A stretch of 64,000 bases of DNA from Thermoanaerobaculia bacterium (GTDB lineage: Bacteria > Acidobacteriota > Thermoanaerobaculia > UBA5066). The notes beneath the pieces are model-generated. The model did no database searches, was not told the DNA's origin, and was given only the letters and a program-made list of their open reading frames with translations. Below, in pieces: positions 1 through 64,000 of this stretch. Each line of letters starts with the position of its first letter. The first letter of the stretch is position 1. The translations under genes and the position numbers were made by a program. The DNA lies in the NCBI GenBank assembly GCA_038245905.1, contig JBBRRY010000008.1, positions 32,205 to 96,204 of the forward strand. The letters are read 5' to 3'.

Positions 1-1471
1 AGGAGCCGTAGCCGCTGAGCCACACGGGGAACGGCCCGTCCTTGAGACCGCGCGTCTTCCCGTCCGCCGTCTTCGCGCGCCACACGATCGAGATCGGGAT
101 CTTCGTGCCGTCGGACGCCGTCGCCCACAGGCGGTCGGAGGCGTAGAGGCTGCGGTCGTAACCAGGGACTTCCACCTGCTTGAGCAGCTTCTCGGTCTTC
201 GCGTCCATGTCGTAGTCGAAGACCGAGCTCGGCGTTACGAGCGACTGGTAGCCGTACCTGAGGACGTTCGTGTCGAACACCCGGTTCGTTTCGGAGAAGA
301 CGGCATAGATCGGCTCTGGGAACGCGAGCGCATGAGAGGCCTGCGTCGTGAGGTTCCGGACGGTGATCCGCGGAAGCCCGTTCGTGCGCTCGTGAAGGAC
401 GAGGTGGTTCGCAAAGAGGTCGATTTCCTCGAGGAGGACGTCCGCGCGGTGGGGAACGATCTCCTTCCAGTTCGCCTTCCCCGGCGACGCCACGGGCGCC
501 GTCACGAGCCGGAAGTTGCGCCCGCCGGAGTTCGTGCGGATGTAGAAGAGGTCACCGCGGTGGTCGACGTCGTACTCGTGCTCCTGCTCCCGGGGGGCGA
601 CGACAGTCCACGCGCCCGTGGGGTCGTCGGCCTTCAGCACGCGCTCCTCGGACGTCGTGTGGCTGGCCACGTTAAGGACGAGGAACGCGCGGCTCCGCGT
701 CCGGCCGATCCCCGCGTTGAACCGCTCGTCCTTCTCCTCGTAAACGAGGACGTCCGCGGTCTGGGGCTCGAGCAGCCGGTGCCGGTACACGCGGTAGGGG
801 CGTTTCGCGGAATCCTCGACCGCGTAGAAGAGCGTCATGTTGTCGGCCGCCCATACCGCGCTCGTCGTCTTCTCGATCCGCTCGGGCCAGAGGGCGTTCG
901 CGCGCAGGTCCTTCACGAAAAGGGTGTACTGGCGGAAGCCCGTGTTGTCGGTCGAGTACGCGAGGAGGTTGCCGTCGTCACTCACGGCATACCGGCCGAG
1001 CGCCATGAACTTCTGGCCCTTCGCGAGCTCGTTCAGGTCGAGCGTGACGTGCTCGGACCCGTCGGGAAACTTCTTCCGGCAGTAGATCCGGTACTGCTTT
1101 CCCTTCTCCGTCCGGAAGTAGTACAGCCAATCGCCCTCGCGGTAGGGCACCGACAGGTCCGTCTCCTTGATGTGTCCCAGCAGCTCGGAATACAGCGCAC
1201 CCTGGAACGCCTCGGTGGGCTTCATCACCGCGGCCGTGTATGCGTTCTCGGCCTCGAGGTAGGCAGCGACCTCTGGGTTTGGCTTGTCCCGGAGCCAGGC
1301 GTATGGGTCGGATCGGGTCTCGCCGTGCAGCGTGAGGACCTTGTCGACTTTTCTGGCGACGGGTGGAGCCGGCGCCTGAGCGGCCGGTGTCTCGTCGGCG
1401 GAGGCGGGGGGCGTCGGTATCGACATGAGTATGGCGAGGAGGAGGGACGAGGACTTCAAAGGAGACTTCAA
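1..1471 (-). CDS. ptrB: Oligopeptidase B (S9A peptidase), 3' end runs off the window
   Basis: Manual translation (absent from the ORF track): signal peptide, then PVARKVDKVLTLHGETRSDPYAWLRDK..EVAAYLEAENAYT, ending at the window edge in PVWLSGYGS. Start may be TTG 1471, TTG 1459 or ATG 1426. Confidence 0.88.
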   Translation of the reverse strand, partial: MKSPLKSSSLLLAILMSIPTPPASADETPAAQAPAPPVARKVDKVLTLHGETRSDPYAWLRDKPNPEVAAYLEAENAYTAAVMKPTEAFQGALYSELLGHIKETDLSVPYREGDWLYYFRTEKGKQYRIYCRKKFPDGSEHVTLDLNELAKGQKFMALGRYAVSDDGNLLAYSTDNTGFRQYTLFVKDLRANALWPERIEKTTSAVWAADNMTLFYAVEDSAKRPYRVYRHRLLEPQTADVLVYEEKDERFNAGIGRTRSRAFLVLNVASHTTSEERVLKADDPTGAWTVVAPREQEHEYDVDHRGDLFYIRTNSGGRNFRLVTAPVASPGKANWKEIVPHRADVLLEEIDLFANHLVLHERTNGLPRITVRNLTTQASHALAFPEPIYAVFSETNRVFDTNVLRYGYQSLVTPSSVFDYDMDAKTEKLLKQVEVPGYDRSLYASDRLWATASDGTKIPISIVWRAKTADGKTRGLKDGPFPVWLSGYGS

Positions 1472-1522
1472 AGCGTCCTCCGATCTCAGGCCAGGAGAGT
1501 AACTCACGGGCGCCGCGCCGTT

Positions 1523-2701
1523 CTAGAACGACCCGCCCGCGCCTCCCCCGCCGAAGCTGCCTCCTCCGCCCTGGAAACCCGGCTCGACGGGTGGCCGCGC
1601 CTCCGGAGCGTGCGCGGCCACGACCGGGACGAGCTCCAGCGCACGAAGGCGCGCCTCGTCGGCGAAGAGAGGCTCCGCCGTGAACCCGTTCCGCTCCGCT
1701 TCCGGGCCCTTCGAGAGCCAGCGGTTCAGCGCGAGCGCGAGGAGAACGAGGGCGCCGCCCGCGAACGTCAGGACGAGCCACGTCTCCGCAATGTGGACGT
1801 AGTGCCGGAGCGTGATCAGGGAGAGCGCGGCCAGGAGGATTCCCGTGTCGAGCACGAACGTCCGGCGTGAGCGAATTCCCCACCAGAGGACGGCGACGGG
1901 GAGGAACGCGGTCCCTAGAATCGACGAGATCCGCTCCCGAAAGCGCGGCCCGGGGAGTTCCAGGCCGGCGCCCCGGAGGTTCTCGACGAAGCGGTGGTCG
2001 AGCGCGTAGAGGTTCACGGCGGCGTACACACCCAGGAGCCCGGCGACGACGAGAGCGGCCGCGCATCTCCGATGGGACGGCGCCCACGAAGACCGGTCGA
2101 GGAACCGTTCGAAAAGAAACGTGAGCGCGACGCCGCAGACGACCCAGAGGAGGCGGCCCCCGGGCGCGCGCCCGAGAAGGAGGAACAGCAAGACGGCAGC
2201 GAAAAAAGCCCACACGGGGCTCCCCCAGCGCCAGGCGGCAAACGCACACGCCGTAAGCGCGGCGAGAAGGAGCAGCGTCATGCCTTCTCTCTCGCGCACT
2301 TTCAGCGTCTCCTCCAGGAACAGGAAGACGGCGGCGAGAAAGAAGACGATTCCCCAGAACGCTGTCGCGCCGGCGCCCCCGCGGAGCGCGAGAGCGGGTG
2401 ACCGCTCCTGGACTTCCGCCGCGACGACGCAGAGGGCCGAAAGGAGGAAGAGGAGCAGGGGCGCGGTTCCGATCGGCGGACGGAATGCGATCAAGAACGC
2501 CGCCGTGAGGAGCAAGAGGGCCGCCGTCACGAAGAACGCCGTCAGGAGCCTCCACAGGGGCGCCGGCAGCGGGCGTTGTTCCGGATATCGCCGGGAGATT
2601 TCTTCGAAGGTGCTCTCGTCGACGGCTCCGGCCCTCTTCCAGCCATCTGCCGCGGCGCGAACCTCCTCGACGCGCTCGAAGGCGACCCATTCACTTTTCA
2701 T
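1523..2701 (-). CDS. Multi-pass membrane protein with Gly-rich tail (GGGGSFGGGGAGGSF)
   Basis: About 10 hydrophobic segments. ATG 2701 overlaps the end of the upstream DUF2157-like gene. Confidence 0.75.
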   Translation of the reverse strand: MKSEWVAFERVEEVRAAADGWKRAGAVDESTFEEISRRYPEQRPLPAPLWRLLTAFFVTAALLLLTAAFLIAFRPPIGTAPLLLFLLSALCVVAAEVQERSPALALRGGAGATAFWGIVFFLAAVFLFLEETLKVREREGMTLLLLAALTACAFAAWRWGSPVWAFFAAVLLFLLLGRAPGGRLLWVVCGVALTFLFERFLDRSSWAPSHRRCAAALVVAGLLGVYAAVNLYALDHRFVENLRGAGLELPGPRFRERISSILGTAFLPVAVLWWGIRSRRTFVLDTGILLAALSLITLRHYVHIAETWLVLTFAGGALVLLALALNRWLSKGPEAERNGFTAEPLFADEARLRALELVPVVAAHAPEARPPVEPGFQGGGGSFGGGGAGGSF

Positions 2702-3665
2702 GGAATCCCATCCGGCGCCGAGCGAAGACGATGAAGAAGAGCGCCACAGCGGCGCTCGCGGCGGCAAGGAGGAAGGCCGCGCCCGAATCCGCATTCGACC
2801 CCTGGAAGATCACCCTCTGGAGGCCCAACCACGAGGCCACGACCGCGAGACCGAGAGGAAGCGTTCGGCCCGCGCGCAAGGCGACAAAAGCCGTCGCTCC
2901 GGCCGCGAGAAACAGGGCGAGTAGCCAGGCGCCCCATCCGTCACCTCTCTCGCCGAACACGCCCGAGAGGAGGCCGCCGAACACGAGCAGCAGGCCGGCG
3001 TTCACGTACACGTCTTCGAAGTGCGCCTTCCATTGGCGGCGAGCCGCCGCGACGCCCACGACGACGAACAGGGCCCCGCACGCGAGCGCCTCGGTGCGAA
3101 GACGCGCTGGGTCGCCGGCGCCAAGCGAGGCCCCCTTGAGGCTCACCGCGATCCCACGCCAAGCGGCAAACGACGCGAGCGCGAGGGAGAGCAACATCTT
3201 CGAATCGAAGCGGTACGCTAGGAGCACGTAGAACACCGCGACGACGAGAAGATGCCAGGGCCAGCCCGGCCCCAGGATGCGGACCTGGGTCTCGAGATAC
3301 GCGAGATCGGTCGCGACGAGGAGAGCGCCCAGAAGAAGCACGTAGTCGAAGGCGGCATGTGTCGACGCGGCCGCCCGCCACGTGAAGGGCACGGACCTCC
3401 GCCAGGCCCAGACGAGGCAGGCCGCCGCCGCGAGGCCGATCGCGAGCCCGATCGCCGCCGGACCTATCCGCTCCCGGTTCTCTTTCACGAAAAGGGCGAT
3501 CCCGCCGGTCAGAAGAAGCACGCCGGCGTAGAGCGCAGCCCTGATCTCGAGCCGCACGGATACGAGCTCGCGCCGCGCGACGCGCGAGAAGAGTCGCGCC
3601 CGGGACTCCGTCAGCACGCCCTCTTCCCGGAGGTGCTCGACGGCCAGCACGACGTCAGGATTCAC
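2691..3665 (-). CDS. DUF2157-like membrane protein
   Basis: ELVSVRLEIRAALYAGVLLLTGG followed by many TM helices. GTG 3665 is preceded by TATGCT at 6 nt. Confidence 0.7.
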   Translation of the reverse strand: MNPDVVLAVEHLREEGVLTESRARLFSRVARRELVSVRLEIRAALYAGVLLLTGGIALFVKENRERIGPAAIGLAIGLAAAACLVWAWRRSVPFTWRAAASTHAAFDYVLLLGALLVATDLAYLETQVRILGPGWPWHLLVVAVFYVLLAYRFDSKMLLSLALASFAAWRGIAVSLKGASLGAGDPARLRTEALACGALFVVVGVAAARRQWKAHFEDVYVNAGLLLVFGGLLSGVFGERGDGWGAWLLALFLAAGATAFVALRAGRTLPLGLAVVASWLGLQRVIFQGSNADSGAAFLLAAASAAVALFFIVFARRRMGFHEK

Positions 3666-3719
3666 GCTCCCAGCATACGGCCCCTTGCCCGCCGCTCTCG
3701 CCCATGTCAACCTTTGCCC

Positions 3720-4616
3720 GTGCCGCTGCGGATTCTCGTCACCGGTGCCGGGGGCCAGCTTGGAGGCGTCCTCGTGCGCGAGCTGCGCCGTGGAGGCCAC
3801 GAGGTCGCGGCCTTGACGCGGGCAGCCCTGGACGTGACCAGGCCCGAGCAGGTGCTCGAGCGCGTCGGAAAGCTCCGGCCGCAGGCGGTCGTGAACGCGA
3901 CGGTCTTCGGTGTCGAGGAGTCCGAGGACGATCCGAAGACCGCACTTGCCGTGAACGCCTTCGCCGTGCGCACTCTCGCGGAGGCCTGCGAGGTTTCCAA
4001 CGCGACGTTCCTCCATTTCTCGTCCGATTTCGTCTTCGACGGCACGGCGACGTCGCCGTATCGCGAGACGGACCGGCCCAATCCGGGCAGCGTCTACGGC
4101 GCGACGAAGCTGCTCGGCGAGATCTACGCCCAGTCGGTGCCGCGGCACTTCGTCCTGCGCGTCGAGAGCCTCTTCGGTATCCGGGAAGGAAAGAGCACGA
4201 TCGACCGGATGTGCGTGGACATCCGCGCGGGCCGCACGGTGAGCGCGTTCTACGACCGCACGGTCTCTCCGGCGTTCGTGGACGACGTCGCGGCCGCGAC
4301 CCGGCGCCTCCTCGAAGGGAAGGCTCCCTCGGGTATCTACCACTGCGTGAATGCCGGGTTCACCACGTGGCACGAGCTCTCCCTGGAGCTCGTGCGCCAG
4401 ATTGGGAGCACCTCGAACGTCGTGCCGGTCTCCGCGGACGCACTCGCGAGCAGGGTGATCCGGCCGAAATTCGCCGCGCTCTCGAACGAGAAGCTCGCAA
4501 ACCTCGGCATCGAGCTGCCCGCCTGGCAGAGCGCGCTCGGCAGGGCGCTCCTTGCGCCCTCGCCCACCGCGACGCCGATCCCGCTCTCCGGAGTCCGGCC
4601 GGCGCCGAGGCCCTAG
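3720..4616 (+). CDS. rfbD: dTDP-4-dehydrorhamnose reductase (RmlD-like SDR)
   Basis: ILVTGAGGQLG, HFSSDFVFDG and YGATK (YxxxK) motifs. Confidence 0.85.
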   Translation: MPLRILVTGAGGQLGGVLVRELRRGGHEVAALTRAALDVTRPEQVLERVGKLRPQAVVNATVFGVEESEDDPKTALAVNAFAVRTLAEACEVSNATFLHFSSDFVFDGTATSPYRETDRPNPGSVYGATKLLGEIYAQSVPRHFVLRVESLFGIREGKSTIDRMCVDIRAGRTVSAFYDRTVSPAFVDDVAAATRRLLEGKAPSGIYHCVNAGFTTWHELSLELVRQIGSTSNVVPVSADALASRVIRPKFAALSNEKLANLGIELPAWQSALGRALLAPSPTATPIPLSGVRPAPRP

Positions 4617-4625
4617 AGCCGGTCG

Positions 4626-5003
4626 CTAGCGCCCTGCCGCCACGAGAAACACCCAGTTCGAGACGAGCGCGAGCCCGAGCGCGATGCGAATGCCCCACGT
4701 CGGATTCGGGACGCGCACGTCCCTCCCCAGGGCGGCCAGTCCGAGCGCGGCGATCCCTCCGATCGCGAACAGGATTCCCGCAATCGCCACGAGCGGGTTC
4801 CAGGTGAACGCGGCCAGGAGCTCGAGCCGGCCGAGGGCTAGGAGAGCCCGCGTGCCCCCGCACGTGGCGCACGGGAATCCCGTGAGCCAGTGAAACGGGC
4901 AGGGCGGCAGTCCCTTCGCGAGAATCGGCGCAAGCGGGGCGGCCGCGGCACAGACGAGCACCGCGCCGCCCCAGAGGAACCCGAGCTGCCTGCCCGGTGT
5001 CAT
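4626..5003 (-). CDS. DUF2752-like small membrane protein
   Basis: CPFHWLTGFPCATCGGTRA signature. ATG 5003 directly follows the Yip1 stop. Confidence 0.8.
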   Translation of the reverse strand: MTPGRQLGFLWGGAVLVCAAAAPLAPILAKGLPPCPFHWLTGFPCATCGGTRALLALGRLELLAAFTWNPLVAIAGILFAIGGIAALGLAALGRDVRVPNPTWGIRIALGLALVSNWVFLVAAGR

Positions 5004-5005
5004 GC

Positions 5006-5692
5006 TCAGCGGCTGAAAGCTCTCATCATCGCGGCGCCGGCGAAAATGGCGCCGACCGCGATGCACACGCAGCAGACGATCGTCGGAAGGAGGATCCCGA
5101 GGAGGGCCTTGCCTTGCGTCGTCTTGTGCATCTGCTGCGCGCCGATCACGACGAGGTACGCCGCCCACACGCCGGCCACGAGACCGCCGAGGAGCGGGAC
5201 GACGTTCGCGACGTTCGCGACGCTCGCGTAGCACAGGAGACGGAACGTGCCCTCGAACTGCGATTTCGACGACGTCAGCGCCCCGACGATCATGAACGAG
5301 ACGTGGATGATCGCCGCTGCGATGAAGAGCCCGCACGCGACGAACAGGGGGCCCAGAATCACCTGGACGATGAGGGAGCTTCCTCCTCCCATCCGCGTGA
5401 GCCCCGCATACTGCGCGGGGAGCATGCTCGTGAGGCCGGCGCCGAAGATCGTTCCCCAGAGCGCCCGGAAGACGAGGCCGACCCAGCCGACGATCACGCC
5501 GAAGAGAAGAGGCCGCACGTAGTCGCCCGTCTCCCGAGTCAGGCGCCACGCCTGCGCGGGATCCTTGATGAAGAGGAGCGCCGTGTCGAGGAAGGGCTGA
5601 GGCCCGAGGGCCTGCGTTTCCCAGGGGAGACCGCCCGAAATGGCGGGCGGCGGCACGTACGGGAGAGGGGGCGGCGGGGGCACACTCGACAT
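5006..5692 (-). CDS. Yip1-family membrane protein
   Basis: LPWE motif, about 5 TM helices, FEGTFRLLCYAS. GGAGG SD upstream. Confidence 0.8.
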   Translation of the reverse strand: MSSVPPPPPLPYVPPPAISGGLPWETQALGPQPFLDTALLFIKDPAQAWRLTRETGDYVRPLLFGVIVGWVGLVFRALWGTIFGAGLTSMLPAQYAGLTRMGGGSSLIVQVILGPLFVACGLFIAAAIIHVSFMIVGALTSSKSQFEGTFRLLCYASVANVANVVPLLGGLVAGVWAAYLVVIGAQQMHKTTQGKALLGILLPTIVCCVCIAVGAIFAGAAMMRAFSR

Positions 5693-5775
5693 GGGACCTC
5701 CTCGATGCGGCTTCTGACTTTGTACGGTGGATCCTATCGCTGCTACGCTTGCGGGACGAAATACCGGGGGTCACC

Positions 5776-7818
5776 ATGCGCGCTTCGCGCCCGCTTCTCT
5801 TCCTCTCAGTCCTTCTCGCCGCCTCGCCTCTCGCCTTCGCGGGCGCCGATCCGCCGGCGAAGAGGAAGTTCGGCGTGGACGAGATCTGGGCCGTCGCGCG
5901 TGTCGGAACGCCCGTCCTCTCCCCGGACGGCAAGCGCGTCGCCTACACGGTTGCCGCGTATGACATGGAGGAGAACAAGTCGAACGCCGATGTCTGGCTG
6001 CTCGAGCTCGCCGGCGGCGCGCCGCGGCGCCTGACGACGAACAAGGCGTCGGACACCTCACCGGCGTTCAGCCCCGACGGCCGGCGCCTCCTGTTTCTCT
6101 CCAAGCGCGACGGGGACGCGGCGACGGAGCTCTACGTCCTCCCCATCGACGGCGGGGAGGCGGAGCGCGTCACGGACATGCCGACATCGGTCGCGAGCGC
6201 GAAGTGGTTCCCGGACGGAAAGAAGATCGCCTTCCTCGCGAGCGTCGTGGCCGGCGCCGAGTCCCCCGAGGACACGAAGAAGGCCATCGAGAAGCGCGAG
6301 AAAGACAAGGTCAAGGCGCGCGTCACGGAGAACCGCCTTTATCGCTACTGGGACCACTGGCTCACGGACCAAGAGTTCACGCACCTATTCGTCGTCGACC
6401 TCGCGACGAAGAAAGTCACCGATCTCACGCCCGGGAGCCGCCGGATCCTCGGGCTCGACGAGGGCGGCGCCTTCGACATCGCACCGGACGGTCAGTCACT
6501 CGTCTTCTCGGCAAACAGCGCCCCCGAACCGTACGAGACGCTCAACTGGGACATCTTCCTCGTTCCGGCCGCGGGCGGCGAGGCGCGAAACCTCACGCCG
6601 TCGCGGAACGTCGACGACACGAATCCCGTTTTTTCTCCCGACGGAAAGACGATTGCCTTCGGCACGCAAGCGAAAGCCGACGGCTGGCCGGACTACACGC
6701 GCCTCGCGCTCCTCGACGTCGCGAGCGGCAAGGTCACGCTGCTGACGGAGGGCTGGGAGAACGGAACAGGCGGCTGGACGTTCACGAAGGACGGCAAGGC
6801 GCTCGTCTTCACGGCCGAGGTCCGCGCGCGGACGAGCGTCTACGCCGTGCCCACGGCCGGAGGCGCTCCACGGGAGATCTGGAAGGGCGGCTCGGCCTCG
6901 GGCCCCGTCGTGACGGCGGGCGGCGAGATCGTGTTCCAGCGAAGCGACCTGAATCATCCCCCCGAGCTGGCCTCCGTGAAGCTCGACGGCATGGGATTCC
7001 GCGCCCTCACGAGCGTCAACGACGCCCGCGTCGCCTCCTGGGATCTCGGCGCCGTGAAGGAGAAGACCTTCGCCGGCGCAAACGGCGAGGACGTGCAGAT
7101 GTTCGTCGTGTACCCGCCCGGCTTCGACGCTTCGAAGAAATACCCGCTCGTCCAGCTCGTCCACGGCGGCCCTGTCGGCACGTTCGGGGACGCCTTCTCG
7201 TTTCGATGGAACCCGCACGCCTTCGCCGCGCCGGGGTATGTGGTCGCGATGGTGAACTTCCACGGGTCGTCCAGCTTCGGACAGAAATGGGTCGAGTCGA
7301 TCCTTGGCGCGCACCCCGACAAGCCGTTCACGGACGTCATGAAGGCCACGGACTTCCTCGTCGCCGAGGGGAACGTCGACGAGACGCGGTTGGCCGCGGC
7401 CGGAGGCTCGTATGGCGGCTTCCTCGTGAACTGGATCGCGGGCCACACGGACCGCTTCAAGTGCCTCGTGAGCCACGCCGGGGTTTACGACCTCATGGCG
7501 CAGTTCGCCTCCGACAGCACCTTCGGCCGGCACCACAGCTATGGCGGCTCCCCGTTCCGGAACCGCGACAACGTCGAGAAGTGGAGCCCGAACCGCTACG
7601 CGGAGAATTTCCGGACGCCGGTCCTCATCCTCCATGGCGAACGCGACTATCGCGTGCCCATCGGGCAGGGCCTCGAGTTCTACGGCACGCTCACGGCGAA
7701 AGGCGTCCCCGCGCGGCTCGTCTACTACCCGGACGAAAACCATTGGGTCCTCAAGGGGCAGAACGCGAAGCACTGGTATGGCGAGGTCCACGCCTGGCTC
7801 GCTCGCTGGCTCAAGTGA
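5776..7818 (+). CDS. S9C peptidase (dipeptidyl-peptidase 5/acylaminoacyl peptidase-like) with PD40 propeller
   Basis: Signal peptide, SPDGK repeats, HGGP, GGSYGG nucleophile, DYRVP and ENHW triad motifs. Confidence 0.92.
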   Translation: MRASRPLLFLSVLLAASPLAFAGADPPAKRKFGVDEIWAVARVGTPVLSPDGKRVAYTVAAYDMEENKSNADVWLLELAGGAPRRLTTNKASDTSPAFSPDGRRLLFLSKRDGDAATELYVLPIDGGEAERVTDMPTSVASAKWFPDGKKIAFLASVVAGAESPEDTKKAIEKREKDKVKARVTENRLYRYWDHWLTDQEFTHLFVVDLATKKVTDLTPGSRRILGLDEGGAFDIAPDGQSLVFSANSAPEPYETLNWDIFLVPAAGGEARNLTPSRNVDDTNPVFSPDGKTIAFGTQAKADGWPDYTRLALLDVASGKVTLLTEGWENGTGGWTFTKDGKALVFTAEVRARTSVYAVPTAGGAPREIWKGGSASGPVVTAGGEIVFQRSDLNHPPELASVKLDGMGFRALTSVNDARVASWDLGAVKEKTFAGANGEDVQMFVVYPPGFDASKKYPLVQLVHGGPVGTFGDAFSFRWNPHAFAAPGYVVAMVNFHGSSSFGQKWVESILGAHPDKPFTDVMKATDFLVAEGNVDETRLAAAGGSYGGFLVNWIAGHTDRFKCLVSHAGVYDLMAQFASDSTFGRHHSYGGSPFRNRDNVEKWSPNRYAENFRTPVLILHGERDYRVPIGQGLEFYGTLTAKGVPARLVYYPDENHWVLKGQNAKHWYGEVHAWLARWLK

Positions 7819-7822
7819 CGCC

Positions 7823-8107
7823 GTGAAGTACACGACTCTCGGCCGCACGGGCGTCACGGTCTCGCGGCTCTGCCTCGGCTGCATGAGCTACGGGACGCCC
7901 GAGTGGCGCCCCTGGATTCTCGACGAGAAGGCGGCACAGCCGTTCTTTCGCCGGGCGATCGAGGCCGGCGTCAACTTCTTCGACACCGCCGACATGTATT
8001 CACTCGGCGTCAGCGAGGAGATCACCGGACGGGCCCTCCGCATGCCGGACGAGATCGGCGCGCTCGAGGCGCCGTATCTCCCGCACGCGGTTCGCGGCTT
8101 CACGTGA
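7823..8107 (+). pseudogene. Aldo/keto reductase with large internal in-frame deletion (94 aa)
   Basis: AKR N-terminus (LGRTGVTVSRLCLGCMSYG..NFFDTADMYSLGVSEEITGRAL) joined directly to an AKR-like C-terminus (DEIGALEAPYLPHAVRGF). Confidence 0.8.
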
Positions 8108-8943
8108 CGATTCCCATCGGGGCGGCCTGGCTCGGTGGACTCGCGCTTCTGGCAGGTGCTGGAGTCGGATGGGCCGTCCGGGGATTCCTCGCGCGGCGGA
8201 CCGACGCCTCGATGCGGGCCCTCGAAGTCGAGCTCAGAAAGAAAGATGAGGAACTGAGTGCGGCGCAGGACCTCCTGGCCGAGACGTCGCTCACGGACGC
8301 CCTGACCGGCGTGCACAATCAGCGCTTCGTCGACGCCGCGATCGGTATGCTGCTCGCTCCGGCGCGGAGGGCCGCTCGCGAAGGCGATCCGCCCCCCGAC
8401 TACGTCGCGCTGATGCTGGCGGAAGTCGACGACTTCGACCGGATCGACGCGGGCGGGCGCGAGGTGGGCGACGCGCTCCTACGCGACACGGCGCGCTCCC
8501 TCCTCCCGTTCGTGCGGGGCGGGACGATCGTCGCGCGCTGGACCGAGACGACGTTCCTGATCGTCGCGCGCATCCGTTTCGCGGGCGAGGCGCGCGCCCT
8601 GGCGGCGCGCCTCAGGACCTCCGTCGCCGCGAACGTGCGCACAGGGAAGGATGCCCGGTCCGTGACGCTCTCTCTGGGTTTTTCGATCGAACCGCTCTCG
8701 CGCGCGCACCCGCATCTCGCGTCGTTTCGCGACCACCTCGCGCTCGTGGATGCCGCTCTCCGGCGGGCGCAGCAGCAGGGGGGCAACCGAGCCGTCGGCT
8801 GGCGGGCGAACGACGAGGCCTTCGAGCGCGCGATCGCCGCGCGCGGAGAAGCTGGCGTCGCGACGCTCCTGCGCACCGATCCCGCCACCGCGGAGGCCGA
8901 AGGGCTGATCAGTCAGGCCGTGGAACGCGGAGAATCCGCGTAG
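8104..8943 (+). CDS. Membrane-anchored degenerate GGDEF-domain protein
   Basis: N-terminal TM, coiled coil, TDALTGVHN and EVDDFDRI, but the A-site reads ARWTETTF instead of RxGGEEF. Confidence 0.75.
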   Translation: MTIPIGAAWLGGLALLAGAGVGWAVRGFLARRTDASMRALEVELRKKDEELSAAQDLLAETSLTDALTGVHNQRFVDAAIGMLLAPARRAAREGDPPPDYVALMLAEVDDFDRIDAGGREVGDALLRDTARSLLPFVRGGTIVARWTETTFLIVARIRFAGEARALAARLRTSVAANVRTGKDARSVTLSLGFSIEPLSRAHPHLASFRDHLALVDAALRRAQQQGGNRAVGWRANDEAFERAIAARGEAGVATLLRTDPATAEAEGLISQAVERGESA

Positions 8944-8945
8944 TC

Positions 8946-9749
8946 ATGAAGGCGAGCTCTCTCGCGCTCAACATCGTCGGCACGTTCCTCTGGGCCCCGA
9001 TGGCCCTTCTTCTCCTGTCGGCAGCCCGACTGGTCGCGGGCGCCCCCCTGCCGCCGGCACTCGCCCACCCGAAGCCGGGGCCGGTCGATCCTCTCGCCGA
9101 TTCCATCTACCAGCGAGGGGACAGGGCCTTCCAGGCGCAGGACTACCGCCGCGCGCTCCCGGACATCTCCGAGGCGGCGCGGCGCGGGAGCCCGAAGGCG
9201 CAGAACGTCCTCGGAATGATGTACGAGGACGGACAGGGCGTGGCGAGAGACCCCGGCAGGGCCCGCGTTTTCTACGAACAGTCCGCGGCGCAGGGCTATC
9301 GCGCGGCGCAGTTTGCGCTCGGCTCCCTCTACGAATACGGAACGGGCGTTCAGAAGAATTCCGAAATGGCCGCCGCTCTCTTCCAGCTCGCCGCCGAACA
9401 GCGCCTGGGAGTGGCCGAGGCCGAGCTCGGCATGCTCTACGAGCTGGGCGAAGGAGTTCCTCGGGACAGGAAGAAGGCGATTTACTGGCTTTCGATGTCC
9501 GGCTCGCAGGGCGACGGTCGCGCGCAATGGATCGCGGACTGGCTGCGCCGGCCGGAGACGCCGCGCTTCAGAAACGAGCGTGAGTTTGCCTATTACATCG
9601 ACTCGCAGGTCGCCGCGTACTACTGGTCGCAAATTCCCCAGGAAGGCGGCGTCCATCGCGCGCCCACGTCCTCGTACCAATGCCGCGACAACAACGTGAG
9701 CTTAAGGTGGTCCGCGACTTGCGCCGCCTTGAAGCGCGAAGGAAGGTGA
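8946..9749 (+). CDS. Sel1-like repeat secreted protein
   Basis: AQNVLGMMYEDGQGV, AQFALGSLYEYGTGV and AEAELGMLYELGEGV repeats. Confidence 0.88.
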   Translation: MKASSLALNIVGTFLWAPMALLLLSAARLVAGAPLPPALAHPKPGPVDPLADSIYQRGDRAFQAQDYRRALPDISEAARRGSPKAQNVLGMMYEDGQGVARDPGRARVFYEQSAAQGYRAAQFALGSLYEYGTGVQKNSEMAAALFQLAAEQRLGVAEAELGMLYELGEGVPRDRKKAIYWLSMSGSQGDGRAQWIADWLRRPETPRFRNEREFAYYIDSQVAAYYWSQIPQEGGVHRAPTSSYQCRDNNVSLRWSATCAALKREGR

Positions 9750-9750
9750 G

Positions 9751-10725
9751 TCAGCCCGGCAGGATCAGGACCTTGCCCGATGTCTCGCGCGCCTCGAGCG
9801 CGCGGTGCGCCGCTCCGGCCTCGACGAGCGGGAACGTGCGATCGATCCGGACCGGCAGCGATCCGTCCTTCACCCAAGCGAGGACGTCGCCCGCGCGCGC
9901 GAGAAGCTCGTCGCGCGATGCCGCGTAGTGGAAAAGGGAAGGCCGCGTCAGGAACACGGACCCCTTCGCGTTCAGGACTTGCGGGTCGAGCGGTCCCGCG
10001 GGACCGCTCGACTGTCCGAAGAGAGCCATCGTGCCTCGCGGCGCGAGGACGTCGAGGCCCTTCTCGAACGTCGTCTTCCCGACCGAGTCGTAGACGACCT
10101 GCACGCCCTTCCCGTCCGTGAGGCGTTTCGTCTCGGCGACGAAATCGACCTGCGTGTAGAGGATGACCTCGTCGGCGCCGGCCTTCCGCGCGAGCGCGGC
10201 CTTGGCCTCGGTCGAGACCGTGCCGATGACGCGCGCTCCGCGGCGTTTCGCGATCGCGCAAAGAAGCAGCCCGACGCCGCCGGCTGCCGCATGGACGAGG
10301 CACGTGTCGCCGGGGCCGAGCGGCCGCGTGGACGTCGCGAGGTAGTGGGCGGTCATGCCCTGGAGCATCACGGCGGCGGCTTGCCGCGTCGAGACGTCGT
10401 CCGGAATCGGGACGAGCCGGTTCGCGGCGACGAGAGTCTTCTCGGCGTACGCGCCTTGCGCGTTGAAGGTCGCGACGCGGTCGCCAGGCTTCACCGACGT
10501 GACGTCAGGGCCGACGGCTTCCACCACGCCTGCGACTTCGCCCCCCGGCGTGAACGGATACGCCGCAGGCTTGTAAAGGCCGACTCGAAAGTAGACTTCG
10601 ATGAAGTTGAGGCCGATCGCTTCGACGCGGACGAGCGCCTCGCCGTCCTTCGGAGACGGAACAGCGATTTCTTCGAGACGCAAAGCCTCGGGACCACCGG
10701 GAGCGGAAACGCGAATCGCTTTCAT
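9751..10725 (-). CDS. qor: NADPH:quinone oxidoreductase (zeta-crystallin type)
   Basis: [18 protein letters not shown] and [10 protein letters not shown] motifs. Confidence 0.92.
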
Positions 10726-10765
10726 GCCGGGAAGTCTACGGCGTGCGGGCCGGGCTCCGAGAGCG

Positions 10766-13700
10766 CTACTGGAACACGCCGTTCACGTCGAGGACGACGT
10801 CGACGGTTCCCGCCGTCGTGTTCCAGATCCAGAACGAGCCGTCCGGCGCCAGCTTGACCATCGCGTTGTTCGCGCGCACCTGTCCCCGCCGGATCGAAAC
10901 GGTGTTGGCGTTCGGCGGCGTGGCGAGGTCGCCCGAGTAGACGACGACGGATCCCTCGGCATCCAGCGACAGGACCGTGACGTTCGCCGAGAGCGCCACC
11001 ATCCCGGACGGGACGCCACACACTCCATTCGCGACGTACTTTCGCCCGGAGGCGGGGCCGATCGAGGGACCTCCCGCCGGGACGCTTCGGGTGTCGAGGA
11101 GGCGGCAGGGGGCGAGCGTGTTGAACCCGCCGCACGTGGCGGCGACCGGGACGGGCACGGACGAGGAGGAAACACAGCCGGCCACCGAGACGACGACCGC
11201 GACGGTCGTCATGCCGGCGGCCGAGACGCTGAACGCGATGGAGGGCGACCCCTGCCCGGAGCCGATCGTCCCGTTCGTGACCGTCCAGGCGTACGTCGCG
11301 CCCGCTCCGGCGTTCAAAACCGAGGCGGTCCCGGACGCGGCGTTCGGGAGACAGAGGCTCGAGGGCGCCGTAATCGCTGCGGACGAGCCGTTCACGACGG
11401 CCGAAATCACGCCCCCGGGGCCCGTGCACCCGTTCACGGTCGCCGTGACGAGATAGACACCGCTCGCACCGGGAGACACGTTCGCGATCGCTGGATTCTG
11501 GAGCGACGACCTGAAGCCGTTCGGCCCCGTCCACGCATAGGTCGCGTTCACGATCGTCTGGGCGGTCAGGGCGAGCGTTCCACCGGCGCAGACCGGGCCT
11601 CCCGTTCCCGCGACGGGCGCGGCGGGCGGCGCGTTGACGGTCACGGCCGTGCTCGCGGCCGTCGAACATCCGTTGACGGTCGCGATCACGACGTACGTTC
11701 CGGCCGCGGCGGCCGTGACGTTCGGGACCGTTGGATTCTGGAGCGAGGACGTGAACCCGTTCGGGCCCGTCCAGGCGTACGTCGCATTCGCAACCGGAGC
11801 GGCCGTCAGGGAAAGCGTTCCGCCCGGGCAGACCGGGCCACTGTTGCCAGCCGTCGGCACGGGCGGCGAAGGATTGACGACGCCCGGAGTCTCGGACGTG
11901 GACGTCTGCCCCGAGAACGTGCGGACGACCGTGTACATGCCCGAAGCCGCGGGCGTCGCGAAAGGCACCGTCGGGTTCTGCAGCGTGGACGAGAAGCCGT
12001 TCGGGCCCGTCCACGCGAGGGTCGCGCCCGAGAAGGTGGGCGCCGCGAAAAGCGCGAGAGACGAACCGGCGCAGACGGCGCCGCCGTTCGAGGCAATGAC
12101 CGGCGGCGCGGCGACGGCGAACGTGACGCTCGCGCCGATCGCGTATCCGCCGAGCGTGATCGTGAAGGTGCCGGGAGCCGTGAACTGGAACGCCGTGCCC
12201 TGGCATCCCGTACCGGAGCACCCCGTGGGCGAGGCCGACGAGCCGAAGTTCCAGATCGTGGAGACGGGCGGGGTCGCGTCGACCGAGCCGCTGACGACGG
12301 CGTAGACCGTGATCGTGTCTCCGAGGCTCACCGGAATTCCGTCGGAGCAGCCGCCGCCGGCTCCGATGCAGGGGGCGAGGCCGTTCACGCGGACCGTGAT
12401 CACGGGCGGCGCGGGCGTCACGACGATCGGCCAGGCGGCCGGATCGGAGACGCCGGACACGGACGGCGTCCAGTACGTCACGATCGGGGACGCGCACGAG
12501 CCCGTCGACGTGTACGAATAGCGGATGCGAAGCCAGTAGGTGCCCGCCGTCGACGGCACCGGAACCGTAGCCGTCAGACCGCCACCGAGAGGGCTCATCG
12601 CGAGCGGCGACCAGCTCCCGGCGGCGCACGTGCCCGCGCCGGCGTTGCACAGGCTGTATTCGAGGCCCGATCCGCACGCGGAGGCGCCCGACGCCACACG
12701 GGACGTGTCCGTCACCGAGACCGAGGTCCCCGCCACGACCGTCGTCGCGATGCCGGTGAAGACGAGCGAGACGTCGGTGACGGCAATCGTTCCGAGGCTT
12801 CGGGTGCAAGGGCTGCCGCAGTCGGGACTCGTGTAGCCGGTGGGATACGGCACGGTCAGCCAGTAGTAGTACGTGCCCTTCGCACCGAAATTGTGGTTGC
12901 AGGACGCGGCCGTGCACGTCGCGTCGAGCGCCAGCGACGCCGGGCTCGATCCGAAGTACCACTTGTAGCCCGAGGCCAGCGGCGTCCCGTCGGAACCGCT
13001 CACGACCGGGTTGCCGAGGAGAATGCTCGGATTCTGCAGCCGGACGGACGGCACCTTCCACGTGATCGGAAACGCCTTCGTGTTTCCAGGGCCGAGATCG
13101 TTCGCGGCCTCGAGCGCGAGACGAAGCGATGCCGTCGCGCCGGCGGCCGCGCTCGCGACGAAGTCGCCGTTCGCCGTCGCCGAGGCCCAACAGCCCGCTC
13201 CGGTCGACGGCACTCCGCCGTTGCGCGGGTCGCACGGCCCGTAAAGAGCGATCGTCGCGGGGAGAGCCGCTGGAGACGCGAGGTCGGGGTTCCGCAAACG
13301 GGGAAATGAACCGTTGTCCTCGGCCGCATGCCAGTCGAAATCGAAGCGCCATGCCGTGAGGGCGTGAAGAGAAACGGCGCTCGGCGCGATCCGGAGCTTC
13401 GTGCCGACGAACACCGGGTCATCGGGACTCAGGGGGCACGGGCTCGCCCCCGGGCACGTATCGTATTGCACCTGAATGTCGTCGACGGGAGGAGCGGGCA
13501 CCGTCACGCAGGTCATCGGGATCACGTAGGCGGACAGGGCGGTCGGGACATACGCGTAGATCGTGTCTCCGGCGCCCGCGAGCCCGCGCATGTAGTAGTT
13601 CAGTCCGAACGCCGGATACGTCGCCGAGTCGAGGTCGACCTGGCCCGGCGTCACGCTTCCCCATGCGGCCACGTTCGTGGAAAACAACCGGTAGAGGACG

Positions 13701-14761
13701 CCCGACCCGGCCCTCTTCGCCCACATCAGAGCCGTCAGGCTGCTGCCGCTCGCGACGAGCGCCGAAACGCCGCCTCCCGCCCACGTCTCGCCGGACGGCT
13801 GCGGAATCAGGAAAGGCTGGCCGACCACCGTCTTGACTCCGCCCTTCACGGAAACGAGCGCGTATGCGACGGGATTCGAAAGCTCGATGAGGACCCAGAG
13901 CTTTGCGGGGTCCGTCGGATCCATCGCCGCGCTCAGCGACGTAGGCGTGTTCCCTCCAAGGTCGCTGCTCGAGATCGTGACGAGGCCGAAGCTTCCGGAG
14001 ATGCTGCCGATCGGGCCGGGATTCGACGCATCCACGATCCGGATCGTGTCCTGGTTGAGATAGACGACGTTGTTTCCCGCGAGCGTGAGAAACACGCCGC
14101 CGGGGCCCGCGACCTCGGAGGGCAAGTTCACGGCGGCCATGGGTCCGGGAAGATTCGAGATGTCGGCCACGGTCAGCGAACCCGGCGCAATCCGGGAAGA
14201 GCCGACCAACGCATACGCGATGTACCGGTTCGAGATCTTCTGGACGACCATTCCGCCCGCGTTACGCGGCGAGAAGCCGCCCGTCACGTTGTTGAACCCG
14301 CTCGCGGCCGCCGTGGCCGCGACGGAGTCGTAGTCCGGTGCGGCATTCCCGTTAAGCCCGAGAGCAAGACGCTGGCCGTCGGCCGACACGCCGATCGAAC
14401 CGACGTAGCTCTGGCCGTCGCCGGCGTAGGGCACCTCGCCCGAGTTGATCATGTTGCGGTAGAGGATGGCGCTCGGGCTGGCCGGATTCGAGAGATCGAG
14501 AATCGAATAGCCGAACGATTCCTGCATCAGCATGCGCGGGCTCCCGCCCACCTGGTAAATCTGCAGGTCGTAATTCTTCGCCGAGTTCAGACCGAACGGC
14601 CTCGAAGCACCGGGAGGGTTCGGCTCAAAAGAGAGGGGCGCGGAGTTCAGCGTGCACTGTGCGGCGGCCCGATCGGCCGGAACGCAAAGCAGCGCAGCGC
14701 CGCAAGGAATCAGGGCGAGCAGGAGCCTCCCGGCGCGAGACTTGTTCGATTCTTGCCGCAT
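10766..14761 (-). CDS. About 1330-aa secreted surface protein: beta-rich N-terminus, PKD/Ig-like domains, three WTGPNGF repeats, C-terminal PCRxxDTR module
   Basis: Signal peptide ([17 protein letters not shown]), Cys pairs, tandem repeats and the shared C-terminal module. Confidence 0.85.
11390..12110 (-). repeat. Three tandem Ig-like repeats of about 78 aa
   Basis: [46 protein letters not shown] and [26 protein letters not shown] 'ccgttcgg.cccgtcca' recurs at a 240-bp period (about 11517, 11757, 11997). Confidence 0.9.
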
Positions 14762-14786
14762 TTCCGTGGACAACAATGAGTTGAAG

Positions 14787-14801
14787 GCAAGCTCGATGCC
14801 A
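14787..14801 (-). promoter_or_regulatory. Sigma-54 (RpoN) -24/-12 promoter
   Basis: Minus strand reads TGGCATCGAGCTTGC, matching TGGCAC-N5-TTGC with exact GG/GC spacing, about 26 nt upstream of ATG 14761. Confidence 0.75.
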
Positions 14802-14905
14802 TGCTATGGACCCCGGCGTCCAGGCCATTTCGGTCGTCGCACGATGACTCATGGTCGCCCGGAAACCGGCCGATGGCGATATGCGTGAAACAACATGAGG
14901 ATCCC

Positions 14906-14921
14906 TGTGAGACCACTCACC
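14906..14921. promoter_or_regulatory. Palindromic TGTGA-N6-TCAC box (CRP/FNR-like or enhancer UAS)
   Basis: TGTGAGACCACTCACC, about 105-120 bp upstream of the sigma-54 site, in the largest intergenic gap. Confidence 0.4.
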
Positions 14922-15010
14922 ATTCTCAGCCCCTAACGGTCCGACATTTCTTGGTGCGCCGACCTCCGAAACCGACGAAAAGTGGGTGCCGGCGGACAAG
15001 TGGCTGCCCC

Positions 15011-16654
15011 CTACTCAAACCAGCCGTTCACGTCCACGATCACGTCGAGGGAGCCTGTCGCGCTGCTCGCGATCTTGAAGGCACCCGACCCATCCGATGC
15101 GAGGCCGATGAGGGCGTTGTTCGCGCGCGTCTGTCCGGTGCGGAAGGCGAGCGTCAGCGCGTTCGGGGCCGCCGGGAGATCGCCGGGGTAAAGGACCAGC
15201 GTCCCCGCGGCAGCCGTGTTCGTGACGGTCACGTTCGCCGAGACGGATCCGGCGCTTGCCGGAATCCCGCACACCCCTGGCGCGACAAAACGCCGGGTCT
15301 CCCCCGCCGCGAGGGTGGCCGCCGCAATGCGGGTGTCGAAGGCACGGCACGGGGGGAGGGGATGGAACGCGAAGCCGCTCTTGACGATCGCGAACGAATC
15401 CCGGACGACGCCGTCGACGCGTAGGAAGCGCGCGTCGAGACGCGCCCCGTTCACGTCGATCACGAGCGAGCCGCGTTCGGCGAAGCCGCGAAGCATTGCC
15501 GGGTGGTTCAGCGCCCCGCTCCCGAGCTGGCCGCCGCTCCCCGCGACGACGTAGACGGTCCCCGCGTGCGGCGTCCGCGCCGCGGGCTTGCGGTAGGCAC
15601 CGGCCGCCGCCGGGTCTCCCGTCCCTCCGTCCTTCTTCATGCTCGCCGTAAACGTCGTCGAATCCCCGTAGTGCCCGTCGATGAGGTACGAGCGCTCGTA
15701 GACGTGCGAGTGGCCGCAGAGGACGAGATCGACGCCGCCGGCCTCGAGAACCGGATTCACGAACTGGCGCATCTCGACGAGCTCCGTCTCCGTGTCGGAG
15801 TCGTGCGTCCCCTTCGTGTATGGCGGGTGGTGCCAGTACGCGACGATCCACGTCTGGGCGGTCGCCGCGAGATCGGCCGCGAGCCAGGTGAGCATCGGGC
15901 CGCCAGGAAGCCGGCTCACGTCGTATGCGTCGAGGCAGACGAAGTGCACGTTGCCCGCGTCGAAAGAGTAGTACGCCTCCGAGCCCGAGGCGACGCCGCC
16001 GGCCTCGGCGGCCTTCGGAAGCCGGAAGATGTCGAAGTAGACGCCCGTGCCCGCGCTCCCGTTCGCCGAGCCGCCGTCGTGGTTCCCGAAGGCAGGCCAG
16101 AGCGGCATCGACGCGAGAAGGTTTGGAAACGTTCCGAAGACGGCGGCCTGGTATTCGGCGTCCGTGCCCGCGACGTATGCGTTGTCGCCGAGCATGAGCC
16201 ACAAGTCCGCCGGGCGGGCTCCGGCGTACGCGAGATACGCGTCGCGAACGGCGCGTGCGTTCGCGTCCGCGGTGCCGGAGTCCCCGACGGCCCAGATCCT
16301 GAGCGGCGTCGCCGCCCCGGTAAGAGGCGGCGTCACGAACGAGGCCGGCGGACCCGGGCCGAGGACGCCCGAGGCGGTGCCGATCGTGTAGGTGTAGCGC
16401 GTGCGGGGTGCGAGACCCGTGACAGCGACCGCATGCTCGGTCGCGAGGGCGGGATCCGAGAAGACGAGGGTCAGCGAGGCCGGATTCGTCCCCGCGAAGA
16501 CGCGTCCGTCCGCGGGGACGTCCGTGCGCCAGCACACGATGACGGAGGACGGCGTCGCGGTCTGAAGGTACGGCCCTCGCGTGACGGCGAGCGCGAGCGC
16601 GCCATGCGCCGCGAGCGAAAGGCCCGCGAGGACGGCGCATCGGAGTCCGCGCAC
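15011..16654 (-). CDS. Secreted purple-acid-phosphatase-type metallophosphoesterase with C-terminal PCRxxDTR module
   Basis: VTRGPYLQ, GDSG, LGDNAY, GNHD, HHPPY and GHSHVYER motifs. GTG start overlaps the upstream TAG (TAGTG). Confidence 0.88.
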   Translation of the reverse strand: MRGLRCAVLAGLSLAAHGALALAVTRGPYLQTATPSSVIVCWRTDVPADGRVFAGTNPASLTLVFSDPALATEHAVAVTGLAPRTRYTYTIGTASGVLGPGPPASFVTPPLTGAATPLRIWAVGDSGTADANARAVRDAYLAYAGARPADLWLMLGDNAYVAGTDAEYQAAVFGTFPNLLASMPLWPAFGNHDGGSANGSAGTGVYFDIFRLPKAAEAGGVASGSEAYYSFDAGNVHFVCLDAYDVSRLPGGPMLTWLAADLAATAQTWIVAYWHHPPYTKGTHDSDTETELVEMRQFVNPVLEAGGVDLVLCGHSHVYERSYLIDGHYGDSTTFTASMKKDGGTGDPAAAGAYRKPAARTPHAGTVYVVAGSGGQLGSGALNHPAMLRGFAERGSLVIDVNGARLDARFLRVDGVVRDSFAIVKSGFAFHPLPPCRAFDTRIAAATLAAGETRRFVAPGVCGIPASAGSVSANVTVTNTAAAGTLVLYPGDLPAAPNALTLAFRTGQTRANNALIGLASDGSGAFKIASSATGSLDVIVDVNGWFE

Positions 16655-17030
16655 TACTCGAACCAGCCGTTCACGTCCACGATGACGTCGAGGGGGCCTG
16701 CCGTAGTGTTCGCGATCTTGAAGGCGCCGGACCCGTCCGCCGCGAGCCCGACAAGCGCATTGTTCGCACGCGTCTGTCCGGCGCGGAAGGCAAGCGTCAC
16801 CGCATTCGGAGCCGCCGGGAGATCGCCGGGGTAGAGGATCAGCGTCCCGGCCGCGCTCGTGTTCGTGACCGTGACGTTCGCGGACACGACCCGCGCGCTC
16901 GCGGGGACGCCGCAGATGCTCCTTACGTCGAAGCTCCTGATCGCCCCGGCGCCAAGAGGCGGCCCACCGAGCGGTCCTATCGCGCGCCGCGTGTCGATCG
17001 CGCGGCAGGGCGTCAGCGTATGAAAGGCCG
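15011..17030 (-). repeat. Duplicated 3' module of about 350 bp (15011-15375 and 16654-17030); a third, more diverged copy at 10766-11125
   Basis: Near-identical DNA, e.g. ctactc.aaccagccgttcacgtccacgat and gccgccgggagatcgccggggta in both copies. Confidence 0.9.
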
Positions 17031-18747
17031 TCGCGCCGGGTCCGGTCGCCGTCGCGCCCGCCGCGACGCCCGTGCTCGCATTCCAGTACGAGCCGCTTGC
17101 ACTCGTCTCGAGCCGCACGGCGCGCACGAGATACGTGTAAGTGCCTCCGGCGACGCCCGGGTCGACGAACGATGTTCCGGCGACGAGTGCCGGCGTGACC
17201 CGCGTGAACGGACCCGCGGGACCCGCTCCGCGATAGACGTGGTACCCGGCAACCGTGTCGGTGGAGGCGGTCCACGAAATCGAGGCGCTCCCGGCTCCGC
17301 CGGCCGCGGTCACGTTCGCGGCGGGCGCCACGACGTGCATACGGAGCGTGGGATCGCCCATGAGGGCGATGTGGACCGACGGGCCGTAGCCGTAAAAGTA
17401 AGTCCCCGAATTGTTCTCGGTCAGGCGCGCCGCGTACCCGATCGTCTCGCCCATCGCCATGTGATGCACGTGCCACGCGGGCCGGCCGGCCCAGGCGCAT
17501 GTGAGCCCGTAGGTCGTCGTCGCGAGCGGCGCGCGCAGGAAGTCGTTCGAGACGTCCCAGTCGCCGAAGTAGCTTCCGAAGAGGAATGTGAAGGCGGTCT
17601 TCGTGTCCGTCGCCGCGAAATTCGACGTCGAGCCGACCCCGCCGGCGCCCTGATAGTTTCCGCCGCCGCAGCCATACGCCCAGAGATAGCCGTTTGTCGC
17701 GAGCGTCCCGAACCAATCGAGCGCGAAGACGTTTGCGGGCCCGAAGAAGGCCGAGAACGCGCGCCAACCCGTGGACGCGAACGCCTCTCCTCCGAACGCG
17801 CCGAAGTTGTCGTCGATCAGGCCGCGCGCGGGCAGCGTCCAGGCTTTGACTCTGAAGCCGTGTTCCTTGTTCAGGTACTGCCTGAGGAGATCGCTCTCCA
17901 TCTTCGGGGCGAAGGCGGGCATGTCTGCGAGATCGACGCGCCCGACGCCCAGCTCGACCGTTCCACCGGGAGCGGAGCTCTGGTCGAACTTGCCGTCGCC
18001 CGCGACGTTGTTCTGCCGGCCGGTCCCGCCGAGGTTCGAGACGTCCGTCCAGACACCGTCCATGTCGCCGTAGTAGAGGTCCGCGGGCCAGGCCCCCACG
18101 TGATCCCCGTGCCCGTCGGGCGCGAGGCTGCCCGAGTACGGGACGGGCACGTGCCCGAACAGGAAGACGCTGTTCACCCGCGTCGGATCGGTGTCGTAGT
18201 CGGCCTTGATGAGCGCCTTCACGGACGGCACCGTCGCGTTCCGCGCGACGTCGTGGCGGAGCACGGTCCAGCCGTCGGCCGCTAGATCGAGCTGCAGCCG
18301 CGTCAGCTCCGCCGCGAGAGGGGCCGCCATCGTGGCATCGACGACGAGGACGACCTTCCCGCGATCTTCGACGAGCGGGATCTCGATGCCGGTCGCGACG
18401 TACCCGAGGCCCGAGACGCTCGCCGCCCGGACGACCTGATACTCGTACTTCGCCCCGACCGTCACGCCGTTGTCCACGAAGCCCGTCGCCGTCCCCGGAA
18501 GGGTCGCGGCGACCGAGCCCCACGTCGAGACCCCCCACGCCTTCCGGTAGACGGTGTGCTGCGTGGCGCCCGCGAACGCCGGCCAGCTCAGCGTGATCCT
18601 CGGGGGAGTGCTCTGGACGGCCGCGGTCACCTGTACGGCGTAATCCGCCGTCGCCTGGGCGACGGCCGGCCCGTCCGGCAGGGCGAAGGTCCAGGCGGCG
18701 ACGAGAACTCCCACGAGAAGGCGCCTCGTCAGGCGGAAATTGTTCAT
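16654..18747 (-). CDS. Secreted FN3-containing protein with a C25/gingipain-like central domain and C-terminal PCRxxDTR module
   Basis: Signal peptide, FN3-like ITLSW..YQV and ISW..YHVYR segments, LFGHVPVP, ADLYYGDMDG, GRV and LMGDPTLR. Confidence 0.75.
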   Translation of the reverse strand: MNNFRLTRRLLVGVLVAAWTFALPDGPAVAQATADYAVQVTAAVQSTPPRITLSWPAFAGATQHTVYRKAWGVSTWGSVAATLPGTATGFVDNGVTVGAKYEYQVVRAASVSGLGYVATGIEIPLVEDRGKVVLVVDATMAAPLAAELTRLQLDLAADGWTVLRHDVARNATVPSVKALIKADYDTDPTRVNSVFLFGHVPVPYSGSLAPDGHGDHVGAWPADLYYGDMDGVWTDVSNLGGTGRQNNVAGDGKFDQSSAPGGTVELGVGRVDLADMPAFAPKMESDLLRQYLNKEHGFRVKAWTLPARGLIDDNFGAFGGEAFASTGWRAFSAFFGPANVFALDWFGTLATNGYLWAYGCGGGNYQGAGGVGSTSNFAATDTKTAFTFLFGSYFGDWDVSNDFLRAPLATTTYGLTCAWAGRPAWHVHHMAMGETIGYAARLTENNSGTYFYGYGPSVHIALMGDPTLRMHVVAPAANVTAAGGAGSASISWTASTDTVAGYHVYRGAGPAGPFTRVTPALVAGTSFVDPGVAGGTYTYLVRAVRLETSASGSYWNASTGVAAGATATGPGATAFHTLTPCRAIDTRRAIGPLGGPPLGAGAIRSFDVRSICGVPASARVVSANVTVTNTSAAGTLILYPGDLPAAPNAVTLAFRAGQTRANNALVGLAADGSGAFKIANTTAGPLDVIVDVNGWFE

Positions 18748-18824
18748 CCGAATTGTAGTGAAATGTTCTCACGGGGGCCGAGAGAACGGAAGCGCGGATA
18801 AGATGGGGCGAGCAGAGGGGCGCC

Positions 18825-20222
18825 ATGCCGACACGCATCGAAAAGGACACGATGGGCGAGATCGCGGTCCCGGCCGACCGCTACTGGGGCGCGCAGACGC
18901 AGCGTTCGCTCCAGAATTTCGAGATCGGCGAGATCCGATTCACACGTCCGTTCATCCGCGCCTTCGGGATCCTCAAGCGGGCGGCCGCCGACGTGAACCT
19001 GGCCCTCGGGCTCCTCCCTCCGGCGAAGGCGGCGCTCATCGCCGCCGCCGCGGAGGAGGTCGCCGACGGAAAGCTCGACGCTCACTTTCCCCTCGTCGTC
19101 TTCCAGACCGGCAGCGGCACGCAGACGAACATGAACGTGAACGAGGTGATCTCGAACCGCGCGATCGAGCTGGCGGGCGGAGTCCAGGGCTCCAGGGACC
19201 CGATTCACCCGAACGACGACGTGAACCAATCGCAGTCCTCGAACGACACCTTTCCGGCCGCGATGTCGATCGCCGCCGTCTCCGAGATCGAGGAACGGCT
19301 CCTTCCCGAAGTGAAAAGGCTGCGCGACGTCCTCGACGCCAAGGCGAAAGAATTCGCAGACGTCGTGAAGATCGGGCGCACCCACCTGCAGGACGCGGTT
19401 CCGCTCACGCTCGGGCAGGAGATCTCCGGCTGGGTGTCGCAGCTCGACCACGGCGCAGAGCACGTCCGGCAGGCCCTCCCCCACCTCCTCGAGCTCGCGA
19501 TCGGCGGCACGGCCGTGGGCACCGGGCTCAACACGCATCCCGAATACGCCGTGCGCGTCGCGAGGCGTGTCGCCGAGCTGACGGGCCATCCCTTCGTCAC
19601 GGCGCCGAACAAGTTCGAGGCCCTCGCGGCACACGACGCCCTGGCCTTCGCCTCGGCGGCCCTCCGCACGCTCGCCGGGTCTCTCATGAAGATCGCGAAC
19701 GACGTGCGCTGGCTCGCGTCGGGCCCGCGCTGCGGGATCGGCGAGATCCGGATCCCCGAGAACGAGCCCGGGAGCTCGATCATGCCGGGCAAGGTCAACC
19801 CGACGCAGGCCGAAGCGCTCACGATGGTCGTCGCGCAGGTTTACGGAAACGACGCCGCCGTGGCGTTCGCCGCGAGCCAGGGCAACTTCGAGCTCCACGT
19901 CTACAAGCCCGTCATCATCCACAACGTGCTCGAGTCGACGCGCCTCCTCACGGACGCATGCCGCAGCTTCCGTCTCCACTGCGCCGAAGGGCTGACGGCT
20001 GACCGTGCGCGCATCGACGAGCTCGTGAAGAAGTCTCTGATGCTCGTGACGGCCCTGAACCCCCACATCGGATACGACAAGGCCGCCGCGATCGCGAAGA
20101 AAGCGCACCAGGAAGGCCTCACGCTCAAGGAGGCCGCGCTGAAGTCCGGCCACGTCACGTCCGAGCAGTTCGACGCGTGGATCGATCCCTCGAAGATGGT
20201 GGGGCCTGGCGGAACCGACTAG
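18825..20222 (+). CDS. fumC: Fumarate hydratase class II
   Basis: [19 protein letters not shown] and [11 protein letters not shown] signature. Confidence 0.98.
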
Positions 20223-21696
20223 TCCCGGGAAGGCCGGGCGCTCTCTACGGATACGAGTCGCCCTCGCCGCCGGCCTTTTCGCAGGTCTCGCGGGGGCCGC
20301 GCCGAACGAGGCGATGTTCGAAGTGCGCGTGCCGGAAGGAATGGTCAGGGGCCGCGTGCGCCTCGAGGCGATGGCGCGCGACAAGAGTGTCGTTTTCGTG
20401 AGGTGGCAGGCCGGCGATCGATCGCGAACGTCCGGCACGCCGTTCGAGTTCTTCCTCGACGCCGGTCCGGTCCCCGAGGAGAAGACCGTGATCGCGACGG
20501 CGCTCGATCGCGACCACCGCCCGCTGTACCGCGTCGAGACGCTCCTGAACCCGGGAGGCCGGCGCATCGCGCTGCAATTCGTCGTTCCGCTCGACGGACA
20601 GAGCGTGAAGGGAGCCACGACCGTCCTCGTGCGCGCCGCGGCGCCCGCCGGGGAGTCTCTCCGGTCGGTCGCGCTCGACGTGAACGGGCGCGACGTCGCG
20701 CTGACCGGCGACGGGGACTTGAGGAGCGCGCGGATCGATCTCACGGACTCGCCCGCCGTCCTCACGGCACGGGTGACGACGACCCTCGGACGCTCGGCCG
20801 AGCGCGCGATCCTCCTGAACGCCCGCGGGCTCCGGGCCTCCCTAGACGCTCACGTCGTCGAGCAGATGGTCGCGGTCACGAAACACGGCGAGCCCGTGGA
20901 CGGTCTCAAGGCGGCGGATTTCCGTGTGTCAGACGACGGGGGACCCTGCGAGATCCGCGAGGCGCGGCTCGTGCGCGACGTGAATCTCGCGATCGGCGTC
21001 TCGATCGACACGTCCCAGAGCCTCCTCTACACGGCGGAGCTGCGCCGCGCGGTCGCGAGCCGGTTCTTCCAGATGCTCGGACCGCGCGACACGGCGTTCC
21101 TGCAGCGATTCGGCGTCACAGTGGGGCACGTTCTCGACTGGACGACCTCCCGGAAGAAGCTCGAGGAGAGCCTTCTCGCGCTCGACGAAGACCCGATCCC
21201 CGGGACGCTCCTCCATGCGGCCATCGTCGACGCCCTCTACCAGCTCCAGGGCGGAGAAGGCGCGCGGGCGTTGCTTCTCGTCACGGATGGGAACGCGTTC
21301 GAAGACGATCTGCCGGAGAAGGAGGCCCTCGCGTTCGCGCGCCAGGCGGGCGTCCCGATTTTCGCGCTGGCGCTGCCATGGGTCCAGGAGACCGAGAGAC
21401 CGACGCGCGTGAAGGATGGGAACGGGAACGTCGTCACGACTGTCACGGTGACGCGGGAAGAGCAGCCGACGAATCGGGCCGTCCTCCAGCGCTTCACCGA
21501 CGCGACGGGGGGCCGCACGTACGTCGTCGGAAACACCGCGGGCCTCCCCGCGCTTCTCGCGACGCTCGAGCGCGATCTCAGGACCCGTTACCTCGTCTCC
21601 TTCGTGAGCAACGCGAAGCGCACGGGCTCGTTCCACCCGGTCGAGATCCTCGCCATGCGCGGCGCCGTGCGCACGGCCGCGGGCTTCTTCTACTAA
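20206..21696 (+). CDS. Secreted VWA-domain protein with Ig-like N-terminus (acidobacterial VWFA-type)
   Basis: MIDAS DTSQS, LVTDG, ATGGR and LRTRY. A signal-like segment [17 protein letters not shown] lies in frame upstream of ATG 20314, so the start is probably CTG 20206 (uncertain). Confidence 0.75.
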
Positions 21697-21730
21697 CGAA
21701 CCGGGAGCGGTCGCCTAGAATCGCGCCTCC

Positions 21731-23251
21731 ATGACCGACATCAGGACCGAAGAGGCCGCGCCCGGCCGCGTCTATCCGTGGTACGTGCTCGCCGTCCTCG
21801 TCCTCGTGTACGTCCTCAACTTCGTCGACCGCCAGATCGTCGTGATCCTGGCCGAGCGCATCAAAGCGGACTTGAAGGTCACCGACGCCCAGCTGGGATT
21901 CCTCTATGGCACGGTCTTCGCGGTCTTCTTCGCGGTCTTCGCGATCCCGCTCGGGCGCCTCGCGGACGCCTGGGACCGGCGACGCCTCATCGCGTGGGGC
22001 ACCGCGTTCTGGAGCCTCATGACCGCGCTCTCGGGCCTCGCGCGTGGTTTCGGGCCCCTCGCGCTCGCCCGCCTCGGCGTCGGCGCGGGCGAGGCGAGCG
22101 CGGCACCCGCGGCCTATTCGCTTCTTTCGGACTGGTTCCCGAGGGAGAAGCGCGGGGCCGTCCTCGGAATCTTCTCGAGTGGCATCTTCATCGGCGCGGG
22201 CCTGGGCCTCGGAATCGGCGGCCTCATCGTGGACCGCTGGGACGCGGCTTTTCCGGCGGGCGCAGCACCCCTCGGCCTCCACGGCTGGCAGGCCGCGTTC
22301 CTCGTCGTGGGCCTTCCGGGCCTCCTCCTCGCGCTGTGGGTGCGCACGCTTCGCGAGCCTCAGCGCGGCGGCTTCGGCGCTCCGCCCGTCGTGCGCCACC
22401 CGCATCCCTTCCGGCTTTTCGTGGATGAGATGGCCACCGTGATTCCTCCCTTCACGCTCGTCACGCTCGCGCGCAGCGGAGCGGGGTCGTCGGGCCTCGC
22501 GATCAACGCCGGCGCCGCCGCGGCGCTCGCCGCCGCCGCCGCAGTCCTGACCCGGCTCCTCGGGACGGCGCCCCAGTGGATCGCGCTCGCCGTCGGGCTC
22601 TACTCGGTCTTCTCGTGGGCACAGGGGCTGCGGCTGAAGAGCCGCAGGGATTTCGATCTCGTCTTCCGGAACCCGCCGCTCGTCTTCTCGAACATCGGCT
22701 TCGGCCTCGTGACGTTCGGCACCTACTCCACGAGCCTCTGGATCGCGCCTTTTTTCCTGCGCGTCCACCACCTCGACATCGCGCGGGTCGGCCTGCTCCT
22801 CGGCGGCCTGCTCGCCGCAGGAGGCTGGCTCGGGGCCACGTGCGGCGGCCTCCTCGCGGACGCATGGCACAGGAAGACGCCCCGCGGCCGCCTGTACGTC
22901 GGCGTCCTGACCGCGGCCCTTGCACTTCCTCTCGGCTTCATCCTGCTTTCGCTCCGTTCGGCGTCGGCCGCGCTCCTCCTGAGTTTTCCCGTGGCGATCC
23001 TGACCGGTCTCTGGATCGGCCCGGCGGCGTCCACCGTTCAGGAGCTCGTACCGCCGCGCCTCCGGGCCACGGCGTCCGCCGTCTACATCCTCCACACGAC
23101 GTTCCTCGGGCTCGCCCTCGGTCCCTACGCCGTGGGGCGCCTGAGCGTCTTCACTGGAGACCTGAAGTCGGCCCTGCTCCTCGCGTTGCCGGTCCAGGGG
23201 GTCGCCGCGGTCCTCCTTTTTCTCGCCGCGCGGCGAATTCCTCGGGCGTGA
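21731..23251 (+). CDS. MFS transporter (spinster-like)
   Basis: NFVDRQ, GRLADAWDRR and GVGAGEA motifs; about 12 or more TM helices. Confidence 0.9.
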   Translation: MTDIRTEEAAPGRVYPWYVLAVLVLVYVLNFVDRQIVVILAERIKADLKVTDAQLGFLYGTVFAVFFAVFAIPLGRLADAWDRRRLIAWGTAFWSLMTALSGLARGFGPLALARLGVGAGEASAAPAAYSLLSDWFPREKRGAVLGIFSSGIFIGAGLGLGIGGLIVDRWDAAFPAGAAPLGLHGWQAAFLVVGLPGLLLALWVRTLREPQRGGFGAPPVVRHPHPFRLFVDEMATVIPPFTLVTLARSGAGSSGLAINAGAAAALAAAAAVLTRLLGTAPQWIALAVGLYSVFSWAQGLRLKSRRDFDLVFRNPPLVFSNIGFGLVTFGTYSTSLWIAPFFLRVHHLDIARVGLLLGGLLAAGGWLGATCGGLLADAWHRKTPRGRLYVGVLTAALALPLGFILLSLRSASAALLLSFPVAILTGLWIGPAASTVQELVPPRLRATASAVYILHTTFLGLALGPYAVGRLSVFTGDLKSALLLALPVQGVAAVLLFLAARRIPRA

Positions 23252-23264
23252 TACCTTTTCCTCC

Positions 23265-23843
23265 ATGAAGAGAAACTTTGCCCTCGCGCTCGCCGCCGCG
23301 TTCCTCGCGACCGCCACCTTGAAGGGAGAAACCCCCGTGAAGAACCCGTCTGTCGTCATGAAGACCTCCCTCGGGAGCGTCACCATGGAGCTATTCGCCG
23401 ACAAGGCTCCGGAGACCGTCAAGAACTTCCTCTCCTACGTGAACGACAAGCATTACGACGGCACGGTGTTCCACCGCGTCATGGATGGCTTCATGATCCA
23501 GGGCGGCGGCTTCGGCGCCGACGGCAAGGAGAAGCCGAAGAAATCTCCCATCAAGAACGAGTCGGCCAACGGCCTCCAGAACAAGATCGGCACTCTCGCG
23601 ATGGCCCGGACGCCCGACCCGCACAGCGCGTCCGCGCAGTTCTTCGTCAACGTGAAGGACAACTCGTTCCTCGACAAGGCCCAGTCGCAGGACGGCTGGG
23701 GCTACTGCGTCTTCGGCAAGGTGACCGAGGGGATGGACGTCGTGAACAAGATCAAGGCGACGCCCACGACGAACAAGGGGGGCGCGTTCACCAACGCCCC
23801 CGTCACCCAGGTCGTCATCGAGTCCATCCGCCTCGTGCCCTGA
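23265..23843 (+). CDS. Periplasmic cyclophilin-type peptidyl-prolyl isomerase
   Basis: YDGTVFHRVMDGFMIQGGGF, AMART and QFFVN motifs; signal peptide. Confidence 0.95.
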   Translation: MKRNFALALAAAFLATATLKGETPVKNPSVVMKTSLGSVTMELFADKAPETVKNFLSYVNDKHYDGTVFHRVMDGFMIQGGGFGADGKEKPKKSPIKNESANGLQNKIGTLAMARTPDPHSASAQFFVNVKDNSFLDKAQSQDGWGYCVFGKVTEGMDVVNKIKATPTTNKGGAFTNAPVTQVVIESIRLVP

Positions 23844-23859
23844 GCTGGACCGTCCCCGC

Positions 23860-25035
23860 GTGTCCAGCGTTCCGCCCCCCGCATATGGGTACGCGCCGCC
23901 GCCGCGGCGGCGCGGCCCGATCCTCCTGCCGCTCCTCGTCGGTCTCGCGGCGGGATGGCTCGTCTTCACCCTCATGCGGCGCGTGCCCGGCGACGCGCGC
24001 GTCGCGCCCGCACCCGACCACCTGAAGGGCGCCCCCGCCGATGCGCGGCCCGTCACGGCGCGCGGCGACCTCGCCGAGGACGAGAAATCCACGATCGAGC
24101 TCTTCAAGCGCTCGAGCCCATCCGTCGTCTACATCACGACGCTCTCGCGGCGGGCGGTCAATTTCTTCGAGATGACCGACGTGCCGCGGGGGACGGGCTC
24201 GGGATTCCTGTGGGACCGGCAGGGGCATGTCGTCACGAACTACCACGTGCTTCAGAACTCCGATTCGTCGGTCGTGACGCTCTCGGATCAGACGAACTGG
24301 AAGGCGACGGTCGTCGGCGTCGAGCCTGACAAGGATCTCGCCGTCCTCCTCATCTCGGCCCCGGCCGAGAAGCTGACGCCGATCGTCGTCGGGACGAGCA
24401 AGGGACTTCAGGTGGGCCAGAAGGTCTTCGCGATCGGGAATCCATTCGGCCTCGACGAGACGCTCACGACGGGCATCGTGAGCGCGCTCGGGCGCACGAT
24501 CGAGGCCGTCACGGGCCGGAAAATCCAGGACGTCATCCAGACCGACGCCGCGATCAACCCCGGCAATTCCGGCGGCCCGCTTCTCGACAGCGCCGGGCGG
24601 CTCATCGGAGTGAACACCCAGATCGCAAGCCCGTCCGGCGCGAGCGCGGGCATCGGATTCGCCGTCCCGGTCGACACCGTGAACGCCGTCGTGCCCGAGC
24701 TGATCGCGCACGGGCGCGTCGTGCGGCCCCGCCTCGGCATCTCGCCGGCGCACGAGAACGTCGCGCGGCAGCTCGGCGTGACAGGCGTCCTCATCCTCGG
24801 CGTGGCGGACGGTTCGGGCGCCGCGAAGGCGGGCCTCCGCGGTACGGAGCGCGACCGGGACGGTTCGCTGATCCTCGGCGACATCATCGTCGGGATCGCC
24901 GGAAAGGATGTCGCGAGCTACGACGATCTCGTCTCGGCCCTCGAAAAGCAGAAGATCGGCGACTCCGTGCGGGTGCGGGTCCTTCGCGATAACCGCGAGA
25001 CGACCGTCGACGTCACGCTCATGGCATCCCCCTGA
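23860..25035 (+). CDS. HtrA/DegP-like trypsin serine protease with one PDZ domain
   Basis: TNYHV, DLAVL and INPGNSGG triad; N-terminal TM; PDZ GDII. Confidence 0.93.
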   Translation: MSSVPPPAYGYAPPPRRRGPILLPLLVGLAAGWLVFTLMRRVPGDARVAPAPDHLKGAPADARPVTARGDLAEDEKSTIELFKRSSPSVVYITTLSRRAVNFFEMTDVPRGTGSGFLWDRQGHVVTNYHVLQNSDSSVVTLSDQTNWKATVVGVEPDKDLAVLLISAPAEKLTPIVVGTSKGLQVGQKVFAIGNPFGLDETLTTGIVSALGRTIEAVTGRKIQDVIQTDAAINPGNSGGPLLDSAGRLIGVNTQIASPSGASAGIGFAVPVDTVNAVVPELIAHGRVVRPRLGISPAHENVARQLGVTGVLILGVADGSGAAKAGLRGTERDRDGSLILGDIIVGIAGKDVASYDDLVSALEKQKIGDSVRVRVLRDNRETTVDVTLMASP

Positions 25036-25489
25036 CGTCCGGGATCGGGGTTGCTGCCTGGGGCTCGGCGATCGGAGGCCCGGCAGGCGGAGGTTCGGGC
25101 GGCGCCCCCGGCCGTGCCGGCGCCTCGAGGACAACGGCTTCGCGCCTGGATGCGACTCGCGCGGCTCCCTCGACGACGCGGCCCACGGACACGATTCTCC
25201 GGCCGCCCGTCGGCAGCTCCTCGACGCGCACCTCGATCTCGCCGCCTTTCACGTTCAGAGGCCCACCCGGCACGTGTCCCTTTTCCATGAGCCAGGCGCG
25301 TGCCCAGTCCACGCCCGAGCGCGCGAGCTCCATCGCATAGCGGTCGTTCGCGCGGCGGCGTGACTCGCGAAGATCCGTCATGAGGATCGATGCGAGCACC
25401 CCGAGAATGAGTCCGAACACTGCGAGTGTCGCGAGGACCAGGATGAGCGAGCTCCCTCGCTCCCGGCGAGCACGGGGTTGATCCCTCAC
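25019..25489 (-). CDS. PilX/GspK-like pilin-type protein
   Basis: RRERG|SSLILVL class III signal lacking Glu5; LARSGVDWA helix; GTGA overlap with the upstream gene. Confidence 0.6.
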   Translation of the reverse strand: MRDQPRARRERGSSLILVLATLAVFGLILGVLASILMTDLRESRRRANDRYAMELARSGVDWARAWLMEKGHVPGGPLNVKGGEIEVRVEELPTGGRRIVSVGRVVEGAARVASRREAVVLEAPARPGAPPEPPPAGPPIAEPQAATPIPDVRGMP

Positions 25490-25980
25490 GGCGTCTTCTC
25501 CGTCGGACGGCCGCAGACGAGCGGCAGCAGCTCCGCTCCCGACCCGTCGTTCCAGCACAGGAGGAGCCGGCCGATCGCGAGCTCGTCGGCGTCGAGAGAG
25601 AGCGTCCCGGAGAGCGTCCACGTCGACGTCGCGCTCACGACCTCTCCATCGGGCTTCTTCCTCACGTTCGTCCGCGAGACGACGCCGGACGCCACGGTCC
25701 ACGAAACTTCGGGGTCCTCCACGCGGAGCGGCGTTAGATCCAGCCGGAACGCGCGGGCCGCGAATGGAGGCGACAGAACGACCGACGACGCGCGCGCAAA
25801 ATCGCCGGAGAGCCGCTCGAAGAGGAGCGGGAACATCTCGACCGACAGCCGCTTCGCGCCGAGACCCGCCTGCTGGCGGAGGAGGCCCGTCGAAATGGGG
25901 AGCAGCGAGAACATCAGCACGACGCCTATGAGAAGGACGACGGAAAGCTCGGCGAGAGAGAAGCCGCCCCTCCTTCTCAC
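25486..25980 (-). CDS. Prepilin-type N-methylation domain protein (PilW/GspJ-like)
   Basis: RRRGG|FSLAE class III signal peptide; GTGA overlap. Confidence 0.7.
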   Translation of the reverse strand: MRRRGGFSLAELSVVLLIGVVLMFSLLPISTGLLRQQAGLGAKRLSVEMFPLLFERLSGDFARASSVVLSPPFAARAFRLDLTPLRVEDPEVSWTVASGVVSRTNVRKKPDGEVVSATSTWTLSGTLSLDADELAIGRLLLCWNDGSGAELLPLVCGRPTEKTP

Positions 25981-26375
25981 GGCGGCGGACCCGCCCCACG
26001 AAAGACATAGCCCTCCTGGACGATCCGCCGCTCCATCTTCTGGCCATATTCGATCTCGAGATGGACGAGGTAGAGCCCGTCGACGTCGGTCGACTTCACC
26101 CTCAGGAAGGGGCTTCGCGCGTCGAGAGAGTCCACGAAGGCGCCCGGCCCCGCGAACGGCCGGTGGTCCTTCGGGTAAACGTCGTTCCGGAAAGACGACC
26201 GCAGGTAGATCCACTCGCTGGCGGCCGCGCGCACGGCCCTGTCGTGGTCGAGACGGTTCCGCTCGAGCGCGCGCCGCCGGGCGAGAAAGCCCGCCCCGAG
26301 CGTCAGGACGATCCCCAGGATCGCGAGGGAGACGAGCGCCTCGACGAGAAAGACTCCCCGCGTCCGATGCGCCAT
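25977..26375 (-). CDS. Prepilin-type N-methylation domain protein (PilV/GspI-like)
   Basis: RTRG|VFLVEALVSLAILGIV class III signal peptide. Confidence 0.7.
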   Translation of the reverse strand: MAHRTRGVFLVEALVSLAILGIVLTLGAGFLARRRALERNRLDHDRAVRAAASEWIYLRSSFRNDVYPKDHRPFAGPGAFVDSLDARSPFLRVKSTDVDGLYLVHLEIEYGQKMERRIVQEGYVFRGAGPPP

Positions 26376-26388
26376 CACGCGCGTGACG

Positions 26389-26988
26389 TCAGCGCACGGC
26401 CGAGACGAGCTTCTTGACCGCTCTCTCGGCGGCATCCTCGGCGGCCTGCGCCTCGGCCTCCGTGTCGGCCGCACTGACCTCGGACGAGCCGTTGCGGCCG
26501 GTCACGTCGATGATCTTCGCGGCCGCGCCGGGCGCCGTGACCACCGAGATGGAAACCGAACAGTTCGCCTCGTACGAGACCACGACCTGCTCGACCCTCA
26601 CGGGGGCACCCGTGCCGATGGTCTGCCGGTCGAAGGAGCGTCCCTCCCGGCGCTGAATTCCGCATGGGGCGAGCAGGATTCCGATGTACACATCGGCGGG
26701 CCAGGCCTTGCGAAACTCCGTGCCCGCATCGCCCGTGGCGCCCACGTCGGCGAGATGGGCTCCCGAGAGCCGGGCGTCGACGATCGCCCCGAGGCCGCGG
26801 TCGCTCGCGTTCGAGAGGAAGCGCGGGACGAAGCGCTCGAGCTCCGGAGCCGACCCTTTCGCCTCCACGAGGACGATCACCTTCTTCGGCTTCGCGGCGG
26901 GTGTCGGGGACGCGGCCGCAGCCACGCCGGCGCTTACGAGGACGGGCAGGAGAACGGCGACGGCGGCGAGCGGGAGGCGGAATCTCAT
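26389..26988 (-). CDS. Secreted hypothetical protein
   Basis: MRFRLPLAAVAVLL signal peptide; ATGA overlap with the upstream VWA gene. Confidence 0.7.
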   Translation of the reverse strand: MRFRLPLAAVAVLLPVLVSAGVAAAASPTPAAKPKKVIVLVEAKGSAPELERFVPRFLSNASDRGLGAIVDARLSGAHLADVGATGDAGTEFRKAWPADVYIGILLAPCGIQRREGRSFDRQTIGTGAPVRVEQVVVSYEANCSVSISVVTAPGAAAKIIDVTGRNGSSEVSAADTEAEAQAAEDAAERAVKKLVSAVR

Positions 26989-28046
26989 GGCGTGAAAGTG
27001 TACGCCCGCGACACGACTTCGCCCCGCCGGCTCCGGAGGCCGACGTCGAGGAGCGGGAGGACTCCGTCGTCCGGCGCCACGCACACGAGGACGTAGCGGC
27101 CGCCGAGGCGCTTCGCGAGACGCGTCACGGCCCCTCTCGTGAAAATGTGAGTCTTCTCGTACGTGCCGCCTGTGAGCTTCGAGGTGTCCTGAAGCGTCGT
27201 CTCGAGCGTGTGCCAGTCGGCGTCCGAGACGTCCAGTGTGAAGACATTGATCCGTGCCGCGGCCATCGACGCGAATGCGCGCGTGAGGTCGCGGCCCTCG
27301 CGCGGCGAGCCCTCGATTCCGAGCCCCCACCCCAGGAAAAGAAGCGCCTTTCCCCCCGGGATCGGGATGAGAGCGCGCGCGACGAGGTCCAGCGCGCGTT
27401 CGACGTTCGAGGCGCGGCGTGCCGCTTCCGGGTTGAGGCCCGCCGCAAGCGACGGAAACGGCGACGGTACGCTCGCAGGCTCCGTGCCCTGGAGCAGGCC
27501 TTCGTCGAACGCGGCCTCCAGCACCGACCGGCTCGCGGTGAAATCGCAGAGGAGCGTGAGGTGCGAGTCGAAGCGAACGACGGCAACCCGGTCTGTCGGG
27601 ACCAGGGTATCGAGCAACCGGCCGATCTCCGATCGCACGCGCATGAGCCCCTTTGCCCGATCGCGGCCGATGTCGGCCTGCAGGAAGAACACGAGGATGC
27701 GGCCCGGGGGATACCGCACGGCGGGCGCCGTTCCGTCTGCGGAAGGGTCCGCGGCGTCGATCGGTCCCTCGGCCTTCCCCGCGGGAATCCATTCGGCCGA
27801 CTCGACCTCGAGCTCTTGTCGCCCCGCGCGCACGCGAAAGTCGGAGGCCATGAGGTCCGGAACGGCCTCTCCCGCCCCGTCCGTCACGTAGGCGTCCAGG
27901 ATGACGCGCGTCACCCGCACGTTTCCCTGGAGGGGCCGGATGCGTCCCGGGGGCGGCGTTTCGTCGGCGCGAATCGCCTGGCCCGCGAGAAGCGCGAGAG
28001 CGGCGAATGCAGCGCGTTCAGCGCGAACAATGGGCGTCCGTCGCAG
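26985..28046 (-). CDS. Secreted VWA-related protein (acidobacterial VWFA-type, degenerate MIDAS)
   Basis: VTDGAGEAVPDLMASDF, DRVAVVRF, IPGGKALLFLG and TGG. In-frame signal peptide (AAFAALALLAGQAIRA) and CTG 28046 preceded by GGAGGAGG. Confidence 0.7.
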   Translation of the reverse strand: MRRTPIVRAERAAFAALALLAGQAIRADETPPPGRIRPLQGNVRVTRVILDAYVTDGAGEAVPDLMASDFRVRAGRQELEVESAEWIPAGKAEGPIDAADPSADGTAPAVRYPPGRILVFFLQADIGRDRAKGLMRVRSEIGRLLDTLVPTDRVAVVRFDSHLTLLCDFTASRSVLEAAFDEGLLQGTEPASVPSPFPSLAAGLNPEAARRASNVERALDLVARALIPIPGGKALLFLGWGLGIEGSPREGRDLTRAFASMAAARINVFTLDVSDADWHTLETTLQDTSKLTGGTYEKTHIFTRGAVTRLAKRLGGRYVLVCVAPDDGVLPLLDVGLRSRRGEVVSRAYTFTP

Positions 28047-28076
28047 GGGGCGGTCCTCCTCCCGTATTCTCCGTCC

Positions 28077-29105
28077 ATGAAAGAATCGGGCCAGGTCGAC
28101 GTCCTCGTGATCGGCGCCGGGCCCGTCGGACTCGCCTGCGCGCTCGAGGCGGCGCGGCAGCAGCTCTCACATGTCGTGATCGAGAAGGCCGCGCCCCTCC
28201 AGACGCTCGTACGCTGGCCGACGCACACGGTCTTCTTCTCGACGCCCGAGCTCCTCGAGATCGGCGGCTATCCGTTCGTGACCGCCGCGGGCAAGCCCAC
28301 GCGCCGGGAGGGACTCGCGTACTACCGAAAGGTCGCCGAGCGCGAGGGGATTCTGATCCGCCACCACGAGACGGTGACCTCCCTCAAGCGGTCCGCCGGA
28401 CTGTTCCACGTCGGGACCACGAGGGGGGTCCACCGTGCGCGTGCCGTCGTCGTCGCAACGGGATTCTTCGACACGCCAAATCTTCTCGGAGTGCCAGGCG
28501 AGGATCTTCCTAAGGTCTCGCACTACTACACTGAGCCCTTCGCCTACGCGGGATCGGACGTGCTCGTCGTCGGCGGAAAGAACTCGGCCGTCGAGGCGGC
28601 GCTCGACCTCCATCGCAACGGCGCCCGCGTGACCATAGCTGTCCGTGGACGAGCCTTCGGAGCAAGCGTGAAGTACTGGCTGAAGCCGGACATCGAGAAC
28701 CGCGTCCAGGAAGGGTCCATTCGCGTGCATTTCGAGACGCATGTCGTCTCGGTCGAGGAGGGCGTCGTCGTCCTCGAGACGGCAGGACAAAAGCACGAGA
28801 TTCCGAACGACTTCGTCTTCGCACTCACGGGCTATCGCCCCGACTTTCCCCTCCTCCGCACTCTCGGCATCGCGATCACCGACGACCTCCACGTCGTACA
28901 CGACCCCGTGACGATGGAGACGAGCGCACCGGGTCTTTACGTGGCGGGCGTCGTCGCGGCCGGCATCGAGATCGGGAAGCTCTTCATCGAGAACGGCCGC
29001 CTGCACGCCGTCGCGATCGTGAAGCACATCCTCGCGCGCCGGGGCTCCGCGCCGTCGGCGCCCCTCGCCGCTCCCGCGCTTCGCGATTTTCAGGACGGCG
29101 ACTGA
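28077..29105 (+). CDS. ypdA: YpdA-family putative bacillithiol disulfide reductase
   Basis: IGAGPVG, FFSTPELLEIG, KPTRREGLAYY, SHYY, GGKNSA and FIENGR motifs. Confidence 0.88.
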   Translation: MKESGQVDVLVIGAGPVGLACALEAARQQLSHVVIEKAAPLQTLVRWPTHTVFFSTPELLEIGGYPFVTAAGKPTRREGLAYYRKVAEREGILIRHHETVTSLKRSAGLFHVGTTRGVHRARAVVVATGFFDTPNLLGVPGEDLPKVSHYYTEPFAYAGSDVLVVGGKNSAVEAALDLHRNGARVTIAVRGRAFGASVKYWLKPDIENRVQEGSIRVHFETHVVSVEEGVVVLETAGQKHEIPNDFVFALTGYRPDFPLLRTLGIAITDDLHVVHDPVTMETSAPGLYVAGVVAAGIEIGKLFIENGRLHAVAIVKHILARRGSAPSAPLAAPALRDFQDGD

Positions 29106-29175
29106 CGCACGGCACGGTCCGGGCACCTGTCGTAGACGAAGGCCCGGATTTCCGGTTCAGGAGCGGGATCGAGCG

Positions 29176-29910
29176 TCAATCCACCACCACGAAGCGCTCT
29201 GGCTCTCTGAGCGAAACGCCAGCGCGCGAAAACTCGGAGCATTCGATCCATGGCTGGTCAGCGCCAACGGCGTACACGAAGAGCCCGTCCTTGCGCGGCG
29301 CCACGACGACACACTTTGCCTCTAAGGAACGAATCCCGCAGTGCGCCAAGACGTAGGGGATTCTCTCTTTGTCGTATCCTTTGATTCCCGTTAGCTGGCA
29401 ATCGGAATACGTCTCCGAAAGCGCAACCGGAAGGCTCGCGAGCAGCGTCCCCGCGACGTCGTAGCGGTAGATTTGCGCCTCGCGGCATCCAACCGTCGCA
29501 CGAATGCGGCAATCGAAGACATCAATGACTTCTCCACCGGGAGGCACCGTCACATCACCGCCGCGCCCGAAGGCTTCCCGGACGGGTCGGGGAGAAGCGG
29601 CAGCGTCCTCGCGCACGAGCTGCAAGCCCTTCCGGTCGTTCAGGTCGATGAGCACGGCCTGATCGTCGGCCAGGGTCATGTAACTGGACGCGTGGCCGGT
29701 GCCCAGGCGGACCCACCGATCACCAACCTTCCCGTGGAACACCTCTTTTCTCGATCCGACGACGATCACGCCGCTGTTCCCGGTCACTGGCCGGCCGATA
29801 TCGACCTTCAGCCACGGCGTCACGTAGCGCTCCTCGTGTTTCGTGCACGCAACGAGCACGATGACGGCTAGCATCGCGGCCGCCGCGCTCGCCCGGAGAC
29901 GCAGTCTCAC
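29176..29910 (-). CDS. Hypothetical Cys-rich lipoprotein
   Basis: Lipobox LVAC, six further Cys, visibly lower GC than neighbours. Start GTG 29910 or ATG 29874. Confidence 0.6.
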   Translation of the reverse strand: MRLRLRASAAAAMLAVIVLVACTKHEERYVTPWLKVDIGRPVTGNSGVIVVGSRKEVFHGKVGDRWVRLGTGHASSYMTLADDQAVLIDLNDRKGLQLVREDAAASPRPVREAFGRGGDVTVPPGGEVIDVFDCRIRATVGCREAQIYRYDVAGTLLASLPVALSETYSDCQLTGIKGYDKERIPYVLAHCGIRSLEAKCVVVAPRKDGLFVYAVGADQPWIECSEFSRAGVSLREPERFVVVD

Positions 29911-29971
29911 TCGCGGGCTCGCTCCGCCCAAGGCGGCGCCAGCGCCCACCCGATTCCTGCAAGGAGCATTC

Positions 29972-30997
29972 CTACACCGCAGCCTTTTTCGCCGCGGGCG
30001 CCGGCTCGGGAGCGTCCGGGAACGGGTTCACCTTGTTCTCGACGGGAGGAAGGGTCTTGAGGAAGTCGTAGAGCATTCCGAGATCGTCCTCCGTGAGGCC
30101 TGACAGCGAAAGCCACGGCATGACGGTGTTACGACCCTTCGGCGCGATCGGGGCGTTCTCCGCCGTGATCGACGCGAACGACTTGAAGCGGCCGATGAAC
30201 TCGGCCTTCGTCGCCTGGCCGAGATATCCGTCCTTGTGCGGCGTGAGGTTGGGCGTCACGTTGCGCCCCCACGGGCCCTTCATCTCCCATCCGCCCGTGA
30301 ACTCCCGGCCCTTGATCGGCTTGCCGTGGTCGTCGTGGGGCGTGTGGCAGCCGATGCAGCCGCCGACCACGGCAAGGTAGCGGCCGTAAGCGAGCCCGTC
30401 CTTCGGGGCCGGGGCGGTCACGGGCCCCTCGAGGGGTTTCGGGACGCCCTTGATCAGGAGGTTCACGGGGAAGTCGAGCTTCTTGACCGGGACCGCGTGC
30501 GCGACCGCCGGAAGCGTGCGGAGGTAGACGACGACCGACTTCGCGTCCTCGTCGGAGAAGTTCCGGTATTCCTCGTACGGCATCATCGGGAAGAGCGCGT
30601 TCCCATCCCTGTCGACGCCCTCGCGGATCGCGCGCAGGACCTCCCCGTCCGACCAGTTCCCGAGCCCGTTCACGGGGTCGGCCGTGATGTTCTGGGCGCA
30701 GACGACGCCCGGGACGGCGAAGTCCTTGCCGAACGGCAGGCCGCCCTGCCCGGCCGTCCCCGGCTTGCGCGGGACACCGAAGCGATCGGCCTGGAGGTCG
30801 GAGTGACACGTGAGGCAGTTGCACACGTGCTCGACGAGATACGTGCCGCGCGCGAGGCGCGCGGGCGTCCGTTCAATGCGTTCGGCCGAAGCCGGGCGTT
30901 GCGCGGGGCGACGAAGCGCGAGAGCCGCCACTGCAATGCCGACGAGGACGGCGAGGCCGAAGGCCGCGTACAAGACCAGCCGCACGATTCTTTTCAT
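29972..30997 (-). CDS. Membrane-anchored di-heme cytochrome c
   Basis: CLTCH and CIGCH heme motifs; NITAD..GLG and MMPY. Confidence 0.9.
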   Translation of the reverse strand: MKRIVRLVLYAAFGLAVLVGIAVAALALRRPAQRPASAERIERTPARLARGTYLVEHVCNCLTCHSDLQADRFGVPRKPGTAGQGGLPFGKDFAVPGVVCAQNITADPVNGLGNWSDGEVLRAIREGVDRDGNALFPMMPYEEYRNFSDEDAKSVVVYLRTLPAVAHAVPVKKLDFPVNLLIKGVPKPLEGPVTAPAPKDGLAYGRYLAVVGGCIGCHTPHDDHGKPIKGREFTGGWEMKGPWGRNVTPNLTPHKDGYLGQATKAEFIGRFKSFASITAENAPIAPKGRNTVMPWLSLSGLTEDDLGMLYDFLKTLPPVENKVNPFPDAPEPAPAAKKAAV

Positions 30998-31015
30998 GAG
31001 GCGGGGATTATGGCG

Positions 31016-31774
31016 CTAGACGTCGTCGCAGTCCTCATCCTCGAACAGGTTCCGCTGGTGCCGGCTCGCGCGCCGCGCGGGAGCCGGCGGCCCGGGCAGG
31101 GGCGGCGCCGACGGCTCCTGTACGGACGGATCATCCACCTGGGACGAATTGAGCCGCGGCGAAACCACGTAGGACTCGAGCGCGCCCGGCGGAAGCGCGT
31201 GGAGCAGCTCTTGGAGGCGCTCGGCGTCCTCGGGGCCGGCGTCGAGCCAGAGGTCCTCGGCGCCTCTCTCGAGGATGACTGGCATCCGGTCGTGCACGGG
31301 CGCCACGTCGGCGCTCGCGTCCGTCGTCAGGAGCGCGAACGTCCGCAGCGGAGGCCCCTCAGGCGATTGCCACTCATCCCACAGCCCCGCGATCGCGAAG
31401 AGCTCACGGGACTTCGCGCGGAAGGCGAACGGGATCGACTCCGGGCCGCGGCGCCTCCATTCGTAGAAGCCGTCCGCGGGCACGAGGACTCGCCGGCGGC
31501 GAAAGGACTCGCGGAAGCTGGGCTTTGTCGCCGCCGTCTCGGAGCGCGCGTTGATGGGTCGGCCCGCGTCCGAAGGGTCGCGGACCCACGCCGGGACGAG
31601 GCCCCATCGCATCGGCTCGAGAACCCGCGCCCCCGATTCCGAGAGCCGCACGACCGGCAGGTCCTGTCCGGGCGCCGCGTTCCATCGGGGACGGAGCGGC
31701 GCCGGCTCACCACGGACACGAAACCGCGAAATCAGGGCGTCGGCGGGCGACGTGATCCAGTACCGGCCGCACAT
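31016..31774 (-). CDS. SOS response-associated peptidase (SRAP/YedK/HMCES family)
   Basis: MCGRY N-terminus, INARSET, GFYEW and HDRMP. Confidence 0.93.
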   Translation of the reverse strand: MCGRYWITSPADALISRFRVRGEPAPLRPRWNAAPGQDLPVVRLSESGARVLEPMRWGLVPAWVRDPSDAGRPINARSETAATKPSFRESFRRRRVLVPADGFYEWRRRGPESIPFAFRAKSRELFAIAGLWDEWQSPEGPPLRTFALLTTDASADVAPVHDRMPVILERGAEDLWLDAGPEDAERLQELLHALPPGALESYVVSPRLNSSQVDDPSVQEPSAPPLPGPPAPARRASRHQRNLFEDEDCDDV

Positions 31775-31801
31775 CGGCGCATTGTGCCGCGTTCTTGGGT
31801 C

Positions 31802-33244
31802 TCAGCCCACGGCGGCGGCCGGCGGTGTGAGCCGGGTTCCCTCGGGATCGCTCGCGGGCGCGGGCCCCGGGACCGAAGCGATTCTTCCGGACTGCCCTCC
31901 GTTGCGATTCCACCAGCGCTCGGCGTCCGCCCGGTTCCAGGGCTCGGGCAGGAGAAGCTCCGCGAGGCGCGCATCCAGGGCTCGGGCGCTCTGAGGTCTG
32001 TCGTCGGGCTCCTTCGCGAGACAGTCCATGAGGACGCGCTCCAGGCCCGGAGGAATCGGCATGGTGACCCGGCGCGACGGCGGGATCGGGATCGTCGACG
32101 CATGGTCGTGAATCGTCTCGAGTGCGGTCGCCCTCTCGAAGACGGGCAGGCCCGTGAGCAGCGTGTACGCGACGGCTCCGAGCGCGTAAAGATCGGTGCG
32201 GCCGTCCACGGCACGCCCGAGCGCCATCTCCGGCGGCATGTAGGCGGGCGTCCCCGCGAGGAGGCCGCTCTGCGTGAGGTCCGCCCCCGACGCGGCGAGC
32301 GTCTTCACGAGGCCGAAGTCGAGCACTTTCACGAAGTCGGGGTCGCCTCCGTAACGGCTCAGGAAGACGTTGCCCGGCTTGACGTCGCGGTGGACCAGAC
32401 CCGCGGCATGGGCCTCGGCCAGCGAGTGGCAGACCTGGCGCAGCACGTGGACGACGCGTCCCGGCGACAGAGGGCCGAATCGGCGAACGACCTCGTCGAG
32501 TGTGAAGCCTTCGAGGAGCTCCATCACGTAGTAGAACGCTCCGTCGTCCGAGCGCCCGAAGTCGTAGAGCTGCACGGTGTGCGGCGAGCGGAGCCCGGCC
32601 GTGACCTTCGCCTCGCGCTCGAAGCGCGCCATCAGCTCGCGCCCCGAATGGTCCGTGCCGCCGCGCACGAGCTTGATGGCGGCGTCCCGCACGAGCATCC
32701 GGTGCTCGGCCCGCCACACCTCGCCCATTCCACCTTGCCCGAGAAGCGACACGAGACGGTAGCTGCCAAGCTCCTCCGCGCGCCCTGCCTCCGCTGTGAG
32801 GGCGTAGACGATGCGGGAGCCGACGATCCCGATCACGCATGCGATCGCCGTCGGCAGGAACATCGCGATCGCCGCGTCGGCGCCCGGCGCCGGCTGCTGG
32901 CCGAGGCTGATCGCGACGAGGAGGCCCAGCGGGTCCATGAGCGCCGTCGCGATCGTCGCGAGCGCGGTCTTCCCACGCGTCGAGGGAACGAGGAGCGGAA
33001 AGGCCATGAGCCAGACCGCGACCGAGGACCAGCCCTTCGGCGGCGCGCCCGTTCCCAGCGGCAGGGAGTGGAACTCGATCGCGAACGGCAGGCCCATCGC
33101 CACTTCGAAGACGAGCGCGCGGTCGAGGATCTCGGCAGGATCCAGTCCGGCGCGCCGCGTGAGCGCGAACGTCCCCACCGACGCCACGATGCTGGCCACC
33201 TCGCCGAAGAGCACGACGTCGGCGTAGGAGGGCCCTATTCTCAC
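31802..33244 (-). CDS. Membrane-anchored Hanks-type Ser/Thr protein kinase
   Basis: About 4-5 N-terminal TM helices, LGQGGMGEVW, AIK, HRDVKPGN, DFG and GTPAYMPPE. Start uncertain. Confidence 0.88.
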   Translation of the reverse strand: MRIGPSYADVVLFGEVASIVASVGTFALTRRAGLDPAEILDRALVFEVAMGLPFAIEFHSLPLGTGAPPKGWSSVAVWLMAFPLLVPSTRGKTALATIATALMDPLGLLVAISLGQQPAPGADAAIAMFLPTAIACVIGIVGSRIVYALTAEAGRAEELGSYRLVSLLGQGGMGEVWRAEHRMLVRDAAIKLVRGGTDHSGRELMARFEREAKVTAGLRSPHTVQLYDFGRSDDGAFYYVMELLEGFTLDEVVRRFGPLSPGRVVHVLRQVCHSLAEAHAAGLVHRDVKPGNVFLSRYGGDPDFVKVLDFGLVKTLAASGADLTQSGLLAGTPAYMPPEMALGRAVDGRTDLYALGAVAYTLLTGLPVFERATALETIHDHASTIPIPPSRRVTMPIPPGLERVLMDCLAKEPDDRPQSARALDARLAELLLPEPWNRADAERWWNRNGGQSGRIASVPGPAPASDPEGTRLTPPAAAVG

Positions 33245-33314
33245 ACTCGATCGGGAACGCCTACTCGGACGAGATCCTCCACGCCGCGCGACTGAAAACC
33301 GGTTGCGGACGAGA

Positions 33315-33972
33315 TCAGCCGCCCGCCGTCCACTCGTAGTCGCGCACGCCCGCCGCGCGCCACGCGACGAACGCGGCAACGAGGATCGTCCCGATTCCGC
33401 CCGAGACGACCGCGAAGCTGGCGCCCGCCGCCGCGGAGACGAAGAGGCTCGCGACGAAGCCCGCCTCGAGCTCGCCGAGCTGCGGGCCGCCCATGAAGAA
33501 GATCATGTTCACTCCCGTCATCCGGCCGCGGAGACTGTCCGGCGTCACGAGCTGGCGCACCGTCTGGCGGACGACCGTGGAAATCGTGTCCGACAGCCCG
33601 ACGAGCGCGAGCGCGCCGAACGTAAGCCAGAAGCCGCGCGAGAGCCCGAACACGATCGTCGCGGCGCCGTAGGCCGCCACGGCCCAGAGAAAGACGCGTC
33701 CCTGCCGGCGGGGCAGGCTGTGCACGGAAGTCCAGACGGACGCGGCGAGCGCGCCGATTCCCGGCGCGGCGCGCAGCCAGCCGTAGCCGGCCGGCCCCGC
33801 CTTCAGGACCTGGTCCGCGAAGATCGGGAGGAGCGACATCGCACCCGCGAAGAACGTCGCGAAGAAGTCGAGCGTCATCGTCCCAGCCCACGAGCGACAC
33901 GAGCATCGAAATCGCCATGCGGCGGAAATCGCGATGTTTCAGAGCGTGGTAGGGCTTGTGGCCGGTCCTCAC
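33315..33972 (-). pseudogene. MFS transporter (EntS/DUF894-like) with internal deletion and frameshift
   Basis: N-terminus YHALKHRDFRR..SLVG in one frame abuts the C-terminal half TLDFFATFF..LRGRM..GGPQLGELEAG in another frame near 33880. Confidence 0.78.
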
Positions 33973-34009
33973 AACCGGGGAGTGTAGCGGCGCGTATACG
34001 ATGTCCCGC

Positions 34010-34309
34010 ATGGGTAAGAAGCAGAAATCCGCCTACGCCCTTGCAATGGAAAAGCTGGAGGCTGCCGACCGCGAGTCGGGCGTCAAGGAGACGCCGCTCT
34101 CCAACGCCCAGAAAGAGGCGATTGGCGAGGCCCGGCGTATCGCGGCGTCACGCCTCGCCGAGCGGGAGATCCTTTTCCGCGACGGGATCGGGAAATACGT
34201 AGATCTGGCCGAACGCGACAAGGCCGAGGAGGAGTACCGGATCGACCGGCAGCGGATCGAGGACGACCGCGACCGGTCCATCGAATCGATCCGCCGCGGC
34301 TCCCGCTGA
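34010..34309 (+). CDS. Conserved hypothetical helical protein (KSAYxLAME motif)
   Basis: Charged coiled-coil composition; TACGAT 7 nt before the ATG. Confidence 0.75.
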   Translation: MGKKQKSAYALAMEKLEAADRESGVKETPLSNAQKEAIGEARRIAASRLAEREILFRDGIGKYVDLAERDKAEEEYRIDRQRIEDDRDRSIESIRRGSR

Positions 34310-34333
34310 GGCCGGCATCGAGGCTCTAACGCG

Positions 34334-35161
34334 TCAGACGGTCTTCAGCCAGTCCGACACGTCGGCGACCATCCGGTCCCACGACGGGGAAACGTAGAGG
34401 ACGGGCTGGTACTGCGTGGGGTCGTAAGGCCGCGTCGAGGCGTCGGCGAAATCCAGCGGGCGGAGCTCGGCTTCCTTCGTCATCCGCTCCATCTCGCCGA
34501 ACGACGAGAGGGCGCCTGCGCCGTACGTCCTGAAGGCGCCGCCCTCTTCCACGAGCCCGAACTCGAGCGTGTACCAGTACACGAGCTCGAGCCGCCTCAT
34601 CCCCTCGTCCGTCGCCCGCCTCGCGGACTCGCCGAAGAGCCGTGACAGTCGGACGATGTCCGGATGAAAGAGGCTGGCCGCGTGCCCGACGAGCTCGTGG
34701 ATGACGTCGGGCTCCGGCGTGTAGAAGGGCACCGAGTGGTGGCGCATGTACTGCGTCGACAGGAAGACGCCTTGCGCCATCGCCGAGAGGAAGCCGCGGC
34801 CCTGAATGAGCCCCGCGACGGGGAGCATCCGGAAGCCCGAGCGCTCGAGCGTGACGTTCACGTCCGCGAGCTGCGGAACGCGCATGCGGTCGAGGGTGAG
34901 GACCTTCGAGCTCTCGATCCACTCCCGGCAGGCGTGCGTCTCGTGGAGAGGACCGAGACGCTCCCACGTGAGCTTCCACACGGCCTGCTCCTCGGGCGTG
35001 TAGTCCACGCGCGGGAGCGGGTCGCCGGACTTGTACGAAAGTGCGTGCCGGGCGATCTCGTTGCGCCGGGCCCGGTAGACGGGATCCTTGAAGCCCGGGT
35101 GGTCCGGGTCGAGGCGGACGATCTCGCCTTCCTGAGCGAGGACTTCGGACAGCTCTTTCAC
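34334..35161 (-). CDS. phhA: Phenylalanine 4-monooxygenase
   Basis: DHPGFKDPVYR, YTPEPDVIHELVGH, YWYTLEFG and YGAGALSS. Confidence 0.93.
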   Translation of the reverse strand: MKELSEVLAQEGEIVRLDPDHPGFKDPVYRARRNEIARHALSYKSGDPLPRVDYTPEEQAVWKLTWERLGPLHETHACREWIESSKVLTLDRMRVPQLADVNVTLERSGFRMLPVAGLIQGRGFLSAMAQGVFLSTQYMRHHSVPFYTPEPDVIHELVGHAASLFHPDIVRLSRLFGESARRATDEGMRRLELVYWYTLEFGLVEEGGAFRTYGAGALSSFGEMERMTKEAELRPLDFADASTRPYDPTQYQPVLYVSPSWDRMVADVSDWLKTV

Positions 35162-35222
35162 GCTCGCGCGCTCCCCTCATCGCATCGTAATGCGAAAGCC
35201 GGGCCGGCGGCAGAGTCTCCCG

Positions 35223-38200
35223 TCACCGGGTCATCGGAATGTACGAGCCGTCGGAGTTGTGCTGGTCGTTGAGAACGCCATACGCGGCCCAACGCGACGA
35301 GCCGGAGAGTCTCTCGATCTTCGCCGTGCCCGCCGCGGCGCCGCGCGAAGAGAGCGGCTGATTGAACTGCTTCCACTCCCCCGGCGCGAGCGCCGCCGTA
35401 TCCGGGCTCGCGAGGACGCCGCCGTCGGCACCGTAGTACGTCACGCGCAGCGTGATCGTGTCCGCCGCGTCGCCGCGATTGACGATCGCGAGATTCGAGC
35501 GCTGGACGGCGTTCTGCTGCAGTCCGTTGACGTACGCGAGCGCTGTCGCGCTCTCGCCGAGAGTTAGCCCCGGATAGAACAGGCCGAAAGTGCCGCCGCC
35601 CGCCGCGTTCGTGAACGTGCGCGCGCCGGCTGCGAGGGAAGAGGCGGGCGTCCCCGGCGGCGCCTTGACGAGGAGTGACCCACCAACACTGTTTGTCGGA
35701 ATCGGAAGTCCGAGACTTCTTAGAAAGGCCATCGAGTCGGGCAGGATCTTCTGTTCGCCGGGCTGAAGCGTCAGCGGCACGGAGCCCGACCCGGCCGCGG
35801 AAAGCTGGGGCGAGCCCGTGTATGTCAGCGTGAGTGTCATCGGCTGACTGGCGAGGTTGGTCAGCGTGAGCTCGCTCTGGTACCCCGCCGTCGAGAGCAC
35901 GATCGGCACGAGCCGGTCAGCTCCCGTCGCGTCTCCGGGCACGAGTGGCGGGACGAACGAGCCGTCCGACGTCACGGCGTCGTTGAGAACGCCGTAAGCC
36001 GTAAATGGTGAAGCACCCGCGACGCGTGTGACGACGGCTCTTCCCGACGCCGCCTGCCCGAGCAGCGGCTGATTGAGCTGCGTCCAGCCGAAGCCCGCCA
36101 GCGTCTGATCCGCCGGGCTCGAAAGGGCCTCGCCGTTCGGACCCTGGAGCGTCACACGTAATGTCACGGCGTCCGGGCCGGCATTGACGAGGGCCAGGTT
36201 CGAGCGCTGCGCGGCGTTCTGCTGCAGGCCGAAGATCGTCGCAGTCGTCGTGGAGCTGGCCGCGCCCGTGTAGAAGAGGCCGAATGTGCCGCCCGCGCCC
36301 GGCGTCGAAGTGCGGCCGCCGATGAAGACGTCGGAAGGAGAGGAGGCGCCCTGGAAGAGGGCGCGGAGCGTGCCGATCTGGGAGCTGCCGTCGCTCGGGA
36401 TCGCGAGGGCGCTCTGCCGCAGGAAGAGGATGGTGTCGGGGACGACGCGCAGCTCTCCCGCGGCAAGCGTGAGTTGCGCGTATCCGCTCCCGGCGCCGGC
36501 AGAGGCGGTGTACTGAAGGAGAACCGTGACGGGGACGGAGGCTTTCGAGCCGAGCGTGAGCTCGGTCGTGTAGTGAGTCCCGCCCGTTCCTCCCGCATCG
36601 AGGACGACGGGCAGGAGCTGTTCGGGGCCTCCCGTGAAGGCGGGTGCGCGCACGGTGACGATGAGGGTCGCCGTCGAGACGAGGCCCAGGGCGTCGCGGA
36701 CTTTCAACGTGACGACGTAGCTGCCGGGAGCGCCGAAGGCGTGGGTGACCGGGCTGCCCGTGCCGGACGTGCCGTCGCCGAAGTCCCATGCCACGGTCGT
36801 CGGGTCGTTCGGGTCCACCTGCGTCACGTTCGCGACGAAGCTCACCGGCGCTCCGGCGTCGAACGCGTTCCCTCCGAGCACGGGCGCGATCACGGCGGCA
36901 GGCGTGGAATCGCCGGTCGGAGCCCACGCGGAGAAGACTTCGGTGTTCGCGGCGGAATCGTCGGTCCACATGACGAGGAGGTTGCCCAATGCGTCCACGA
37001 CGCCCGCGGGGTTCGTCGAGACGCCCGGGTTCGCGGACAGGTTCAAGGGCGCGCCAAAGGTCTTCCCGCCATCGGCGGAGTGCGCGTAGAAGACGTCGGT
37101 CTGGTCGTTGCCGCTGTCGTCCTGCCAGACGATGGACACTCCGCTCCTGGCGTCGGCAGCGAGGAACGGGAACATGCTCTGGCCGTCGTTATTCGAGACA
37201 TTGACCGGCGTGGAAAACGTCGATCCGCCGTCCGTGGATTTCCGGACCATGACCTCGCGGTTCAGACCGGTCGCCGTGCTGTAGCGGTTGTAGAACGTGA
37301 GGTACACGGCGTCACTCTTGTCCACGGCCACGCGGGGCGCGAAGGCGTCCACGCCCGTCTCCGAGACCGTCTTCCTCACGGAAAACGTCGTCCCGCTTGG
37401 CGCGATGGCCATTCGGCAGGTGGAGACGGGTCCCGAGGTGACGGCGGACGTCGTCCACACGAGGTAGGCGGCTCCCTTCGAATCGAACGCGAGCGAGAGG
37501 GGCTGGAGCGGGTTGATGCTGTTTTCGTTCAGGAGGGGCTGCATCGTTCCGAAGGTCGCGCCGCCGTCGACCGACCGGACCGCGTTCACGGCGAGAAGGC
37601 CGCTCGTCGGATCCTGGTCGAAAAAGGCCACCACGACATTCCGATTCGCGTCCACCGCGATCGCCGGGAGGTCCGCGTTGCGGCCCGCCACGCTGACCCT
37701 GGCCGGCGGCTGGAACGTGGCGCCGTGGTCCGTCGAGCGCGTGACCCAGATCTCTCCCGTCGATCCGTTTTGCGACGTGTACGCGACGTACGGGTTTCCG
37801 GCCGCATCGAGAGCGAGGACGCCACTTGTCGCAGCCGCCGCGTTCGCGGAGACCTTGAGAGGCACCGACCAGGTGATGCCGCGATCCGTCGAGCGCCGGT
37901 AGACCACGTCGTCGCCCGTCACGTTCTGTGTGTCGTCGTCGTGGACGAGGTGGATCGTGCCCGCGGAATCGATCCGCGGCGGGCCCGCGAGGGCCGTGAA
38001 GCCGGGCGACCGGCTGACGTTGAGCGGCAGCGAGGCGGCGCGCGCGGACGGCTGCACGTTCAGGCGCACGTTCGTCTGGCGCGTGGAGGCGGGCCCCGCC
38101 GCCGCGATCGCGAGGAGATACGTCCCGGGCGGCGTCGCGAGAGACGCGGACACGGTGAGCCGCGAGGGCTGGCCCGCCGCCACGTTCGTGCTCGAGAACG

Positions 38201-39761
38201 CGAAAGAAAGATTAGACGTCACACCGGAGACGGGCGGAGACACCGAGAGCGAGAGCGCGCCTGAAAAACCGTTCACGGCGGAGGTCACGAGGTCGAACGT
38301 CGCGGACTCGCCGCCGCGGACGGACGCGTAAACCTGACGCGCGGAGACGTTGAAGTCCGGCCCGGCCGTGACCGTCGAGGGAAAGAACGCGTAGTAGACG
38401 TCGGGATCGCTGCCGCGCTCGTCACTCCAGGAAAGATGGAAGTTTCCCGAATCGCCCGCGAGCCCGTCGTAGTCGCCGTGATAGCTCCCGAGCGCGCTGG
38501 GGCCGAAGACCCAGTTGTGATCGGTGACGCGCACGTTGCGGCCGAACGTGACGCCGCCGTCGGCCGAGACCGTCATGTAGACGTCCGTCAGGCTGTCGTT
38601 CGCGGGGTCGTTGCGCCGATCCCACCACTTGACGGCGACGCGCCCGTCCTCGGTCGCGGCGATAGACGGCGACCACTGGCTCGTCGCGGTCGCGTCGTCA
38701 TTGAGGCGCACCGGCGCGCTGAAGTTGATCCCGCCATCCGTGGAGCGCACGTAGAAAATGTCCGAGCGATCCACGGCCTGTCCCGGGGACACCGCCGCGT
38801 AAACGAGATGCCACGTGCCGTTCCGGTCCACGACCGTCGCCGGGAAGCTCTCGGCGCGCACGCCGTTGCCTCCCGTGAGCATGCTCGCGACCGGCGTGAA
38901 GAGGACGGCCGCTTTCGGTGTCGAGAACGTCACGCCTCCGTCGACGGATTTCGTCAGTGTGATTCCAGTGCCCCCGAGATGGCCGTCGCGGTACGAGACG
39001 AAGACCTCGCCGTTCGGTCCGATCGCAATCGAGGAGTCCTGCACGACCTGCGAGCCGTCGAGCGCCGAGAGCGCCTGGGCGGTGCCGAAAGAACGTCCTC
39101 CATCCGCGGAGCGGGCGACGAGAATGAAAGCGCCACCGTAGAGCGTCGAGAAATCCGTCCACGACACGTAAACGTTTCCCCGGAACTTCGAGGATGAGTT
39201 GTCGACCGCGAGCCCGTTCTGGTCCTGGGTGTCGTAGACGTTTGCGGCGGTGGTGCTCGCTTCGGCGCATGTCCACGAGACCGCCGTGTCCGTGGACACG
39301 CACGCGGAGATGACGCTGGCGCCATCGCTCGCCGTCGCGAGCGTCGCGTAGTACATCTCGCCGTTCGGACCGAACGCCACGGCCGGATGCCCGAGATTCT
39401 GGCCGCCCGGGAGCTCAGGGAGACTCCCGTGCTGGAACGTGCTGCCACCGTCCACGGACAGGCCGTAACCGGAACCCTGGACGAGATTGGCGTCGTTGAA
39501 GCCCACGATCACGCGGCTGTCGCGGGCGGCCACCGACGACTCGCTGTTCGTGTGCCCGTCGACGTCGGCCGACGGGTTGTTCACCCGCACGTTCTGGCCG
39601 GCAGTCGACGTGAGCGGCCGGCGAACTCCCCCCGGGAGCGGCGGGGGGAGGCTCGAGGCGCGGATCTTTCCAAACTCCGCTTCGGGCTGCACGGCGCGCG
39701 AGCGCGCGGGGACGAGAAGGAGAGCGAGGATGGCCAGAAGAGCGGACGTTTGGCGTAGCAT
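35223..39761 (-). CDS. About 1510-aa secreted protein: two BNR/Asp-box (sialidase-like) propellers, PKD domain, duplicated C-terminal module
   Basis: Signal peptide, many S-x-D-G-G-x-T-F boxes, WDFGDG PKD motif, two copies of GGTFGLFY..GLQQNA.QRSNLA.VN..AYGVLND..SDGS. Confidence 0.85.
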   Translation of the reverse strand: MLRQTSALLAILALLLVPARSRAVQPEAEFGKIRASSLPPPLPGGVRRPLTSTAGQNVRVNNPSADVDGHTNSESSVAARDSRVIVGFNDANLVQGSGYGLSVDGGSTFQHGSLPELPGGQNLGHPAVAFGPNGEMYYATLATASDGASVISACVSTDTAVSWTCAEASTTAANVYDTQDQNGLAVDNSSSKFRGNVYVSWTDFSTLYGGAFILVARSADGGRSFGTAQALSALDGSQVVQDSSIAIGPNGEVFVSYRDGHLGGTGITLTKSVDGGVTFSTPKAAVLFTPVASMLTGGNGVRAESFPATVVDRNGTWHLVYAAVSPGQAVDRSDIFYVRSTDGGINFSAPVRLNDDATATSQWSPSIAATEDGRVAVKWWDRRNDPANDSLTDVYMTVSADGGVTFGRNVRVTDHNWVFGPSALGSYHGDYDGLAGDSGNFHLSWSDERGSDPDVYYAFFPSTVTAGPDFNVSARQVYASVRGGESATFDLVTSAVNGFSGALSLSVSPPVSGVTSNLSFAFSSTNVAAGQPSRLTVSASLATPPGTYLLAIAAAGPASTRQTNVRLNVQPSARAASLPLNVSRSPGFTALAGPPRIDSAGTIHLVHDDDTQNVTGDDVVYRRSTDRGITWSVPLKVSANAAAATSGVLALDAAGNPYVAYTSQNGSTGEIWVTRSTDHGATFQPPARVSVAGRNADLPAIAVDANRNVVVAFFDQDPTSGLLAVNAVRSVDGGATFGTMQPLLNENSINPLQPLSLAFDSKGAAYLVWTTSAVTSGPVSTCRMAIAPSGTTFSVRKTVSETGVDAFAPRVAVDKSDAVYLTFYNRYSTATGLNREVMVRKSTDGGSTFSTPVNVSNNDGQSMFPFLAADARSGVSIVWQDDSGNDQTDVFYAHSADGGKTFGAPLNLSANPGVSTNPAGVVDALGNLLVMWTDDSAANTEVFSAWAPTGDSTPAAVIAPVLGGNAFDAGAPVSFVANVTQVDPNDPTTVAWDFGDGTSGTGSPVTHAFGAPGSYVVTLKVRDALGLVSTATLIVTVRAPAFTGGPEQLLPVVLDAGGTGGTHYTTELTLGSKASVPVTVLLQYTASAGAGSGYAQLTLAAGELRVVPDTILFLRQSALAIPSDGSSQIGTLRALFQGASSPSDVFIGGRTSTPGAGGTFGLFYTGAASSTTTATIFGLQQNAAQRSNLALVNAGPDAVTLRVTLQGPNGEALSSPADQTLAGFGWTQLNQPLLGQAASGRAVVTRVAGASPFTAYGVLNDAVTSDGSFVPPLVPGDATGADRLVPIVLSTAGYQSELTLTNLASQPMTLTLTYTGSPQLSAAGSGSVPLTLQPGEQKILPDSMAFLRSLGLPIPTNSVGGSLLVKAPPGTPASSLAAGARTFTNAAGGGTFGLFYPGLTLGESATALAYVNGLQQNAVQRSNLAIVNRGDAADTITLRVTYYGADGGVLASPDTAALAPGEWKQFNQPLSSRGAAAGTAKIERLSGSSRWAAYGVLNDQHNSDGSYIPMTR

Positions 39762-39773
39762 CTGCGCCCGAGT

Positions 39774-41102
39774 ATGCGAAATAAATGCCTTCCCCGTTTG
39801 GGTTTTCTGGCCCTTCTCGCCGCGGGCCCAGGCCCCCGAGGCGCGGCTGCCCTGGTCCCCACTCCAGCCGAGGACGCGCGTGCCATCGTCGAAGCGCTCG
39901 TCTCCTGCGGCACGCGCCATTCCCTGTCCTCCCGGACGGACGTGCGGCGCGGAATCGGATGCGGACGCGACACGGTTGTGCGCCGCCTCGAAGCGGTCCA
40001 AAACGAGTCCAGAAAGCGGATGCGCGTCGTCATCGACAGATTCGAGACGAGCGGCTCCCGCACCAGGAACGCGACCGTCCCGATGGAGAACGTCTACGCG
40101 ATTCTCCCCGGCACGGACGCCGTACTCGAACGTACGGCGTTCGTCGTGTCGGGCCACTACGACTCGATGCCCTCGGACGTCATGGACCCGAAGGCCGACG
40201 CCCCGGGCGCGGACGACGATGCGTCCGGCACGGCCGTGTCGATCCTCGCCGCCCGCGCCCTCGCGCCGAAGCCCGCGCGCGCAACCCTCGTTTTCGCCGC
40301 CGTGGCCGGCGAGGAGCAGGGCCTCCTCGGGGCGAAGCGCCTGCTCGAATGGCTGACGAAACAGGGTTACACGGTGGGCGGCATGATTACGTGCGACATC
40401 GTCGGCGCAACGAACGGATCGGCCGACCGCCGTGTGCGCGTGTTCTCGGAGGGCGGTCTCGATGGCATCGACTCTCCGGGACGACAGATGGCGCGCCTCG
40501 TGGAGGAGGTCAACGGGAAGGACATCGTACGCCTTGTCTTCCGGTTGGACAGGTTCGGACGCGGCGGCGACCACCGGCCTTTCGTCGAGGCGGGTCTCCC
40601 CGCGATCCGCTTCACCGAGCCGCTCGAGGACTATCACCACGAGCACCAGACGCCGCGTACCGAGAACGGGATCGAATACGGCGACCTCGTGAAGTTCATG
40701 GACTTCGACTTCGTCGCGGCGACGGCGGCGGTCGTTGTCAAGACACTGGAGGAGATGGCCAATGCTCCGGACCCGCCCACGCGAGTCACGCTGGGTGGAG
40801 CGGTAACGGACTCCGCGAAGATTTTCTTGGAAGGTAACAAGGACGAGGAGCGCGCGAGTTACGAGATCCTCTGGCGGGAGACCACGGACGCGCGATGGAA
40901 CGTTCAGAGCACCATCGACGCAAGATCCTCCGCCGCATCTTTCTCTTCGGTGCTCTCTTCGATTTCCACCGACAACCACTACTTCGCCGCGCGCAGCGCC
41001 GGAAAAAACGGGAAGCGTTCGCTTGCCGTCCCGGCCGTCGCGGCGCCGAGGCCTCCGTCTTCTCCCGCGCCCCGGCCCGACCGTCCGGAGCGGACGGAAT
41101 AG
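39774..41102 (+). CDS. M28-family metallopeptidase
   Basis: SGHYDS, GADDDASG, GEEQGL, GRGGDH and HEH motifs. Confidence 0.9.
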   Translation: MRNKCLPRLGFLALLAAGPGPRGAAALVPTPAEDARAIVEALVSCGTRHSLSSRTDVRRGIGCGRDTVVRRLEAVQNESRKRMRVVIDRFETSGSRTRNATVPMENVYAILPGTDAVLERTAFVVSGHYDSMPSDVMDPKADAPGADDDASGTAVSILAARALAPKPARATLVFAAVAGEEQGLLGAKRLLEWLTKQGYTVGGMITCDIVGATNGSADRRVRVFSEGGLDGIDSPGRQMARLVEEVNGKDIVRLVFRLDRFGRGGDHRPFVEAGLPAIRFTEPLEDYHHEHQTPRTENGIEYGDLVKFMDFDFVAATAAVVVKTLEEMANAPDPPTRVTLGGAVTDSAKIFLEGNKDEERASYEILWRETTDARWNVQSTIDARSSAASFSSVLSSISTDNHYFAARSAGKNGKRSLAVPAVAAPRPPSSPAPRPDRPERTE

Positions 41103-41104
41103 AT

Positions 41105-42898
41105 ATGAGCATCACTCCTCTCGACTGGGCGATCGTCGCCGCCTACTTCGTCCTCTCGATCGGCATCGGCCTCGCCTTCACGAAGAAGGGCGGCGAGTCG
41201 CTCGAGCAGTACTTCGTCGCGGGGCGCGCCGTGCCGTGGTGGCTGGCGGGCGCCGCCATGATTGCGACGACGTTCGCCGCCGACACGCCGCTCGTCGTGA
41301 CGGGCCTCGTCGCCGCGCACGGCGTCGCGGGCAACTGGATCTGGTGGAACTTCGTCATGTCGGGCACTCTGACCGTCTTCCTCTACGCGCGCCTCTGGCG
41401 CCGCGCGAAGGTCATGACGGACGTCGAGTTCGCGGAGATCCGGTACGGCGGCAGGCCCGCGACGTTCCTGCGCGGCTTCCGCGCGCTCTACCTCGCACTG
41501 CCCATCAACCTCATCATCCTCGGCTGGGTCAACCTCGCGATGGTAAAGATCCTCCATATCTCGCTGGGAATCCAGCCGATCTGGGCGGTGGGAGTCTGCT
41601 TCGTCATCACGGTCGGCTATTCCGCGGCGGCGGGCATGTGGGCGGTCCTCTGGACCGACCTCGTCCAGCTCGTCATCAAGATGACCGCCGTAACCCTGCT
41701 CGCGTGGTTCGCCGTGAAGAAGGTGGGCGGAATCGGCGCGCTGAAAACGGGGCTCGAGAAGCACTTCGGCTCGATCGACACCGCCATCTCGTTCCTGCCG
41801 CCCGCCGGCTCGGCGTGGATGCCCATGATCGCGATCTTCACGTTCCTCGCGGTGCAGTGGTGGGCCGCGTGGTATCCGGGCGCCGAGCCGGGCGGCGGCG
41901 GGTACGTCGCGCAGCGCATTTTCTCGGCGCGGTCGGAGCGCGATGGCATCCTCGCAACTTTGTTTTTCAACGTCGGACACTATGCGCTCCGTCCGTGGCC
42001 GTGGATCATCACGGGCCTCGCGACCGTCCTCCTCTATCCGAACGGAGTGATGGTGAACGGCCAGATGGACAAGGAAGCGGCCTACGTGCAGGCCATGGTC
42101 GATCTCCTGCCGTCGGGCTGGAAGGGTTTCATGCTGGCCGGCTTCGCGGCGGCGTACATGTCGACCGTGGGGACTCATTTGAATTGGGGGGCGTCGTATC
42201 TCGTTGGGGACGTGTACAAGAGATTTCTGAGAAAGGACGCGAGCGAGGCCCATTACGTCGCAGTCTCGCGCTGGACGACCGTAGGTCTTTTTCTCGCTTC
42301 CATCGTCGTCACGTTGAATCTCTCGACGATCGAGGGCGCGTGGCGGTTCCTCCTCGCGCTCGGGAGCGGCACCGGCCTCGTCCTCATCCTTCGCTGGTAC
42401 TGGTGGCGCATCAACGCGTGGAGCGAAATCTCGTCGATGCTCGCCTCGATGGTCGTCTCCGTGACGAGCATCCTGCTGATCCGGAATCCGCTCCCCAGGA
42501 CCGACCCGGGGTACGGCGCGGAGGAGTTCCGCATCCAGGCGATCGTCATGCTGCTCACCGTCGCGGTCACGACGGTCGTCTGGGTCGCGGTCACGTTCCT
42601 GACGAAGGCCGAGCCCGATTCGACGCTCGACGCGTTCTACCTGCGCGTGCGCCCCGGCGGGCCGGGCTGGGAAACGGTCTCGCGGCGTCTCGGCTTCGGG
42701 CGCGAGCCCATCCCCGGCGGCGCGATGTCGTTCGTGAACTGGATCCTCGGGATCGTCCTCGTCTACACCGCGCTCTTCGGCATCGGCAAGCTCGTGTTCG
42801 GGCAGCTCTGGATGGGATTCGCGCTCCTCGACGTCGCGGCCGTCTGCTTCATCCTCATCATGTGGAGCCTGAAGCGGCAGGAGAAAATCGAGGCTTGA
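41105..42898 (+). CDS. Sodium:solute symporter (SSS) family protein
   Basis: YFVAGR, ATTFAADTP, WTDLVQ, YVAQR and AAYMST. Confidence 0.92.
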   Translation: MSITPLDWAIVAAYFVLSIGIGLAFTKKGGESLEQYFVAGRAVPWWLAGAAMIATTFAADTPLVVTGLVAAHGVAGNWIWWNFVMSGTLTVFLYARLWRRAKVMTDVEFAEIRYGGRPATFLRGFRALYLALPINLIILGWVNLAMVKILHISLGIQPIWAVGVCFVITVGYSAAAGMWAVLWTDLVQLVIKMTAVTLLAWFAVKKVGGIGALKTGLEKHFGSIDTAISFLPPAGSAWMPMIAIFTFLAVQWWAAWYPGAEPGGGGYVAQRIFSARSERDGILATLFFNVGHYALRPWPWIITGLATVLLYPNGVMVNGQMDKEAAYVQAMVDLLPSGWKGFMLAGFAAAYMSTVGTHLNWGASYLVGDVYKRFLRKDASEAHYVAVSRWTTVGLFLASIVVTLNLSTIEGAWRFLLALGSGTGLVLILRWYWWRINAWSEISSMLASMVVSVTSILLIRNPLPRTDPGYGAEEFRIQAIVMLLTVAVTTVVWVAVTFLTKAEPDSTLDAFYLRVRPGGPGWETVSRRLGFGREPIPGGAMSFVNWILGIVLVYTALFGIGKLVFGQLWMGFALLDVAAVCFILIMWSLKRQEKIEA

Positions 42899-42917
42899 CC
42901 CGGGCGATGGCCTTTGT

Positions 42918-44516
42918 TCAGGAGACGGGATTCGAGGGGATCCTGCTCATGGCGCGTTCGGCGAGCGCCGTGATCGTGAGCGACGGATTCACGCCGGGGT
43001 TCGCCGACACGGAGGACCCGTCGATGACGTACAGGCCCTCGTAGCCGAACATCCGGTGGCCCTCGTCGATGACGCCGTTCGCGGCGGATGTCCCCATGCA
43101 GCAGCCGCCGAGAATGTGCGCGGTCGTGGGAATCCCGAGCAGCGTCTCGGTCGCCAGGCTCTCGGTGTATCCGTCCAGCTTCTTCTCGATGCGGCGCGCG
43201 AGCTCCGTCGCCTCCGGCACCCACGCCTTCGCCTGCGGCCCGCTGCCGGTCCCCGTCGTCAGGCCCCGGCGGAACATCGTGCGAATGCCTCGGCCGAGCT
43301 TCATGCGCAGAGTTCCCTCGGAGGTGCGCATGTAGAGAAGGATCATCGTGTACTTCGCCCAGTCCGGAACGAACGCCGCCTTGAGGGTGGCCAACGGCCG
43401 CTTCACGAACATCGCGCCCGCATTCAGGAGCCGGGTCCCCACGGTGTCGCCGGGGGCGTGCGGCATCGCGAGGGGGCGGAAGAATCCCGAGCCCGCGGGG
43501 TAACGAACCGGTTCGAGGTGGGAGTGCTCGTCCGTCTGGAGGATCGAGCCGATCGCGATGCCCTTGGAAAGATCCACGTCGCGCCGCTCGGTCACGACGC
43601 CCATGAGGACTTCGGAATTCGTACGCACGAAGTCGCCGAGCCGGTCGGAGATCCCCGGGAGGCCGTCTGGCCGCTCGCGAAGCTTCAGGAGGAGCTCGAC
43701 CGTGCCGAGGACGCCCCCGGCAAAGACGATATTGCGCGCGGTGATCGTCCGCGTCTTCCGGAGGAACGGCAAGAGCGCGCGCCCCGTCCGCGCCGTGACC
43801 TCGAAGCCGCCGCAGGCACGCGGCCGCACCCAGGTCACTTCCGTGTCCGCCTCAACTTTCGCTCCCAGCTTCTCGGCGAGCCAGAGGTAGTTCTTGTCGA
43901 GAGTGTTCTTCGCGCCGTGCTGGCATCCGACCATGCACCCGCCGCAGCTCGTGCAGCCGGCGCGCTCGGGCCCCAGGCCGCCGAAAAAGGGATCGGGCAC
44001 CGTCACGCCCGGCTCCCCGAAGAAAACGGCCACGTCGGTGGACGACCAGGAGGATTCGCGTCCGATGTCCTTCGCGACCTCGCGGAGGACATCGTCGGGC
44101 AACGTCGTGAACGGGACCTTCGTGGCCCCGAGCATCCGCTTGGCGGTCGCGTAGTGAGGCAGAAGCTCGCGCTTCCAGTCGGCGAGATCTCCCCACGACG
44201 GCGCGGAGAAGAAGTCGTCCCCCGGGACGGGGAGCGTGTTCGCGTAGACGAGAGAGCCGCCGCCCACGCCGACCCCGGAGAGCGCCGTCACGTGCGGGAG
44301 GAACGTCATCTTGAAGAGCCCCCGGCAACCAGCCGAGGGAAGCCAGAGGTACCGCTTCACGTTCCAGTTCGACTTCGGGAAGTCGGACGCGGCGAAACGC
44401 GTGCCCTTCTCGAGGACGCGCACCCGGTACCCTTTCTCGGAAAGGCGGAGCGCGCTCACGCTGCCACCGAAGCCGGAGCCCACGATCACGTAGTCCGCGT
44501 CGAACGTCGCTGCCAC
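42918..44516 (-). CDS. GMC-family oxidoreductase (cholesterol oxidase ChoD-like)
   Basis: GSGFGG, GVGGGSLVYAN, AKNTLDKNYL, TAHILGG and NPSLTITALAER. Confidence 0.9.
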   Translation of the reverse strand: MAATFDADYVIVGSGFGGSVSALRLSEKGYRVRVLEKGTRFAASDFPKSNWNVKRYLWLPSAGCRGLFKMTFLPHVTALSGVGVGGGSLVYANTLPVPGDDFFSAPSWGDLADWKRELLPHYATAKRMLGATKVPFTTLPDDVLREVAKDIGRESSWSSTDVAVFFGEPGVTVPDPFFGGLGPERAGCTSCGGCMVGCQHGAKNTLDKNYLWLAEKLGAKVEADTEVTWVRPRACGGFEVTARTGRALLPFLRKTRTITARNIVFAGGVLGTVELLLKLRERPDGLPGISDRLGDFVRTNSEVLMGVVTERRDVDLSKGIAIGSILQTDEHSHLEPVRYPAGSGFFRPLAMPHAPGDTVGTRLLNAGAMFVKRPLATLKAAFVPDWAKYTMILLYMRTSEGTLRMKLGRGIRTMFRRGLTTGTGSGPQAKAWVPEATELARRIEKKLDGYTESLATETLLGIPTTAHILGGCCMGTSAANGVIDEGHRMFGYEGLYVIDGSSVSANPGVNPSLTITALAERAMSRIPSNPVS

Positions 44517-44571
44517 GGGACGAGTCTACAAGGTCGGATTCGGGTCGCTCCATTGCGTCGATTGTCGCAGC

Positions 44572-45066
44572 GTGCGTGCTAGGCTGAACGCGCAACGTGG
44601 AGGCCGCTTGCGCAATTTCCTGATCTTCGTCGCCGCGATCGTCCTCGCCGTCTGGTATTTCCGCAGGGCGCCGCACGACAGTCCGGCCCCACAATCCGGC
44701 AGCGGCGCGGCCAACTCGACGTCTCGCGGACCCGGCTGCCTCATGGCCGCCGAGAGCGCCAATCGCGCGCTCTCCGACGCCACGCGCCTCCTCCTCTCGA
44801 TGCCGGTCGACGCATCGAGGTGGAGCGACGCCGAGGGCGGCGTCTCCTCCGCGATCTCACGCGCCGAGTCGGCATGCTCCGGCGGCGAGACCGAGGCCGA
44901 GCGGGGCGGCATGGAAACCGCGCGGGACGCGCTCTCCCTCATGAAGACGACGCTGGAGGAGGGCTCGAAAGCGGCCCTCGGAGCGGGCGGCTTCCAGGGA
45001 GCGATGCGGCAGGAGGCGATCGACAACCGGTTGGCCTCCGCGCGCTCGAAGCTCGGGCTGCGCTAG
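44572..45066 (+). CDS. Hypothetical membrane-anchored helical protein
   Basis: One N-terminal TM helix followed by a helical domain with two Cys. Start uncertain. Confidence 0.6.
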   Translation: MRARLNAQRGGRLRNFLIFVAAIVLAVWYFRRAPHDSPAPQSGSGAANSTSRGPGCLMAAESANRALSDATRLLLSMPVDASRWSDAEGGVSSAISRAESACSGGETEAERGGMETARDALSLMKTTLEEGSKAALGAGGFQGAMRQEAIDNRLASARSKLGLR

Positions 45067-46220
45067 TCGACGTACTTGTAGCCGGTGCCCGTGTCGAAGA
45101 CGACGATGCGTTCGTCGCGATCGACCTTTCCCGCCGCCACGAGCTTCTTGACCGCCTCCCATGCGGCCCCGCCTTCGGGCGCGGCGAAGAGACCCTCGAA
45201 CGACGCCAGCTCGATTGCGCCGCGGCGCATCTCGTCGTCCGTGACCGTCACGGCTTCACCCTTCGACGCCCGGAGGATCTTCAGAATCAGGTAGTCCGCA
45301 TAGGCCTTCGGAACGCGAAGGCCGGACGCGTACGTTTGCGCGTTCTCGAAGCGGACCGAGACGTCTTTTCCCTCGGCGAAAGCCATGGGAATCGGGGCGC
45401 AGCCCTCGGCCTGCACGGAAATCATGCGAGGACGCGCCGAGCCGATCCACCCGAGACGCTCCATCTCCTCGAACGCCTTCCACATCCCGATGAGTCCGGT
45501 TCCGCCTCCCGTGGGATAGATCACCACGTCGGGCAGGGTCCAGCCGAAATCCTCGGCGAGCTCGTAGCCCATCGTCTTCTTGCCTTCGACGCGGTACGGC
45601 TCCTTGAGCGTCGACACGTCGAACCATCCTTCGGCATCCTTCCGTTGACCCACGATCCGGCCGCAATCGTCGATGAGGCCGTCGACGAGCGTCACGTGCG
45701 CGCCATAGGCTTCACACTCGATCTTGAACACCTTCGGCGTGTCCTTCGGCATGAAGACATGACATTCGATCCCGGCGGCCGCCGCATAGGCGGCTGCGGC
45801 ACCACCCGCGTTCCCCGCCGTCGGAAGCGCGATCTTCCTTGCTCCGAGCACCTTCGCCATCGTGACGGCGGCGCCGAGACCGCGCGCCTTGAACGATCCC
45901 GTCGGATTGCCCGCCTCCTCCTTGACGTAGAGCCGCGGCATCCTCTCTCTCGCCCCGAGGCGCTTCGCGTGGAGGAGTGGAGCGCCTCCCTCGCCGAGAG
46001 ACACGATGTCCTCGGCGCGGCGCGCCGGCATCATTTCGTGCCAGCGCCAGATCGTGCGTGAACGTCCGGCCGTGGCATCCCGCGAAAGCGCGGCCGCGGC
46101 GTAGTCGGCGAAGAGAGCGCCGGCGCAGCCCGTCTTCGCGCAGACGTTGAGAAGAGGACCCACATCGTAACGCGCACCACATTTCGTGCAGGACAGGTGG
46201 GAGAGAAAAGAGAAGGCCAT
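45063..46220 (-). CDS. thrC: Threonine synthase family PLP enzyme
   Basis: NPTGSFKARG (PLP Lys), TAGNAG, EGKKT and PTGGG; N-terminal CxxC..C. Confidence 0.88.
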   Translation of the reverse strand: MAFSFLSHLSCTKCGARYDVGPLLNVCAKTGCAGALFADYAAAALSRDATAGRSRTIWRWHEMMPARRAEDIVSLGEGGAPLLHAKRLGARERMPRLYVKEEAGNPTGSFKARGLGAAVTMAKVLGARKIALPTAGNAGGAAAAYAAAAGIECHVFMPKDTPKVFKIECEAYGAHVTLVDGLIDDCGRIVGQRKDAEGWFDVSTLKEPYRVEGKKTMGYELAEDFGWTLPDVVIYPTGGGTGLIGMWKAFEEMERLGWIGSARPRMISVQAEGCAPIPMAFAEGKDVSVRFENAQTYASGLRVPKAYADYLILKILRASKGEAVTVTDDEMRRGAIELASFEGLFAAPEGGAAWEAVKKLVAAGKVDRDERIVVFDTGTGYKYVD

Positions 46221-46226
46221 AGCAGG

Positions 46227-46236
46227 ATCTTATGAT
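46227..46236. promoter_or_regulatory. Overlapping divergent -10 boxes (TAAGAT minus strand, TATGAT plus strand)
   Basis: ATCTTATGAT lies 6 nt from the thrC ATG and 7 nt from the oligosaccharyltransferase ATG. Confidence 0.65.
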
Positions 46237-46243
46237 CCGCGCC

Positions 46244-48259
46244 ATGAATCTCCGTCTGCGGATCGCGGCGGCGTGCCTCCTCGGCGCGCTCCTCGCGTGG
46301 CACCGGCACGGAACCGTCGTCTCGGAGAGAGGCGGCCGCTTCGAGGACCCCGACGCGATGTTCCACGCGCGCCGTGCGACCCGCGCGGTGGCCGAGGGTA
46401 CGCTCCTCCCCCCGGTGACGGACCGCTTCGAGAACTTTCCCGGCGGCGGACTGGCTCTCTGGCCCCCCCTTCACGATGCGACTCTCGCGCTCCTCGCCCG
46501 CGCGGGAGGGTCGACGCGGGAGGACCCTGCGCTCGGAATGACGACGGCCGCCTTGCTCCCCGTCATCGAGCTCGTTCTCGCGGTGATCGTCGCCGCCGCG
46601 ATTGCCGGCCGCCTCGGGGGGGGCCCCGGGGGCGCGGCGGCTGCGGCGTTCGCCCTCGCGCTCACGACCGCCGTCGTTCGCCGCGCCGCCTTCGGCGAGA
46701 TCGACCACAACCTCACCGAGGTACTGCTCGGCCTGCTTCTGCTTTATTTCGTCGCGAGAATCTCTGCAGGAGAGGCGGCTTCTTCGAAGGGTCATGGGCG
46801 CCCGCGCGAGCCGTGGCGTTCGATCGTTCTGGCGGGCGTCTGGGCAGCCCTTCTGCTGGTGAGCCTTGGTTTCTACACGGGCCTCGTGATGTCGGCCGGG
46901 GTCGTCGGAGCGGCGGCGTGCGTCGCGGCGCTCGTGGACGCGGGAGACGGCCGCGCGCGCCGCACGCTTCCTTCGCTCGCCGCAGGCTTCGCCCTGGCCG
47001 CGGCGAGCCTCCCCTTCTTCGCGAGCCTTCGCGTGAAGCCCGATCCCGCCGACCCATGGCGCCTGGGTCCCGTGCACAGCCTGCTTCTTGCCGGAGCGGG
47101 CGCCGGAAGCGCGCTGGTCGTCCTCTTTCTCATACGAAGAAAATCTCCTGCGCCGTCACACGAACAACCGCACGACCGGATGCGCCTGAAACTAGCACTC
47201 AGCGCCCTCCTCCTCGCGACCGCGGCCGCGGCCGCGCAGCCGCGCACCGCGTGGAGCGCGCTCGCGGCGGGCCTCGGATTCGTCGGCGCCCGGGACCCGT
47301 GGCTCGCGACGATCGACGAGTTCCAACCGATGTGGGCGGCGCCGCTCGCGCTCCAGGCCCTGGCGCCCGCGCAGCCCGCGTTGCCCGTCGCGCTCGCCGC
47401 GCTCTTTTTCGCCGCGCGCGCGTGGCGGAAGCTCGACCCGGCGCGCCGCGCCACGCTCGCACTGGCCGCCGTCCCGGCGCTCCTCTTTCTCGTCCTCGCG
47501 CTCTCGCAGAAGCGCTTCCTCCCGCCCGCCAGCGCGTTCCTCGCCGCCGCGGCAGGCGTCGCATGGGCCTTCGACGCGTCTCCCGTCGCCATCTGGACCC
47601 GCCGCGCCGTCTTCGCGGCCGCGGTGCTCGTCACGCTCGACGTCTTCGGCCTGACGTACCTCCGCCTCACGTTCAAGGACGAGCCCGACGCCCTCGTCTC
47701 GGCCGGCGAGGCCGCAGCCGGCGTCTTGCGCGACGTGACGCCGCCGCCCGGCGACCCGCCCGCCTGGGGCGTTCTCGCCCCGTGGGACTATGGGCACGAG
47801 ATCGTGCGGTACTCCGGGCGCGCGGTGGCGCTGAACAACTTCGGCACGATGCATCCCGGCTTCGCACGCGCGATGGGCATCTTTCTCGAGACCGACCCCG
47901 CGAGGGCCGTCGCCGAGCTCGACGCGCTCGGCCTCCGATACGTCTTCGCGGTCTACCCGCCAAACGTGATCCCGAGCGGCGCTCAGGCCGTGCATCGCGA
48001 CCCGGCACGGTACTTCGTGGGCGGCTACCACCCCGACCGGCTCACGCCGTACGCGCCGACGGAGGAAGGAGCGCGTACGTTCCTCGTGCGGCTGCACCTC
48101 GAAAACGGCGCCCCGAAGGCCGACGATCTCCCGGCGGCGCGATTGGCCCTCGCTCGCCTCGCTCTTCGGTGGGAGTCGCCGCAGGCCGGACCCGATCCTT
48201 CGGGTTGGCCCGTGCCTTTTATGAAGCTCTTCGAGGTGCGGCCCGCGCCGGCACGCTGA
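46244..48259 (+). CDS. STT3/AglB/PglB-family oligosaccharyltransferase-like membrane protein
   Basis: DPDAMFH, GEIDH, TIDEFQP, APWDYGH and NNFG in canonical order, with about 13 TM helices and a C-terminal soluble domain. Confidence 0.8.
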   Translation: MNLRLRIAAACLLGALLAWHRHGTVVSERGGRFEDPDAMFHARRATRAVAEGTLLPPVTDRFENFPGGGLALWPPLHDATLALLARAGGSTREDPALGMTTAALLPVIELVLAVIVAAAIAGRLGGGPGGAAAAAFALALTTAVVRRAAFGEIDHNLTEVLLGLLLLYFVARISAGEAASSKGHGRPREPWRSIVLAGVWAALLLVSLGFYTGLVMSAGVVGAAACVAALVDAGDGRARRTLPSLAAGFALAAASLPFFASLRVKPDPADPWRLGPVHSLLLAGAGAGSALVVLFLIRRKSPAPSHEQPHDRMRLKLALSALLLATAAAAAQPRTAWSALAAGLGFVGARDPWLATIDEFQPMWAAPLALQALAPAQPALPVALAALFFAARAWRKLDPARRATLALAAVPALLFLVLALSQKRFLPPASAFLAAAAGVAWAFDASPVAIWTRRAVFAAAVLVTLDVFGLTYLRLTFKDEPDALVSAGEAAAGVLRDVTPPPGDPPAWGVLAPWDYGHEIVRYSGRAVALNNFGTMHPGFARAMGIFLETDPARAVAELDALGLRYVFAVYPPNVIPSGAQAVHRDPARYFVGGYHPDRLTPYAPTEEGARTFLVRLHLENGAPKADDLPAARLALARLALRWESPQAGPDPSGWPVPFMKLFEVRPAPAR

Positions 48260-48268
48260 CACGGGCGG

Positions 48269-48643
48269 CTACGGGTCGACGATCCCGAGTGCCTTCCCCG
48301 TCGCGCAGTCGACGCGAAGGTAGTGACGGGGATCGACGCCGTAGCGGGACGCAAGGGCGTACTGTTCGCCGAGCACCTGATAGTCGCCGGCGCCATCCTT
48401 CGAGCGCATGAGGTTCAACGTTGTGCCGTTTCGCGGGTCCACCATCGGATTCCGGCAACCCTCACCCTCCTTCGGCTCCTCCATCTTGGAGAGGCCGGAA
48501 ACGGGGACCATGAAGTGGTCGGGGACATCCTCTGCCTTGGCGACGATCCCTCCGGCCATCGAGCCGCGTCCCGACGCACAGGCCGCGAGCGCCGCGGCGG
48601 CGCCCAGCGTCAGGACAGACTTCACACGAGTCGTGTTTCGCAT
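48269..48643 (-). CDS. Hypothetical lipoprotein
   Basis: Lipobox LAAC; CRNPMVDP..C pair. Confidence 0.75.
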   Translation of the reverse strand: MRNTTRVKSVLTLGAAAALAACASGRGSMAGGIVAKAEDVPDHFMVPVSGLSKMEEPKEGEGCRNPMVDPRNGTTLNLMRSKDGAGDYQVLGEQYALASRYGVDPRHYLRVDCATGKALGIVDP

Positions 48644-48672
48644 GGAGGGACCTTAGCAGAGGCGGCCAGAGG

Positions 48673-49710
48673 TCACCGCGTCTCCGTCACCTTGCGGATG
48701 CCTCGCGGCCGGTCGGGGTCGAGGCCCCGGGCGAGCGCGGCGTGGTACGCGAGAAGCTGGCCGGGGATCACGGAGACGAGAGGCGCGAGGAACTCGGGTA
48801 CGACGGGGGATGGAATCGCGCCAATCCCCCGCGGCCCGATACGGATCACGGGGCTGCCGCGCCGCGCGAGGTCGCGGGACATCGCGCGCATCCCGGCCTC
48901 CGGACGCGTCGCGGGCGGCGACACGACGATCACCGGGAGGTCCTTTTCGGCCATTGCGATAGGCCCGTGCTGGAAGTCGGCCGCGGAGAAAGCCTCGGCG
49001 AAAAGAAGTGCGAGCTCTTTCAGCTTGAGGGCGATCTCGAACGCGGTTGGATAGTGCACGCCCCGCGCGAGGACGACCGCGCGCTTCGCCCGCTCGAGAG
49101 TGCGCGCCGCCCGGTGTGCGGCCTCCTCGGACCGGAGCGCTCGTCTCATGGCGTCCGGTATCCCGAAAAGCGCATCGAGATCCTTCCTCAGGCGAGCGAA
49201 CGACAGCACGAGGAGGGCGACCGCCGCGAGCTCCGTCGTGTACGTCTTCGTCGCCGCGATGCTCCGCTCCTCTCCCGCATGGAGCGGCAGAACCTCTCCC
49301 GCGGCCCTGGCAAGCGGACTTTTGGGGTCGTTCACGATGGCGAGCGTCGGGGATCCGGCGCGCCGGGCGGCGGCGATCGTCTCGACGATGTCCGGGGAGC
49401 GGCCGGACTGCGAGATTCCGATCACGAGCGCGCCGTTCAAACGCGGAGGTACGCCGTAGAGCGTGACGAGGGACGGCGCCGCTAGGACGACGGGGAGGCG
49501 CGACGCGAGCCCGAAGGCGTATTGCGCGTACCGCGCCGCGTTGTCGGACGTTCCCCGCGCCGCGATGAGGACGAACGGGACCTTCGCCCGGCGCCAGCCT
49601 GCCGCGAGCGCCGCCGCGTTCCGCCCCTCGCGCTCGAGGAACTGCGCGACGGCCGCGGGTTGCTCGAAGATCTCGTCGTGGAGCACGGAGCGGGAACCGT
49701 CCGGAGGCAT
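48673..49710 (-). CDS. Double-SIS sugar isomerase (GlmS isomerase-like / glucosamine-6-phosphate deaminase)
   Basis: EIFEQP, RGTS, ISQSG, AATKTY, ALKLKE, HGP and KVTET. Confidence 0.88.
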   Translation of the reverse strand: MPPDGSRSVLHDEIFEQPAAVAQFLEREGRNAAALAAGWRRAKVPFVLIAARGTSDNAARYAQYAFGLASRLPVVLAAPSLVTLYGVPPRLNGALVIGISQSGRSPDIVETIAAARRAGSPTLAIVNDPKSPLARAAGEVLPLHAGEERSIAATKTYTTELAAVALLVLSFARLRKDLDALFGIPDAMRRALRSEEAAHRAARTLERAKRAVVLARGVHYPTAFEIALKLKELALLFAEAFSAADFQHGPIAMAEKDLPVIVVSPPATRPEAGMRAMSRDLARRGSPVIRIGPRGIGAIPSPVVPEFLAPLVSVIPGQLLAYHAALARGLDPDRPRGIRKVTETR

Positions 49711-49775
49711 CGTGCGATGCTAGCGCAGCGAGTGAATCGGTGTTCTTACGCGGTTCGAAGGGGGCTCACAGGCGC

Positions 49776-51047
49776 TTGACGCCGCGATTTCTCAGGCCGG
49801 TCCTGCGTCCGATGGCGTTCCGGGTGCTGCCGCGCGCCCTCGGCCCGACGCGCGTCTGGCGCCTCGCAGAGCCTCTCGTAGAAGGCGTCAAGGGCTGGGA
49901 GTTCGAGGTGCTTCTCCGGCGCATCGACGCGTCGCCGATCCATCGTGGAAACGACGTGAGCGTATTTTTCGACGGTCCGTCCGCGTTCGCCTCGATGTGC
50001 GCCGCCATCGACGCCGCCGAGCGCGAGGTCCTGCTCGAGGCGTACATCCTCAAGGACGACGCCACTGGACGCGACTTCGTGGGCGCGCTCGCAGCGGCCG
50101 CCCGGCGCGGGGTCGTCGTGCGCGTTCTCGCGGACGCCTTCGGCTCCAGCGACACGCGCCCGGAGTTCTGGCGCCAGATGGAGGAAAAACACATCGAGGT
50201 GCGCCTCTACCACCCGCTTTTCCCCTTCCTCTGGTACCAGCCCTACCGCGATCACCGGAAGATCCTCGTCACGGACCGCCGCGTCGCGTTCACGGGCGGC
50301 ATGAACATCGGGGACGAGTACGGCTCGTCACTCAAGGGCCGCGGAGGCCGCGCGTGGCGCGATACGCATGCGCGGCTCGAGGGACCGGCCGCATGGGAGA
50401 TGGCCGTCGTGTTCCAGGAGGGCTGGGACCGCGCCGGCGGGTCGCCGTTCGAAATTTCGCCCCTCGAGCTCGCGCCGGCCGGCGCGCCGGCTCCCCCCGG
50501 GGCGTCGATTCTCGTCCTCGATTCGAGCCCCGGCCGCGGACACGAAGAGACCGCCTCGGTCCTCGCCGCGATGGGTGCCGCCGCCCGGCGCACGTTCTGG
50601 CTGACGAACGCGTACTTCGCCCCGCGCAGGGGCGCGCTGCCGCTCCTCGCAAGGGCCGCCGCCCGCGGCGTCGATGTTCGGCTCCTCCTGCCCGGGACGA
50701 GCGACGTGCCGCTCGTGAGGCACGCGGGGCACGGCGTCTTCCGGTATCTGCTCGAGCGCGGGGTGCGGATCTTCGAGTACGACGGCTCGATCCTCCATGC
50801 CAAGACGGTCGTCGTCGACGGATGGGCCTCGATGATCGGATCGACGAACATGGACTTCCGCTCGTTCCATTTCAACGCCGAATGCAACATCGTCGTGCTC
50901 GACGCCGCCGTCGCGGAGACTCTGGAGCGGCAGTTTGCCGCGGACCTCGGCCAGGCCCGCGAGATCACCCTTTCGGACTGGAACCGGCGACCGTGGTTCC
51001 ACAAGCTCGGGGACGCCTTCGCCCGGGGCGTGTCGCCCGCCTTGTAG
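49776..51047 (+). CDS. Cardiolipin synthase B-like phospholipase D
   Basis: Two HKD motifs (HRKILVTD, HAKTVVVD) and GSTNMD. Start TTG 49776 or ATG 49812. Confidence 0.88.
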   Translation: MTPRFLRPVLRPMAFRVLPRALGPTRVWRLAEPLVEGVKGWEFEVLLRRIDASPIHRGNDVSVFFDGPSAFASMCAAIDAAEREVLLEAYILKDDATGRDFVGALAAAARRGVVVRVLADAFGSSDTRPEFWRQMEEKHIEVRLYHPLFPFLWYQPYRDHRKILVTDRRVAFTGGMNIGDEYGSSLKGRGGRAWRDTHARLEGPAAWEMAVVFQEGWDRAGGSPFEISPLELAPAGAPAPPGASILVLDSSPGRGHEETASVLAAMGAAARRTFWLTNAYFAPRRGALPLLARAAARGVDVRLLLPGTSDVPLVRHAGHGVFRYLLERGVRIFEYDGSILHAKTVVVDGWASMIGSTNMDFRSFHFNAECNIVVLDAAVAETLERQFAADLGQAREITLSDWNRRPWFHKLGDAFARGVSPAL

Positions 51048-51057
51048 TATTCCGGGA

Positions 51058-52164
51058 GTGAAAAGGACCTGGCTCGCTCCCCTCCTCGCTCTCGGCCTTG
51101 GCGTCGCGACTCCAGCGGCGGCCCAGAAGATCACCACGATCGCAGGAGACGGAACCCACGCGTTCTCCCCCGACGGCAGCGTCGCGGCGACGTCCTCTCT
51201 CGCGCTCGCTCTCGACTCGCTCGCCAACGTCGTCCCGGATTCCGGAGGGAACCTCGTCTTCTCGGAGGGCAATGCCTCCCGCGTGCGGCGCATCCTGAAA
51301 AAAACGGGCGTGCTCGAGACGCTCGCCGGCAACGGCCGGTCGAGCTTCGCGGGAGACGGCGGTCCCGCCACGTCGGCGGCGCTGAAGTCACCTTCGGAGG
51401 TCGCCTTCGACCGGGAGGGCAATCTGTACATCGCGGACGCCGCGAACTACGTCCTCCGGCGGGTCGACGCGAAGACGAAGATCATCACGACGATCGCCGG
51501 GATCCGGAAGAACCAGTTCACAGGCGACGGGCCGGCGCTCGAATCCGCTCTCGCCCGGCCCGGAGGAATCACGTTCGACCGGGACGGCCGGCTCGTGATC
51601 GCCGACACGATGAACGCGCGCATCCGTCGTCTGGACCTCACGACCGGCCGGATCGAGACGCTCGCGGGTAGCGGCGACATGGTCTTCGGCCAGCCGGGCG
51701 CCGCGCGGGAGACGGGTATGGCCTGGGTAAACGCGCCGCGCGTCGACCGCGCGGGCAACATCTTCTTCTGCGCCACGGGAAACAACCGCGTCCTCCGCCT
51801 CGACACGAAAACCGGCCGGGTCGAGGTTGCCGTGGGGAACGGCATGAACCGGTACCTGGGGGACGGTGGGCCCGCCGGCGCCGCCGAAATGAACCAGCCG
51901 GCCTCGCTGGCGGTCGACGCAGCGGGCAACGTGTTCGTCGCCGACACCCAGAACCATGCGATCCGCCGCCTCGACGCGAAGACGGGGATCCTGACCACCG
52001 TCGCGGGTGACGGGACGCCAGGATTCGCCGGAGACGGCGGCCCCGCCGCGAAGGCCCGCCTGAACTTCCCGACCGGCCTCGGCCTCGACGGGAAGGGGAA
52101 CCTCTACGTCGTGGACTCGGTCAACGCGCGCATCCGGAAGATCGAGGGCATCGCGGCGAAGTAA
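51058..52164 (+). CDS. Secreted NHL-repeat beta-propeller protein
   Basis: Repeats of GDGGPA..A.L..P...D..GNLYIAD; signal peptide. Confidence 0.88.
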   Translation: MKRTWLAPLLALGLGVATPAAAQKITTIAGDGTHAFSPDGSVAATSSLALALDSLANVVPDSGGNLVFSEGNASRVRRILKKTGVLETLAGNGRSSFAGDGGPATSAALKSPSEVAFDREGNLYIADAANYVLRRVDAKTKIITTIAGIRKNQFTGDGPALESALARPGGITFDRDGRLVIADTMNARIRRLDLTTGRIETLAGSGDMVFGQPGAARETGMAWVNAPRVDRAGNIFFCATGNNRVLRLDTKTGRVEVAVGNGMNRYLGDGGPAGAAEMNQPASLAVDAAGNVFVADTQNHAIRRLDAKTGILTTVAGDGTPGFAGDGGPAAKARLNFPTGLGLDGKGNLYVVDSVNARIRKIEGIAAK

Positions 52165-52188
52165 CTCTCGTCTCTCCGCTCTCGGCGC

Positions 52189-52542
52189 TCAGCGCTTCGC
52201 CCGCGCGGCATACCGGACGATTTCGACGTTCTCGAGCGTCATGAGGACCCCGCAGCCCGCCTCCGTGAGGAAAGGGTCGATGCGTTCGAGGAATCCGCGA
52301 ACCTTCTCTTCCGCGTCTACGATCTCGACGACGATGGGCAGGTCGGCGGAGAGCTCGACGAGACGCGCGCGGTGCACCACGCTCGACGCTCCATAAGACT
52401 CGACCCCGCGCAGCACGGTCGCCCCCGCGAGCCCCGCCTCGCGCGCCTCAAGCACAAGCGCCTCGAAAAGAGGCCGGTTGCGCAGCCGGTCCGCCTCGCC
52501 GATGTGGATGCGCAGGAGCTTCGCGGTCGCGGTCTCTTTCAT
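52189..52542 (-). CDS. DUF190 (PII-like) protein
   Basis: LLRIHIGEAD, GLAGATVLRG and LSADLPIVVEIVD; ATGA-coupled to crcB. Confidence 0.9.
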   Translation of the reverse strand: MKETATAKLLRIHIGEADRLRNRPLFEALVLEAREAGLAGATVLRGVESYGASSVVHRARLVELSADLPIVVEIVDAEEKVRGFLERIDPFLTEAGCGVLMTLENVEIVRYAARAKR

Positions 52543-52922
52543 GCGCCGACCCTCCCGATCGCCCGGCCGAGCACGGTCCCGAGCAGGCCCAGCACGACCG
52601 AGCCTCCCACGTAAAGGCCGGCCCGGAGCACGTCCTTGACGCTCAGAAGGCCGATCGTCTCCCATGTGAAGGACGAGAACGTCGTGAACCCTCCGAGGAT
52701 TCCGACCATGAGGAACGTGCGTGCCTCCGGAGAAAGCGCCGCGCGCTCGAGTCCAAGCGCGCCCACCACCCCGATCGCGAAGCATCCGATCAGGTTCACG
52801 AAAAACGTCCCGAACGGAAACCCTTCGGGCGCATTCCGTTGAATTGCCGTCGCGAGGAGATGGCGCGCCACCGACCCGACGCCGCCCCCCACGAACACGA
52901 GTAGTACGAGGCCCGTTCGCAT
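52539..52922 (-). CDS. crcB: Fluoride channel Fluc/CrcB
   Basis: GGGVGSVAR, FPFGTFFVN and GGFTTFSSF. Confidence 0.95.
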   Translation of the reverse strand: MRTGLVLLVFVGGGVGSVARHLLATAIQRNAPEGFPFGTFFVNLIGCFAIGVVGALGLERAALSPEARTFLMVGILGGFTTFSSFTWETIGLLSVKDVLRAGLYVGGSVVLGLLGTVLGRAIGRVGA

Positions 52923-52964
52923 GGCGAAACGTTAGCAGATCGGCCCGCGTTACCATTCCGGCGC

Positions 52965-53807
52965 ATGCGACCCGGTTCCGCCGCCAAAGGGCCCCTCGAC
53001 TGGGCGAGCCTGTCGGACAGGGGCCGCGTCCGCGCGGGCAACGAGGACTTCGCCGGAGATCCGAAGACCCTCTCCGCGCTCACGGGCCCCGAGGCGACGC
53101 TTTGGAAGCGCGGCGCGCTCTTCGCGGTCGCGGACGGGATGGGGGGTCATGCCCGCGGCGAGGTCGCGAGCAAGCTCGCGGTCGAAGTGCTTTTCACGAC
53201 GTTCTATACGGCGCCCGGAGAACCCGCCGAGAGGTTTCGACGCGCGATGATCACGGCGAACACCGCCGTCAGACGGGCCGGAATCCTCGCGGCGCCCGAG
53301 AAGGCGGGCCCGCGCGCCGACGCCGCTCCGCTTCCGCCGATGGGCACGACCCTGGTGGCCGCGGTCGTCCTCGGACCGTGGGTGCTCTTCGGCAACGTGG
53401 GAGACAGCCGGGCCTACCTTCTTCAGAACGGGAACCTCGAACAGGTCAGCCGCGACCACTCGTACCTTGCCGAGGAGATCCGCCGCGGGCTCGTCACGGA
53501 GGAAGCGGCGTCTGCCGCGCTGCCCTTTCGCCACCTCATCACACGCTCGATGGGGTCCAAGGACGACATCGAGGTCGATCTCTTCTGGCGGCCCTGGCCC
53601 GCGGGATCGACGCTGCTGCTGGCCACGGACGGTCTTCACGGTGTCGTCGACGACGCGCGTGTGGCCGGCGTTCTCGAGTCGCAGCCGCCCGACCTCGCTG
53701 TGCGGCATCTCGTCGACGCCGCGAACGAGGCCGGCGGACCCGACAACATCACGGCGCTCGTCGCGCGAGCCGTGCCGGCGGCGAATCCGGCCTGCTCCAC
53801 GGCCTAG
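52965..53807 (+). CDS. PP2C-family Ser/Thr phosphatase
   Basis: NED, VADGMGG, MGTT, NVGDSRAY, TDGL and GGPDNIT. Confidence 0.93.
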   Translation: MRPGSAAKGPLDWASLSDRGRVRAGNEDFAGDPKTLSALTGPEATLWKRGALFAVADGMGGHARGEVASKLAVEVLFTTFYTAPGEPAERFRRAMITANTAVRRAGILAAPEKAGPRADAAPLPPMGTTLVAAVVLGPWVLFGNVGDSRAYLLQNGNLEQVSRDHSYLAEEIRRGLVTEEAASAALPFRHLITRSMGSKDDIEVDLFWRPWPAGSTLLLATDGLHGVVDDARVAGVLESQPPDLAVRHLVDAANEAGGPDNITALVARAVPAANPACSTA

Positions 53808-53817
53808 AATCATCCGC

Positions 53818-54516
53818 ATGCGCGTCTTCACGGGCACGAGCGGGTTCAGCTACGACGGCTGGAGCGGCGCGTTCTACCCCGAGGATCTTCCCGCGAACGA
53901 GCGCCTGGCTTTCTACGCGACGAAGCTTCCCGCGGTGGAGATCAACAACACCTTCTACCGGATGCCGAAGCCAGAGCTGCTCGCGGGATGGGCCGCGCAG
54001 GTCCCGAAGACGTTTCGGTTCGCGCTCAAGGCGCCGCAGCGCATTACGCACATCAAGCGCCTCAAGGACGCCGCCGAAGAAGTCCGCTTCCTCACCGGGT
54101 CGGCGCGGCAGCTCGGCGCGTGCAAAGGACCGATCCTGTTCGGGCTGCCGCCGAACCTCAAGAAGGACCTCCCGCGTCTCGACACGTTCCTCGCGCTCCT
54201 GCCGTCTGATGTCGAGGCCGCCTTCGAGTTTCGGAACGCCACGTGGCTCGACGACGAGGTCTTCGCGCTCCTTCGCGCCGCCGGCGCGGCCCTTTGCGTG
54301 GCGGACGACGAGAAGGGCACGACGCCGCTCGTCGCGACGGCGAAATGGGGCTACCTCCGGCTCCGCCGCGAGGACTACGCCGACGCGGACCTCGACGCCT
54401 GGGCAGCGCGCCTCGCCGTAGTGGAGTGGGACTCGGCCTACGTCTTCTTCAAGCACGAGGACGAGGCGCGCGCTCCCGAGCTCGCGCGCGGCTTCCAGGA
54501 GAGGCTGGAGACGTAA
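53818..54516 (+). CDS. DUF72 family protein
   Basis: GTSGFSY..W, VEINNTFY, EFR..W and YLRLR. Confidence 0.92.
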   Translation: MRVFTGTSGFSYDGWSGAFYPEDLPANERLAFYATKLPAVEINNTFYRMPKPELLAGWAAQVPKTFRFALKAPQRITHIKRLKDAAEEVRFLTGSARQLGACKGPILFGLPPNLKKDLPRLDTFLALLPSDVEAAFEFRNATWLDDEVFALLRAAGAALCVADDEKGTTPLVATAKWGYLRLRREDYADADLDAWAARLAVVEWDSAYVFFKHEDEARAPELARGFQERLET

Positions 54517-54528
54517 CATTCCTCCCCG

Positions 54529-55275
54529 ATGAAAGTCGTCACCTGGAACGTCAACGGAATCCGCGCCCGCGAGCTGCAGGTCGTCGAATGGATCGAGCGT
54601 GAGAAGCCCGACATCCTCTGCCTGCAGGAGCTGAAGGCCGCGCCCGACCAGATGCCGCTCTCCCTCGCGGCGCCCGCGGGCTACAGCGTCTACTGGCATG
54701 GGCACAAGGGATACTCGGGCGTCGGGCTCCTCCTCAGGACAGAGACGTTCCACGACAAGGTGCTCTTCTCCCACCCGGACTTCGACCACGAGACACGCAT
54801 CGTCGAAGCCGCGACGCCGCACTTTTCGGTGGCCTCCGTATACGTCCCGAACGGCGGAAAGGACTTCGCGGCGAAGCTCGCCTTTCTCGAGGCGATGGGG
54901 CGCTGGGCGCGCGAGGCGAGGGCTGCGGGAAAGGACCTCCTCGTCTGCGGCGACCTGAACGTCGCGCTCACCGACCGCGACGTCCACCCGAAGGAGCGCA
55001 AGGCGAACGCGATCGGCCAGCGGCCCGACGAACGCGGCCTCCTCGGAAAGGTCCTCTCCGAGGGCCTCGTGGACGTCGGACGCGCGCTCGACCCCGACAA
55101 CGAAAACCTCTTCACGTACTGGGCGCCGTGGCGCCAGCTCAAGGAGCGGAACATCGGCTGGCGGATCGACTTCATCCTCGCGAGCGAGAGATTCGCGAAG
55201 TCCGCGAAGGCGGCCCGCGTCCATCGCGAATTCGGAACGAGTGACCACGCTCCCATGGTCGTCGAGTTCTCATGA
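54529..55275 (+). CDS. xth: Exodeoxyribonuclease III
   Basis: TWNVNGIR, LQELK, YVPNG, GDLN, GWRID and SDHAP. Confidence 0.95.
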   Translation: MKVVTWNVNGIRARELQVVEWIEREKPDILCLQELKAAPDQMPLSLAAPAGYSVYWHGHKGYSGVGLLLRTETFHDKVLFSHPDFDHETRIVEAATPHFSVASVYVPNGGKDFAAKLAFLEAMGRWAREARAAGKDLLVCGDLNVALTDRDVHPKERKANAIGQRPDERGLLGKVLSEGLVDVGRALDPDNENLFTYWAPWRQLKERNIGWRIDFILASERFAKSAKAARVHREFGTSDHAPMVVEFS

Positions 55276-55305
55276 GCGACGCGCGGCACGGCTAGACTCC
55301 GGGCC

Positions 55306-57933
55306 ATGGCCGCGCCGGTCCCCCCGCGCCTCCGCGTAACGGCGAGCCCTGGGTGGGAAATCCTTACGCCGGTCGCATCGAAAACGCGCGCGCTCTCGAC
55401 CGTGACCGATCCCTTCGTCTCTCGCGTGCTCCTCGACGCGCGCTTGGCCCTCGTGGACTCCCGTTCGGCGCGCCCGCGCCGGGGGGCACCGGCCTCAGAC
55501 GGCCTTCTCACCGCGGAAATCGACGAGCCGTCCCCTGCCGCAGGATGGGTCGTAGTGGCGCGCCATCCATCCGGCGCTCTGACATTCCATACGGCGCGCG
55601 GAAGCGGGCAAGGCATCCGCCCCATCGACGTGCGCCTCCCGGCTCCGCCCACCGCGCGGAGCGGGCCCGGCGCCCTGGTCCGCGTGTTCTTCCTGCGGGT
55701 CCTGGGCGCCGGGGCGGGCGTGCTGCTTCCGGTCCTCGCGCGTATCTGGGAGAAGAAACGCTTCCTCGCTTCGAGGACGCCGCTCGGCCTCGTTGCGCTC
55801 GCGGTCCGGGACGGCCGCCTCGTCACGACGCGCGTCCGCAAGCTCACGCTCCCGCCGCCGCCCGCGCGAAGCCTCCTCTTCGTGCACGGCACGTTCTCGC
55901 ACGCGGCCGCGGCGTTCCAGGATCTCGCGGCCGATCCGGCCCTCTTCGCGGCCCTTTCGCGCCGTTACGACGGCCGCCTTTTCGCGTTCAACCACCTCAC
56001 GGTGGGAACCGCACCGGACGCAAATGCCCGGGACCTCCGCGCGCACTTGCCGCGCGGGCCCGCGCTTCTCGACGCGGTTACGCATTCCCGCGGCGGCCTC
56101 GTCCTCCGCGCGCTCGCCGGGCAAAGCCCTCGCGTCGCTCCTGGCGTCGCTCCGGGCGTCCTTCTCGGGCGGGTCTTCTTCGCCGCATCGCCGAACGAGG
56201 GCACGCCTCTCGCCTCGCCTGCGCGCTGGCACTCCCTCGCCGCCTGGCTCGCGAATCTCGGCGAGATGTTTCCCGGCAACGCGCTCGCGTTCGGGTTTGA
56301 TTTTGTGTCGGAGGCTCTCGTGTGGATGGCCCGCCGCGCGGGCGGCACGCTGCCCGGCATCGCCGCGATGGACCCCGCCGGAGAGTTTCTCGAGAAGCTG
56401 AACGAATCCGGGGCACGGCACTACGAGGCGGGCGCGGCTGTCGCACGCTTCGAGCCCCGGGGGAGCGCGGCTCGCCGGCTCCTCGATGCGGCTGCGGGAG
56501 TCTTCTTCGAGGACCCGAACGATCTCGTGGTCCCCACGGAAGGCGGCCTCGCCCTCGGCGCCGCGCCCCCCGTGCCCGAAGTGCACACCGTGCGCTTCGG
56601 GCACGGCGCCCTCGTTCATCATCTGAATCTTTTTGCTCAAGAAGAGACGAGGAAAAAGATAAAGATCTTCTTAGAAGGTGAAGAGAGCCGCCGCTCGCGA
56701 GGGCCGGCGGGGCGTCAACCCCCTTCTAAGCACGCGCGCGGCGCGTCTTCTCCCCGGTCTTCTCCCCAATCTTCAGCAAAATCTTCCTCTTCCTCTTCGT
56801 CTTCGTCCTCCTCACGCTCGGCGCGCGGCGTGCGCCGATTCGAGCTGGTCCTTGTCGGCGGACGGGGCGGAGCGCCCGCGCACCTCCTCGCGAGCTTCGG
56901 GGGCGCGCGCGTCGTCGAGCCCTTCGAGACCAGGGGCGGCGCCGGGGGCGAGCGCATGCGGAGCATCATCGAGATGCACGAGAGAATTCTTGCTGCCCTG
57001 GAGGGCGGCGGAACTCGTCCCCTTCCCGCTGCGAAGGAGCTCCGCGCCTACGGCAGCGTGCTCTTCGAGGCGCTCTTCCCGGGCACTGTCCGGCGGCTGT
57101 GGGACGAGGCGCGCGCAGGAACGAAGGGGACTCTGGAGCTCGTCTTCACTCCAGGGCTCGACTGGATCGCCGACAAGCCGTGGGAGCTCGCGTGGGACGC
57201 GTCGCGCCGCCGCTTCCTCGCCGACGACGCGATTCTCGTGCGAGGCGTCTTCGGGGCACCGCCCGCGGCGGCGCCTGATCCGAGACGCGGTCCGCTCCGT
57301 GTCCTCCTCGCCCTTGCCGAGCCACGGGACGCGGCCCCCGTGGCCGCGCGTCAGGAGACCGCCGCGATTCGGGCGGCCCTCGCGCCGCTCGTCCGGTCCG
57401 GGCACGTGAAGCTCGAGGTGCTCGCGTCCGCGACGCCCGCGGCCCTGCACAAGAAGCTCTCGGAGGGCGGCGCGGACGTGCTTCATTTCGTGGGACACGG
57501 CGCGTTCGACGAAAAGGAGAAGACCGGCAGCCTGTTCCTCGTGGACGCACGCGGACGCGCACTTGCGGTGGACACGGATCACGTCCTGCGCCTCTTCTCG
57601 GGGCGCGGCTTGAAGCTCGTCTTCTTGAACGCGTGCGAGACGGGCCGCGGCGGCCGCACGGACTTCCTGCGCGGCGTCGCGCCGGCTCTCCTCGCGGGCG
57701 GCGTTCCGGCCGTGCTCGCGAACCAGTACAAGGTCCTCGATTCGTCCGCGACGGCCTTCGCCCGGCATCTCTACTGGGGACTCGCGAAGAGTCACACCCT
57801 GGGCGCGGCCGCGCGGGAGGCGCGTGTCGCCGTGTCCTATGCGAAGGGTGCCGAGCCGATGGACTGGGCGGTTCCCGTGCTCTACGCGCGGGACACGTCG
57901 CTCGTCTTCTGCCGCCCGCGCCGCGGCGCGTGA
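55306..57933 (+). CDS. Alpha/beta-hydrolase plus CHAT (caspase-like) fusion protein
   Basis: FVHGTFS and THSRGG lipase-type motifs; Ser-rich linker; PWE, HFVGHG and LNACETG CHAT motifs. Confidence 0.85.
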   Translation: MAAPVPPRLRVTASPGWEILTPVASKTRALSTVTDPFVSRVLLDARLALVDSRSARPRRGAPASDGLLTAEIDEPSPAAGWVVVARHPSGALTFHTARGSGQGIRPIDVRLPAPPTARSGPGALVRVFFLRVLGAGAGVLLPVLARIWEKKRFLASRTPLGLVALAVRDGRLVTTRVRKLTLPPPPARSLLFVHGTFSHAAAAFQDLAADPALFAALSRRYDGRLFAFNHLTVGTAPDANARDLRAHLPRGPALLDAVTHSRGGLVLRALAGQSPRVAPGVAPGVLLGRVFFAASPNEGTPLASPARWHSLAAWLANLGEMFPGNALAFGFDFVSEALVWMARRAGGTLPGIAAMDPAGEFLEKLNESGARHYEAGAAVARFEPRGSAARRLLDAAAGVFFEDPNDLVVPTEGGLALGAAPPVPEVHTVRFGHGALVHHLNLFAQEETRKKIKIFLEGEESRRSRGPAGRQPPSKHARGASSPRSSPQSSAKSSSSSSSSSSSRSARGVRRFELVLVGGRGGAPAHLLASFGGARVVEPFETRGGAGGERMRSIIEMHERILAALEGGGTRPLPAAKELRAYGSVLFEALFPGTVRRLWDEARAGTKGTLELVFTPGLDWIADKPWELAWDASRRRFLADDAILVRGVFGAPPAAAPDPRRGPLRVLLALAEPRDAAPVAARQETAAIRAALAPLVRSGHVKLEVLASATPAALHKKLSEGGADVLHFVGHGAFDEKEKTGSLFLVDARGRALAVDTDHVLRLFSGRGLKLVFLNACETGRGGRTDFLRGVAPALLAGGVPAVLANQYKVLDSSATAFARHLYWGLAKSHTLGAAAREARVAVSYAKGAEPMDWAVPVLYARDTSLVFCRPRRGA
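56641..56812. repeat. Convergent pair of purine-tract/AGAT..CTTAGAAG motifs
   Basis: AAAGATCTTCTTAGAAGG (56661-56678), CCTTCTAAG (56722-56730) and CTTCAGCAAAATCTTC plus pyrimidine tract (56771-56812). Confidence 0.7.
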
Positions 57934-57936
57934 TCC

Positions 57937-58395
57937 CTAGGTCATGCGAAGAAGCGAATTCTTCTTGGCCTCGTACGCGCGCCCGTAGCCGAGCGCAAGC
58001 GCCACGTCACACAGGCGCAGCGCCTCGTCGAAGGCCGCCCGGTCGGCCAGGAGCGAGATCCCGGTCTCGAGCCACTTCAGCTCGTCGCGCTCCCGGGTGA
58101 GGATCGCCCCGAGCTCGTCCCCGGCCGCCGGGAGGTAACGCTCGGCTTCGACGAGAGCCTCGAGCGCGCGGTCCTCGCCCTCGGGCGTGCCGAGGGCGGA
58201 CGACGCGGACACGAGGAGCGCCCACGCGAAAAACTTCACGGCGTTCGGCATCGAGTCGCTCGAGGAAATCGCGCGCTCGAGGTACTTCGCGGCGCCGCCG
58301 GGGAACGGGGCGTCGCGGTATCCGGTGAGCAGGTCTTCGAGCCTCTCGGCCGGCGACTTGCGGGAGGGTTCGATGCGGCGCGCCATCCGCGCCAT
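57937..58395 (-). CDS. Hypothetical helical (TPR-like) protein
   Basis: Ala/Leu/Glu-rich helices, FDEALRLCDVALALG. Start 58395 or 58386. Confidence 0.65.
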   Translation of the reverse strand: MARMARRIEPSRKSPAERLEDLLTGYRDAPFPGGAAKYLERAISSSDSMPNAVKFFAWALLVSASSALGTPEGEDRALEALVEAERYLPAAGDELGAILTRERDELKWLETGISLLADRAAFDEALRLCDVALALGYGRAYEAKKNSLLRMT

Positions 58396-58450
58396 CGTCG
58401 CACGTGCCGCCGGCGCCTCGCGCGCGGCCCTCACGAAACGCGCGCGCGTG

Positions 58451-58885
58451 CTATTTCGCGGCCATCATCTTCTGAACGCGCGCCGAGAACATCGCGAACA
58501 GCCTCTGGCCGACCGCCGTGTTCTTCGCCACCCATTCCGCGTTCTGGAATGCGACCGGGGACACCTCGCGGCGGAACTCATCGAGGTACGGGGCCATGCG
58601 GGCGAATAGGAACATGCCTTCGCCGCTCGACTCCATGAAGTAGTCCGCGTTCACGATGCCGTGCTTCACGGTGCCGTAAACCATCTCCCAGTACGTCGTC
58701 GTCTGGCGCCAGGCCGCGTTTAGCGGGTGGTCGCCTTTCGTGACGGCGAGGACCTCGGCGAACGATTTTGGCCAGAAGTCTCGGTTGATCGCGTTACGCG
58801 ACTCGCGCATGACGGGCTCGCGGCGCAATTCGTAGGAGCGGAACGCAAGCTCCGCATCGTGATGGTCGGGGTGTTCCTTGCTCAT
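58451..58885 (-). CDS. Conserved hypothetical protein (DUF4760-like)
   Basis: YELRREPVMRESR..YWEM; TAAAAT 8 nt before the ATG. Confidence 0.75.
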   Translation of the reverse strand: MSKEHPDHHDAELAFRSYELRREPVMRESRNAINRDFWPKSFAEVLAVTKGDHPLNAAWRQTTTYWEMVYGTVKHGIVNADYFMESSGEGMFLFARMAPYLDEFRREVSPVAFQNAEWVAKNTAVGQRLFAMFSARVQKMMAAK

Positions 58886-58928
58886 GGGGAGGAATTTTAG
58901 CGCAGCGCCCGGGGCCCTGGTCAGGCGG

Positions 58929-59228
58929 TCAGCCGCGCATCGGCGTGTAGCCCGTGCAGAAATGCTCGACCATCTTCAGGTCGACGGTCGGCCGGTGCGT
59001 CTGCCCGTTCGAGCGGAGCCGGAAAATCTCGAAGCGCACGCCGGGCCGGGAAATCGGCCGTACCTCGAGCCGGTGGATCGCCTCGGCTGTGACCGCGTAG
59101 GGGCCGCACTCCTCGCAATCCACCGAATGGCCGCGGAGAGGGGACGCAAACAGCGACTCCTCGCCACCTACCGAGGCCGGGAAGCCGCACAGAAAGCAGG
59201 CGCGGGAGGAGTCCTGGTCCGGGGTCAT
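58929..59228 (-). CDS. Small putative zinc-ribbon protein
   Basis: CFLC and CEEC pairs; TAGACT 10 nt upstream of the ATG. Confidence 0.6.
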   Translation of the reverse strand: MTPDQDSSRACFLCGFPASVGGEESLFASPLRGHSVDCEECGPYAVTAEAIHRLEVRPISRPGVRFEIFRLRSNGQTHRPTVDLKMVEHFCTGYTPMRG

Positions 59229-59276
59229 ATCGCCTCGAAGTCTACGCCGGACGCCGGGTCATGCTACGTTTCCATC

Positions 59277-61460
59277 ATGAAGAAGCCTTCTCCGGGCCTC
59301 GCCCTCGGCCTTCCGGTCCTGGCTCTCGTTCTTGCTCTCGTCCTCATGCGGCCGTCCCGTGCCCGCGGGGCCGAGCTCGCACGGCCGGCGTATCCGATCA
59401 CGCGCACGACGACGGCCGCGGAAGTCCTCCATGGCACGGCGGTCCCGGACCCCTACCGCTGGCTCGAGGACGAGAAGAGCACCGAGGTGCAGGCGTGGAT
59501 GGCCGCGCAGGACGGCTTCACTCGCCAGCGCCTCGCCGCCCTTCCGGGGCGCGACGCGATCGCGGCGCGACTCAAGGAGCTGCTTTACATCGACAGCGTT
59601 TCGGCCCCCCAGCATCGCGGAGCGCGTTACTTCTTCACGCGGCGCCACGCGAACAAGGAGAAGAGCGTCGTTTACTGGAAGGACGGTGAAGGCGGAGAGG
59701 AGCACGTCCTCTTCGACCCGAACACCTGGAGCGCGGACGGCAGCGCTTCTCTCGGCGCGTGGAGCGTCGCATGGGATGGCGCACGCGTCGCCTACGGCAG
59801 GAAGGTGAACAACTCGGACGAGGCGACGCTCTACGTCATGGAGGTCGCGACCGGGAAGGTGTCGGACGTCGACGTCATCGAGGGCGCCAAGTACGCGTCG
59901 GCTTCGTGGACGCCCGATGGCACCGCCTTCTACTACACGAAGCTCCCCGTCGACCCGAAGATCCCGGTTTCCGAGCGGCCGGGCTGGGCGGATGTGCGCC
60001 TGCATCGGATCGGGACGGACCCGAAGACCGACACGATCGTGAAGGAGAAGCTCGGCGACCCGACGGCGTTCCAGCACGGCTTCCTCACGCGCGACGGGCG
60101 CTTCCTCTTCCTCGTGGTTTCGCATGGCTGGGCCTCCCAGGAGGTCTGGTTCCGGGACCTCGCGGCCGCTCCCCAGTCAACGGCCTGGACGCCCCTCGCG
60201 GTCGGGATCAAGGCCCACTTCGACGCCGAGGCGTTCGACGGAAAGATCTTCGTGAAGACCGATGACGGGGCTCCGAAGGGCCGCGTCTTCGCCGTCGACC
60301 CCGCGAAGCCGGAACGGGCCGTGTGGAAGGAGATCGTCCCGGAACGGAGGGATGCCACTCTCGAGGGGTTCGGCGTCCACGGCGGCCGGCTCGCGCTCAA
60401 CTACCTCCGGAGCGCCGTGAGCGTCCTCGAGATCCGGGAGACGGACGGAAAGCTCGTACGCGAAGTCGCTCTTTCCGGCCTCGGAACGGTCGGCGGCCCC
60501 ACGGGCCGCGACGACGAGGACGAGGCGTATTTTTCGTTCACGTCGTATACGACGCCGACCTCGATCTTCAAGACCTCCGTGAAGACGGGCGCGACGTCCC
60601 TGTACTTCCAGGTGAAGGTGCCCGCCGACCTCGCGCCGTACACCGTCTCGCAGGTGTTCTATCCCTCGAAAGACGGGACGCGCGTCTCGATGTTCATCGT
60701 GCACCGCAAGGACATGAAGCGGGACGGGTCCACGCGCGGCCTCCTCGAGGGCTACGGCGGATTCCAGGTCGCGCTCACACCCGCGTTCAGCGCGTCCGTC
60801 ATTCCGTGGCTCGAGAAGGGCGGCTTCTACGCCGTCCCGAACCTCCGGGGCGGGAGCGAATATGGCGAGGCGTGGCACGAGGCCGGGATGCTCTTCAAGA
60901 AGCAGAACGTCTTCGACGACTTCATCGCGGCGGCCGAATATCTCGAGAAGGAAAAGTGGACGTCGAGGGAGCGCCTCGTCCTCCGGGGCGGGTCGAACGG
61001 CGGCCTCCTGATGGGCGCGCTCGTCACGCAGCGCCCGGACCTCTTCAAGGTCAGCCTCTGCGGGGTGCCGCTTCTCGACATGGTGCGGTATCACCTCTTC
61101 GGTTCCGGCAAGACGTGGATCTCCGAGTACGGTTCGGCGGAAGACGCCGCCCAGTTCAAGGCTCTCCTCGCCTATTCGCCGTACCACCACGTGAAGGCGG
61201 GCACGAGGTACCCGTCCGTGCTCGTCCTCTCGGCCGACAGCGACGACCGGGTCGACCCGATGCATGCGCGCAAGTTCGCCGCCTTCCTTCAGGCCGCCTC
61301 GACGGGAGGGCCCGTCCTTCTCCGAATCGAGCAGCATTCGGGCCATGGCGGCGCGGATCTCGTCAAGGCGGCCGTCGCGCAGCTCGCGGACGAATATGCC
61401 TTCGCCCTGTCCGAGACGGAGGCCCCGACCCTCAAGGCCCCGGAGAGGCCGAAGCACTGA
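59277..61460 (+). CDS. Prolyl oligopeptidase (S9A)
   Basis: [23 protein letters not shown] and GHG triad; signal peptide. Confidence 0.95.
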
Positions 61461-61462
61461 GG

Positions 61463-63088
61463 ATGTCCGACGCCTCACGCACCCTCGCCACCGAGGTCGC
61501 CCGCCGGCGCACCTTCGCGATCATTTCGCACCCCGACGCGGGCAAGACCACGCTCACGGAGAAGCTCCTTCTCTACGGAGGCGCCATCCATCTCGCGGGC
61601 TCGGTCAAGACCCGCAGGAACGCAAGCCGCCACACGACGAGCGACTGGATGGAGCTCGAGCGCCAGCGCGGCATCTCGATCACGACGAGCGTGCTGCAGT
61701 TCCCGTACGCGGGCCATCACGTGAACCTCCTCGACACGCCCGGTCACAACGACTTCTCGGAAGACACGTACCGGACGCTCGCGGCCGCGGACGCCGCCGT
61801 GATGCTCATCGACAGCGCAAAGGGCGTCGAGCCGCAAACGATCAAGCTCTTCGAGGTCTGCCGTATGAGGCGGATCCCGATCGTCACGTTCATGAACAAG
61901 CTCGATCGCGCGGGCCAGGATCCGCTCGACCTCATGGACGAGATCGAGCGCATCCTCGGAATCCCATGCCACCCCGTGACGTGGCCGATCGGCTCCGGGC
62001 CGGATTTCCAAGGCGTCTACGACCGCTGGGGGAAGACGCTGCTGAAATACGAAAGAGGAGATTCTGCGAAAGGAGAGAGGGTCGCCCCGGTTCAGGTCGC
62101 CACCCTCGACGATCCGGCGTTCATCGAGTCGCTCGGCGCGGCCGCACACGCGACGCTCATGGAAGAGCTTGAACTCCTCGAGTCCGGACACGCCTTCGAT
62201 CAGGCGGCGTTCCTGGCAGGCCGCATCACGCCAGTCTTTTTCGGCAGCGCGAGTAACGACTTCGGCGTCGAGCCGTTCCTAAAGCGCTTTTTGGAGCTGG
62301 CTCCCGCGCCTCTCCCGCGCAAGACGACGACCGGCGTCGTGGACCCGCTCCAGCCGGAGTTCTCGGGCTTCGTCTTCAAGATCCAGGCGAACATGGATCC
62401 CGCTCACCGCGACCGCATCGCGTTCGTGCGCATCGTGTCGGGGAAGTTCACGCGAGGCATGGAAGTCCTGAACCCGCGCACGGGCCGGACGCTGAAGCTC
62501 GCGAAGCCGCTCCAGTTCCTCGCGCAGGAGAGAACGCTCGTCGAGGAGGCCTGGGCCGGCGACATTCTCGGGCTCTGGGACGCGGGCAACCTCCGTATCG
62601 GCGACTCGCTCGCCGAGGGACCGGGCGTCGAGTTCGAGGGGATCCCGCGCTTCTCGCCTGAGTTCTTCAACCGCGTCGTCATGCTCGACCCCGCGAAGAG
62701 GAAACAGCTCAAGAAGGGCCTCGACCAGCTCTCGGAGGAAGGCGCCGTTCAGGTCTTCCACGACGCCGAGCGTATGGAGCGGGACCCCGTCCTCGGAGCC
62801 GTCGGCGTCCTGCAGTTCGAGGTCATCCAGCACCGGCTCCGGTCGGAATACGGCGCCGAGATCTCCTACGCGCGGCTGCCGTTCACGCTCGCGCGCTGGG
62901 TCGAGGGCGAGGACTTCGACCGCAGGAAGTTCGACGACCCGCCGAGCGTCGCGTGCCTCGTCGATCTCGAGGGCCGGCCGCTCGTACTCTTCCAGAGCAA
63001 GTGGCATCTCGAGCGCGCCGAGCGCGAGAACCCGAAGCTACGCTTCATCGCCGCCGTCCAGCCCGGGCGCGCGCGAGCCACGGCGTAG
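61463..63088 (+). CDS. prfC: Peptide chain release factor 3
   Basis: RRRTFAIISHPDAGKTT, DTPGH, NKLD and FKIQANMDPAHRDR. Confidence 0.97.
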   Translation: MSDASRTLATEVARRRTFAIISHPDAGKTTLTEKLLLYGGAIHLAGSVKTRRNASRHTTSDWMELERQRGISITTSVLQFPYAGHHVNLLDTPGHNDFSEDTYRTLAAADAAVMLIDSAKGVEPQTIKLFEVCRMRRIPIVTFMNKLDRAGQDPLDLMDEIERILGIPCHPVTWPIGSGPDFQGVYDRWGKTLLKYERGDSAKGERVAPVQVATLDDPAFIESLGAAAHATLMEELELLESGHAFDQAAFLAGRITPVFFGSASNDFGVEPFLKRFLELAPAPLPRKTTTGVVDPLQPEFSGFVFKIQANMDPAHRDRIAFVRIVSGKFTRGMEVLNPRTGRTLKLAKPLQFLAQERTLVEEAWAGDILGLWDAGNLRIGDSLAEGPGVEFEGIPRFSPEFFNRVVMLDPAKRKQLKKGLDQLSEEGAVQVFHDAERMERDPVLGAVGVLQFEVIQHRLRSEYGAEISYARLPFTLARWVEGEDFDRRKFDDPPSVACLVDLEGRPLVLFQSKWHLERAERENPKLRFIAAVQPGRARATA

Positions 63089-64000
63089 ATGTCCCGGCGG
63101 AGGCGCTGGGCGGTGGCCGTGGCCGCGGGTTCGATCGCCCTCGGCGTCTGGCTGTTCCAGAATGCCTCGCTCCCTCGCCTCCGGGCAGAGTTCATCCCGT
63201 GGATGCACCGGCTCGGGTGCTACCGCGACGCGCTGGAGACGACGCGCGCGGCGCTGCGCGCGAAAAGCGCGCAGCCGGGGGACCCGGAAGGCATCGCCGC
63301 CATCCGGGCCTGGGCCTGGAAGGACCTCGATCGGCTTGCCCTGGTGTCGTTCGATGTCGAGGGGAAGCCGGAGATAGAGAGGAAGAAAGAGAAAGACAAA
63401 GATTTCTTAGAAGTATGGGAGCTGCGGGGGTCGGCTGTCTTCGTCGTGGATGGATTTCGCGCCGACGGGGCGCGCGTCGAGAGATCGGCGCTGGTTTCGC
63501 TGCTGCTTCCCGACTCGAATTCGGCCGCGGGTATGCCTCTTACCTTCTCAGCAAATCTTTCTTCCTCTTCCTCTTCCTCCGAACGCATAGAACCAAATCC
63601 CCGCTTCCATGACGCGACGCTCGCATCCGGCCTCGGCGCCCCCCGCGGCGATCCTCCGAAGAAGCTCACGAACCGTCTCATCGACGGCATCTGGCCGGGC
63701 TCGGGCGTGGCCGCGCTCGACTTCGATCAGGACGGTGCCGAGGACCTCTTCGTGGGCGACGGCGTGCGCTCGATCCTGTACCGCAACGACGGGCAGGGGC
63801 ATTTCACGGACGTGACCGAGCGCGCGGGGCTCGCGGCAGCGGCGTCCTCGCTCGAGGGTCCTTCGGGAATCGCCGCGACGGGCGTCGCCGCGGGCGACGT
63901 CGACGGCGACGGGTTTCCCGACCTGGCCGTGACGGACGCATTCGGCCCGACGCGGCTCTTCCGAAACCGCGGCGACGGCACGTTCGAGGAGATCACGGCA
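63089..64000 (+). CDS. FG-GAP/CRTAC1-like protein, runs off the window
   Basis: Manual translation: N-terminal TM, DFDQDGAEDLFV..LYRNDGQGHFTDVT, GDVDGDGFPDL..LFRNRGDGTF. Confidence 0.85.
   Translation, partial: MSRRRRWAVAVAAGSIALGVWLFQNASLPRLRAEFIPWMHRLGCYRDALETTRAALRAKSAQPGDPEGIAAIRAWAWKDLDRLALVSFDVEGKPEIERKKEKDKDFLEVWELRGSAVFVVDGFRADGARVERSALVSLLLPDSNSAAGMPLTFSANLSSSSSSSERIEPNPRFHDATLASGLGAPRGDPPKKLTNRLIDGIWPGSGVAALDFDQDGAEDLFVGDGVRSILYRNDGQGHFTDVTERAGLAAAASSLEGPSGIAATGVAAGDVDGDGFPDLAVTDAFGPTRLFRNRGDGTFEEITA
63371..63580. repeat. Convergent pair of purine-tract/AGATTT..AGAAG motifs
   Basis: AAAGATTTCTTAGAAG (63398-63413) and CTTCTCAGCAAATCTTT (63544-63560), each flanked on the outside by a purine or pyrimidine tract. 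Confidence 0.75.

Follow-up and report, generated by a model that had tools for sequence, protein, structure and literature searches.

A lineage-specific AT-rich DNA motif overprinted on coding sequences as convergent pairs in an uncultured acidobacterial genus

The question raised by this locus is whether a short, AT-rich and purine-rich motif that recurs inside unrelated genes of a GC-rich chromosome is maintained as DNA or as a peptide, and what kind of machine might read it. The window, the whole stretch of 64,000 nucleotides that was analysed, was studied together with the genome to which it belongs and with genomes from related species, genera and families. Lineage-specific words over coding DNA, such as DUS, USS, Chi and HIP1, are rare windows onto the machines that read chromosomes, and the host of this motif is an uncultured and environmentally widespread acidobacterial genus. 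The genome comprised 3,797,265 bases, with a GC content of 68% and a completeness of 96.4%.

The core of the motif was TTTCTT-H-GAA-D-G (12 nt), AT-rich and set in a purine-rich arm. All sites were scored with a 19-nt core matrix derived from the same genome. At a threshold of at least 16 bits, the genome contained 624 sites and an order-2 Markov genome 20; at a threshold of at least 20 bits, the numbers were 479 and 4. When the 8-mers of the genome were ranked by over-representation relative to the maximal-order Markov expectation, the top four were all parts of the motif: TTAGAAGG (129 observed, 48.4 expected), TAGAAAGG (74 and 25.3), AGATTTCT (139 and 65.7), and TAGAAGGT (95 and 41.0). The pattern TTTCTT[ATC]GAA[AGT]G occurred 250 times and its backwards-read control 4 times, while exact 12-mers numbered 38 forward and 38 reverse, the reversed-pattern control giving 1 and 0. 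The recurrence proposed by the initial annotation is therefore real, and stronger than was seen there; a literature search found no described element matching the consensus, in agreement with the same source.

The copies present in the window are shown in Table 1. The eight main copies reported earlier (2594, 35712, 40817, 42218, 47135, 56661, 62055, and 63398) scored from 18.5 to 28.2, and nine of the ten main listed copies were clear matrix sites. Two reverse copies had been proposed: that at 63544 was a minus-strand site (23.6), and that at 56771 (GATTTTGCTGAAGA) was a variant form with a score of only 5.6, though it was kept in most of 11 orthologous loci (two were one base off, and L008 carried another sequence). 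Among the copies proposed as weaker, the one at 46755-46790 was marginal (14.2), and those at 8235 (1.1), 28500 (-3.5), and 38202 (-7.3) were not supported. One extra weak site was detected at 7135 on the minus strand (15.3) and was not retained in genome G004. The window matched no Rfam family. No Pfam family was matched by the ORF opposite the first arm, and the sole match of the ORF opposite the arm at 47129 was AglB-core, weak and below the cut-off.

Table 1. Position, orientation, matrix score, and context of the motif copies in the window.
Feature	Position	Strand	Score (bits)	Context and layout
Lone arm, GGAGATTTCTTCGAAGGTG	2594..2612	+	27.4	Antisense in ORF 1523-2794(-)
Lone arm	35711..35729	+	18.5	Antisense in large ORF 35223-39920/40979(-)
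Lone arm	40818..40836	+	27.1	5' of the SSF transporter gene, where ORFs overlap
Lone arm	42219..42237	+	25.3	Sense, gene 40895-42898(+), Sodium:solute symporter domain
Lone arm	47129..47147	-	20.3	Antisense in ORF 46232-48259(+)
Convergent pair unit	56627..56812	.	28.2 (main + arm)	Inter-domain linker of DUF7379-CHAT protein (55306-57933, +); variant arm ~56627-56645, purine tract, main + arm 56662-56680, variable interior with short inner inverted copy ~56731-56743, variant - arm 56768-56786, pyrimidine tract to ~56812
Lone arm	62056..62074	+	18.6	Sense, variable loop of the prfC GTPase domain (61463-63088, +; Pfam)
Convergent pair unit	63372..63590	.	26.1 (+ arm); 23.6 (- arm)	Within FG-GAP repeat protein (63089-64000+, +); purine tract, + arm 63398-63416, conserved coding interior, - arm 63541-63559, pyrimidine (CTCTTC)n tract

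Copies are overprinted on both genes and spacers. Synonymous-codon shuffling revealed a clear enrichment: 247 sites of at least 20 bits were found in 2,658 predicted CDS (3.27 Mb) against 7, 18, 18, 17, and 16 (about 15) in five shuffles, with the reservations that the genes were called with a crude codon-log-odds caller that over-extends ORFs and that TTCTTCGAA-type matches may be plain FFE/FEE coding sequence. At a threshold of at least 24 bits, 157 CDS sites compared with a mean of 3.2 after within-gene shuffles. Inside predicted CDS lay 237 of the 479 strong sites (115 sense, 122 antisense), and lone arms were also evenly divided (18 sense, 19 antisense). The T0 of the core fell at codon positions 1, 2, and 3 in 34, 44, and 39 of 117 in-frame pairs, and frame-0 copies carried TTG or TCG instead of TAG, in a set pre-selected as stop-free. 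The location within genes is backed by Pfam domains or orthologue alignments for the DUF7379-CHAT protein, the SSF symporter, prfC, the FG-GAP protein, and the cysteinyl-tRNA synthetase (CysRS). The SSF domain spans residues 106-516 of its protein (Pfam), the DUF7379 and CHAT domains, a widespread two-domain architecture, flank their unit within one ORF, and FG-GAP repeats continue 3' of the other unit in the same frame (Pfam).

Codon usage was in accordance with the earlier claim that the motif imposes scarce codons: in long ORFs, TTA, ATA, CTA, and AGA occurred at 0.19, 0.42, 0.67, and 1.5 per 1000, respectively. The motif forces the rarest codons of this 68% GC genome into conserved genes, among them prfC, cysS, and the symporter gene. 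The symporter arm is translated as K-R-F-L-R-K, in which the rare codon AGA is used twice, and its 19-mer (AAGAGATTTCTGAGAAAGG) is identical in four of four species, whereas adjoining synonymous sites vary. The arm 5' of the same gene was found in all three aligned species. In the DUF7379-CHAT protein the arms were kept at 11 of 11 orthologous loci (the variant minus arm at most of them) and the rare TTA codon at 8 of 11. The interior was replaced among loci, the anchor-to-anchor length being divisible by 3 in 10 of 11; the left gene frame was stop-free in all 11, and in L007 it was not the CHAT frame. Orthologous sites were conserved between species at 66-88% identity. Because the motif exceeds the shuffle null, occupies all frames and both strands, and is conserved as 19-mers beside drifting synonymous sites, it represents a constraint at the DNA level, by selection or drive, and not a peptide motif, as the initial annotation had maintained.

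The defining feature of the motif, absent from that annotation, is the convergent inverted pair. An inverted partner was located 30-320 nt downstream of 335 of the 472 strong copies, and upstream of only 12. The working unit is formed by a pair of independent arms that point towards each other across 50-250 nt: the spacing had a median of 113 nt (5th-95th percentile 53-248 nt) and was free of 3-nt and of 10-11-nt periodicity, the interiors were unrelated to each other and 28 to ~290 nt long, and arms of the same pair resembled each other as did arms of different pairs (0.439 vs 0.434), without covariation. Within predicted genes lay 79 of 153 pairs. A role of the pairs as terminators was rejected, since just 4 of the 153 were placed between convergent genes. 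Strict orientation, free spacing, and the lack of phasing suggest that the reader tracks DNA or acts in a polar manner rather than by spatial bridging. Convergent pairing with free spacing is a strict rule shown by none of the known classes of such words. It would imply a direction-sensitive reader, which could be sought by phylogenetic profiling of the 26 motif-bearing genomes against the motif-free sister genera.

Comparison of orthologues gave indications of how the arms arose. The prfC arm was present in five species and absent from two (G013 and L013) at equal length and with near-identical amino acids; about 18 of 30 bases differed, with AGA/GGA/AGG codons in place of CGC/GGC/CGC. The arm at 35711 was retained in G013 and had been replaced in G004 through substitutions alone, with no indel. 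The left arm of the DUF7379-CHAT unit (KIFLEGEE) overlies an ancestral helix also found in distant homologues. In CysRS both arms lie in loops 8-27 amino acids longer than those of the motif-free genera g2, g3, g6, and g9, the ~75 amino acids between them are conserved host sequence also present in those genera, and single species have lost one arm of the pair with no visible consequence. In a four-species alignment of the FG-GAP protein the interior was conserved and all changes in tract length were multiples of 3 or 6. Flank identity of at least 0.75 to any other arm was observed in 13 of 479 arms, the remainder being at the level of a column-shuffled null; copies share the 12-13 nt core and a purine bias, nothing more, and on the outside the arms fade into purine tracts with no sharp limit. 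As the arms of CysRS and of the FG-GAP protein flank conserved host coding sequence, which motif-free genera also possess, these pairs were not inserted as one unit, and their arms were gained separately around it. A gain in length at these arms would also be expected from a small inserted sequence. A single inserted or copied element was rejected as the source of the pairs, whose interiors are unrelated or, in these two proteins, conserved host coding sequence.

The distribution of the motif is lineage-specific: each of the 26 genomes of the genus (g1) carried 21-210 exact 12-mers, a ten-fold range among species, and in the sister genus g11 it was present at a low level (1-16 copies) in seven of eight genomes. 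The exact 12-mer was found in 0 of 26 genomes from eight other genera of the family and in 0 of 16 genomes from two other families of the order (including the unpublished G025 and G030). Within the genome, 324 clusters were separated by a median gap of 5.3 kb (about one per 5-8 kb), so that the earlier description of an element every few kilobases holds on average; the distribution is patchy (coefficient of variation 1.26), with motif-free gaps of 45-78 kb and normal GC content, a poor fit to a uniformly spaced structural site. Orientation was not related to the sign of GC skew in this genome (116/104 vs 109/90, p = 0.70), and the lack of replichore skew speaks against the KOPS/Chi-like signal suggested previously. 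In G011, sites of like orientation were weakly clustered on the contig (runs test, p = 0.03).

The reading preferred here, with a probability of roughly 40%, is that of a direction-sensitive, polar DNA signal, related in manner to uptake sequences or Chi and kept by selection or biased transmission. Arms would be written into tolerant DNA, that is, spacers, protein linkers, loops, and even existing helices, by substitution and small in-frame expansions, and would then be held against the GC and codon bias by purifying selection or biased transmission (molecular drive). Like DUS/USS or Chi, they would act as polar marks of 'self' that are read by a machine for DNA uptake or for recombination/repair, each arm promoting the processing or transfer of the DNA 3' of itself; DNA uptake was also among the functions suggested by the initial annotation. 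If an arm were favoured only when downstream of another arm pointing at it, convergent pairs would be the stable arrangement; this mutual hitch-hiking is our own proposal, for which a literature search found no precedent. The genome encodes ComEC, DprA, a ComEA-like HHH_3 protein, two secretins, and seven T2SSE ATPases. Competence genes are near-universal, and this machinery is only permissive for the uptake reading. A cluster density far below that of DUS/USS, together with the gaps of 45-78 kb, would be unusual for an uptake or repair signal acting genome-wide.

Chi and KOPS are over-represented oriented words on coding DNA, read by DNA-tracking machines, and HIP1 of cyanobacteria is an over-represented palindromic word on coding DNA whose function is unassigned. 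The present motif is longer than these, lacks replichore skew in this genome, and follows a local convergent pair rule that none of them has. The likeness to DUS/USS is closer: as far as the available text of two reports (PMC2397512; bioRxiv 10.1101/2025.10.24.684340) describes those systems, both are short conserved words in hundreds of copies, lineage-specific and equally divided between strands, that occupy permissive gene parts in several frames as well as intergenic DNA, and the weaker presence of the motif in g11 may resemble a dialect. The available text of Treangen et al. 2008 (PMC2397512) describes DUS as highly conserved, in permissive locations, and with too many differences from homologous sequence for point mutation; here also the flanks diverge around a conserved motif, and new copies differ from the homologous sequence too much for stepwise mutation. 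DUS/USS pairs lie at most 21 nt apart and form terminators (PMC2397512), whereas the pairs described here are 50-250 nt apart, mostly in ORFs and rarely (4/153) between convergent genes. The motif is also about five-fold less dense and patchy, its arms carry long purine tracts, and its host is an uncultured acidobacterium without known competence.

A bolder version of the preferred reading, considered unlikely, is that of a new class of signal, a polar self-propagating word that persists only as convergent pairs whose arms carry each other. An arm would exert a bias on the uptake, repair, or gene conversion of whatever DNA lies ahead of it, and pairs would have colonised linkers and loops of essential genes throughout the genus. 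To our knowledge, and after a literature search, no uptake or Chi-like drive system is known outside the Proteobacteria; if true, this would be the first known to us, and a visible case of a DNA-level driver remodelling protein sequences.

A selfish miniature element of REPIN or MITE type, a single-stranded hairpin doublet moved by a transposase supplied in trans and tolerated when inserted in frame, is regarded as rather unlikely. The dominance of inverted doublets, the pairing of arms in the minimum-energy fold of 90 of 128 units, the ten-fold variation of copy number within the genus (21 to 210), and the longer CysRS loops at arm positions are all consistent with it. In the available text on REPINs, 93% of doublets are inverted, as here, and they are likewise hairpin-capable, lineage-specific, and present in hundreds of copies; they are also extragenic, conserved over their full length, accompanied by a RAYT gene, and spaced at a fixed 71 or 110 bp (PMC3116915). 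About half of the present copies are in ORFs, their spacing is free, with unrelated interiors of 28 to ~290 nt, and copies share just 12-13 nt. Several arms arose without an indel, the arms of CysRS and of the FG-GAP protein, flanking conserved host coding sequence, did not arrive as one unit, and orthologous sites are conserved between species at the identities given above. No Y1/RAYT transposase was found (PF01797 was unmatched in the 96.4% complete genome, and matched in 6 of 14 control genomes), nor a class of longer units fit to be the autonomous element. In-frame residence in ORFs is known from RPEs, described in the accessible part of one report as palindromic repeats translated within unrelated protein-coding genes, ~150-bp homologous units inserted whole and encoding a conserved peptide (PMC10969869). 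Here, by contrast, two arms enclose either host sequence or an unrelated linker, and all three frames are used to read the arms.

An architectural or topological site, in which a nucleoid protein, gyrase, or a two-fold complex would wrap or loop the 50-250 bp between the arms and selection would act on chromosome structure instead of transmission, is improbable. REP/BIME pairs of Escherichia coli bind gyrase and IHF, and the DNA-level constraint, the indifference to strand, the pair as unit, and the stiff AT-rich and purine-rich arms bordering GC-rich DNA are compatible with such a site. The broad spacing (53-248 nt) without helical phasing is not, as short protein loops or wraps usually need phasing; the very uneven clusters, with gaps of up to 78 kb, and the species in which one of two paired arms has been lost with no apparent effect also argue against it.

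Decidedly improbable is an element acting at the RNA level, the purine arm pairing with the downstream pyrimidine arm in a sense or antisense transcript to give a long imperfect stem that would act in processing, in RNA stability, or in silencing untranslated antisense RNA through Rho. A convergent pair does read identically in a transcript of either strand, the arms were paired in 90 of 128 folds, and reversal of the right arm costs ~4.5 kcal/mol. The arms lack covariation; however, with G-U pairs allowed, GA-rich and CU-rich tracts have many registers open to them, so that strict covariation is unnecessary. Against this reading, the units did not exceed length-matched random genomic segments in stability (-67 vs -74 kcal/mol), divergent inverted pairs would fold equally well yet are ~28 times rarer, lone arms showed no sense bias, ribosomes would melt most stems within genes, and the window lacked an Rfam match.

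The ~200 pairs per genome are far above the counts typical of invertons. Flipping of the inter-arm segment by a site-specific recombinase, giving alternative protein linkers, is hardly credible: inverted repeats do border short intragenic segments, the DUF7379-CHAT interior is hypervariable yet in frame, and intragenic invertons are described in the available text of one report (bioRxiv 10.1101/2023.03.11.532203), but in all species examined the interiors of both CysRS and the FG-GAP protein consist of coding sequence that is conserved and oriented, and the arms are asymmetric, without a recombinase-like dyad. Assembled contigs from four runs showed one form at both pairs of the window, although contigs cannot reveal minor forms.

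The motif also matters for annotation, as its arms add charged and Ser-rich stretches to the proteins that carry them and, in spacers, hold long false ORFs open.

The window covers positions 32205-96204 of contig C8 in genome G000, which belongs to an uncultured member of the Acidobacteriota and was available as an assembly of 113 contigs, with a size of 3,797,265 bases, a G+C content of 67.8% and a completeness of 96.4%; a 16S gene was absent from this assembly. Whole-genome 8-mers were counted and compared with the numbers predicted by a maximal-order Markov model. The strongest over-representation was that of four words, AGATTTCT (139 copies, 66 expected), TTAGAAGG (129, 48 expected), TAGAAGGT (95, 41 expected) and TAGAAAGG (74, 25 expected), and all of them are pieces of the recurrent motif described in the initial annotation. 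A position matrix was made from the motif copies and trimmed to a core of 19 nt. With a threshold of 16 bits this core found 624 sites in the genome and 20 in an order-2 Markov control; with 20 bits the numbers were 479 and 4, respectively.

The logo of the 479 strong sites consisted of purines at positions -9 to -7, A/T, T (0.78), T (0.96), T (0.89), C (0.99), T (0.97), T (0.95), H (A 0.47, T 0.28, C 0.24, G 0.01), G (0.99), A (0.99), A (0.92), D and G (0.96). The flanks of these sites were also rich in purines, with 73% over 24 bases on the upstream side and 69% over 17 bases on the downstream side. One copy of this core, TTTCTT-H-GAA-D-G, within its purine-rich stretch is designated here as an arm. 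When scored with the matrix, nine of the ten main copies that had been listed in the window were strong sites and the copy at 56771 was a variant, while three of the weak copies were unsupported. A second arm form (GAATCTTTTTGCTCA... and GATTTTGCTGAAGA) had a low matrix score, yet it was kept in most of 11 orthologues, so the matrix may miss a family of arm variants. The strict pattern TTTGCTGA[AG]AA was not enriched genome-wide (2 vs. 2).

The sites were not explained by chance or by a peptide motif. The refuting test named in the initial annotation was run by permuting synonymous codons inside the 2,658 predicted genes, one gene at a time; the 247 in-gene sites of at least 20 bits were reduced to 7–18, and the 157 of at least 24 bits to about 3. 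The strong in-gene sites were distributed on both strands (115 sense and 122 antisense) and in all frames: among 117 pairs of arms in a through-open frame, the T0 of the core was at codon position 1, 2 and 3 in 34, 44 and 39 cases, and the arm was read, according to the frame, as ISLKG, DFLEG or DFLRR. A peptide motif such as KIFLEG was thus ruled out, and the selection on DNA rather than on protein proposed in the initial annotation was sustained, as was its statement on rare codons, since the arms use the genome's rarest codons, with TTA at 0.19 and AGA at 1.5 per thousand. In the same 117 pairs the free centre base was T or C wherever TAG would be a stop, although the set was chosen to be stop-free and this does not constitute an independent test. 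An extended Shine–Dalgarno sequence or a complement of the 16S 3' tail was set aside, as was a promoter of leaderless genes, because most copies had no downstream start codon and the position table showed no ATG signal, to which the variable centre base is added in the case of the promoter.

The unit is the convergent pair, two arms facing each other, and this is the main new result. A partner on the opposite strand (at least 14 bits) was located 30–320 nt downstream of 335 of the 472 strong arms and at the same distance upstream of only 12; relaxing the threshold to 8 bits gave 368 and 25. Neighbouring sites of at least 18 bits within 300 nt were in plus-then-minus order in 153 cases and in minus-then-plus order in 4. 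The purine tracts of the pair are directed outward, and several successive pairs are present in some genes. The spacing was free (median 113 nt, 5th–95th percentile 53–248), without periodicity at 3, 10, 10.5, 11 or 12 nt and without triplet or helical phasing. Belonging to the same pair did not make two arms more similar (identity 0.439, vs. 0.434 for arms from different pairs), covariation between paired arms was not detected at the free positions, and the flanks had a close relative in just 13 of 479 arms. Convergent pairs at 0.6–4 kb did not form a class, which excluded an autonomous insertion sequence bounded by arms.

Concerning their location, 79 of the 153 strong pairs were inside predicted genes and 22 overlapped a gene end; the intergenic ones were between tandem (32), divergent (16) and convergent genes (4), the last figure excluding a terminator. 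In 88 of the 153 pairs the frame that codes best to the left and to the right of the unit is one and the same and runs through it without a stop. In 81 of these 88 the DNA between the arms was codon-periodic in that frame (GC1/2/3 of 0.755, 0.555 and 0.80), which was the only one of the six with a positive codon score. The orientation of the motif was related neither to GC skew nor to the local gene strand in the window's genome. Four stretches of 50–78 kb had no site of 16 bits or more and a normal GC content (0.68); given that sites are on average a few kb apart, stretches of this length are well beyond what chance would leave. The coordinates of these and other features are shown in the table.

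Features of the window, its genome and genome G011 discussed in the text (G000, genome of the window; G011, another genome; C, contig)
Feature	Coordinates	Context
Convergent pair	window 56627-56812	between DUF7379 (aa 190-366) and CHAT (aa 581-860) in one 875-residue ORF
Second arm form	window 56627-56645 and 56768-56786	
Replaced linker interior	window 56680-56770	orthologous loci L007, L008, L009 and L011
Convergent pair	window 63372-63590	inside FG-GAP protein gene; interior conserved as coding DNA in four species
(CTCTTC)n microsatellite	window 63560-63587	pyrimidine tract after right arm, FG-GAP protein gene
AT-rich stretch	window 18737-18771	between divergent 16654-18747(-) and 18825-20222(+)
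Motif-free stretches	G000:C3:48778-126766; C2:2737-70961; C20 (whole, 60.7 kb); C10:36771-88324	
Four-site cluster (+ - - -)	G000:C40:15806-16259	about 300 nt upstream of ComEC-domain ORF (C40:16586-18952)
One-orientation runs	G011:C1, 0.16-3.04 Mb	15 consecutive minus copies at 2.20-2.55 Mb

The architecture of the DUF7379-CHAT protein is common to nearly all of the 120 homologues listed. In its 11 orthologous loci both arms were in place and the rare TTA codon was retained in 8, while the interior was exchanged wholesale, with 207–362 nt between anchors; this length was divisible by 3 in 10 loci. The frame of the left part of the gene had no stop through the pair in any of the 11 loci; in L007 (362 nt) the CHAT frame differs. 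In four species (L007, L008, L009 and L011) the linker contains a different interior, roughly 200 nt long, in which there are extended GC-rich inverted repeats (CCCCGGATGTCCGGAGTCAAGGG ... CCCTTGACACCGGACATCCGGGG); the frame is kept in three of them and broken by the length in L007, where a frameshift or an assembly error may be responsible. In the FG-GAP protein gene, the purine and pyrimidine tracts varied in length solely by multiples of 3 or 6. At the place of its microsatellite, the genome G004 (loci L095/L096) has 66 additional nt of (CTCTTC)n in frame, that is, 22 residues more in the protein. Contigs from four sequencing runs covering 55001–64000 had no joint at either pair, although contigs cannot show minor forms and this observation is given no weight.

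Syntenic DNA from five relatives (72–89% identity) was also compared. The 19-mer of the symporter gene, AAGAGATTTCTGAGAAAGG, was unchanged in four of four species, with variation at the adjoining synonymous sites. The arm of prfC was found in five species, with one additional in-frame TTT, nearer to the consensus, in G001, and was missing from G013 and L013. Genes with and without this arm were equal in length and encoded nearly the same peptide (ERGDSAKGER vs. ERGDGNRGER or ERGEGVRGER), but about 18 of 30 bases differed, the codons being either AGA/GGA/AGG or CGC/GGC/CGC. The left DUF7379-CHAT arm (KIFLEGEE) lies on a helix also present in motif-free homologues of 43–48% identity (FLWNALRGEP, WIASRLWGDP and others), and thus was written over pre-existing sequence. 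In CysRS both arms are in loops 8–27 residues longer than those of motif-free genera, and single arms have decayed or been deleted within the genus (right arm in G013, right core in G004, left core in G003). According to these comparisons, arms originate by substitution and small in-frame expansions, and they can be lost. The interiors of the CysRS and FG-GAP pairs are host sequence, which excludes the insertion of a MITE or RPE as a single unit.

The exact 12-mer TTTCTTAGAAGG was present in all 26 genomes of the genus, with 21–210 copies in each (0–3 for the reversed-pattern control), and in seven of eight genomes of the sister genus, with 1–16 copies. Eight further genera of the family, represented by 26 genomes, had no copy, and neither had two further families of the order, represented by 16 genomes that include the unpublished G025 and G030. 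A looser pattern gave 35 copies in G057, of the sister genus, part of them as convergent pairs. In G011 the exact 12-mers were arranged in long runs of one orientation (runs test, p = 0.03; longest run, p = 0.006).

The motif belongs with the lineage-specific overprinted DNA words. More specifically, we tentatively propose, with a probability of about 0.4, a signal of the DUS/USS kind with a polar reader. Two sources (PMC2397512; bioRxiv 10.1101/2025.10.24.684340) describe DUS and USS with exactly the properties found here: constraint on the DNA, permissive locations, a highly conserved word, new copies with more differences from the homologous sequence than stepwise change would account for, and confinement to one lineage, in our case with a trace in the sister genus. 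The strict orientation rule together with the free, unphased spacing points to a putative reader acting with polarity along the DNA. Each arm would favour the transfer or repair of DNA on the side into which it points and would persist only when another arm points at it, from which convergent pairs would result. The genome encodes ComEC, DprA, a ComEA-like protein, two secretins and seven secretion-type ATPases, a set compatible with uptake but only permissive. Against this proposal are the low and patchy density, with gaps of 45–78 kb at normal GC, the purine tracts, which it leaves without explanation, and the lack of replichore skew in the window's genome, which also disfavours the KOPS/Chi-like signal suggested initially. 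Furthermore, known uptake-sequence pairs are tight terminator stems (PMC2397512).

Among the alternatives, a decayed or atypical mobile doublet is unlikely but retains the most weight. In its typical form, the REPIN, it was rejected: compared with the traits given in PMC3116915, the sites are not extragenic, their spacing varies, conservation is confined to the core and a RAYT gene was not found in the 96.4% complete genome. An architectural binding site is slightly less probable. An RNA element folding as a hairpin is more doubtful still, considering the lack of arm covariation, a stability not above the genomic background (-67 vs. -74 kcal/mol), the approximately 28-fold rarity of divergent pairs, which are equally able to fold, and the absence of sense bias in lone arms; known RNA families had no match in the window. 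Inversion of the interior is very improbable, since essential interiors keep a single orientation in every species examined. The remaining probability is reserved for something not yet considered.

The literature search, with supplementary files outside its scope, found no described element with this consensus, in agreement with the initial annotation, no description of a paired, oriented, intragenic signal of such kind and no paper linking Acidobacteria with uptake sequences, the single match being a paper on a Neisseria genome. Among the matches listed for the motif 11-mer the titles were unrelated, and no paper with both Thermoanaerobaculia and natural transformation was found. Three traits set the motif apart from every overprinted word known to us: its arms are rich in purines, they follow the rule of convergent pairs, and they enclose host coding sequence. 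The nearness of the four-site cluster to the ComEC-domain ORF may be a coincidence. The AT-rich stretch between divergent genes ranks among the eight richest in AT in the window, as identified in 20-nt segments with at most six G+C; it has no relation to the motif and resembles a normal promoter region.
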